A stretch of DNA of 32,000 nt from Promethearchaeota archaeon (GTDB lineage Archaea > Asgardarchaeota > Hermodarchaeia > Hermodarchaeales > Hermodarchaeaceae). The DNA lies in assembly GCA_048938295.1 (NCBI GenBank), contig JBHLMI010000003.1, positions 1-32,000 on the forward strand, written 5' to 3'. Shown here in pieces: positions 1 through 32,000 of the stretch; position 1 is the stretch's first letter; the number at the start of each line of letters is the position of its first letter. A program made the translations under genes and the position numbers. A model generated the notes under the pieces. The model saw only the letters and a list, made by a program, of their open reading frames with translations. It was not told the origin of the DNA and did not search any database.

Positions 1-143
1 TGAAAGAGGCATTCATTTGGGCTGCTGTGAAGGATAGTCGATCTGAAACCCCATGGTATAACGATAACGGAGACGGGGCCGGGTATAACGTTCTCCAGGT
101 TGTATATGGCGGCGCCTCATATGGTGATACCGTCTTTCTTTGA
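1..143 (+). CDS. 3' end of a gene entering from the left edge; possibly an extracellular C13/caspase-like peptidase-domain protein
   Basis: Frame 3 is open from the edge to TGA at 141-143 (KEAFIWAAVKDSRSETPWYNDNGDGAGYNVLQVVYGGASYGDTVFL*) and is followed by a hairpin. The family is only a recollection of the EAF..A..D...P.Y.DNGDG pattern. Confidence 0.5.
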   Translation, partial: KEAFIWAAVKDSRSETPWYNDNGDGAGYNVLQVVYGGASYGDTVFL

Positions 144-154
144 TGCAATTGAAG

Positions 155-180
155 GGTGGAGTGGACTGAAACACTCCACC
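155..180 (+). terminator. Hairpin downstream of the edge gene
   Basis: Perfect 9-bp inverted repeat GGTGGAGTG (155-163) / CACTCCACC (172-180) with an 8-nt loop, followed by a pyrimidine/T-rich stretch. Confidence 0.5.
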
Positions 181-229
181 TCCATCATTTTCTTGTTCCA
201 TAAAAAATAACGAAGGTTCTCACACAATC

Positions 230-260
230 TGGATCTCCGAAACGCTTTTACTCACAAAAT
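230..260 (+). repeat. Array repeat copy: left arm type L1 + core TACTCACAAA (249-258)
   Basis: TGGATCTCCGAAACGCTTTTACTCACAAAAT is 27/31 identical to 14693-14723. Confidence 0.85.
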
Positions 261-459
261 AGGCTTCGTACCATCTCGCTGCTTCTAATAATAATCGAGT
301 TGAACTCCTCGGATAAAGAAGCCCTCTTTGCTCTTCAGACGCTTCCACGTGCTAGAAATGGAGTTTCGGCATTTATCGCAAGTTCAGATGATATAAGGCG
401 TTCCATTATCTTCCTTTTGACTGACTGAATGCATCATTAGGAATATGGATTCACTTTTG

Positions 460-474
460 AACTCAGGTTGAGTT
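460..474. promoter_or_regulatory. Candidate operator palindrome upstream of merA
   Basis: AACTCA-GGT-TGAGTT, 31 bp before the merA ATG. Confidence 0.35.
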
Positions 475-505
475 GTGGTGTCTTAAACTAGGGTGTGCTT
501 GATAA

Positions 506-1897
506 ATGTACGATTTGGTCATCTTAGGTGCAGGTTCAGCTGGTTTTGCTGCAGCAATAAAGGCATCAGAACTTGGAAAACAGTTTGCACTAATTGAACG
601 CGGTGCCCTTGGTGGAACCTGCGTGAATGTGGGATGTGTACCTACTAAATTTCTTCTCCGTGTGAGTGACTTTTATTATTCCATTCGGGATTATTCATTC
701 CGAGGTGTCAACGGGGGCAGCCCCGTATTAGATTTCGTTCAAGTAATGGACAAGAAAGATGAACTAGTGCAATTCATGAGAAAAAACAAATATGAAGATG
801 TCCTGAACCATCTATCTGGGGGTACCCTATTTCACGGTGAGGGTTCGTTCATCTCGAGAAATGAAGTGAAAGTCGGTGAACAGGTTCTTAGAGCGAAGAA
901 ATTCCTCATTGCCACAGGAGCCTCACCACACATCATCAGCATTAAAGGGATACAAAAGGCAAAACCGCTAACAAGTACTACGGCATTAGAACTGCAGCAG
1001 CTACCAGAATCCATGATTGTGATTGGAGGGCGTGCCTTAGGACTTGAATTTGCTCAATTATTTGCGCGATTGGGGACTAAAGTAACCATCCTGCAACGGA
1101 GTTCCCGTATACTCCCTGCTGATGAACCGGAAATCACACAGGTACTCACCGACATTCTACGCGATGAGGGTATCCAAATTCTCACAGGTGTAAAAATACT
1201 AGAGGTAATTAAGAAAGGCAAGTCCAGTATTGTGAAGTTTCGTATGGGTAGCAAGGATAGGGATATTGAAGCCGAACAGCTGCTAATGGCAACTGGGCGT
1301 AAGGCAAACATTGAACATCTGGGTTTGAAAAATGCTAGGGTAGAAACTGAGAAGGGATTCGTGAAGACAAACGAGTTCCTGCAAACCTCGAATCCCGATA
1401 TCTATGCGGCAGGCGATTGTGCCTCACAAGTAATGCTTGAACCACTAGCGGCAAAAATGGGAAATCTGGCAGTAAGGAATGCCTTTGAGAATGCACGGTT
1501 ATCAGTGAATTGGAAGACGATTCCCAGCGTTGTGTTTACGAATCCCCAGGTTGCTAGGGTTGGTTTTACTGATGAAGAGTACTCATGCATAATGCAAATG
1601 TGTACGTGCAGAACTATCCCATTAGCGCTGCTGCCAAAGGCACATATCATCGATGATACCCGTGGCGTTATCAAAATGGTAACTGACTCGCGAACACTGA
1701 AGATCGTCGGCGTTCACATTGTTTCTTCCGAGGCGATGGAGATGATACACGAAGCCACGCTAGCTGTCAAGTTTGGCTTAACCGTTGATGACATCATTGA
1801 AACAGTACACGTTTTCCCCACTATGTCTGAAGCCATAAAATTAGTCGCTCAATCTTTCAGAAAGGATGTTACAAAACTGAGTTGCTGTTCAGAATAA
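506..1897 (+). CDS. merA: Mercuric reductase, short form without the N-terminal metal-binding domain
   Basis: GAGSAG FAD motif, redox centre GGTCVNVGCVPTK, and C-terminal vicinal cysteines in DVTKLSCCSE, which is diagnostic of MerA among class I pyridine nucleotide-disulfide oxidoreductases. Confidence 0.85.
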   Translation: MYDLVILGAGSAGFAAAIKASELGKQFALIERGALGGTCVNVGCVPTKFLLRVSDFYYSIRDYSFRGVNGGSPVLDFVQVMDKKDELVQFMRKNKYEDVLNHLSGGTLFHGEGSFISRNEVKVGEQVLRAKKFLIATGASPHIISIKGIQKAKPLTSTTALELQQLPESMIVIGGRALGLEFAQLFARLGTKVTILQRSSRILPADEPEITQVLTDILRDEGIQILTGVKILEVIKKGKSSIVKFRMGSKDRDIEAEQLLMATGRKANIEHLGLKNARVETEKGFVKTNEFLQTSNPDIYAAGDCASQVMLEPLAAKMGNLAVRNAFENARLSVNWKTIPSVVFTNPQVARVGFTDEEYSCIMQMCTCRTIPLALLPKAHIIDDTRGVIKMVTDSRTLKIVGVHIVSSEAMEMIHEATLAVKFGLTVDDIIETVHVFPTMSEAIKLVAQSFRKDVTKLSCCSE

Positions 1898-1956
1898 CAG
1901 CAAAGGATAGGCTGTTTCTGAGTGTGAATTATAGCACGTATTAGAAACACTAACAT

Positions 1957-1989
1957 TTTTACTCACAAACCCAAGCCTTACTGAACTTT
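1957..1989 (+). repeat. Array repeat copy: core + right arm R1
   Basis: TTTTACTCACAAACCCAAGCCTTACTGAACTTT is 33/33 identical to 13399-13431. Confidence 0.95.
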
Positions 1990-2048
1990 ATTCTTCGATT
2001 CTAAATTACATCTGTCAATTGTAAGTAAATATTCGAAAATTTGTCTGT

Positions 2049-2489
2049 TTAAAGCAATGATTTGGTTTTGTCAGGAAATCCTTTGTATTCAATAACGCCG
2101 AGTTGTTGATAGAAATCCATCAAATCAAAAACCTGCGTTACCTTTTCGATGACTTTCCCATTAGCAATCCGATAAACGACTATACCTGTCGAGGTGAATT
2201 TCTTACCGGTGGGAGCTAGTCCGTGATATTCTCCAGTGTGGGTTCCCGTACTTTTAATCTGAAACCATACAGTATCCCCATCCGCGGTGATGTGGGTAAT
2301 TGTCCGTTGGACATCAGGAAACCCCTTGTATATCGTTTTTTCCATTTTTTTGTAAGCGTCTCTTCCCTGCAATTTCATTGGATGATCTACAAAATCAGGG
2401 GCGATAATTTCATCGATTAGAGTTTCATCCTTGGTATTGAAGGCTTTGGCTAATTTCTGAACAAGCGCTTTGTTCGCCTCTATAGACAT
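2049..2489 (-). CDS. SnoaL-like ester cyclase family protein (NTF2 fold)
   Basis: EANKALV start, FPD..TI..I.ADGD.VW and GTHTGEYHGLAPTGKK are typical of the family. Confidence 0.85.
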   Translation of the reverse strand: MSIEANKALVQKLAKAFNTKDETLIDEIIAPDFVDHPMKLQGRDAYKKMEKTIYKGFPDVQRTITHITADGDTVWFQIKSTGTHTGEYHGLAPTGKKFTSTGIVVYRIANGKVIEKVTQVFDLMDFYQQLGVIEYKGFPDKTKSLL

Positions 2490-2598
2490 TGGACATCATA
2501 CTCCGAGTGTAAACCTGTTCAACATGTGAAATGAACCCATTGGATTTTAAAGGTATCAATTTACTAGCGGTTATTCTAGTTTAGATGGAGTTGATGTC

Positions 2599-3018
2599 TT
2601 GCTGAATGAAACGAGCCCAGAAAAGAACGCGTTGTTGAAAACAATTGCAGATCTTGATCGAACCTTTTCCGAAAATCGTACTGAGGGCATGGGTAAGTTC
2701 TTTGCCCCGAATGCGTGGCTCATGTTTCCCAATATGGAAGACATCTTAGGTCGAGAATCAATTCAACAAACGTTTGCTAGCTTAATGGCAGAATATTCAA
2801 CGGATTCATTTCACCCAAACCGGGAATTGATCGACATCTATGGGCACAGGGCATGCACTTTGGGAAGTTTCATAGAAATACGCACACCCCTCAAAGAGGG
2901 GCCGAAAGAGAAGATATACGGACGTCTTCTGGAAATCTGGCAACGCTCCTCTAAGGGCAACTGGGAGATAATCCGTTTCATGACTGGAAGGTATTCTGAT
3001 TTGGAACTTATTGAATAA
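2599..3018 (+). CDS. DUF4440/YybH-like NTF2-fold protein
   Basis: 139 aa; FFAPNA..MFPN...I.GRESI and GRLLEIWQR...GNWEI patterns. Confidence 0.7.
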   Translation: MLNETSPEKNALLKTIADLDRTFSENRTEGMGKFFAPNAWLMFPNMEDILGRESIQQTFASLMAEYSTDSFHPNRELIDIYGHRACTLGSFIEIRTPLKEGPKEKIYGRLLEIWQRSSKGNWEIIRFMTGRYSDLELIE

Positions 3019-3021
3019 CTG

Positions 3022-3077
3022 GTTGTACGACCGAGGCCTTTTTACTCACAAACCCAAGCCTAACTGAACCTTTTTTT
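3022..3077 (+). repeat. Array repeat copy: left arm L2 + core (3043-3052) + R1
   Basis: 3022-3068 is 41/47 identical to 7686-7732. Confidence 0.95.
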
Positions 3078-3931
3078 CACATAGGTTTTGTCGTACCAGA
3101 TGTTAATAAGATGATAATGATTGCAGCAAATAGAAGTGAATCTATCAGGATTTCGAACAGCCCATGAATGATTCGAAGTAAAACGGGAAATGCTGGATTT
3201 GGCAAAAACATCGTGATGCTTGGCAAGTAGAGTGCAAACGCAAGCAGCAGGTATAGTTCTTTGGTTTCTACTTTGAGTGATACGAGAATAGGTAACAAGG
3301 CTAGAATGTAAAGAAATCCTCGTGATATCTCTACAACAAGGATCACCCATACTGGAGGAATTCTAAGCCCCGTCCCCATATCCAGGTAGAAGGGAAGAAC
3401 AATCGGGCTAATGAGGGTGCCGATGCCATAATAAATCACTAAATACAGGACTGCGGTCAACACAAACCGCCAGAGCCAGTCATACCACGGGCGTCCAGCG
3501 AAGTAACTTCTAATTTCAGTTCGTAACGAGCTATCTGTCGTATTGGGTGGAAACATAAAGGCAATGAAAAGGGCGTGTAGGAAACTGATAAGAAGCCCAA
3601 ACATCGCTGCTGCGAGAAGCAATGCTTCAGTTAAAATCGTGGTGAATAGGTAGCCTTCAATCATGGTGGTAAACCATTGAATGATGAAGAGCAGAAACCA
3701 ACCAACCCCAATACGCACCAAACGAGAATAATACAAATGTGAGAAAATTAAGCCAAATACGAAACCAATAGCAGTACCAATGACAAAATCGATGATCACT
3801 TGGTGTGGAAGAAAGGGACCTGCCATCGTTAGTGTCAGGTCTGTCAGGACAAACAACACCGCAAAGACAATCACTCGAAGCAGGAAACTCGTATCTAAGG
3901 TTGCTTTTAGCTCCATTACCCTAACATCCAA
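3077..3931 (-). CDS. Multi-pass membrane protein of unknown function (start may be ATG at 3916)
   Basis: 284-aa ORF with about 8 hydrophobic segments; its stop abuts the repeat at 3077. Confidence 0.75.
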   Translation of the reverse strand: MDVRVMELKATLDTSFLLRVIVFAVLFVLTDLTLTMAGPFLPHQVIIDFVIGTAIGFVFGLIFSHLYYSRLVRIGVGWFLLFIIQWFTTMIEGYLFTTILTEALLLAAAMFGLLISFLHALFIAFMFPPNTTDSSLRTEIRSYFAGRPWYDWLWRFVLTAVLYLVIYYGIGTLISPIVLPFYLDMGTGLRIPPVWVILVVEISRGFLYILALLPILVSLKVETKELYLLLAFALYLPSITMFLPNPAFPVLLRIIHGLFEILIDSLLFAAIIIILLTSGTTKPM

Positions 3932-4014
3932 TAGATTGAACGCTTATAGTCGAATGAACTTGAATAAAAGATGCTCGAATAATAATTCTAGGGATAACTA
4001 TTTGGTTTTTTCAT

Positions 4015-4054
4015 AACGCTTTTTATTCACAGAATCTGGAAACGCTCACATTAT
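4015..4054 (+). repeat. Variant-type array repeat (type B), copy 1
   Basis: TCACAGAATCTGGAAACGCTCACATTAT (4027-4054) is 26/28 identical to 4550-4577. The preceding AACGCTTTTTATTCACAGAAT resembles AACGCTTTTACTCACAAAAT at 241-260. Confidence 0.8.
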
Positions 4055-4174
4055 ATAGCGAAGGGTTTCTACAGGAAAAAGAATATTGTATCTAGTTACT
4101 TGTGAAGGATCTATGTAATATTATTGGTAAACATATTGAAAGAATTGGATGAGCAAAATTCTCAACTTAGACTT

Positions 4175-4297
4175 CTAATTTGTACCCATTCGTTGCTTTT
4201 GGGTCCATTTCCATTTTTGCTTTCGTGCTCTCTCGTCTTCTTCTTCAACTACTCTTTTCTTATCCGATTCTGTTTTTTTATCTTTTTTATCGGTCAT
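4175..4297 (-). CDS. 40-aa highly charged small protein, below the ORF-track cutoff
   Basis: MTDKKDKKTESDKKRVVEEEDERARKQKWKWTQKQRMGTN*. RBS-like GTGAGG precedes the ATG and a TATA-like TTATATTA lies on the minus strand at 4338-4345. Confidence 0.55.
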   Translation of the reverse strand: MTDKKDKKTESDKKRVVEEEDERARKQKWKWTQKQRMGTN

Positions 4298-4535
4298 TGT
4301 ATCAATTCCTCACTTTTATGGGGTCGACCATAAACGCTAATATAAGTATGTCTCATTGCCGATTTGAAATAGGATTTTATTTATTATCAAGAACATTTCT
4401 CCTTGGTTTTACGGAATTAAAATCACAATCGAATGCCCGTATGATATTAGTAGCATTTTTATTCAGTAAATGCGAGTGTTTCCCTATACTTTCTTTTATT
4501 TAGTTCAAAGACTGTTTATGTTCAGATTTTAGCGA

Positions 4536-4577
4536 AACGCTAATATTGCTCACAGAATTAGGAAACGCTCACATTAT
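4536..4577 (+). repeat. Variant-type array repeat (type B), copy 2
   Basis: AACGCTAATATTGCTCACAGAATTAGGAAACGCTCACATTAT; see the copy at 4015-4054. Confidence 0.8.
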
Positions 4578-4677
4578 CTGGAATAGAATATTATGACATT
4601 TTTAGGCCAGTAAATTGCCTTTTGATAGATGTTTGGGGTTAAAGCTTGGGATCCTTAACCACGCCAACTACATTTTT

Positions 4678-5064
4678 TTAAAAGGAATAACGTCTGTATC
4701 TCGAGGTAGCGGTTACAGGTTTTCCGGTTGCCATTTCGAAACCTCGAGAACCCAATTTTGCTACCCAAGACCATATCGTTAGAAACGCATCTTGAGCAGG
4801 TGTTTCTTTTATGTTTGAGCCGATGCCGATTTCTGGGTTTTTCAGGATGCGTTTAATTTGATCAGAGCGGATGGGTTTGGTCTGTTGTTGAAACCAGTTG
4901 TCAATGAGGTGGAAGCGATCGTATGATCGGGGCATGGTGCGGTTTGGGTTATTGTAGGGCTGCATGGAAGGCGAAAAGAAGTGGTTGGTGATTATTCCAA
5001 TCCCGTCTTGTGGATAATGAACAGAGATATTCTGTTGAGCTGCTTCAATTATGGCAATGTCTAG
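4678..5064 (-). pseudogene. 5'-truncated C45/acyl-CoA:6-APA acyltransferase-like (Ntn-hydrolase) C-terminal fragment
   Basis: The frame is open from 5064 with no proper start: DIAIIEA...TNHF...SYDRF...TIWSWVAKL...MATGKP...SRY, matching the C-terminal half of C45 peptidases as I recall them. Confidence 0.55.
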
Positions 5065-5210
5065 TTATTTGTAGATATCCATGTGATCTAATTCTTATCC
5101 AACCTTTTCTTTGAACTTACCATCAACAATGTCTTAAACGAAAAAGACCAGTGAAAGAATTTTTCCACTTGCAAGGTCCATCCATAGCATTCGTCAATGA
5201 GTATTCATTG
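5056..5210 (-). pseudogene. Decayed paralogue of the SnoaL-like gene at 2049-2489
   Basis: IVDGKFKEKVG*ELDHMDIYK*LDI aligns ungapped to IANGKVIEKVTQVFDLMDFYQQLGV with 11/25 identities. Both TAA stops (5065-5067, 5095-5097) sit at Gln positions; frameshifts lie further upstream. Confidence 0.75.
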
Positions 5211-5279
5211 CCCTTAAGTAGAATGTTGGGGTATTCTATTAAAGTACATGCAAGCCATTGAATAAGGAAGGTTTTACGA

Positions 5280-6299
5280 ATGTCTTCTTCAAAGATTTTG
5301 GGATACGCAGCGAGTGCAGTGGGACAAGAACTCGAGCCATTCACCTACGAGCCACCCAAACTGGGGGATCATGATGTCCGGGTCTCGGTAACACACTGCG
5401 GTTTGTGCCATTCTGATATTCAGGCCGTCGACGACTACTACGGAATAACCACGTTTCCCTTTGTCCCCGGTCATGAGATCGTCGGGTATGTGTCGGATGT
5501 GGGCGGTGCGGTATCCGGTCTGAAGGAAGGTGACCGGGTCGGCATCGGATGGCAAGGGCGTTCGTGCATGCAATGTGAATGGTGCGTGCAAGGCGAAGAG
5601 CAACTCTGCATGGACATTGTCAAATCCGGGACATGGGTTCCATATGGGGGCTTCTCGTCCTCTGTTCTTGTTGATAGCCGTTTTGCCTACCCACTGCCTG
5701 ACGCCATGCCCTCTGAGGTAGGCGCGGTGCTCATGTGCGCCGGAATAGCAGTATACTCCCCACTTCGATCGTACGCAACGCGACCCATGCAGAAAATTGG
5801 CATCATCGGCGTGGGAGGGCTAGGCCACCTTGCATTACAGTTCGCTCACGCTCTGGACTATGAAGTAACCGCCTTTTCCTCCTCTCCTAAGAAGAGAGAA
5901 CAGGCGTTTGCCTTTGGTGCGGATCACTTCATCGTTTTAGACGACCAGACCAACTTGCAGCAGTTTGAGTTCAGCTTCGACTTGCTACTATGCACCTCCA
6001 CTGGCAAAATCAACTGGGAGCCCCTGTTGAGCTCCTTGAAGAAAAAAGGAAAACTGGTCCTTGTTGGCTTTCCAGAGTTAGCGCTCAATCCAACTGACCT
6101 CGTAGCACACCAGCTGTCGATCACTGGTTCGTTCCTTGGCAATCGAGCCACAATGCGTGAGATGCTATCCTTTTCACAGATGCACAGCATCGCGCCTAAG
6201 TTGGAGTTAATGCCTATGACTGAAGTAAACAAAGCGATTCGGAAGGTGAGAAAGAACAAAGCACGCTACCGAATCGTCCTAGTCAACGACATTGGCTAA
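5280..6299 (+). CDS. Zn-dependent NAD(P) alcohol dehydrogenase (cinnamyl alcohol dehydrogenase/Ahr-like)
   Basis: CGLCHSD, GHE, structural Zn CxxCxxCxxxxxxxC, GVGGLG Rossmann motif and C-terminal ARYRIVL. Confidence 0.92.
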   Translation: MSSSKILGYAASAVGQELEPFTYEPPKLGDHDVRVSVTHCGLCHSDIQAVDDYYGITTFPFVPGHEIVGYVSDVGGAVSGLKEGDRVGIGWQGRSCMQCEWCVQGEEQLCMDIVKSGTWVPYGGFSSSVLVDSRFAYPLPDAMPSEVGAVLMCAGIAVYSPLRSYATRPMQKIGIIGVGGLGHLALQFAHALDYEVTAFSSSPKKREQAFAFGADHFIVLDDQTNLQQFEFSFDLLLCTSTGKINWEPLLSSLKKKGKLVLVGFPELALNPTDLVAHQLSITGSFLGNRATMREMLSFSQMHSIAPKLELMPMTEVNKAIRKVRKNKARYRIVLVNDIG

Positions 6300-6310
6300 G
6301 TGGAAGCCTA

Positions 6311-6360
6311 AACATCCGATACGCTTCTACTCACAAATCCAAGCCTTACCTATTTTTTTT
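6311..6360 (+). repeat. Array repeat copy: L1 + core (6328-6337) + R1-like arm
   Basis: AACATCCGATACGCTTCTACTCACAAATCCAAGCCTTACCTATTTTTTTT. Confidence 0.9.
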
Positions 6361-6588
6361 AAAAAAATGGAGAAGTAACTTGAAAAATCGGTTTACGGAT
6401 CGATTTCTCAAAAATTCATGGCGTGGATAGGCCCACTACAATTGTTCTCATTACTTTGTAGGCGTCATTCTTTTTGCAAATGGTTGACAGGGAATGATTG
6501 CCTCATTCAAAAATAATTAAACAAAATTGGACAAAATCAATGCGCCGTATGCGATCCTTAAAGCATACGCCATTGGAGGTTTTACTTA

Positions 6589-7542
6589 GTGAAGCACTTG
6601 TTTCAATATTGGCGCCATCTACGCACAGTTAGTGCTTTATATGAGGAAGGGAAGTATCAAGAAACTATAGATTTTCTAAAAGAAGTAGCTACAGACTTTC
6701 CTGACTTCAAACCTGAAATTTATTACACTCAGATGGCGGCAGCAATAAAACTCGACAAATACGACCTGTTCTTCGAGTTACTCAACGAGATCCTAGATGC
6801 TGGCGGCTGGTATTCTGAAACCATTTTGCGTGAAAGCCCCGCCTTCAAACCCCTACAAGGCATGTCTGAATTTGAAAGACTCGTCCCCATCAACGTAGAA
6901 CGTGCCAATCAAGCATCAAAGCACCATACTAACTTTACCATGTTCCCAGAAACCACCAGCGCTTCTATGCCCCTAATGCTAGCTCTCCACGCCCAAGCCA
7001 GCGTCATCAACGAAGAATACCAGGCATGGAAAACAGTCGGTGACCACGGCTACATACTTGGAATGCCCCAAACCATTAACAGGTACTGGTCAGGAATCGC
7101 TACTGGGTACTGGCCAGACTATGAAACATCAATTCACCAAATCAAAGCCTTTGTCGATACAATCAACCTAAACAAAACACTTGACCTAGAACACTCTATT
7201 GCTGGCGGGCTTTCAATGGGAGGTGATCTCGCCATCAGGCTCGCACTCACAGGAACAATACCTGTATGTGGCTTCATCGCTGTTTCCCCCGGTGGTCCAT
7301 GGATGAACGAACCTGAAAAATGGAAACCCCTAATAGACGATGTCAGACGTCACGACATCAAAGGCATCATCATCCGTGGCAAAGAAGACCAAGCAATCCC
7401 GCGAAAATACACCCAAACACTCACGAACATGTTCAACAATAGCGGTATCCCATGCCAATTCCTCGAATATCCAAAACTCGGTCACTGGTACCCTCCCAAC
7501 TTCGCTGACACCATAGCGAATTTCATAAACAATATTAAATAA
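6589..7542 (+). CDS. Alpha/beta hydrolase (phospholipase/carboxylesterase-like) with a helical TPR-like N-terminus
   Basis: Nucleophile elbow GLSMGG, EDQAI and LGHWYP near the C-terminus; RBS GGAGG before the GTG start. Confidence 0.75.
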   Translation: MKHLFQYWRHLRTVSALYEEGKYQETIDFLKEVATDFPDFKPEIYYTQMAAAIKLDKYDLFFELLNEILDAGGWYSETILRESPAFKPLQGMSEFERLVPINVERANQASKHHTNFTMFPETTSASMPLMLALHAQASVINEEYQAWKTVGDHGYILGMPQTINRYWSGIATGYWPDYETSIHQIKAFVDTINLNKTLDLEHSIAGGLSMGGDLAIRLALTGTIPVCGFIAVSPGGPWMNEPEKWKPLIDDVRRHDIKGIIIRGKEDQAIPRKYTQTLTNMFNNSGIPCQFLEYPKLGHWYPPNFADTIANFINNIK

Positions 7543-7685
7543 CCACTTTCCCAAGCAAGCACAAAAAGAGTTTTTTTCTTTCACCCACAATACCCGCGTG
7601 ATCAGCAACGCCTTTGCCCCTATTTACCTCTGTTAGTTGACGGCTATAATTGGTGAGTCCACAAGTTCTGGATATCCAATCAATC

Positions 7686-7738
7686 GTTGTACGACCGACG
7701 CCTATTTACTCACAAAGCCAAGCCATACCGAATTTTTT
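7686..7738 (+). repeat. Array repeat copy: L2 + core (7707-7716) + R1-like arm
   Basis: 41/47 identical to 3022-3068. An L1-like TCTGGATATCC also lies just upstream (~7667-7677). Confidence 0.92.
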
Positions 7739-7816
7739 CTTTTTTCATTCATAGTCAAGGATTTTAAACCGTATTGCCACTTAATGCAAAAATTAGGTTA
7801 AATCCAAAAAAAGGAG

Positions 7817-8182
7817 ATGACAAATAAATTGAGCAATACTGAAACTTCGTTAATGCTGGTAAAGGTTGGCACTTGGCTGCAGATTCCATTCTCATTCTTT
7901 ATAATCGCTATTATGGTCTGGCTGTATTGGCTTCTTTGGCCGATTTTGATTGATCCAATATTTTGGGTAGCTTTTGGAGGATGGACAATGGCCCTCCTAG
8001 GGTTTGAAATCTTTGCAGGTATATTTGGACTAGGTCTCGCAATTCTTTGGTTTCGATGGCGACACGATATACCAAACCACAAGCAGGCCTTGGTAAAGAC
8101 CGGAATTGTCGGTATGATTTTCACAGGAACGGTCCCCGGCTTACTTGTGCTAATTGGGGCCGTCATCCACCCAACGAAGTAA
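7817..8182 (+). CDS. Small membrane protein of unknown function
   Basis: 121 aa with 3 hydrophobic segments; GGAG directly before the ATG. Confidence 0.7.
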   Translation: MTNKLSNTETSLMLVKVGTWLQIPFSFFIIAIMVWLYWLLWPILIDPIFWVAFGGWTMALLGFEIFAGIFGLGLAILWFRWRHDIPNHKQALVKTGIVGMIFTGTVPGLLVLIGAVIHPTK

Positions 8183-8249
8183 AAGCGAAACCACTTTATG
8201 ATAATGCACAAAAGTCTAGGCGGATACAAAATTATTGAGGATATGAGTT

Positions 8250-8456
8250 ATGCCAGTTGTTCACGTCCATGTATGGAAAGGATTCTCGGAAGAAAAGATT
8301 AATGAGATAATTACGGGAATAACGAATGTATTTATCAAACTCGGTATCCCCTCACGTGCAGTAGAAGTAATTATTCATGAAATCCCCAAAACACATTGGG
8401 GAGTTGATGGCAAACCAGCAACACAATCGCTGAAGGATTGGCACCCACCTGAATGA
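8250..8456 (+). CDS. 4-oxalocrotonate tautomerase family protein
   Basis: 68 aa with catalytic Pro after Met (MPVVHV), V.VIIHEIPKTHWGVDG motif, and RBS GAGG. Confidence 0.88.
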   Translation: MPVVHVHVWKGFSEEKINEIITGITNVFIKLGIPSRAVEVIIHEIPKTHWGVDGKPATQSLKDWHPPE

Positions 8457-8549
8457 CCTTTTTTTGTCACTACTCGTAACTCACCTTTGCTCACAAACAC
8501 CATTACATAGTGATGTCTACTCAATGAATTAACCATTTCCCAACTTGTG

Positions 8550-8600
8550 AACACCTGATATGCTGTTACTCTCAAACCTAAACATTAATGGAATTTTATT
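8550..8600 (+). repeat. Degenerate array repeat copy (L1-like + core TACTCTCAAA + R1-like); a partial core also lies at 8486-8500
   Basis: 8566-8600 aligns to 1959-1992 at 28/35 (one gap). Left arm AACACCTGATATGCTG resembles AACATCCGATACGCTT at 6311. Confidence 0.7.
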
Positions 8601-8807
8601 ACCTGTGTGAAGCTGTTTCAATAAATTATTGCGTGTTTTTATTCGACTGGTGTTAATACTATAAAACGGTTCTTTCATCTAACTGGCTTTGTCAATTCAG
8701 AATGAAATTGATCTAAGGCAAAGTGAAATTCTCATTGTGGACTATAACTTGATTGGGCGTTGGTGTATTTCACCCAATAATTGAAACAAGACCTTATGCA
8801 CTACTAC

Positions 8808-9386
8808 TTATTTTCGGAGCGCTTGAACGAAGTAGATGAAGGCTAAAAGATAGACGATGATCAACCCTGCAAATCGTAGTTGAGTCCAAATTGGTAGTGG
8901 TGATTCGTACCCTAAGAACCCAATTATGAGATAGAGCACACTCCAAATCATGAAAATGATTCCAGTTATCGTCGCAATAATTCCAATTTCGTCACGTGTT
9001 ATCCAGATTGAGAAGCCAATCACTAGAAAAATAATCAGATAGAATATCCAAAAGATCCAACTTAGATAGAGATTTGCTGTAGCAGCGTCTAGAAAGGTTA
9101 GTAAGAGCGGAAACAGAATATTAAATTCTAGCAAAATTACGAGTAGTTGCAGAATAAGAAGTAATATCACGGCGATGAGAGGTATCTTTCTACCGGTTTC
9201 TCGGGAGATACCGATTATTGCAATGGCAACGAGAATGAGTGCAAGAATAGTAACCCACTCTAATATTGGAACGGATGGGACAGCGAATAGAAGCGAATAT
9301 AGATTAAATGCAAACACTATGACAACAAGAAGACTTCCAATCGCACCGAGTGCAAATAAAACATTGTTCGTAGAATCTTTTCCCAT
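8808..9386 (-). CDS. Multi-pass membrane protein (start placed at ATG 9386 rather than 9482)
   Basis: GAGGTGG RBS precedes ATG at 9386 (MGKDSTNN...); about 6 hydrophobic segments. Confidence 0.75.
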   Translation of the reverse strand: MGKDSTNNVLFALGAIGSLLVVIVFAFNLYSLLFAVPSVPILEWVTILALILVAIAIIGISRETGRKIPLIAVILLLILQLLVILLEFNILFPLLLTFLDAATANLYLSWIFWIFYLIIFLVIGFSIWITRDEIGIIATITGIIFMIWSVLYLIIGFLGYESPLPIWTQLRFAGLIIVYLLAFIYFVQALRK

Positions 9387-9524
9387 TGTATGCCACCTCG
9401 ACACAATTGTAATGGTCGAGAAAATATTATTGAATCGAACTCCTATAAAACGCTTTAAACAATATATACTCAAACCTAGCATAATTGTAAAGCACTTAGT
9501 GACACTAGCATAAGGAGAGGAGGT

Positions 9525-9875
9525 CTAGCCAAGACGAGGATGAAACATAACAACTTTGTTCTTCTCATCGACTCTCAATATCTGGCCCATATGACTCAAA
9601 TCAACCATTATGGTGTTATCGACATTTGGAATAGAGCCAGATCGTAGTTTAGGGGCCTTAGAGCTGGTTGGAATAAGCGCGAGATTGTGTTCGTTTGCAA
9701 GTTGGACCAGCTGTTGAATTTCTTGGCTAGTCTGGAGATATGCAATTAACTGGGGGCGTCTTCCATGGAAGATATTTTGGTTATTTGTAAACAAATCAAG
9801 AGCTTCTTCTTGGGTTGAGATGTTTTCCTGACCAACAATTTGTGTGATTTCTTCACTAAGATTTTTGGCAGGCAA
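9525..9875 (-). pseudogene. 3'-truncated FAD-binding oxidoreductase (FAD_binding_4 / VAO-PCMH family) N-terminal fragment
   Basis: IVGQENIS, P.LIAYLQT.QEIQQLVQLANEHNLALIP and IMVDLSHMGQIL.VDEKN; stops just where the EPGV motif is expected (FHPRLG*). AAGGAG RBS precedes TTG at 9875, giving about 116 aa of a normally much longer protein. Confidence 0.7.
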
Positions 9876-10000
9876 TAGGCAAATCTCCTTGAGTAAAGAG
9901 TTGCGTACACCTTGAGAGAACATATTAAGACTTGATGCTTCAACTATTGTATTCACTCAAAGTAGAAAGTCTATTGATTTCAGTCTCTGGGTGAGAAATT

Positions 10001-11710
10001 GTGCCTAAAATAATGCAGATTGCTTCCCTCGTCTCTCCGTTATTCCGATTAAAGAATTATCTAGGAAGAGCCATTGCTCAACCGATACGACGTCATTTCG
10101 CACCAAAGCCTTCTGATAAAACATATGAACTAGGCAAGTGGAACGATGAGGCAAATGTACAGACGAAGTATGGTTTAGTTCGTGGGTTTTCAGATAAGGG
10201 TACATGGTGTTGGAAAGGAATTCCCTATGGCACTCCTCCAGTGGGAGAATTAAGATGGAAGGCACCCCTTGATCCTATCCCTTGGCTCGGAACGCGCAAG
10301 ACAACTAGATTTGGTAACTCTGCAGCACAGGTTATGCCCATCATGGGTTCAACAGGTTCAGAGGATTGTCTTTACCTTAACATATGGCGTCCTAAAAGCT
10401 CGGAAACGGAACTACCGGTTTACTTGTATATTCATGGGGGAGGCAATTCCATTGGCTCATCAGCCACGCCAACCTACTACGGTAATACCGTGGCTGATAA
10501 ATCGAACTTGATGTATATTTCTGTCAATTACCGACTTGGTGCAATGGGTTGGTTCAAGCACCCTGCTGTGACGGGTTCTGGTTCTCCAGAGGATCAGAGT
10601 GGGAATTATGGAACCTTAGACTTGGTGAAGTCCTTAGAGTGGGTCAAGGAGAATATCAGAGCTTTTGGGGGCAACCCAAATAATGTCACAATTGCGGGTG
10701 AGTCTGGAGGCGCGTTCAATGTACTTTCACTCTTGGTGTCTCCCTCTGCAAAGGGACTATTCCATCGAGCCGTTGTTGAAAGTGGTATGACATCAATTTG
10801 TAGTATTGAGGAAGCAACAGCCCAGAGTGAACAACTTCTGGCTGCCCTTCTTATTAGTGATCGAAAAGTTGCGAATGAAGATGAGGCTGTAAGGTACATC
10901 AGCGAAATGCATGATGATGAGATTAATACCTATCTACGTTCGAAATCAGCCTTCACAATTACGAAGAACATTCCTACCATGGTTTTGGGAATGGTACAAT
11001 GGCGATCTATTATTGCTGATGGTATAGTTCTCCCTGCAGAGGGTTATAGTGTTTTTTCTTCTGGCGAATGGGCAAATATGGTGCCCGTGATTATAGGTTG
11101 CACAAAGGATGAAATGAAACTCTTTGGTCAATTTATGGAAGACCTTCCTCAGAGCTCCAGGATTTGGGAGTATCAGTCCATGCTCTGGCGTGCAAACGGC
11201 GTCCATAAACCAGCAGCCGAAATGACCTCTAAAAGCAAAATCCCTGTTTATGTTTACAGGTTTGACTGGGGAAGCCCTGATGAAAAAGGCGTGAGTGTCC
11301 TACCAAAAAACAAAGGTCACGAACTAGGGGCTTACCATGGCTCTGAATTGCCCTTCTTCTTGGGAACAAGTGGATCCGATTTTGCTTTTCTGATAGGAAA
11401 GATGCACACAAAAGAAAACCAGATCGGTCGTGAAAAACTGAAAGACTTGTGCATGAACTATCTGGCGAATTTTGCGAGAACAGGGAATCCTAATAACATT
11501 GACTTACCAAATTGGCCTACTTGGGATAGCACTGAAGGAAAAGTCAAGGTTCTTGTCCTTGATGCAGATTTCAACGAATTGAGACTTTCATACTCAAGTG
11601 AAAAAATCACAGTTCAAAATGTTCTAGCCCTCGTTAATTCTGAGCTCGAAGAACCCGAACGAGGACAGGTATTGACATTGCTCGAAAATTTCATTGCTTT
11701 TAGAAAATAG
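10001..11710 (+). CDS. Type-B carboxylesterase/lipase (para-nitrobenzyl esterase-like)
   Basis: WKGIPYG, LRWKAP, SEDCLYLNIW, HGGG, GESGG (Ser), GCTKDE (Glu) and HGSEL (His). Confidence 0.93.
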   Translation: MPKIMQIASLVSPLFRLKNYLGRAIAQPIRRHFAPKPSDKTYELGKWNDEANVQTKYGLVRGFSDKGTWCWKGIPYGTPPVGELRWKAPLDPIPWLGTRKTTRFGNSAAQVMPIMGSTGSEDCLYLNIWRPKSSETELPVYLYIHGGGNSIGSSATPTYYGNTVADKSNLMYISVNYRLGAMGWFKHPAVTGSGSPEDQSGNYGTLDLVKSLEWVKENIRAFGGNPNNVTIAGESGGAFNVLSLLVSPSAKGLFHRAVVESGMTSICSIEEATAQSEQLLAALLISDRKVANEDEAVRYISEMHDDEINTYLRSKSAFTITKNIPTMVLGMVQWRSIIADGIVLPAEGYSVFSSGEWANMVPVIIGCTKDEMKLFGQFMEDLPQSSRIWEYQSMLWRANGVHKPAAEMTSKSKIPVYVYRFDWGSPDEKGVSVLPKNKGHELGAYHGSELPFFLGTSGSDFAFLIGKMHTKENQIGREKLKDLCMNYLANFARTGNPNNIDLPNWPTWDSTEGKVKVLVLDADFNELRLSYSSEKITVQNVLALVNSELEEPERGQVLTLLENFIAFRK

Positions 11711-12029
11711 ATTAGCTTCAATTCTGTTCTTTTTTATTCAACCTATGCAATTTGCTTGATGCGGTTTGAGACACTCATACCGTATTTATTTTGTGCTAAT
11801 TCCCTGAATACGACTAACGGGCCTCTAATCATTTGATCTTGTATACATTATTACGTGTTTTTCCTTTTGTAGAAAGAGACAACTATGGTCCCAAACATTT
11901 CTTTAAAACCTTTAATTAACATGCTAGTGTTGAATGGGAAATATCACGTTGGAAACCCATATTTCTGATTGTGTACATCTGTAACATTTTAGGCAAAAAT
12001 CCATAAACACCGAATCATTTACAACTTGC

Positions 12030-12578
12030 ATGCAATTCTATCCTCAAGATGCGGCTGTTCCAAAAGAACTGCGAACGGAAGAATTCCATATACGTCCTCT
12101 TAGAGTGAGTGATGCAAAGATTGACTATGCAGCAGTGATGGATAGTAAATCCATGCTACGGATAATGAGTCAGAGTACATGGCCATCAGATGATTTTACC
12201 TTAGAGATGAATAGAAAAGACCTAGAGGAACATGAACAAGAACACGATGAACGCATTGCATTCACCTACACTGTTCTGGATCCCACCGAATGCATTAGCT
12301 TAGGGTGTGTTTATATCAGGAACTTGACGGAAGGTCCGATGAAAGGCGACCATGTGGCTCAGCTTCGTTTTTGGATCCGTCAGCCGTACTTAGATCAAGA
12401 TTTAGATAAACTGCTGTTGAAGCGCCTAATTGACTGGTTCAAAAACGACTGGGCCTTTTCACATGTTATCTTTAGTGTTGCTGATGAAGATAAAAGACAA
12501 ATTCAGCTTGCAACCGAGTTGGGTCTACACCTCGTCCATGCATACGGAAACCGATGGTCAGAATTTCTCATCAAATGA
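12030..12578 (+). CDS. GNAT-family (RimJ/RimL-like) acetyltransferase
   Basis: IRPL..SDA..DYAAVM, FTYTVLDP....LGCVYI and FWIRQ patterns. Confidence 0.7.
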   Translation: MQFYPQDAAVPKELRTEEFHIRPLRVSDAKIDYAAVMDSKSMLRIMSQSTWPSDDFTLEMNRKDLEEHEQEHDERIAFTYTVLDPTECISLGCVYIRNLTEGPMKGDHVAQLRFWIRQPYLDQDLDKLLLKRLIDWFKNDWAFSHVIFSVADEDKRQIQLATELGLHLVHAYGNRWSEFLIK

Positions 12579-12624
12579 CTCTACCTTGACATGCTCCAGT
12601 TGTAGAATCAGTAACAAGGATATA

Positions 12625-13284
12625 CTAAATTATTGAAGCAATCATTAGCCAGCCACCTAAGACTATTTCAAATATGAAAATTAACAGACCTCCAATAGTC
12701 CACAGGATTTTAAAGTCGGGTTTTAGAAGTTGTATCCCGTTGCCCAAGCCATAGAGAATGCTGGCCACAATTCCAAACCATCCAATAATTACTGGTACAA
12801 CACCATAAATTACGAAAAGGACCGAGTATGTGATCGTACCAATAGAGAACAAGATCTGTGCAATTCTGAAACTAGTATTTTTTGATTTGAGGATGTTAAG
12901 GCCTAAATCAATTAACTCGTTTTTTTCAACACCACTATTACCTGAGTATTGTCTTGCTATATTGAAAAGCCCCCAGTAATTTCTTTTATTATAAATTTGA
13001 ATCAAGCCTTCTCCTATTCGAAAGACTGTCCAAACCACTGCGAGTATTATGTTATAGGGACTAAAAGTAAAAAACAACAAGACAGCAAGTGCAATTATGC
13101 TACCATGCTCTATGAGGATTAATACGACGCTAATTTTGAATTTCTTTGGATCATTGTTAATCTGTTGTAGTTTAGTGTCTGCGTCCAAATCACTAAATGT
13201 TTCATAACCAAATCTTACACTTGCAAGGTTTGTAATTATAATCAACCAAAAGAAAAAACCGGATAAGAACATCTGAATAATCAT
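12625..13284 (-). CDS. DUF4386-like membrane protein
   Basis: 219 aa, hydrophobic; FRIGEG, P.IIGWFG and FE..LGGWL patterns. Confidence 0.6.
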   Translation of the reverse strand: MIIQMFLSGFFFWLIIITNLASVRFGYETFSDLDADTKLQQINNDPKKFKISVVLILIEHGSIIALAVLLFFTFSPYNIILAVVWTVFRIGEGLIQIYNKRNYWGLFNIARQYSGNSGVEKNELIDLGLNILKSKNTSFRIAQILFSIGTITYSVLFVIYGVVPVIIGWFGIVASILYGLGNGIQLLKPDFKILWTIGGLLIFIFEIVLGGWLMIASII

Positions 13285-13398
13285 AAAATCACATTTTTAG
13301 AAATAAACAGAACGCTAACTTGTTGCATTTTATTAGAATATAAGGCTTAACTTCTTGAACTGGGTATTAACAGAGGTTATTTGGTCATAGCATAATGC

Positions 13399-13431
13399 TT
13401 TTACTCACAAACCCAAGCCTTACTGAACTTT
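13399..13431 (+). repeat. Array repeat copy: core (13402-13411) + R1
   Basis: 33/33 identical to 1957-1989. Confidence 0.95.
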
Positions 13432-13648
13432 TCTTGTAAGTATGTAAAAACGATGCTAAAAATTGGAGAGGTTTATTCACCTGTTTTGTAATAATACGAA
13501 GTTTTGTATTTTCTTAATTTTCAGTCCTTTGCCAATCCTGAATGAAATCTTTCTCAGGAAAAGTGAAATACAATTTGTGAAAATGACTAACATGTGGTGC
13601 CTGTGTAATCTGTCCAATGATTGATATGAAACTTCGTGCTAATGCTGT

Positions 13649-13775
13649 TTAGCTTTGGAACGCTTTGAGGAAATAAACGAATGTAAAATTGATAGACGAT
13701 AACCAACCTTGCGAACCTTAGTCGAGTCAAAATTGAAGCTGGTAACACGATTACATAAGAGCTAATGAGAGGTCA
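13649..13775 (-). pseudogene. 3' remnant of a paralogue of the membrane-protein gene at 8808-9386
   Basis: 13691-13735 is 37/45 identical to 8849-8893. It translates ILTRLRFARLVIVY...(frameshift) TFVYFLKAFQS* versus IWTQLRFAGLIIVYLLAFIYFVQALRK*. Confidence 0.8.
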
Positions 13776-13799
13776 TACTGTGGGAACTATTATGTGAGG

Positions 13800-14618
13800 T
13801 TAACGGGGAAAGGCATAGGATTGGTAGTATTCAAGATTAACAATAATGCAATTAGTTATGGAAGATGCATAGTTAGCAAAGAATATTTGTCTACTCAGCA
13901 CTGTGTAATGAATGGGAACAAAATAACGGGGTTGGATAGTCTGCAACGCTTCCAGCACTTGATCACCACTATTGCAATCGATGCATAATAATGCGACATC
14001 AATTGTTCCTGTTAGCTGGGAGTACTCTCCGATATTTCTGGAATCGCCAGAATGGAAAATAGTGAATCCTCCAACATCAATGATATAACTAGTCCAATTG
14101 TTCTCTCGAGGATGCGTCGTTTGAATTGATTCCTCAGCAGGATAATAAGCATAGAAAGCGGTGACATTGATAGCCCCGAATTCTAACCCATCCCCGGGAT
14201 TGATACCAATTCCCTCATAAAGGGCAATCGCATCCGACATGCTCTCTGGAAACACATTTACTGTTCCCTCTTTTTGCAGCAAGTCAATGGAAGTGGTCTG
14301 ATAATGATCAAAATGAGGGTGGGTAATCAAAATCACATCAGCGGGTAATGCTTCAAAACTCTCAGGAAGATTATAGGGATCGATATAGATACGTAATCCA
14401 TAGGCTTCAATCTTCACCCCAGCAATGTCGAGTAGTTGAAACTGCACTGAATTTACATTCATCAACATTAACGCGGAGAGAGGGACAACCACCGCGATAA
14501 CAGCAATAACTCCGACACTAATAATGATCTTAGATCGTTTTTCTCGTACCATGGTTTTAGTTCTAATTTGGCTTACTATATCTACTTGGAATCCGGTCAG
14601 TTCGGATTCTCGCATCAT
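13800..14618 (-). CDS. Membrane-anchored MBL-fold metallohydrolase (UlaG-like); start is probably ATG at 14552
   Basis: IYIDP, ITHPHFDH (HxHxDH), FHSGD and PIHY; one N-terminal TM helix after MVREKRSK. Confidence 0.85.
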   Translation of the reverse strand: MMRESELTGFQVDIVSQIRTKTMVREKRSKIIISVGVIAVIAVVVPLSALMLMNVNSVQFQLLDIAGVKIEAYGLRIYIDPYNLPESFEALPADVILITHPHFDHYQTTSIDLLQKEGTVNVFPESMSDAIALYEGIGINPGDGLEFGAINVTAFYAYYPAEESIQTTHPRENNWTSYIIDVGGFTIFHSGDSRNIGEYSQLTGTIDVALLCIDCNSGDQVLEALQTIQPRYFVPIHYTVLSRQIFFANYASSITNCIIVNLEYYQSYAFPR

Positions 14619-14692
14619 ATCCTAAATTCTGGTAAAAAACCGGAACCGATTAGTTCGGGATAAGGATTGAGAAGGTATTTTCAACAACATAA

Positions 14693-14723
14693 TGGACATC
14701 CGATACCCTTTTACTCACAAAAT
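14693..14723 (+). repeat. Last array repeat copy: L1 + core (14712-14721) running directly into the htrA leader
   Basis: TGGACATCCGATACCCTTTTACTCACAAAAT is 27/31 identical to 230-260. I saw no further exact core in 14.8-32 kb. Confidence 0.88.
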
Positions 14724-14737
14724 GTGACTAATTCAGT

Positions 14738-15685
14738 ATGCCAATTCCCACACATCCTTTTCAACAAGAGCTCATTCAAGCTGTGAAACGTGTAACACCG
14801 AGCGTTGTTAGCGTGAGCACAGTCGCGCTCATGCGGGATTATTATCGGGTTCATCCGGTTGGAGGCATGGGTTCAGGTGTCGTCCTAGATGATCAGGGAC
14901 ATATCATTACGAATCGTCATGTGATTTCTCGGGCGCAACGGATCTTGGTTGCAGACACTAAGGGGGGTCGTCATGATGCAACGCTGCTTGGAGGGGATCA
15001 GCTGATTGATATTGCCGTGCTGAAAGTGGCTGATGGTGTGCTGCAACCAGCTGTGCTGGGCGATTCCGATGAGTTGGAAGTAGGGCAGCTGGCGATTGCA
15101 ATAGGGAATCCATATGGATTCATTCTCGGTGGCCCAACTGTGACTACAGGTGTGATTAGTGCGGTGCAACGCCAAATCCAAGCGAAAAACATCATTTTGG
15201 AGAAGCTGATTCAAACCGATGCCGCTATCAATCCTGGGAACAGTGGTGGCCCCTTATGTGATATTAACGGGCGCGTGGTGGGAATTAACACTGCGATGTT
15301 GCCCTTTGCGCAGGGAATCGGATTTGCTATTCCGATTAATACAGTGAAAGAGATTGCTGAAGAGATTATTGAGTTTGGTCATGTGCGCCGATCCTACATG
15401 GGGTTTTTCGGAGTAGGGGTAAATTCACAGATTGCTCGCACCTATAAGCTGGCAGTGACGGAGGGTGTGCTCGTGGCACAAGTGGTGGAGTCGAGTCCGG
15501 CATCGAGGGCTGGATTACGGGAAGGCGACATCATTACGGCCTTTGATGGGGAAAAGATTGCGACAATGGGAGAAATTCAGGAAAGGCTACGGAAACGCTC
15601 AATGGGTACGCGTATTGATGTGACCGTGGTCCGGGGTCGTAATCAGCGTGTGTTATCCCTTATTCTGGGTGAGGTTCCAGGATAA
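14738..15685 (+). CDS. htrA: HtrA/DegP-family trypsin-like serine protease with one PDZ domain and no signal peptide
   Basis: GSGVV, TNRHV (His), DIAVLKV (Asp), IQTDAAINPGNSGGPL (Ser) and PDZ V..SSPA.RAGL.EGDII. Confidence 0.93.
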   Translation: MPIPTHPFQQELIQAVKRVTPSVVSVSTVALMRDYYRVHPVGGMGSGVVLDDQGHIITNRHVISRAQRILVADTKGGRHDATLLGGDQLIDIAVLKVADGVLQPAVLGDSDELEVGQLAIAIGNPYGFILGGPTVTTGVISAVQRQIQAKNIILEKLIQTDAAINPGNSGGPLCDINGRVVGINTAMLPFAQGIGFAIPINTVKEIAEEIIEFGHVRRSYMGFFGVGVNSQIARTYKLAVTEGVLVAQVVESSPASRAGLREGDIITAFDGEKIATMGEIQERLRKRSMGTRIDVTVVRGRNQRVLSLILGEVPG

Positions 15686-16829
15686 CATCCTCGGCTTTCT
15701 CGTAGACTTGGGGAGTTGAGGGTTTCACTTCAACTTGGGATTCATAGCGTGTTATAGATATAATGAACAGCGATACTGCCAAGTAGATGATATAGAACAC
15801 AACCATCCCTGCATACATTGCCATGAGATTCGGGAAAAGGGTAAGTGTTAAACCTAGTTCAGTGAGGAACTGTAGGGTAATAAGTCCGCTAGCGATGAGC
15901 AGGTATCCGATGAAACCTGGTAAGATGGTGATTCGAGATTTAACCCGCATTGTCTCTACCCATTTGGGTGAAGGGTCGTGGAAGTACCAGATGAGAGCGA
16001 GGACCCCAACGATGATGCCAATGAGTATAAGCGCCATCAGAAGACTTGCATAGATTAGAAGGAGATTGAGATCGTCAAGACTGATGAGGATAAGTTCGGT
16101 GAAGGCGATGCCGTTAATGAACCCGTGGATAATCATCGGGTAGATGACATTTCGGGTGAATACGTACACAAAGCCAAGGAACAAGCCGGTGGTAAAGGTT
16201 GTGATGAAATGGGTTATAAAGAAGCCAAAACCGCCGTTAATCAGGTCATTGGGTACATGGATAAGGGCGAACCCGAGACTTGAAGTAATGACCGCGGCTG
16301 TTGGGCCCATTCCCCGAAGTTCGAGGGCGGGGATGAGCATCCGCCGAAAGATGAGTTCTTCATAGATCGCGGCCCCAAACACAGCAAAGGCAAACAAAAG
16401 GACTAGATTCCAGGGATTAGATAGGTGTTCAGGGCCGAGGATGAAGCCGGCGTATGAGCTATCAACTGGAATCCCTAAGTTGGTCAATAGGAAAAACAGG
16501 ACCAAGGCTAATCCCGTTGATACTGTCAACGCAAGGCAGGCAACGCCTAGGACCTTGACTGTGCGGGAAATGGTGGGCTTTTGGGTTTCAACTTGTTTTA
16601 GTTTGAAAAGTGGAATTAGGATTAGAAACGTGATGGTAATGCCAATAATTTGTCCTACGAGGTTAATTTGGACATTCGCCATGATTTGATCCGGTATAAG
16701 AACTGGGATGAAGTAATGAAGTAAAACAAGACTTAGTGCTCCAATCGAGAGGACAAGGATTCCGATCATGACTAAAATTGCGGGGCTGAGAAAGTTTAGT
16801 AAGCCTTCATCACGTTCAACGATTTCCAA
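15660..16829 (-). CDS. CPBP-family (CAAX protease/Abi) intramembrane metalloprotease
   Basis: EELIFRR, FALIH and HGFIN motifs in a polytopic membrane protein; 26-bp convergent overlap with htrA. Confidence 0.88.
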   Translation of the reverse strand: MEIVERDEGLLNFLSPAILVMIGILVLSIGALSLVLLHYFIPVLIPDQIMANVQINLVGQIIGITITFLILIPLFKLKQVETQKPTISRTVKVLGVACLALTVSTGLALVLFFLLTNLGIPVDSSYAGFILGPEHLSNPWNLVLLFAFAVFGAAIYEELIFRRMLIPALELRGMGPTAAVITSSLGFALIHVPNDLINGGFGFFITHFITTFTTGLFLGFVYVFTRNVIYPMIIHGFINGIAFTELILISLDDLNLLLIYASLLMALILIGIIVGVLALIWYFHDPSPKWVETMRVKSRITILPGFIGYLLIASGLITLQFLTELGLTLTLFPNLMAMYAGMVVFYIIYLAVSLFIISITRYESQVEVKPSTPQVYEKAEDVILEPHPE

Positions 16830-17136
16830 ATCAACTCACCTAGATACAGCAAATTGTGTTTCTGGCATAAAAGAGAAGCTGACGTTTAATTAATCTGCTC
16901 AAGGCCGTATCGCATCAGTCAATACAACCCTTGGTTTCACTATTATTTGAGTTGTATTTTCGAGTGAAGTTGGAGGAGCCCCCAAATAGAGATTGTCATC
17001 TATGGCCATAGACCTCAGAATATATCCAGATTATACAATAACCATTGTATTCTGCCAAAAAGTGTCACAATAACATGCTAAAGTGCCAATATCTGAGAAC
17101 TTATTCGCCGTTAAGCTGTAAATGTATGAAGTTTTG

Positions 17137-17170
17137 AAAAAAAGGAGCAGAGGACGCCTGAGAGGCGTCC
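17137..17170 (-). terminator. Hairpin + oligo-T terminator of the LVIVD gene
   Basis: GGACGCCT-GAG-AGGCGTCC (17152-17170), followed on the minus strand by a T7 run (plus-strand A at 17137-17143). Confidence 0.7.
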
Positions 17171-17182
17171 GGTTGAGGGGGA

Positions 17183-19915
17183 TTATTGTCGTTTGCGGCG
17201 GTAGATCATGCCGAGGCTGAGGGCGACGATGGCGCCGAAGATGATGGCTTCGAGGGGGAAGCCGGGAATCGGGGGTGGTCCAGTCACTGGTTGTACGGTG
17301 AGGTCTTCGATGTTACTCCAAGGACCAGGAACGCCATCATTATCAAAGGCTCTCACCCGGAAGTAGTAGGTTCCCATCGGAAGTGCGTCAACTTGCTGAT
17401 AAGGCGTAGTGGGGATCCATTCGTTGAGTATTGTTGTAAAAGTGTTTGAATCGGACATCTGGAGTTGGTAGAAATCGATGGTGCCATCGGGGTCCGTGCT
17501 GGCCGTCCAGTTCACCCAGAAGTCGCCAGGCGGAATGATTGTTCCTGGGTCAGTAAGAGATGGCACTGTTGGTGGTGCCGTGTAGCCGTAAGTGATGGTG
17601 ATGTTGTAGATGTAGGGACTTTGGTCAACATAGGTGGCATCGAGGGTTACACGCCAGTGTAAATCGCTCCCAACATCTATGAAATCGTGAAAGACACCAA
17701 CGGCGATGGGTTCCCAGTCGATGCCATTTGCCGTCAACTCCCATTGAATCGAGGTTAAAGGATAGCTCTTGGTGCTCGCTGTAAGCGTGGCGTTTACGAT
17801 GATGTCCGTTGTACTATCAAACGTCAAGGATTGGGCGGTGCTTGGGCTAGTGTCAAATGAGTTGGCAGCGGTGTTGAAGAGCTGGAAGATTTCAATCGAG
17901 TTTCCGTTAGCGACGAAAGCAAATTCGTCGTGAACGGTGACCCGATGAGCAGGCATGCCAGCAGAAGTGTAGGATGCAATCAATTGTAGATCGTGGATGT
18001 CGGTTGCGTCCATGAGGTAGACGCCGTTATACTTCTGGGTCATCACGACCTTGGTTCCGTACATGTCCACTCCGTAAGCCTCGAAGTTATTGGGGTCAAA
18101 GTAGTCTACGGATGTAATATGGAATGGGTCAGTCACATTGTAAGTATACAGACCATACACACCATCCGTAACAGCCATGTAGTCACCATAAACCACGACA
18201 TCTCGTGGAAAGGTGAGACCGACATGATCGATGAGGACGAGGCTTGACAGATCCGATGCGTCGTACACAAAGATTCCTTGGTTGCCAGATACGGTTCCGT
18301 TAGCGGTTGCGTATACGGTGTGTCCTTGCACCCACACGCTCGTATAGTTATAGCCGTCATGGTAGGATGGACCAAGGTTTGGACCAAGGTTTGCGGGGTC
18401 TGAGATGTTCATGAGATACAAACCAAGGGTGCCATCGGCGATGTAGAGAACATCACCAGAGACCACGAAGTCGTATCCTTGACTGTAAGAAACCCAATCG
18501 AGATACTGTAGGTTCGTCGGATCCTGTACATTATAGGAGAGCCAGTCACCATTCGCTAGGTCCTCAATAAAGGCATATCCACCTTGGACTTCTACTGAGT
18601 AGTAGTTCACGGATCCGAGGTGTTGGGTTCGATCTAGCAGCACGGGATTTCGGGGATTCGTTATATCTAGGGTGTAGAACCCGTCCGTGCCACCTGCGAC
18701 ATAAGCGATGTTGCCCTGAATGGCTACATCCCAGGCATCGTAGGCATTGTAGCGATTAAACCATGGAAGTCCAGGACCTATGACGCTGTACATGGTGACT
18801 GCGTATGAAGCCATTCCAGTTGGTAGGCCAACATACAGTATCTCACCAGAGATGGCGATACTATAGGTCGTTCCAGTGATCTGATACACAAAGACAGGAT
18901 GCTGGGGGTTTGTCACATCGATGATCTTGACGCCACCGGTAAAGTCGGCGACAAAGAGCGTGTTACCCTGCAGGGCAAGTTCTCTGGCATCGTATGTGTC
19001 GATGCTCCCAAGATATGTTATGTTCGTGGGGTCGCTTACATTGAGGATGGTGACACCTGCTGAGCCATCAGCGATGTAAGCGATTCCACCATCAACGAGC
19101 ACATCCTTAGCTGTTCCTGGCGTATTATAGCTGTCGACTCCCAAAGGGGCATAGGGGTTGGAGACATTTCGAATGTACATACCAAAGGTTCCATCGGCTA
19201 AGTAGGCTAGTTCTCCTTGGACATCAAGACCCCAGGCATCCGACCATGGGCTATCTGAGACAATACTCATTGAGATTGGATTTTCGATATCAATGATATA
19301 TTGATGGTCATTACCGCTAGTTGTTTGGGCCACTGCGTGGAGGAAATGACCGTGAACCGCTAAGTCTGTGACATTGCCTACTACCGCTACAGCGCCTTGG
19401 TTAATGTAAGCGCCATAAGGGTTGCTGACATTGTACTGGATAACCCAATTCTGCCGGCCCACATAGAGCATGTCGCCGTGAATCGCAACGCTTTGTACAT
19501 CTTGTGCGATGTTTCGCCAACCCATGAGCGTCATGGCGGTTGGATCGGTCACATTAAGGGTTCGAGCAGTTTGAGAGTTACTCCCAGACCATGTTAAGAC
19601 AGCGATGTAGGCTTTACGCCCTTGTACAGCGATATCAGGTGTGACATAAGAGGTCGTGTAGGTTGAGAGGTGAGTGACCGTTAAGTCCCGGTCCATGGAG
19701 AGGGCTCCATCACCCCACCCGTCTGCGGTAGTCTGACCAACATCTTCGTAGGTCGTCGAAGTGAAGTATTCATTGTAAGAGGAGGCACCAAGCGGTGCTT
19801 TAGAAAATGTCGCTTGGAACCTGGAATTCTGAGTAGCCGCAAGATTTGATGACACGAAGAGAATCGCGAGAGCAAAAGTCACTAAGAATAATTTTGGTAA
19901 TAGTTTCTTCTTCAT
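17183..19915 (-). CDS. Cell-surface LVIVD-repeat (beta-propeller) protein with an Fn3 domain and a PGF-type C-terminal sorting signal
   Basis: Signal peptide; many V.V.G..AY.ADG..G..I.DVSDP..P repeats; WTASTDPDG...YYFRVRAFD; ends PPPIPGF + TM helix + RRKRQ. Confidence 0.88.
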   Translation of the reverse strand: MKKKLLPKLFLVTFALAILFVSSNLAATQNSRFQATFSKAPLGASSYNEYFTSTTYEDVGQTTADGWGDGALSMDRDLTVTHLSTYTTSYVTPDIAVQGRKAYIAVLTWSGSNSQTARTLNVTDPTAMTLMGWRNIAQDVQSVAIHGDMLYVGRQNWVIQYNVSNPYGAYINQGAVAVVGNVTDLAVHGHFLHAVAQTTSGNDHQYIIDIENPISMSIVSDSPWSDAWGLDVQGELAYLADGTFGMYIRNVSNPYAPLGVDSYNTPGTAKDVLVDGGIAYIADGSAGVTILNVSDPTNITYLGSIDTYDARELALQGNTLFVADFTGGVKIIDVTNPQHPVFVYQITGTTYSIAISGEILYVGLPTGMASYAVTMYSVIGPGLPWFNRYNAYDAWDVAIQGNIAYVAGGTDGFYTLDITNPRNPVLLDRTQHLGSVNYYSVEVQGGYAFIEDLANGDWLSYNVQDPTNLQYLDWVSYSQGYDFVVSGDVLYIADGTLGLYLMNISDPANLGPNLGPSYHDGYNYTSVWVQGHTVYATANGTVSGNQGIFVYDASDLSSLVLIDHVGLTFPRDVVVYGDYMAVTDGVYGLYTYNVTDPFHITSVDYFDPNNFEAYGVDMYGTKVVMTQKYNGVYLMDATDIHDLQLIASYTSAGMPAHRVTVHDEFAFVANGNSIEIFQLFNTAANSFDTSPSTAQSLTFDSTTDIIVNATLTASTKSYPLTSIQWELTANGIDWEPIAVGVFHDFIDVGSDLHWRVTLDATYVDQSPYIYNITITYGYTAPPTVPSLTDPGTIIPPGDFWVNWTASTDPDGTIDFYQLQMSDSNTFTTILNEWIPTTPYQQVDALPMGTYYFRVRAFDNDGVPGPWSNIEDLTVQPVTGPPPIPGFPLEAIIFGAIVALSLGMIYRRKRQ

Positions 19916-20112
19916 ACTATCCCTCTAAGAATAGTAGTGGAATGAACAATAGGCTGCTGAGTTAAAATACCTTCGTGGTATGCCGAAGGTGAGCTTGCAG
20001 AGGCTGCACTTTTCTTAGCATTTCGACAAAATGAGCCCTTTCCTTCTCCAGAAACTCGCAACTCTTAGAGTCATATCTGTTCATTTCATCCAATGGTCGG
20101 AAATCAAATCAG

Positions 20113-21684
20113 CTATTTAATTTGCATCCAGAATCGTGTTATATCATCAGCAAGATGGGTAGATAAAAGACCCCGAAGGGAGAGTTCTTTTACACCTTCG
20201 AGGAACCGGTCAATCCGTTTCTCGTGTTTTAGCTTATTATTTCGGAAGGCCTGTCGATCCAAGCGTTCTTGGAATCCAGTGTTTCTCATCATCTCAAAGC
20301 GTATTAAATCCTCCAGTGTTTCACAGAAGACATCATTGTAAAGTTGAACGTTGAATGCTTTCACCGGAGGAACATTCTTGATTTGTTTCCAATGTATGGG
20401 AGATTCTGGATGGAGAAGTTTCAATGGTGGGATAATCCCATAACGCGATGGATTGATTGACTTGACGACAAAGACGGGAATTAGGATTTCTACTACTTCA
20501 TTGTTCCTTCCCAGACCATTGGTCTTCGCTGTGATTTCAATAACTCGCGTGTACTGCTGGTCAAGTGTTGAACTAATGTCGTGAAGAGTCTGAATAAGTT
20601 CGGGATAGCTCCCTAAAATCCGCTGCCGCAGACTTACAAGAAAGCTTAGCTTGGAATCCGCTACTGGTACACTGCTCTTGGAGACAGGTACGGATGGGTA
20701 TTCTAATGCTGAGGTCAACAACCCATTCTGGTGAAGGCCCCTTTGTTCTTGTTCATGGACGGACAACCAGCGCTGTTCCGCTTCTTCGAGTTGAGAGAAA
20801 GCAACATCTAACTCTATTGATGTCTGTTGAAGTGATTTCCGAAAATCCTGTGCAAGGATCTTAGGTTGGATTAGATCACTCGGATTTTCTTGAAAAATTA
20901 GATCAGTCTTAGTAGGGCTTGCGTCCATTTGGAGAATGTATTGTCGACATTGACTTGTAGCGAACTTCAAGATGTCCTCCAGGTGATTTAGAAGCTGTGC
21001 CATGTCCAATTCTGCAGCTGTACTCTGGTGAATTTTCAGCCGTTCTTCGTTTATGTATTGCAACTGGACTTCGATATACTTGTTAATAGCATCCAACATG
21101 TGCACTAAATGCCCTTGACACTGTTCAAGTCGTTGGATCTCTTCACGGACTGTTTCTCCTAGGATTCTTACAACCTCTGAATCGAGGTTAGTCTCCATAA
21201 TTCGTTTCTTCGAAGGGCCTTGTAATGAAGAATCAATGAGCTCGCGAATGGGTTCAATCATTGAAGGTTTCAGAAGATTTGGCAGACTAAGGCTAGTCGG
21301 ATCGAGATTCTTAACCAATTTATCTAAATTTGCTATCAAGCTGGGTACTTGCTGTACATTATCAACATGGCTCAAGAGATTCTCAAAGGCATCTGGAGGC
21401 AGCACTGTTACATTCTTGATTCTCGTCGTCGAATTTCCAACTCCACTCACAAGAAGACTCTGAGTGGTAGTGATTCCAACAACATAGATGGGCACATAGA
21501 GCTGTGAAATATAGGCTAATCGTAAAGGCGCACGTGTTTGCTTTCGCAAGTATGTCACTGCAGCAACCAAATCAGCTTCTGAGGGGACACCCTGCTTCGT
21601 TTTTCCTGGTTCCCACACCCATCGTGCTTTTGGTTCTTGGCTATAAGTGGACTGAAAAAACTTCGCCACTTTAACCTCGGTCAA
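20113..21684 (-). CDS. Hypothetical 523-aa protein with a central coiled-coil/helical region
   Basis: Long ORF; similar YVPIYVV and LIPVFVV beta segments flank a Q/E/L-rich helical middle. Confidence 0.75.
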   Translation of the reverse strand: MTEVKVAKFFQSTYSQEPKARWVWEPGKTKQGVPSEADLVAAVTYLRKQTRAPLRLAYISQLYVPIYVVGITTTQSLLVSGVGNSTTRIKNVTVLPPDAFENLLSHVDNVQQVPSLIANLDKLVKNLDPTSLSLPNLLKPSMIEPIRELIDSSLQGPSKKRIMETNLDSEVVRILGETVREEIQRLEQCQGHLVHMLDAINKYIEVQLQYINEERLKIHQSTAAELDMAQLLNHLEDILKFATSQCRQYILQMDASPTKTDLIFQENPSDLIQPKILAQDFRKSLQQTSIELDVAFSQLEEAEQRWLSVHEQEQRGLHQNGLLTSALEYPSVPVSKSSVPVADSKLSFLVSLRQRILGSYPELIQTLHDISSTLDQQYTRVIEITAKTNGLGRNNEVVEILIPVFVVKSINPSRYGIIPPLKLLHPESPIHWKQIKNVPPVKAFNVQLYNDVFCETLEDLIRFEMMRNTGFQERLDRQAFRNNKLKHEKRIDRFLEGVKELSLRGLLSTHLADDITRFWMQIK

Positions 21685-22237
21685 CGGAGAACCTCTCCAA
21701 AGGATGAGTCGTGGGAAATGGAGAGCTGGCTAGAAATAAAGAAAAAAGAAAAGCCTTGTCTCCACCTTTCGGCGTAAGGTAGTCGCAGTAGTAGTTCTTA
21801 CAGCAGGTAATTCTGTCTTGATCACTCCATTGCATACAGGTCATTTCAGTGGATCCCGTGTCCTTTACCCATGTAAATTGGTATTGGCCAATCGGTCCAC
21901 ACAGGTCGATCTCACCCTCACAATCAGTCAGGTACCACCCGACTGGAATCCAATGTCCTGTACCACATGCGTAGCTGTAATATTCTACATAAATCCACGC
22001 TTCAACAAGTGGCTCATAATAGGTGTCAGGATAATAGTTCCAGCAATTGATTTCCCAAGCGAAAGCCTTAGTGAAGTCTTTACCGGGTGGAGACGAGCAT
22101 TTTTGAACAGATTCTAATGGGGTTGTGGGTGTGATGGAGTGAATATTTGCCGATTTAGATGGACTGAAGGATAGAACTAGGCAGAAGAGGACAAAAGCAG
22201 AGACAAGGATAACTAAAGTAACTTTGCTTCTCTCCAT
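21671..22237 (-). CDS. Secreted cysteine- and aromatic-rich small protein
   Basis: N-terminal hydrophobic signal; 9 Cys after the signal region; many W/Y residues. Confidence 0.65.
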   Translation of the reverse strand: MERSKVTLVILVSAFVLFCLVLSFSPSKSANIHSITPTTPLESVQKCSSPPGKDFTKAFAWEINCWNYYPDTYYEPLVEAWIYVEYYSYACGTGHWIPVGWYLTDCEGEIDLCGPIGQYQFTWVKDTGSTEMTCMQWSDQDRITCCKNYYCDYLTPKGGDKAFLFSLFLASSPFPTTHPLERFSVDRG

Positions 22238-23034
22238 TTATTTTTTCATTTTATTGATTGGGTTTTTTATTTTAGGTGGAGACTACGTAGGCGGCAAGCC
22301 TACTCCCTACTCCACTGGCAAGGCCTTTGGTCCCGCCATCCGTGACTGATGCCTAGAATCTTGCCTCGATCCAGTACCTCAACGGCATTTAGGGCTAGAG
22401 GTTCAAAAAAATATATTGGTTGTCTGGAAATCTAGTCTTTAAGCCAATTATAGTAAAGTTTCAGCTATTCCTTTTGATTTAACATAGCATTAATTTTTAT
22501 TACATATAATGAATATTTTTAACGAAAATATACAGTTAATTATGCTGATTTGTAATACTTTGTTTCTATAACAACTGATATTACGCTAATAGTTATATTA
22601 CTTTTAAAAACGATTAATGATAATTATCAATTTTTGCATATGTTTTAACAAAAACTAATAATCTATAATCTAATGTATTCACAAAAAGTGATATATTATA
22701 AAATTATTAATATATATAATAAAAGATAAACTAAATTGCAAACTATACTATTAACATCTTAAAATATCAGAGAATGCATTATAGTCAAAATAAAAATCTA
22801 GTAAAAAAGATTCTTACGCCAAACACAACATTTTTACTGCCCAATAGAGTGGTCAAATATGTAAGTGTCACATTCACTTACTGTTGTTGCTATGAGGTAA
22901 CGAATGATCTGGCTCTTCATCTCAGCGAAAACCAGTACCTCTCCCCCCAACTAGGGGGACGTGTTTTCAGAAGCGTCAAATCCGTTAAAACCTCTGCACC
23001 CTTCCCTTCCACTTTTTTTCTTAATAGTAGCATA

Positions 23035-23502
23035 TCATGTTGTTTTTTGCTTACTGATAGGAATTGCTAACCTATAAGGATCAGAGCGAAGATAGAAATT
23101 TCTCTCTTCGTGTCGAGCTTCGATATGATATTGAAGAACTAAAAATGGTCGTAAGGGTCGAGCAAAATGGGGTCTAAATATCGTTGAGAACTGATATCGT
23201 TTCTTTTCTTGGCTTGGAATATTGTGTTTAGCTATTCGGAAGGTTGAATCAACGACTGATACTAAACGGCTTCCACCCATCATTTTGGCTGTTTTTTCTC
23301 TGAAAATCATGACCTTAGAGGGTGATTCGACACGCACCGAAAGTTCAATGGGATGATCGTAGTGGTTCCAGATTTCAAATTGGAAACGATAAGGTGTTGT
23401 TCGGCGTCGAGGAAGACTTGCCAAAGATTTGACTGAAGTGATTTTCCAACTGATTTTTTGAAGCGTGGATTGCCCTAAGATAATTTGGGAGGATTTCTTC
23501 AT
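23035..23502 (-). CDS. Hypothetical basic, beta-rich protein
   Basis: 155-aa ORF with alternating hydrophobic strands; lies 100 bp downstream of the Rab-like gene on the same strand. Confidence 0.6.
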   Translation of the reverse strand: MKKSSQIILGQSTLQKISWKITSVKSLASLPRRRTTPYRFQFEIWNHYDHPIELSVRVESPSKVMIFREKTAKMMGGSRLVSVVDSTFRIAKHNIPSQEKKRYQFSTIFRPHFARPLRPFLVLQYHIEARHEERNFYLRSDPYRLAIPISKQKTT

Positions 23503-23602
23503 TTCAACTCCACAATCCTAGTCAGTTTAATAATAATCCTGATTCAAAGTAGACATGTAGTATAAAAGAGGCATAACTTTTGAGTGCTTTTGTTGAGAGC
23601 AT

Positions 23603-24151
23603 TCATCCTTCGAAACTTTCTAGGATGAGTGGTGCCAGAAAGAAAAAAGGCTTCACAGCGTTCATCCCGGTTTTCGCACTCGTTTCCACATACATAATAT
23701 CATTTGTCATGGCAAATTTTTGAATTTGCTCAGCAGTAACGGAGGGGTGAAGATCAGCCTTATTTCCAACAAACACCATTGGAATGTCACCACAGGCTTG
23801 TTTCACTTCATTAATCCAGAAGTTGAGTCTTTCGAAGCTTTCAAGGTTTGTCAAATCAAAGACTAAGACTGCTCCACGAGCGCCGAGATAATATTTCTGT
23901 CGGACTGGGCCAAACCGTTCTTGCCCTGCAGTATCCCACAGTGTGAACCGTAGTTTGTTATTTCCTACATTGATATCTTGAACAAAGAAATTGACGCCCA
24001 GAGTGATGATGTAACTGGGATTGAAAATGCCCTTGACATAACGAACTATCAGACTGGTTTTGCCAACCGCCGCATCGCCCACTATAACGATTTTCGCTCG
24101 ATACGTGTAATCGGCTTTATCAGAAATATAGTCAGAAGGCGGAGTGGTCAT
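23603..24151 (-). CDS. Rab-like small GTPase
   Basis: G1 GDAAVGKT, G3 WDTAGQE, G4 NKAD and G5 ETSAK. RabF-like TLGVNF, RFGPV, YYLGA and LVFDLT. No C-terminal Cys motif. Confidence 0.93.
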   Translation of the reverse strand: MTTPPSDYISDKADYTYRAKIVIVGDAAVGKTSLIVRYVKGIFNPSYIITLGVNFFVQDINVGNNKLRFTLWDTAGQERFGPVRQKYYLGARGAVLVFDLTNLESFERLNFWINEVKQACGDIPMVFVGNKADLHPSVTAEQIQKFAMTNDIMYVETSAKTGMNAVKPFFFLAPLILESFEG

Positions 24152-24966
24152 AGGAGTTCCATCACCAGTTTTTTCTGCAACTCGTATTCTTCGATTCGCT
24201 TTTGTTCCGCTTTGATTAAAGGCACGTAATGTTCAAAGAAAAGGGTTTCATAACTTTGTCGGCGGCGAGTCCGTCGAGCAATAGTTACCAACTCCTTCAA
24301 GATGAGACTAAGAATATCATCCAAGCCCTGTAAATTGACCCTTTCTGGATCAACTTCATCAAAGGATATAACTCCACTTCTATCAATGGTCACTGGTCGT
24401 AGAGCCCGATCTGCTTTCAAGTGGGTGGAAAGAATACGTTCGATATCAGTGAAATGCATTTCCAGTGACCGCTCAGAAATCACCTTCTGTAAAGTCACAT
24501 TGTAAAATTGAGTAAACACATCAAAGAGGTCAATGACCTTCACAGTACGAAGGGAGGCTTCACCCGTTTCCCAATGGGAAATGAGACTGTCTACTAATTC
24601 ATCAAAGACTCGCGTTCGCTGTGGGTCGAGTTGAAAAATCGGAACGTGTGAGGAGATATCAGCAAAGTTTTCAAGAAACCGTGTATGCAGCATGTCCAAA
24701 TAATTTCCAAATCGAGTTGGATCATCGATTAAATCGGTGATGAACACCAGAAGGATGCCGTTTTCGTTGTCGACTTTGAAAAAGAACCGGGAATCTACCA
24801 TGGTTACAATGTCAACGTGTTGCTGGGTAATTTTGAGTGCTAAGAGCTCCACACTAGCAAGTAATCCTGATAATAGAGTCGGATTGTCTGTGACCTCAAC
24901 CCATGTTCGACTATATAACGGCTGTCCGGAGTCCCATGCAATGACGTAGAAGCTGTGAATAGCCAT
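24148..24966 (-). CDS. Protein with an N-terminal longin-like domain and a helical C-terminus
   Basis: SFYVIAWDSGQPLYS, LLSGLLASV, beta-strand run and MLHTRFLENF match the longin pattern seen in Asgard proteins; ATGA overlap with the GTPase gene. Confidence 0.65.
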   Translation of the reverse strand: MAIHSFYVIAWDSGQPLYSRTWVEVTDNPTLLSGLLASVELLALKITQQHVDIVTMVDSRFFFKVDNENGILLVFITDLIDDPTRFGNYLDMLHTRFLENFADISSHVPIFQLDPQRTRVFDELVDSLISHWETGEASLRTVKVIDLFDVFTQFYNVTLQKVISERSLEMHFTDIERILSTHLKADRALRPVTIDRSGVISFDEVDPERVNLQGLDDILSLILKELVTIARRTRRRQSYETLFFEHYVPLIKAEQKRIEEYELQKKLVMELL

Positions 24967-25261
24967 TACACTCTACCCAACAATAAACAGTGGTTGTCCA
25001 AATCCTGTCGTAGCTACTTTTGTTCTTCCTAATTAAACTGTACCCTTCTTACTAATTACCTTCCCCATGAATTTTGAATTGCTTAATTCCTATTAGGAGT
25101 GGAAAGGCGAGAATCGAATTCAATGAAATTAATGAATTTAATGGGTTCTTTCACGATTTTTACACGACAAAAAACGGTAAATCAACAATTCTGGTTAAAG
25201 TCGAATTTTTAATTAGCTCAAACAAGAAAGATAAATCTAACCTCCACGGAATACCAAGTCT

Positions 25262-26032
25262 TTGGTGATGACCTTGTCCACTCCTAATGAAATCCAGCAC
25301 ATTGAACAAGCAGCAAGTCGTGCTTGGCAAGCTGAGCACACCAAAGAGTATGGAGGATGGCTGTTTCGAGCTACCGAGGGCGTCACCCGTCGTGCTAACA
25401 GCGTATTGCCACTTGCACCCCCTGAGGAAAGAAAACTCGAAACTGCCCTGGAAAAAGCTCGTAACTTCTACCAGCAATATCGCTTACCTGTTCGGTTTCA
25501 AATGACATCAGCTAGTCAACCCCCTGAGCTGGACACGTTCCTTCAAAAGGCGGGATTCATCATTGATATGCAAGTCAAGGTTCTAACTGCCCCTTTGGAG
25601 GATATCTTTATCCATGACCCACAAGTGGGTATTGTCGTATTTGGGGCTCCATGGAAGGATTGGTTTACAGCATATCGTGATGCCTCAGGTTTTACTAAGA
25701 AGCAGATGACTGTTCGTGAGGAGATCATACAACGAATCACTACAGAGAAGGCCTGTGCAGCCGCAATTATGGATGATCAAGTTGTCGGTATTGGACTTGC
25801 TGTCATAGATCAAGAGTTACTGGGATTATTTTCACTAATTACCAAGGAACCGTATCGGAAACGAGGTGTGGCTTCTTCAATAACGCAAAGTCTAATCAGT
25901 TGGGGGTTTGTTCGAGGTGCGAAAAGGGGATATTTACAGGTTGAACAGGAAAACATCCCTGCTCAAAAACTGTATTATGGCCTCGGATTCACCGATGCCT
26001 ATTCGTATTGGTATCGAGTCGAACCTGATTGA
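25262..26032 (+). CDS. GNAT-family N-acetyltransferase
   Basis: WLFRATEGVTRRANSV; motif A TKEPYRKRGVA; YLQVEQENIPAQKLYYGLGF. Confidence 0.88.
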   Translation: MVMTLSTPNEIQHIEQAASRAWQAEHTKEYGGWLFRATEGVTRRANSVLPLAPPEERKLETALEKARNFYQQYRLPVRFQMTSASQPPELDTFLQKAGFIIDMQVKVLTAPLEDIFIHDPQVGIVVFGAPWKDWFTAYRDASGFTKKQMTVREEIIQRITTEKACAAAIMDDQVVGIGLAVIDQELLGLFSLITKEPYRKRGVASSITQSLISWGFVRGAKRGYLQVEQENIPAQKLYYGLGFTDAYSYWYRVEPD

Positions 26033-26203
26033 GCCATTTGTACTAATTTACCGTTTCACATCAAAACAATCTGAAATAAGATTTTCGTGAGGACTTGCGT
26101 TTCGCAAGAATAATCACAACCTGACCGGTATTTCTGTCATTCTCGACCAGGGATAATGTCGAAATCGAAACACTCAAAGCGTGCCATCAGCTAATTACAC
26201 AAG

Positions 26204-26623
26204 TTGGAGGATATTGCATTGAATATTGAGCAGCGCATCGAGGAACTAATTAAGGAATTGAGTAACCCAGGTCGAGAAGCCCTTCAAGCTAGTACTGCCT
26301 TATCAGAAATCGGTGCCCTTGCTGTCATGCGCTTGGTTCGGGTCATCAAGGAAGAAGATGACGATTATGCCCGAAAGCTGGCAGCCCTTTCATTGGGACG
26401 AATTGGACAACCAGCCATGGAACCACTCTTAGAGTCCATACAAAGCAACGATCCGGAGGAGCGACGCTACGCCGTAGAAGCATTAAGTTACATGCGGTCT
26501 GAACCTAGGGTCCTGGGCGCAATCTTCCAAGCCCGTAAAGACCCAGATGATCAAGTACGACAAGCGGCCTGGCGTGCCCTAGAACGATACCCACCGCGGC
26601 ATATGGAAAGGCGTGGCGCCTAA
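26204..26623 (+). CDS. HEAT/PBS-lyase repeat protein
   Basis: Repeated ARKLAALSLGRIG, ERRYAVEALS and DPDDQVRQAAWRAL. Confidence 0.85.
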   Translation: MEDIALNIEQRIEELIKELSNPGREALQASTALSEIGALAVMRLVRVIKEEDDDYARKLAALSLGRIGQPAMEPLLESIQSNDPEERRYAVEALSYMRSEPRVLGAIFQARKDPDDQVRQAAWRALERYPPRHMERRGA

Positions 26624-26797
26624 CTGTATGCGAAATATGGCCTAAATCCTAGCTAACCAAAGTGAGTGGTACCTGCGTTCATTTCGTTTTATACAGTTTG
26701 AAATTCTCTGTATAAGGCGAGAATAAGTGTGACGTTAAACACATAAAAGGAAGGTCTCATGCTAGTTGCACTCATACAAATCCTTGAGGGATAGGTA

Positions 26798-29359
26798 TTG
26801 GCTACACCTAAACTCATGAAATCCCTTTTCATAATATCAATTCTCCTCACCGTGATTCCAATAGCTTCATTATCTCCAGCAAACACAATCCTAGCATTTT
26901 CCAATACACAGTCAATCAATGCACTAACCACTTTTCCAGTAACGGCGAATGGGGCGTCTTTAATAGCTCCAGGACCAGATCTTGGAATCACAAACTGGAC
27001 GCATAATCACATTGAAAACCCTGGACTTGAAACATGGCCTTCCCAGTATGTCGCTACGGATTGGGGGGACTATCGAAGTGGAGATCGATACACTTGGTTT
27101 GCCACAGACATTGTCAGCGAAGGTACATATTCGGCTGCACAAACAGCACGCTCAAGTCCTGGACAGACTGGATATTCCTATTGGTATCAAACCGTATTGT
27201 CGGCTGATATGCGAAACCTAACTCTTGATTTTGATTGGTATATCACCACCCTCTCAAATCCCAGTGGGGACGCCTATTTTGTCTATCTCAGATTGAGTGA
27301 TGGCAAATACCTGTACTACTATCTTGCTGGTGCCATTGGCCAAACATTTACTAATTCCTCATCACAAGCTAACTTTTTGACGCGTGGACCTGAAAACACT
27401 TGGAATAATCTGTACCGGAATCTAACCGCGGATTATTTAGCAGTATTTCCATCGACGCTCCCCCCTGGACTTATGGTGACGACTATTTACTATTATATCC
27501 AATGTGCTGCTTTCACAGTGCAGTTCTTAGAATCTTACTTTGACGATGTAAAACTACAAAATGAAACGATCACCTTTATCGGTGGAACCACGCGTAACGG
27601 AGACATGGAGACAGGATCCTTTAATCCATGGTATTCCTCAGGAAACAGTGATGCTGCATATGTATCACGAAGTACTACGGCGTATTCAGAAAGCTTCAGC
27701 GGCAATATCACTGCACTATCAAATGGCAACTCAAGTTTCGGTCAACTTTATCAAAGCCCCAATGTACGGATAACTGACCAAAACCAAGGCAGCTTCAGTT
27801 TTTGGTGGCAATTAGACCAGAACAACATTGGCAATGGCGACTATGCCATGTGGAATTTCCAATTCTATAACTTCACTGACTACTTCCGCATTTGGTACTT
27901 CATTGGATATGGCGGTTTCTTCCCATTCAGTAACAGTAGTTGGGATTACTATCTACTCAGTGATAACTTCAATACCACAGGATTATGGCAATTACTCCAA
28001 TGTAATATCTGGGAAGAAAAATCAGCCATTTATGGTCCAGGTGACGCTATTCTTACCACTATCTTCTTCTCTGCCCGTGCCACTAATCCTCAGGCACGAA
28101 TTGAGCTCCTCATCGATGATGTGAAATTATCCGCTCGAGCGATCAATAGTGCTGATTTTGAAGATCAACGCGATCCTGGCACCCCAATCTATGGCTGGGA
28201 TATTACAGTTTCCAATGATATTACCGTAACTGATCAAGGATATGGTGGAGGGAAGGCAGCGAATTGCTCGTTCGATGTATATCAAGGGGCAAACTTGAAC
28301 CAGGATCTCCATAAACGCCCCCTCAATAGTACCCGAGAAACCTACCTAGATACTATGTGGCGCTTAGAGGACTTTTCCCTTGGTTCAATATTCTTCCGAA
28401 TCGAATTCACAAATAACCACCAAATCACCTATATCCTTGGCACTTCCGATTGGGGCTTGCTCCTCAATAACAGCATGAATGCCTTTTTCAACGTCACCGC
28501 CAGTGGAACTCTTGGCATATGGCAGCAGATGCATCGTGACCTCGTCCACGATTATGAAACCGCCTTTGGTAGCCTTCCTGACGTGGAAATGAGTGTTATC
28601 ACTTTCTATGCAGAATCAGGAAATGCCCCCCTTGAAGTGCTCTTCGATGACCTTTACCTCTACGATGACCCTGCACCACGACTCACCAACCCCATGATGC
28701 CTAGCACACCCCCACTCCATAACGATCCTGTGCCCCTAGATGTGAACGCGGAGGACCAAGACCTAGACACCGTCATGCTCATCTACCGTATCAATTCCGG
28801 AGTCTATAACTTTCTACCCATGGCCCACCTAACAGGTAACACCTATCGTGCAACCATCCCAGGGCAGCCCTGGGATACCCTTGTAGAGTACTTCTTCCAA
28901 GCCAACGATACCTGGGGTATGACAACAACTCTACAGAATGGACCAGAACACTACCAATACACGGTTGACGAAAACATTAGTCCAGACCTTACTATCGACG
29001 CACCATCAGACGGAGCCACTGTTACTGGGACGGTCACGATTGAGGTGACTGCCACTGATGCCGAAAGCGGCATGGCCAGGGTGGAGTTTGCTATCGACGG
29101 CACCATCTTTCACACTGATATGAGCGCCCCCTACAGTTACAGCTGGGATTCGACCACAATTACCGATGGAACCCATTCTATTGACATCACCGCTATCGAC
29201 AACGCAGGGAACGAAGCCACCGACTCAGTATCCATCATTGTTAGTAACGTCGTACTGCCGCCACCACCCGTAATCCCCGGATTCTCCCTGGGATCCATCC
29301 TACTTGGCCTCGCGGTCGCATTAATGATGATCATTATCATTCGACGCCGAAAACCATAA
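26798..29359 (+). CDS. Large cell-surface protein: three CBM/jelly-roll-like modules, Ig-like domains and a PGF-type sorting signal
   Basis: Signal peptide; modules start ENPGLE/NGDME/NSADFE and end FDDVKL/IDDVKL/FDDLYL; bacterial Ig-like P..GATVTG...APYSYSWD...DGTH...A.DNAGN; ends PPPPVIPGF + TM + RRRKP. Confidence 0.82.
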   Translation: MATPKLMKSLFIISILLTVIPIASLSPANTILAFSNTQSINALTTFPVTANGASLIAPGPDLGITNWTHNHIENPGLETWPSQYVATDWGDYRSGDRYTWFATDIVSEGTYSAAQTARSSPGQTGYSYWYQTVLSADMRNLTLDFDWYITTLSNPSGDAYFVYLRLSDGKYLYYYLAGAIGQTFTNSSSQANFLTRGPENTWNNLYRNLTADYLAVFPSTLPPGLMVTTIYYYIQCAAFTVQFLESYFDDVKLQNETITFIGGTTRNGDMETGSFNPWYSSGNSDAAYVSRSTTAYSESFSGNITALSNGNSSFGQLYQSPNVRITDQNQGSFSFWWQLDQNNIGNGDYAMWNFQFYNFTDYFRIWYFIGYGGFFPFSNSSWDYYLLSDNFNTTGLWQLLQCNIWEEKSAIYGPGDAILTTIFFSARATNPQARIELLIDDVKLSARAINSADFEDQRDPGTPIYGWDITVSNDITVTDQGYGGGKAANCSFDVYQGANLNQDLHKRPLNSTRETYLDTMWRLEDFSLGSIFFRIEFTNNHQITYILGTSDWGLLLNNSMNAFFNVTASGTLGIWQQMHRDLVHDYETAFGSLPDVEMSVITFYAESGNAPLEVLFDDLYLYDDPAPRLTNPMMPSTPPLHNDPVPLDVNAEDQDLDTVMLIYRINSGVYNFLPMAHLTGNTYRATIPGQPWDTLVEYFFQANDTWGMTTTLQNGPEHYQYTVDENISPDLTIDAPSDGATVTGTVTIEVTATDAESGMARVEFAIDGTIFHTDMSAPYSYSWDSTTITDGTHSIDITAIDNAGNEATDSVSIIVSNVVLPPPPVIPGFSLGSILLGLAVALMMIIIIRRRKP

Positions 29360-29375
29360 CCGCTTAACCAATCCT

Positions 29376-29410
29376 GCCCAGCACCATGCTGGGCTTCCAT
29401 ACTTTTTTTC
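29376..29410 (+). terminator. Hairpin + oligo-T terminator
   Basis: GCCCAGCA-CCA-TGCTGGGC (29376-29394) followed by T7 at 29403-29409. Confidence 0.7.
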
Positions 29411-29752
29411 TGTGATGTGAAACGTTTTATCTTTCGATGGGTCGAAAACTGAGAGAACAACATATAAATCAAAAAATACGTATAATAATACGTCATAACA
29501 TTGAAAATATAATAAAACATTATAAAAAATAAATATGCTATATTATCAACAAAACATCGAAACAATTCGACCCACCGAACACCAATCAGCCACCACCAAA
29601 GACAAAACTCCTTCAGCCAAGACCACGGCACCCCAAAATGAATGATGTGAAACATCCATTTTACGTCATAGAAGCCTCTGCACCAGAATAGGCGTCATTT
29701 TTTCACTCTTTTTTATGTTCTATAGACAATAGTACGCTTCAGGTGATTCATA

Positions 29753-30298
29753 TTGCTTGAGGGTAAGAAGATCAATCTTCGGCCATATGAGAAGGAAGAC
29801 GTGCCGTTGTTTGCGAAATGGATGAACGATCCAGAGTTTGTGGGTCAGTATTTTTTGCCGGTGATGCTTTCCCTGGATGTATTTGAGAAGAGCTTCAGCG
29901 AGCCATCGCCTGATGGTGCCAGGTTTGTTATTGAAACCAAAGATGGCCAATCTGCCGGGTATATTAGCCACTTCAAGGTCGACGTTGGGGGCGGTGTAAC
30001 ATGGACAGAAATTGCGTACGGTTTAGCTCCCGAGCACCGTCGAAAGGGCTATTGTACAGAGGCAATCGCTTTGATGGTTGATTACCTTTTCTTGAGTAAA
30101 GAGATCGAACGCGTTCAGGCCATGGTCATGGAGGAAAACATCGGCTCTAAATTGGCGTTAGAGAAAAATGGCTTCACAAAGGAGGGTGTCCTACGAAGGC
30201 TGGCGTTCTTTGTAGGCCGCTATTGGGATATAACGGTCTACAGCATTCTGCGTAGCGAATGGAAGAGCCCAAAGATCCTCCCATATACACGAAAGTAA
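29753..30298 (+). CDS. RimJ/RimL-family GNAT acetyltransferase
   Basis: INLRPYEKED, EIAYGLAPEHRRKGYCTEA, N.GS..ALEKNGF.KEG.LR. Confidence 0.9.
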   Translation: MLEGKKINLRPYEKEDVPLFAKWMNDPEFVGQYFLPVMLSLDVFEKSFSEPSPDGARFVIETKDGQSAGYISHFKVDVGGGVTWTEIAYGLAPEHRRKGYCTEAIALMVDYLFLSKEIERVQAMVMEENIGSKLALEKNGFTKEGVLRRLAFFVGRYWDITVYSILRSEWKSPKILPYTRK

Positions 30299-30647
30299 CT
30301 CAAATTTATCTGAAATCGTGTGCAAGTGACCCCTGAAAGGGGTGTCTGGGCAGGGTTTTTAGTAGATTTTAGGGGGTAAAGTGAGGATTTTGAAACTCAA
30401 TTCAGATTAGAGGACTTTGGGTATAGTTTGTGGCGAATAGGTGTTCAGGTTTTTGGTGGCCTGGGTGTGTTTGGGCTGGCCTGTGGGGTGCTGGTTGGCG
30501 TTCCACTCTGGCTAGCCACGGGGTTTCTGAAATATGTGCGGTGCTTCTTTTTTTCTTGATTTTACCATCGGTGGGAGCATATGGACGTTGTAAGCGATGG
30601 ACAAAAGGCGATAGCGCAAGAAAAGGCTAGGTTAACAAAGGTTTCGT

Positions 30648-31169
30648 CTAACGGGGAATCCATTTTGGTACTCGTTTTTTGTAGTCGAGATAGTCGTTGC
30701 CGAATTTCGCTTCAAGGAGGTGTTCTTCGCCTGTGGCTAAGTAGTTGTAGCCAATTATGACGGTGAGGAGTGGAATAAGGGTGAGTAAGGAGAGGGTGGT
30801 GATCCAAAAGCCTAGGTAGAGGAGAATTGAGCCCAGATACATGGGGTGTCGGATCCGAGCGTAGAGCCCATAGTCAACTACTTTGGGTTCTGTAGGTTCG
30901 AAGACGATGTGTGATCGGGACATAAGGTATATCCCGGCGATGATAATGAAGAGGCCAGGTATGATCGAGAGTAGGAAGGAGAGGATGTAAGTGAGATTAG
31001 AAAAGCCAATGATCATTACAATATACAACGGTAATAACCACAAGTAGCTTGTGAGTCGGAAGACAAAGGAGTCAAGAATCCAAACAAGTATGAAGAAGAT
31101 GGAAAGGCCGATTTGGATGATATGACTGCGCCGTGCTTCACCGGCGAGGTGAGTATGTTCGTGAGGCAT
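30648..31169 (-). CDS. Isoprenylcysteine carboxyl methyltransferase/PEMT-family membrane protein
   Basis: G.YARIRHPMYLG and EEHLLEAKFG.DY.DYKKRVPKWIP. Confidence 0.88.
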   Translation of the reverse strand: MPHEHTHLAGEARRSHIIQIGLSIFFILVWILDSFVFRLTSYLWLLPLYIVMIIGFSNLTYILSFLLSIIPGLFIIIAGIYLMSRSHIVFEPTEPKVVDYGLYARIRHPMYLGSILLYLGFWITTLSLLTLIPLLTVIIGYNYLATGEEHLLEAKFGNDYLDYKKRVPKWIPR

Positions 31170-31365
31170 GATTATTCACCTTATTATTTTAGGCACACCT
31201 AAATCAAGTATTTAAAGTTTCACGTTCTCTAATAAACCAACCAAATTACGCTACTAGGAGAGTGCTAGAAACTTACCGAGGAACTGGTTGTATAGAAAGG
31301 TTCAATGGAATGCCTTCATTTAGTCTAGAAAAAGGACTATCGTAAGGGTAACTTGCACACCCGTA

Positions 31366-31548
31366 TCATGCCTGTTTTTCTTCGGGGAGTTCAGATGCGC
31401 TTTTACAAAAGAGGCTGAAGATGAAGCATATTCCAATCATGAAGGGTAGCCAGAGCCAATGTACAAGGACAAGACTCAAGATTATCCCAAGTGTGATTCC
31501 GATGATGACTGCGAGAATAATCCGTTGATACTGTGATACGCGTTGCAT
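31366..31548 (-). CDS. Small membrane protein of about 60 aa (start placed at ATG 31548)
   Basis: GGAGG RBS before MQRVSQ; two hydrophobic segments. Confidence 0.55.
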   Translation of the reverse strand: MQRVSQYQRIILAVIIGITLGIILSLVLVHWLWLPFMIGICFIFSLFCKSASELPEEKQA

Positions 31549-31671
31549 GAAGGAACCTCCAATGTGTTTGCCGGTATGCACTTTTTAATTTTATACAGGT
31601 TTCTCGTGGCTAGCAAAGGTGAGTAAGATAGAGTATTATCTAACCTTGCGATTATTTCCAATTGATTTGCT

Positions 31672-32000
31672 ATGAGTAGGAAGAATTACACGCTCATTTT
31701 GCGGGAGAAACTCATTGATCGAGGCGCTTCGCTTATTGGAGTGGCGAATCTTGAGGGGCTTTTGCCCTCCTCCTTTGATCAATTTTCACAAGGAGTGAGT
31801 ATTGGAGTCCGATTATCCGATAGCATTGTAGATGAGTTGCTCACAGGTCCAACAAAGGCATACGCTTATCATTATCACGCTGTGAATCGATTCCTTGATA
31901 ATTTGGCAATTTTTGCGACCAATTTATTACAGAAATGGAACTATAGGGCATTTCCGATTCCAACCTCACAGACCGTGGATTTGAAGCGGCATAAGGCTCA
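31672..32000 (+). CDS. 5' part of an epoxyqueuosine-reductase-like (QueG-type 4Fe-4S) protein running off the right edge
   Basis: Open from ATG 31672: GASLIGVANL...VSIGVRLS...YAYHY...LDNLA...L...Y.A.PIP.SQ. The Fe-S motifs would lie beyond the edge. Confidence 0.6.
   Translation, partial: MSRKNYTLILREKLIDRGASLIGVANLEGLLPSSFDQFSQGVSIGVRLSDSIVDELLTGPTKAYAYHYHAVNRFLDNLAIFATNLLQKWNYRAFPIPTSQTVDLKRHKA

Follow-up and report, generated by a model that had tools for sequence, protein, structure and literature searches.

A chromosomal cassette array at the htrA locus of Hermodarchaeota that may arise by site-specific recombination

Introduction

To our knowledge, integrons are the only well-understood platform for capturing genes cassette by cassette, and they are defined by the integrase IntI together with folded attC sites. 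Integrative elements are also well known to accrete in tandem at a single att site. In Acinetobacter plasmids, pdif modules rely for their movement on an Xer recombinase of the host (XerC/XerD), not on a dedicated integrase, and their sites are 28-bp palindromes with an 11-6-11 layout that alternate in orientation. The archaeal dif site also has the 11-6-11 layout (PMC2958812), and integrons have been reported in archaea, with enrichment in Asgard genomes (Ghaly et al. 2022, PMC9668308).

Here, we describe an array of gene cassettes upstream of htrA in Hermodarchaeota. Like sedentary chromosomal integrons and CALINs (clusters of attC sites without an integrase), the array has co-oriented sites, small cassettes of accessory genes, and a fixed place in the chromosome; its content and order vary between relatives, and its sites are more alike within a lineage. 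As in CALINs, there is no integrase beside it. In contrast to integrons, its site is a linear succession of arm, core, and arm, with no imperfect palindrome, single-strand hairpin, or AAC/GTT triplets; exchange appears to take place in a 10-nt core; and many units have two to five genes in both orientations. Also unlike integrons, the genome encodes no IntI, and the primary target appears to be the promoter or operator of a gene instead of an attI site beside intI.

Compared to elements that accrete by attB/attP recombination (elements at tRNA genes, or IMEX such as CTX and TLC at dif), the array has the same types of junctions: B-O-B', B-O-P', P-O-B', and P-O-P' are all present, where O is the core and B and P are the arms of the target and of the cassettes, and all copies are direct. 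However, its units do not carry genes for an integrase, replication, or virions, and they can be as small as one gene. The enzyme of the array would have to act in trans. As with pdif modules, the units are bounded by short sites, and XerA is the sole conserved recombinase here. In contrast to pdif sites, the sites of the array are ~65 nt long, asymmetric, and all direct, and there are several unrelated cores in the genome.

Results

An oriented site that is confined to one locus

We analyzed the first 32,000 nucleotides of a contig from a Hermodarchaeota genome (the window; Table 1). The 10-mer TACTCACAAA occurs seven times in the window, always on the + strand (0.10 copies were expected in a shuffled window, and none of 100 shuffles reached seven). 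It is the core of an oriented site of ~65 nt that comprises a left arm, the core, a right arm, and a T-run. An HMM of the site, trained on six copies, gave six full-site matches in the window (E values of 3e-15 to 9e-11) and two partial matches that cover only the left arm and the core (230–258 and 14692–14721). A preliminary description of the window had reported the seven exact copies, a degenerate full-length copy at 8550–8600, variant copies at 4027 and 4550, 33 identical bases shared by the copies at 1960 and 13402, and no copy in the remaining 17 kb. All of these observations held up: the HMM recovers the degenerate copy, there is no copy in 14.8–32 kb, and the two variants are genuine members of the family with a second type of right arm, which we found again in at least eight related genomes.

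There are 11 sites in total when both variants are included, along with a single copy on C34, the adjoining contig. The copy on C34 (124–187, minus strand, at the start of the contig) is the sole additional extended site that the HMM identified in the 2.5-Mb genome. C34 abuts the left end of the window, as the window begins with the last 46 residues of a gene whose 5' site is on C34. The bare 10-mer occurs another 14 times in the genome, always without the arms. In this genome-wide scan, which had been proposed as a check, the extended site was restricted to one locus and a single orientation. The copies do not show the genome-wide spread in both orientations that is typical of MITE or REP elements (one locus, one orientation, and no palindrome).

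The core is unchanged in 38 of 61 sites, and its position 9 is polymorphic (A/G). Between unrelated sites, left arms are ~45% identical and right arms are ~66% identical; among type-1 sites, ~36 nt (-3 to +33) are near-identical. (Contigs end at identical tracts of 27–33 nt, which is an assembler effect and has no value as evidence.)

As first described, the units contain unrelated accessory genes in mixed orientation, although 70–73% of the neighbors of sites are co-oriented with the site. Several units carry two to five genes, with both orientations represented. The fragment of F11 at the start of the window is 98% identical to F11 of L021 (by tblastn), and the F11-type left arm of site 1 precedes type-1 right arms in L014 and L028.

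Table 1. Sites and genes of the array in the window.
Feature	Position	Strand	Details
Peptidase C13-like cassette gene F11, 3' end (last 46 aa)	3..140	+	Cut by contig start; Pfam
Site 1, F11-type left arm and core	217..260	+	Core 249-258; atypical right side belongs to next unit
Pyridine nucleotide-disulphide oxidoreductase (cargo)	506..1897	+	
Site 2, full	1928..1999	+	Core 1960-1969; HMM 1931-1997; divergent left arm
SnoaL and DUF4440/SnoaL-like cassette	2049..3018	mixed	SnoaL 2049-2489 (-); DUF4440/SnoaL-like 2599-3018 (+)
Site 3, full	3011..3082	+	Core 3043-3052; HMM 3013-3079
284-aa protein (cargo)	3077..3931	-	No Pfam family
Type-2 site	3997..4081	+	Core variant TATTCACAGA at 4024; second right-arm type
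107-aa protein (cargo)	4180..4503	+	Function unknown
Type-2 site	4520..4598	+	Core variant TGCTCACAGA at 4547
95-aa ORF and zinc alcohol dehydrogenase (ADH) (cargo)	4678..6299	mixed	95-aa ORF (-); ADH 5280-6299 (+)
Full site	6296..6367	+	Core 6328-6337; HMM 6298-6361; overlaps ADH stop codon
Alpha/beta hydrolase (cargo)	6589..7542	+	
Full site	7675..7746	+	Core 7707-7716; HMM 7678-7742
143-aa ORF and 4-oxalocrotonate tautomerase-like gene (cargo)	7798..8456	mixed	143-aa ORF (-); tautomerase-like 8250-8456 (+)
Degenerate full site	8535..8606	+	Core TACTCTCAAA at 8567; HMM 8540-8605
Fused multi-gene unit	8808..13284	mixed	224-aa ORF (-); FAD_binding_4 fragment (-); carboxylesterase 10001-11710 (+); GNAT (+); DUF4386 (-)
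Full site	13370..13441	+	Core 13402-13411; HMM 13374-13440
Metallo-beta-lactamase-fold hydrolase (cargo)	13800..14618	-	
Terminal hybrid site P-O-B'	14680..14737	+	Core 14712-14721; HMM 14692-14721
htrA (trypsin-like protease with PDZ domain)	14738..15685	+	Conserved right anchor of the array

Tests of the identity of the site

The preliminary description had also held that these sites lack the architecture of attC, and indeed no site has a hairpin or a RYYYAAC/GTTRRRY pair. For seven of eight sites, folding is no stronger than for shuffled sequences; the other (6293–6368) is weakly better (z = -2.0), by pairing of its flanks. No RYYYAAC...GTTRRRY pair overlaps a site, and the entire window has four such pairs (versus 6.9 in shuffles). 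A canonical integron, or a CALIN with unusually divergent attC sites, might be suspected given the types of cargo, which resemble those of integrons, and given that archaeal integrons are enriched in Asgards (PMC9668308). Yet besides the missing consensus pairs and the near absence of attC-like folding, there is no IntI, and the only integrase-family match nearby is a full-length XerA orthologue. The structure tests have already refuted this reading, and we give it almost no credence.

Several other identities were rejected. For a structured RNA or a tRNA relic, there was no Rfam match at E ≤ 1 and no match from ARAGORN. For a coding relic, a phage-like metagenome contig (L037) has two genes whose N-termini match the core and right arm as read on the minus strand (..VRLGFVS..). 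This motif is in no gene of the window's genome, and the reading frames are broken at every site; we treated the match as a coincidence. A 21-nt match within an ABC-type operon from a Sphaerochaetaceae MAG (L043, L048) was taken as chance. The sites do not have the 28-bp 11-6-11 layout of Xer-type sites, as the internal sites are asymmetric and the native site at htrA is 9-3-9. Tyrosine or serine recombinases normally need inverted symmetry, so its absence from the internal sites counts against site-specific recombination.

Cassettes are permuted between related genomes

We found co-oriented arrays with the same site and the same conserved flanks in 9 of 14 congeneric Hermodarchaeota genomes, with two to six sites each. 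The right flank is htrA-CAAX-... (the CAAX protease gene follows htrA), and the left flank is NfeD-MFS-TIM barrel-HEAT-FKBP; each is conserved where it was assembled. The carboxylesterase, ADH, hydrolase, SnoaL pair, and other cassettes are shared with relatives, and we observed them in permuted order. The best-sampled cassette, the alpha/beta hydrolase, is present in six genomes and has five different neighbors on each side. The ADH cassette has four and five different neighbors on its two sides, the carboxylesterase cassette has three and two, and the SnoaL pair (which is also found in G012 and G014, beside other neighbors) has three. In four relatives, a site stands before the carboxylesterase; the fused unit of the window lacks it. 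In a minor contig of one metagenome run, site 3 is joined straight to the carboxylesterase cassette. The arrays are identical across samples of one species, so their turnover is slow, which counts against the site-specific reading.

A test set beforehand asked if the gain and loss of units coincide precisely with the core, and the outcome was positive: cassettes are permuted between species, and the observed breakpoints are within the site. For example, G010 and G013 have one site between the F4 gene and the carboxylesterase, and in G011 the same place is occupied by a two-gene cassette of 4.1 kb that is flanked by sites on both sides; the outer arms are unchanged. This is a clean cassette indel. 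More broadly, across the congeners, the left arm travels with the upstream gene and the right arm travels with the downstream gene. If two sites share only the upstream gene, then their identity is 0.5–0.9 up to position -4 and is at background after +34; if they share only the downstream gene, then the profile is reversed. The right arm of the F11 cassette is divergent, and the cassette retains it in combination with three left arms that are unrelated to each other. For exchanges between two type-1 sites, the breakpoint can be resolved only to a tract of 36 nt in which all such sites are alike, which weakens the site-specific reading.

Hybrid junctions at the htrA promoter

In four relatives (G006, G010, G012, and G014), the htrA promoter is intact and includes a palindrome of which the core is part (B-O-B'). 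This native site is a 9-3-9 palindrome, with the core as its left half. Both types of hybrid junction were observed: B-O-P' is present in G004, G005, G006, and G011, and P-O-B' is the last site in the window, which has a cassette-type left arm, the core, and the native htrA leader and ends 17 nt before the htrA ATG. (In G003, G007, G008, and G018, the contig ends at the 5' end of htrA or within 100 nt of it, so no cassette-free locus could be read.) The native module, made up of B and the core, abuts at least six different right sides, and these partners share only ~10–11 nt. The set of B-O-B', B-O-P', and P-O-B' is the attB x attP pattern of site-specific integration. An operator-like palindrome with the core as one half also precedes two other genes. 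We had guessed that the gene behind the second of the core palindromes (C32:105826) encodes a small heat-shock protein, but Pfam gave no support for this.

The main rival to site-specific recombination is that the site is a conserved intergenic element (such as a T-run terminator plus an operator half-site or promoter), and that homologous recombination, gene conversion, or template switching among its copies, including DNA exchange between related species, causes the shuffling incidentally, without any dedicated recombinase. The palindromes before two other genes give a non-recombinational reason for the core to be conserved, and the ~36 nt of near-identity among type-1 sites, along with the 33-bp identical pair, may suffice for rare exchange. 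However, just 10–11 nt are common to the junctions of module B (with its six dissimilar right sides) and the reciprocal P-O-B'. Ordinary homologous recombination needs a longer match than this, and still one and the same point has been used again and again. The divergent right arm of F11 and the restriction of all copies to one orientation and one locus also argue against it. Furthermore, neither a plain terminator nor a plain promoter fits, as the site has no hairpin and its distance to the downstream gene start varies from 27 to 427 nt. This rival also has the advantages that no recombinase was found and that a sequence-independent mechanism easily explains arrays with unrelated repeats in one genome (see below). 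Overall, we consider it to be unlikely, but not so unlikely that it can be set aside.

The attB/attL/attR logic could also be that of integrative elements (proviruses or plasmids) that piled up and decayed: their own integrases would have acted at the htrA operator, and the integrase and most other genes would later have been lost; tandem accretion at a single att site is established behavior for such elements. But the units are just 0.07–5 kb and contain ordinary metabolic genes, and we saw no remnant of an integrase in ~120 kb of arrays. Also, intact small units recur in other orders across species, which independent decay would not yield. We view this scenario as very unlikely.

Search for the recombinase

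The array has no match to PF00589, and neither do the 20 kb to its left or the 18 kb to its right. The preliminary description had suggested that the recombinase might be encoded to the left of the window; this was not borne out, as there is none in 20 kb of contig C34, and none was identified elsewhere. The window's genome has two matches to PF00589: an orthologue of XerA (C32:33154-34095; a full-length match to 4a8e, 1e-52) and a strain-specific integrase of 443 aa on another contig (C33). We did not find the 443-aa integrase in 20 relatives, which rules it out as the enzyme of an array that occurs across the genus. The XerA orthologue is present, once per genome, in 12 of the 15 genomes from the genus (a thirteenth has a weaker Xer-sized match), and it is the only conserved canonical recombinase in the genus. 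No serine recombinase was found in any of the 15 genomes, and the window's own genome has no IS110, Y1-HUH, or Cas1 enzymes.

Using Pfam, we found no recombinase among ~80 proteins in or around the arrays of 10 genomes. Similarly, a Pfam scan of the larger ORFs in the arrays and their flanks turned up no element-encoded integrase (many small ORFs were outside of the scan). The window's genome also carries arrays with unrelated cores, such as TTCGAAGAC on contig C66, which a single sequence-specific enzyme hardly fits. Four different arrays of this genome have no flanking protein in common.

Discussion

On balance, and with moderate confidence, we favor the explanation that this is a chromosomal cassette array made by site-specific recombination, with an enzyme that remains to be identified. 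The preliminary description had proposed a cassette-accumulation system with an att site that is not attC, and our results support this, except that the involvement of a recombinase is unshown.

Under the explanation that we favor, recombination would be conservative and specific to the 10-nt core TACTCACAAA. The original target would be in the htrA promoter, downstream of a TATA-like box and ahead of the start codon (B-O-B'). We infer that the intermediates are circular cassettes with one complete site (left arm P, core O, and right arm P'), which would integrate at the core to give B-O-P' on the left and P-O-B' beside htrA. Later rounds of integration, excision, and re-integration at any of the sites could then produce a co-oriented array in which each cassette begins (5') with a right arm and finishes (3') with a left arm. 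The T-rich end of the left arm may substitute for the TATA box of htrA, which the insertion would displace; this too is an inference, as is the enzyme itself, which would work in trans.

A broader proposal, which we consider possible rather than probable, is that Hermodarchaeota capture genes at multiple loci. Each locus would have its own ~60-nt sites that mimic the target (the htrA promoter, or the 3' ends of actin and hydrogenase genes), so that each insertion restores the promoter or tail of the host gene. Such a system might be run in trans by XerA acting on non-dif sites or by an unrecognized recombinase, which might be guided by homology or RNA.

The array yields the outcome of an integron, with mobile and reshuffled accessory cassettes at a fixed locus, via another kind of site and with no recognizable integrase. 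The locus should be useful for experiments: its sequences directly show an unoccupied type of target, both hybrid junctions, and many cassette sites, all of which could be synthesized as substrates. The Asgard archaea are the archaeal group that is closest to eukaryotes, and this locus makes it possible to test how they acquire and reshuffle foreign metabolic genes and whether the housekeeping Xer or an unknown recombinase is responsible.

A repeated site that is not attC

The preliminary description had read the first 14.7 kb of the window as an integron-like array of unrelated accessory genes, delimited by a non-attC repeat. The repeat, TACTCACAAA, does occur seven times in the window (versus 0.1 expected from shuffles), each time on the + strand and never beyond the first 14.7 kb. 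Alignment and repeat finding reveal a longer element around TACTCACAAA: a left arm of roughly 20–30 nt, which comes in two related flavours, precedes this 10-nt core, and a right arm of roughly 17 nt and then a T-run follow it. An HMM that we made from six copies recovered six full sites in the window, as well as two copies reduced to left arm and core. Across the whole 2.5-Mb genome, the HMM found a single further copy, on contig C34. The bare 10-mer core has 14 more genomic occurrences, all without arms. The core is exact in 38 of 61 sites. At least eight relatives have one or two copies per genome of the type-2 right arm seen in the variant copies.

When folded as single strands, seven of eight copies were no better than shuffled sequence; Rfam and tRNA searches with the site were empty; and, as first claimed, no RYYYAAC...GTTRRRY pair overlaps any site. 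On these results, attC, a structured RNA, and a tRNA-derived att site are all ruled out. Integrons of archaea are enriched in Asgard genomes and are described with canonical folded attC sites and IntI (PMC9668308). Aloposons and other Asgard mobile elements are large, integrate at tRNA genes, and are unrelated to this array (PMC8813620). A literature search for comparable arrays found no description. Core plus right arm also match, on the opposite strand, the first 11 codons of two paralogous genes in L037 (a phage-like metagenome contig with a Mom-family gene); we judged this match coincidental and left it without explanation.

Locations of the sites and related features (window coordinates unless a contig or locus is named)
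Feature	Location	Remarks
Left arm and core only	230-258	from HMM
Left arm and core only	14692-14721	from HMM
Variant copies	4027; 4550	G at core position 9; type-2 right arm
Further full-genome copy	C34:124-187	minus strand
Reciprocal junction (P-O-B')	14680-14737	cassette-type left arm, core, native htrA leader; stops 17 nt before htrA ATG
Core palindrome	G000:C32:105788-105820	just upstream of a 223-aa gene without a Pfam family
Core palindrome	G000:C26:26791-26809	intergenic
End of peptidase C13-like gene	3-140	final 46 residues
~210-nt segment, two copies	8687-8893; 13527-13735	~120 nt downstream of sites 8567 and 13402; 69% identity
FAD_binding_4 fragment	9525-9956	minus strand; adjoins carboxylesterase
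Carboxylesterase 5' flank	9950-10000	similarity to usual flank begins only ~50 nt before start codon
Second array of G006 (L018)	G006:C39:24000-43999	between peptide-binding-protein genes and HdrA/MvhD-like cluster
Two cores 69 nt apart	L018, reverse complement 8945-9023	enclose type-2 right arm and short hairpin
L037 paralogues	L037:6218-6245; 6568-6597
XerA orthologue	18 kb right of htrA	full-length
443-aa tyrosine integrase	G000:C33:7134-8465	adjoins two ORFs of unknown function near contig start

Cassettes are permuted among relatives

The genes between sites in the window are accessory enzymes unrelated to one another, and the gene families bear out that part of the preliminary description: a disulphide oxidoreductase, two SnoaL-like proteins, a zinc ADH, an alpha/beta hydrolase, a tautomerase, a carboxylesterase, a GNAT, a DUF4386 protein, an MBL-fold hydrolase, and several ORFs without a family. 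The relatives' arrays, which we fetched and mapped for sites and ORF families, add a peptidase C13, PNPOx, an ICMT/PEMT-like methyltransferase, an SBF transporter with ArsR, flavodoxin, DinB, and large TPR proteins.

With a pattern search allowing two mismatches, 9 of 14 congeneric genomes had clustered, co-oriented copies of the site; a one-mismatch search of 301 Asgard genomes gave essentially no match outside the genus. Comparing the htrA loci (htrA is the protease gene at the array's right end) showed that the relatives keep the right flank (htrA, a CAAX protease, a Ras-like GTPase, and others) and the left flank (NfeD, MFS, TIM-barrel, HEAT, and FKBP), with the same cassettes in differing order between them. 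Across a site, the hydrolase cassette has five different partners before it and five after, the ADH cassette five and four, and the carboxylesterase cassette two and three; the SnoaL pair has three different preceding partners. In G010 and G013, one site separates F4 (a 530-aa gene) from the carboxylesterase; G011 has a 4.1-kb cassette of two genes between them, flanked by a site on either side, and the outer arms are unchanged. This is a clean indel.

The window completes the peptidase C13-like gene, whose customary 5' site is the copy on C34. Thus C34, read as its reverse complement, adjoins C32 (the contig whose first 32 kb are the window) across a gap of about 1.1 kb, and the array begins on C34. 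Contigs of four other genomes (G003:C10, G007:C18, G008:C88, and G018:C56) stop at most 100 nt from the htrA 5' end or inside it, which suggests that breaks at this array are a regular feature of assemblies.

The ~210-nt segment spans the final 30 codons of a 224-aa minus-strand ORF, so the cassette past site 13402 opens with a decayed 3' end of that gene. The site that precedes the carboxylesterase in four relatives is replaced in the window. The second array of G006, at another locus, has the same site family and also carries htrA promoter module B (described below), so the family is not strictly tied to htrA; the type-2 right arm and short hairpin between its two close cores look like a gene-free mini-cassette.

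The stretch is present in four sediment metagenome runs (from one study), solely as assembled contigs, which break at identical 27–33-nt tracts (an assembler effect). One minor contig (depth 4 versus 12) links site 3 to the carboxylesterase cassette, skipping 6.9 kb; this different order comes from a strain or species that co-occurs, and we count it as a weak hint. In same-species samples the arrays are identical, so turnover is slow on that scale.

The exchange point and the htrA promoter

Site pairs with only the upstream gene in common have 0.5–0.9 identity per position through -4 and reach background past +34; pairs with only the downstream gene in common show the reverse. Type-1 sites are all alike from -3 to +33, so this interval is the finest placement possible for exchanges between them. 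A G at core position 9 invariably accompanies the type-2 right arm, which places the exchange left of position 9, at least for those sites.

In G006, G010, G012, and G014, htrA retains a ~125-nt promoter module (B) that ends in a TATA-like box; the core comes next, and then the core's inverted copy. Core and inverted copy form a 9-3-9 palindrome 10–15 nt before the htrA ATG (the archaeal dif, in contrast, is an 11-6-11 palindrome; PMC2958812). Elsewhere, module B and the core are joined to at least five other right sides (type-1 arms, a type-2 arm, the peptidase cassette's divergent arm, and two sequences that are unique), and the window holds the reciprocal junction. The unlike partners at these junctions have only the core in common (~10–11 nt).

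The native site, the two kinds of hybrid junction, and the complete sites inside the array together make up the classical pattern of conservative site-specific integration. Circles would integrate at attB, with further integration and excision at any copy, and this explains the direct sites, the confinement to one locus, and the core being the most conserved part. Since insertion would take place between the htrA start codon and its TATA-like box, a cassette that enters there must bring a promoter to replace the native one. Left arms finish in a T-rich stretch where the native box would sit, from which we infer, without other support, that they are conserved for this role. Palindromes TACTCACA..TGTGAGTA on C32 and C26, outside the window, are similar to the relatives' native site at htrA; the core is therefore likely to be the half-site of a transcription-factor operator common to a small regulon.

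Candidate recombinases

The preliminary description placed the recombinase elsewhere, and we saw no such gene within the arrays of ten genomes or next to them. Of the two integrase-family genes in the window's genome, one is a XerA orthologue whose position is syntenic in G012 and G014; most genomes of the genus have a single copy. The other, the 443-aa integrase, was not found in 20 relatives; this strain-specific gene probably belongs to an integrated element. Searches of the 15 genus genomes found no serine recombinase, and IS110, Y1-HUH, and Cas1 were not found in the window's genome.

Alternatively, cassettes might be exchanged by homologous recombination between the conserved repeats. 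Other arrays in the same genome have unrelated repeats (core TTCGAAGAC on C66, and actin-tail repeats on C18), and no protein is common to the flanks of four such arrays. Several unrelated cores are hard to reconcile with one conserved recombinase; this is the main support for homologous recombination and the main difficulty for a simple sequence-specific model. However, junctions with only ~10 nt in common have been used repeatedly, which argues against homologous recombination. Overall, the repeat is confirmed as observed, and the data support the preliminary reading, an integron-like cassette array whose sites are not attC and which an unknown recombinase serves in trans.

Follow-up and report, generated by a model that had tools for sequence, protein, structure and literature searches.

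Repeats in front of a protease gene in an Asgard archaeal genus appear to be joints between exchangeable gene cassettes

Integrons are the textbook platform for gene capture by site-specific recombination. Other units carry no recombinase of their own. The pdif modules of Acinetobacter plasmids and the IMEXs (CTX, TLC and the gonococcal island) are bounded by short dif-like sites and depend on the XerCD enzymes of the host. XerA-type dif sites are 11-6-11 palindromes. In the TLC and GGI sites, one arm binds well and the other is degenerate, and homology is confined to one side of the central region. The shufflon sfx sites, which are used by Rci, are asymmetric: a conserved core lies between one conserved and one variable arm, and this imposes polarity. 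Asgard archaea, the subject of this analysis, are the closest known relatives of eukaryotes. Archaeal integrons and CALINs were described by Ghaly et al. in 2022 (PMC9668308), and integron surveys, including that report, search for attC hairpins and IntI. In the text of a 2021 archaeal review (PMC8371274), the word 'cassette' occurs 0 times.

We analyzed a stretch of 32,000 nucleotides (the window) at the start of contig JBHLMI010000003.1 (assembly GCA_048938295.1; G000 below). Positions 1-14731 are the right-hand part of a cassette array in a Hermodarchaeota-type MAG (Table 1). The 10-bp core TACTCACAAA was found at ten junctions between 230 and 14731, all on the same strand. When TTTACTCACAAA was searched with at most one mismatch, eight matches were detected in the window, where chance would give 0.27; none of 100 shuffled sequences reached eight. 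A one-mismatch match at 8486 is not a site. Genome-wide (2.5 Mb), genuine copies occur only at C32:230-14731, which is the array in the window, and at C34:151(-). The latter lies at a contig edge, and the array carries on to this contig. Since the window begins at a contig start, the array is cut there, and the G000 sequence stops short of its left end. In G014, the R1 furthest to the left adjoins sequence without a core.

All repeat copies quoted in an initial annotation of this DNA were present on the plus strand at the positions given there, with the left arms L1 and L2 at the three and two cores named there. The right arm R1, which consists of CCCAAGCCTTACTGAA and a T-run, was confirmed at five of its six reported positions (Table 1). 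The sixth copy, TACTCTCAAA at 8567, is weak when taken alone (nhmmer E 0.6). Since it aligns with a good site (L029:3066) in the orthologous cassette (window 7699-8622 = L029), it was classified as a decayed site. The near-copy TTACTGA was likewise present in R1, 19 bp after the TTACTCA of the core. Two sites with a different right arm, R2, at 4024 and 4547, had not been listed in the annotation; R2 sites are present in seven other loci.

Table 1. Junctions, cassettes and genes of the array in the window
Feature	Position	Strand	Description
Junction 1	230..272	+	L1-type left arm, core 249-258, atypical right arm; oxidoreductase cassette begins
Seven cassettes	259..8566	both	cargo on either strand
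Pyridine-nucleotide oxidoreductase	506-1897	+	
Junction 2	1941..1992	+	unique left arm, core 1960-1969, R1, T-run
SnoaL	2049-2489	-	same cassette as DUF4440
DUF4440	2599-3018	+	same cassette as SnoaL
Junction 3	3022..3075	+	L2, core 3043-3052, R1
Protein without assigned family	3077-3931	-	284 aa
Junction 4	4005..4056	+	worn core TATTCACAGA 4024-4033, R2-type right arm
Gene-poor unit			523 bp, between junctions 4 and 5
Junction 5	4528..4580	+	core TGCTCACAGA 4547-4556, R2-type right arm
Zn-ADH	5280-6299	+	
Junction 6	6309..6360	+	L1, core 6328-6337, R1; border of alcohol dehydrogenase and hydrolase cassettes
Alpha/beta hydrolase	6589-7542	+	
Junction 7	7686..7739	+	L2, core 7707-7716, R1
Protein without assigned family	7798-8229	-	143 aa
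Junction 8	8548..8599	+	decayed site TACTCTCAAA at 8567-8576
Compound block	8577..13401	mixed	at least three fused cassettes, internal junctions lost
Two unassigned or fragmentary genes	within 8577..13401	-	in compound block
Carboxylesterase	10001-11710	+	in compound block
GNAT	12030-12578	+	in compound block
DUF4386	12625-13284	-	in compound block
Junction 9	13383..13434	+	unique left arm, core 13402-13411, R1
Last cassette	13412..14711		
Metallo-beta-lactamase-fold gene	13800-14618	-	in last cassette
Terminal junction and anchor	14693..14731	+	L1, core 14712-14721, then chromosomal right half
htrA-like serine protease gene	14738..15685	+	Trypsin_2 and PDZ; first conserved chromosomal gene right of array

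The arms and cassettes of the window were found elsewhere with other partners. The left side of junction 1 (window 1-258) recurs in L017 and L032 at 95-96% identity, there with R1 attached. The atypical right arm of this junction is also present in metagenome contig L062, preceded by another left arm. The left arm of junction 5 is joined straight to the htrA flank in G003, and that of junction 9 to R2 at L021:213. G012 and G014 carry the cassette 1960-3043 at 94-96% identity, with other left neighbours. The hydrolase cassette (6328-7707) was detected in five other loci (85-94% identity) with four different right neighbours. Sites were lost from the window at about 9960, 11837 and 12600, and are kept by orthologous cassettes in other genomes, where two parts of the compound block, carboxylesterase (9963-11817) and GNAT (11937-12592), form separate cassettes with intact sites.

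Cargo is found on both strands, with two or more genes in several of the cassettes; the orientation of the sites is constant. GC content ranges from 0.32 to 0.47 per cassette. No recombinase gene was found in the domain search of the cargo. Since the esterase homologues of other Asgard lineages (L049 and L050) lack the sites, they give no clue to the origin of the cassettes.

The genomes compared are incomplete MAGs (72-92%). Arrays with the same sites were found in 9 of the 14 other genomes of the genus, in 1 of 4 of the sister genus, and in none of 22 additional genomes of the phylum. A sister-genus locus, L034, has one weak site and no array. Such arrays were also found in one more NCBI assembly and ten metagenome contigs, and viral contigs contained no exact match to the core with R1. 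Thirteen cassette families are common to two to seven genomes each, with different neighbours and orders (F2-F3 in G000, F3-F2 in G011, F2-F0 in G012 and G006, F0-F2 in G005). The homology of shared cassettes begins and ends at the core. The unit that the genomes share is the one predicted earlier, namely core and right arm, cargo, and left arm. Between species, the cassettes are 77-96% identical, whereas the syntenic flank (window 14712-31000) is 66-76% identical. From these comparisons, the repeats appear to be real joints between swappable gene packets that are stacked before the protease gene in one Asgard genus.

The assortment of the arms was analyzed for 63 sites from ten genomes, with L1, L2 and L3 as left classes and R1, R2 and flank as right classes. 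L1/L2 and R1/R2 were unassociated (Fisher p = 0.64, with sites of related genomes not independent), and every combination of left and right classes occurred, including joints to the chromosomal flank. Thus, the arms combine independently, as the initial annotation had claimed, and do not co-vary as one unit, which is the outcome that it had named as refuting its reading. They form discrete classes and are not mosaics. In two cases, an identical left arm was joined to R1 in one metagenome contig and to R2 in the other (L061:1146 versus L054:3862, and L059:108 versus L054:5182).

The position of the crossover was assessed from rare variants. For the minor alleles at -2 and -1, pairs with only the left arm in common numbered 33 and 26, versus 7 and 9; for those at +9 and +11, pairs with only the right arm in common numbered 10 versus 0 and 236 versus 1. 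Variants immediately left of the core therefore track the left arm, and those from core position 9 onward track the right arm. Since the linkage switches there, the crossover is placed inside TACTCACA(A), a stretch of 8-9 bases, in agreement with the earlier proposal of strand exchange inside the core block. Two cores of the form TGCTCACAGA, each followed by R2 but preceded by unlike left arms, would place it further left, unless parallel mutations occurred. The L3-core-R2 and L1-core-flank joints have only a 10-12-bp core in common, which is too short and disfavours homologous recombination for such joints.

The best explanation, to which we assign a probability of about 0.7, is a chromosomal gene-cassette array moved by conservative site-specific recombination, with the exchange inside TACTCACA(A). 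The mobile unit consists of the 10-bp core, a right arm (R1, R2 or a rarer class), zero to three genes in either orientation, and a left arm (L1, L2, L3 or unique) that is about 20 bp long and ends in TTT. Such units are joined head to tail, so that at each junction the core and right arm of a unit follow the left arm of its predecessor. A fixed chromosomal site, 16 bp upstream of the htrA-like gene, anchors the array. Strand exchange would excise a unit as a circle carrying L-core-R; the circle could re-insert at any core, and units may pass between species of the genus. Neither a recombination event, a circle nor an empty site was observed in the genomes and contigs compared. Logan contigs from four sediment runs, compared with window 1-16500, showed no clean excision or circle joint, and these contigs break at the identical 27-nt core with R1. 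The one skip, from 3069 to 9968 (depth 4), is better explained by a related strain in which the esterase cassette has kept its own 5′ end.

Homologous recombination could produce joints without a dedicated enzyme, if the repeats of about 50 bp served as portable homology through which the general recombination machinery exchanged linear or circular DNA from relatives. Complete L1-core-R1 sites are 80-90% identical over as much as about 50 bp, and the flank (66-76%) is too diverged, so that the conserved repeats would be the only usable anchors. The presence of several arrays with unrelated repeats in one genome is also easier to understand without many specific enzymes. However, many joints (L3-R2, L1/L2-flank and unique-R1) have no more than the 10-12-bp core in common, the linkage switches in one short interval instead of being spread along the arms, and the arms are discrete classes rather than mosaics. 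We therefore consider homologous recombination unlikely. Still less probable is insertion by a single-strand HUH-type element (IS200/IS605- or IS91-like) 3′ of a short target such as TTAC. TTAC does occur in the core (TTTAC/TCAC) and again 19 bp later in R1 (CTTAC/TGA), and the units are strictly polar with no target duplication. However, no Y1 transposase gene was found in G000 and no enzyme of the HUH type on the array contigs examined, and the sites have no subterminal hairpins and fold no better than shuffled sequence.

The repeat might instead be a regulatory element, an operator half-site with a T-run terminator or promoter, whose position at the borders is incidental and which has no role in recombination. 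The core is half of a palindrome that G000 has at two or three promoters and that is conserved in the genus, R1 is followed by a T-run, such runs terminate transcription in archaea, and the L3 arm has TATA-like boxes just upstream of the core. This proposal gives no account of homology that starts and stops at the core in 13 cassette families, of a single site orientation with cargo on both strands, or of the restriction of motif and arms to one locus, and is highly improbable. A regulatory role of the core could exist alongside recombination. In the null hypothesis of the initial annotation, a single ancestral unit was duplicated in tandem and its copies then decayed. The decay or loss of some sites (8567, about 11837 and about 12600) would agree with this, but the cargo genes belong to unrelated families, the arms do not co-vary, cassette order varies between genomes and the linkage switches at the core; hardly any weight can be given to this hypothesis. 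A C/D-box sRNA reading of L1-core-R1 was rejected because of an ill-fitting C box, which is absent from L2. No Rfam family was detected at E up to 1, and no tRNA. A transposon with target-site duplication was rejected on the G9 core variant, which is found at the R2 side only and is absent from the other end of the unit. A dispersed repeat of the MITE or REP type was also rejected, because all real copies lie in one array and the DNA between them is what the genomes share.

The array, which we read as the product of site-specific recombination, resembles sedentary chromosomal integrons (IntI, attI, attC) in several respects. It is a polar array of accessory genes with a single chromosomal anchor and hybrid junctions, and one complete site per circular cassette would be expected. 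Cassettes are shared and reordered between related genomes, the cargo is rich in enzymes, gene-less cassettes exist and, as with the Vibrio VCRs, the site sequences are uniform within the lineage. In contrast to integrons, the array has no IntI, and the site consensus has no RYYYAAC/GTTRRRY boxes. When attC-type folding was analyzed for eight sites, DNA fold z-scores ranged from -2.2 to +1.8, and no hairpin was shared. The crossover lies in the middle of a composite site and not at a 3′ edge. Integron cassettes mostly possess single promoterless ORFs directed toward a common promoter, whereas multi-gene cassettes on either strand are found here. Instead of adjoining an integrase gene, the anchor is situated in the promoter/operator region of a housekeeping-type gene. 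Judged by these features, the array is integron-like in behaviour, yet is not an integron.

As for the enzyme, xerA was the only recombinase gene present in all six array-bearing genomes searched. It lies 16-19 kb to the right of the array, in synteny, in G000, G012 and G014, and the protein scores 262.7 bits (NF040815, cut-off 220). The IntI model (TIGR02249) gave nothing above its cut-off of 265 in G000, the best match being XerA with 154 bits. No tyrosine recombinase apart from XerA was detected on the array contigs, and no Y1 transposase, serine recombinase or IS110 in G000. A 443-aa tyrosine recombinase on C33 was rejected as the array enzyme because it occurs in G000 only. By elimination, the housekeeping recombinase XerA is the leading candidate. 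Since the MAGs are incomplete, a dedicated recombinase may simply be unassembled.

Comparison with Xer-dependent elements gave a mixed result. As in pdif modules and IMEXs, the units lack a recombinase of their own, the bounding sites are short, and a host Xer enzyme is present as the sole candidate found. The junction sites also resemble the TLC and GGI sites, with one good binding arm, a degenerate second arm and homology on one side of the centre. However, they have only a single good half-site in place of an evident pair of 11-bp inverted arms around a 6-bp spacer, and they are all direct, whereas pdif sites alternate. Genome-wide scans for 11-N5-8-11 palindromes and ATAA-N6-TTAT-type sites yielded no convincing dif candidate for the genus. 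A 27-nt inverted repeat lies directly after xerA. The sites resemble shufflon sfx sites in their polarity and in having a core with conserved and variable arms; sfx sites are inverted and mediate inversions within one gene, whereas direct sites between whole genes are found here. A second array of the same genome, on C66, uses the unrelated site GTATGTCTTCGAAA, which is awkward for a single sequence-specific enzyme. The present array possesses the 10-bp core, modular arms and an operator-like anchor at the 5′ end of a gene.

An array of this type would escape integron searches based on attC and IntI. If the mechanism holds, gene-cassette capture arose more than once, and Asgard archaea would have a specific means of passing genes among themselves. 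The 10-bp core and the 21-bp palindromic anchor would then also provide a defined short site for enzyme tests. More tentatively, the genus may possess a platform for gene capture that is independent of integrons. Cassettes with modular half-sites would be exchanged between species and inserted before htrA, at an operator-like palindrome, by XerA or an undescribed recombinase. The present array would be one of several in this genome, each specific to its locus, and archaea in general would collect genes by a route to which searches based on attC are blind.

The anchor is a 21-bp palindrome, TTACTCACA-AAA-TGTGA(C)TAA (14711-14731), in which the core is the left half. It is a 9-3-9 palindrome that can also be read as 8-7-8, and the ATG of the htrA-like gene follows 16 bp after the terminal core. 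The palindrome is conserved in seven genomes; its right half and the flank are kept in G003, G006, G010, G012, G013 and G014, and synteny begins exactly at the core. A second copy elsewhere is conserved in 12 of the 14 other genomes of the genus, and the reversed control gave 0 matches. In G000, this copy is flanked by an HTH_20/ArsR gene on one side and a divergent gene on the other. Since the palindrome is also present at the promoter beside this regulator gene, it is probably the operator of the ArsR/HTH_20 regulator. Since the anchor overlaps with a probable operator, the insertion of cassettes may rewire the promoter of the protease gene that lies downstream. The palindrome does not fit the Pyrococcus Phr consensus, and this reading was rejected. 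Another palindrome, at C26:29096, was considered as dif and rejected; situated in a divergent promoter, it resembles a further operator.

In the window, a search for TTTACTCACAAA with one mismatch or fewer detected eight matches, all on the plus strand, where 0.27 would be expected by chance; none of 100 shuffled sequences reached eight. Every copy and arm listed in the initial annotation was found at its position. The match at 8486 was rejected as a site, and the weak one at 8567 was classed as decayed, since the orthologous cassette of another genome has a good site in the aligned position. Two additional junctions, absent from the initial list, are given in the table below. The block at 8567-13402 consists of at least three cassettes that have lost their internal sites, and in other genomes the parts with the carboxylesterase and GNAT genes each form a cassette of their own, with its sites intact. 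The missing internal junctions reflect site erosion inside the array.

The genome that contains the window (G000; a MAG of 2.5 Mb in 66 contigs, 91.6% complete) encodes one protein whose closest relatives carry the Asgard names Thor-, Heimdall-, Prometh-, Hermod- and Lokiarchaeota. Across G000, copies whose arms could be recognised were detected only at C32:230-14731, on the contig whose first 32 kb form the window, and at C34:151 (minus strand, 150 bases from the contig end). This confinement ruled out a MITE-like dispersed repeat. The end of C34 also carries cassettes (a 530-aa gene and a flavodoxin gene) found inside the arrays of other genomes. Therefore, the array runs past the window start and probably continues on C34.

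Locations of junctions, repeats and genes; positions without a contig or locus name are those of the window, and names beginning with L are fetched loci
Feature	Location	Strand	Properties
Additional junctions	4024 and 4547		Slightly worn cores, AGA end, R2 right arm
Lost junctions	9940-9968, 11817-11937, ~12600		Intact in other genomes; their loss fuses at least three cassettes into one 4.8-kb block
XerA	C32:33154-34095		313 aa; 262.7 bits against the NF040815 cut-off of 220; 18.4 kb right of the anchor
Divergent tyrosine recombinase	C33:7137-8465 (L003:1096-2427)	minus	443 aa
Polar repeat of C66	C66:254-44761	minus	GTATGTCTTCGAAA plus ~40 conserved bases upstream; seven copies over 44 kb
L3 units	L021:5120-5201; L022:10606-10716; L026:5925-6035 and 6355-6465; L051:19300-19408		
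HTH_20/ArsR-family regulator gene and divergent 223-aa gene without family	C32:105156-106497 (L048:2157-3498)		Outside the window; regulator gene at C32:105156-105716, minus strand

Sites were collected from 19 fetched contigs, one further NCBI assembly and 10 metagenome contigs (one labelled SMTZ1). The consensus, taken over 63 sites from 10 genomes, begins with a left arm of about 20 bp, followed by the nearly invariant TACTCACAAA and then by CCCAAGCCTTACTGAA and a T-run. The left arms were classified as L1 (ending in ATCCGATACGCTTT), L2 (ending in CGACCGACGCCTTTT), L3 and unique, and the right arms as R1, R2 (AGA core end followed by ATCACGCAACGCTCACATT), Rf (the chromosomal flank) and rarer ones. 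Clustered same-strand copies of the core with the R1 start were present in 9 of the 14 other genomes of the genus and in one of four sister-genus genomes. None occurred in the 22 genomes from other families within the phylum, and almost none were retrieved with the reversed control.

The cargo genes between the sites lie on both strands and encode accessory enzymes that are not related to one another: a pyridine-nucleotide disulphide oxidoreductase, two SnoaL/DUF4440 proteins, a zinc alcohol dehydrogenase, an alpha/beta hydrolase, a carboxylesterase, a GNAT acetyltransferase, a DUF4386 protein, a metallo-beta-lactamase-fold protein and several proteins without family. The GC content of the units ranges from 0.32 to 0.47. 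Positions 8687-8893 and 13527-13735 are 77-82% identical; the second copy, directly after the metallo-beta-lactamase-fold gene, resembles a degraded remnant of the gene at 8808-9482.

The initial annotation claimed that left and right arms combine independently and proposed a search for their linkage in a larger set of copies. When this search was run, every class combination was present. L1 was joined to R1, R2, Rf and other right arms 13, 2, 1 and 2 times, L2 10, 3, 1 and 1 times, and L3 2, 1, 4 and 3 times; unique left arms were joined to R1 19 times and to R2 once. No association of L1/L2 with R1/R2 was detected (Fisher p = 0.64, a descriptive value only, because sites of related genomes are not independent).

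To locate the crossover, all site pairs with a common rare base were scored as sharing the left arm only or the right arm only. Rare bases at positions -2 and -1 tracked the left arm (33 and 26 pairs versus 7 and 9), and those at core position 9 and at position 11 tracked the right arm (10 versus 0 and 236 versus 1). Positions 1-8 were too invariant for this analysis. G at position 9 occurs with R2 in nine of ten R2 sites, regardless of the left arm. In two pairs of metagenome contigs, the left arm is identical over 30 bases in both members but leads into R1 with AAA in one and into R2 with AGA in the other. Thus, strand exchange lies within the interval first suggested and is confined to TACTCACA(A). 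Two TGCTCACAGA cores with R2 hint at a crossover point further left; alternatively, they may be parallel mutations.

Comparison of whole cassettes gives stronger evidence than the arm counts. Clustering of the DNA between sites gave 13 families, each present in two to seven genomes with varying neighbours and orders. The dehydrogenase family (F2) precedes the hydrolase family (F3) in G000 and follows it in the related genome G011; F2 precedes family F0 in G012 and G006 and follows it in G005. Homology between genomes begins and ends at the core. Positions 1-258 match two other contigs up to the final core base and diverge beyond it. Two other species carry the SnoaL unit (1960-3043) at 94-96% identity, with different units to its left, and the homology of the hydrolase unit begins three bases before the core. 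Each unit begins with its own right arm and ends with its own left arm, and retains both, which is the form initially proposed. To the right of the array, the syntenic chromosomal sequence (14712-31000) of G000 has only 66-76% identity to that of G012, G014, G006 or G010, whereas shared cassettes have 77-96%, including their non-coding parts. These values indicate that cassettes moved between species long after the species diverged. Logan contigs show extra depth over the esterase, dehydrogenase and DUF4386 units, which is weak evidence that these units occur in several co-occurring strains.

Within the flank, a 910-aa LVIVD-repeat gene of G000 (17183-19915) has no counterpart at the syntenic position of G012 or G014, whose alignment skips from 16842 to 20114. 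The overlapping genes at 23035-24966, initially labelled as a longin-like and Rab-like GTPase pair, lie in the conserved part and are syntenic in G012, G014, G006 and G010 at 67-70% identity.

The last core (14712-14721), the anchor of the array, is followed by ATGTGACTAA instead of R1, and the ATG of an htrA-like protease gene (Trypsin_2 and PDZ) is located 16 bp past it. In six genomes (G003, G006, G010, G012, G013 and G014), synteny with the window starts exactly at the anchor core, and the anchor is TTACTCACA-AAA-TGTGAGTAA, a 21-bp palindrome, which lies at 14711-14731 in the window. Its left partner varies: L1 in G000, the arm of another cassette in G003, L2 in G013 and L3 in four genomes. 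The L3 arm forms the left arm of a unit of about 100 nt that contains no gene. This unit starts with a core-like sequence of its own (TACTCACTAA in L051), its right arm again contains an inverted GAGTA, and TATA-like boxes lie directly upstream of the core; the L3 arm pairs with the core as an inverted repeat of 10 bp. The unit often adjoins htrA and is sometimes duplicated. We infer that it is the native htrA promoter region, acting as a small mobile promoter cassette.

A second palindrome of this type, TTAGTCACA-ATA-TGTGAGTAA, preceded by TTACTCACAAAC, was detected at C32:105801-105821. Together with a TATA-like box, both elements lie in the spacer between the HTH_20/ArsR-family regulator gene and the divergent 223-aa gene. 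Of the 14 other genomes of the genus, 12 conserve this locus; the reversed pattern, used as a control, gave no match. A third copy is at C26:26790, on another contig of G000. The palindrome at the regulator gene is a probable autoregulated operator with a half-site equal to the array core. Since it is so widely conserved there, the core is most likely half of the operator of this regulator, and the array most likely grew within the htrA control region. Elsewhere on C26 (29096-29124), a near-perfect palindrome, ATGTTTACTAA-N-TTAGTAAACAT, lies in a divergent promoter region of 77 bp, beside a TATA-like box; it has TTTACT in common with the array core and looks like another operator.

Based on these results, we consider that some site-specific recombinase acts in the core, with a probability of about 0.7. 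Simple duplication and decay, in which the arms would co-vary as one unit, is directly contradicted. Homologous recombination between the repeats could reorder units, but it cannot produce joints at which the partners have only 10-12 bp in common, and it would not focus the linkage switch in one short block. A target-duplication model was ruled out, since units with the G9 variant at one end do not have it at the other. A purely regulatory role of the repeat accounts for the palindrome but not for the homology borders. For a single-strand HUH mechanism, TTAC occurs in both the core and R1; however, neither an enzyme nor a hairpin supports it.

This integron-like cassette array fails the tests by which an integron is defined. 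Like an integron, it is built of cassettes, but it possesses neither IntI nor attC-type folding sites. The sites are not attC, because they fold no better than shuffled sequence and share no common hairpin. No IntI was found, and the integron-integrase model was matched only weakly, by XerA. Rfam families and tRNA were also absent. The archaeal integrons of one study were found via attC structure and IntI; most were attC clusters without integrase, and Asgard genomes were enriched (Ghaly et al. 2022; PMC9668308). Cassettes are not mentioned in a 2021 review of archaeal tyrosine recombinases (PMC8371274), and a limited literature search found no prior description of these sites or of a cassette array built in this way. 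The initial observation of shuffled arms was correct, and its interpretation as recombination products is backed by the comparison across genomes; beyond the crossover interval, the mechanism of the array is one that we infer.

Two tyrosine recombinases are encoded in G000. The 443-aa protein of C33 has no relative in 18 genomes of the family and was thus excluded as the array enzyme; it probably belongs to a strain-specific mobile element. XerA is also present in all five other array-bearing genomes searched, and its distance from the anchor is 15.7 kb in G012 and 16.8 kb in G014. Y1 transposases, serine recombinases and IS110 enzymes were looked for in G000 and not found, and the cargo in the window contains no recombinase gene. 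By elimination, XerA is the leading candidate, but a doubtful one. Three points speak against it: each junction site has a single good half-site, a dif site of the genus was sought and not found, and G000 has other arrays with unrelated sites. An example is the polar repeat of C66, another array whose site is unrelated to the core. Incompleteness of the assembly leaves room for an unassembled enzyme. The archaeal dif is an 11-6-11 site that does not necessarily adjoin xerA (PMC2958812). An inverted repeat of 27 nt, not obviously dif-like, was observed 200 bp downstream of xerA (C32:34298-34353; L002:2264-2319), with arms that are 74% complementary and 2 nt apart.
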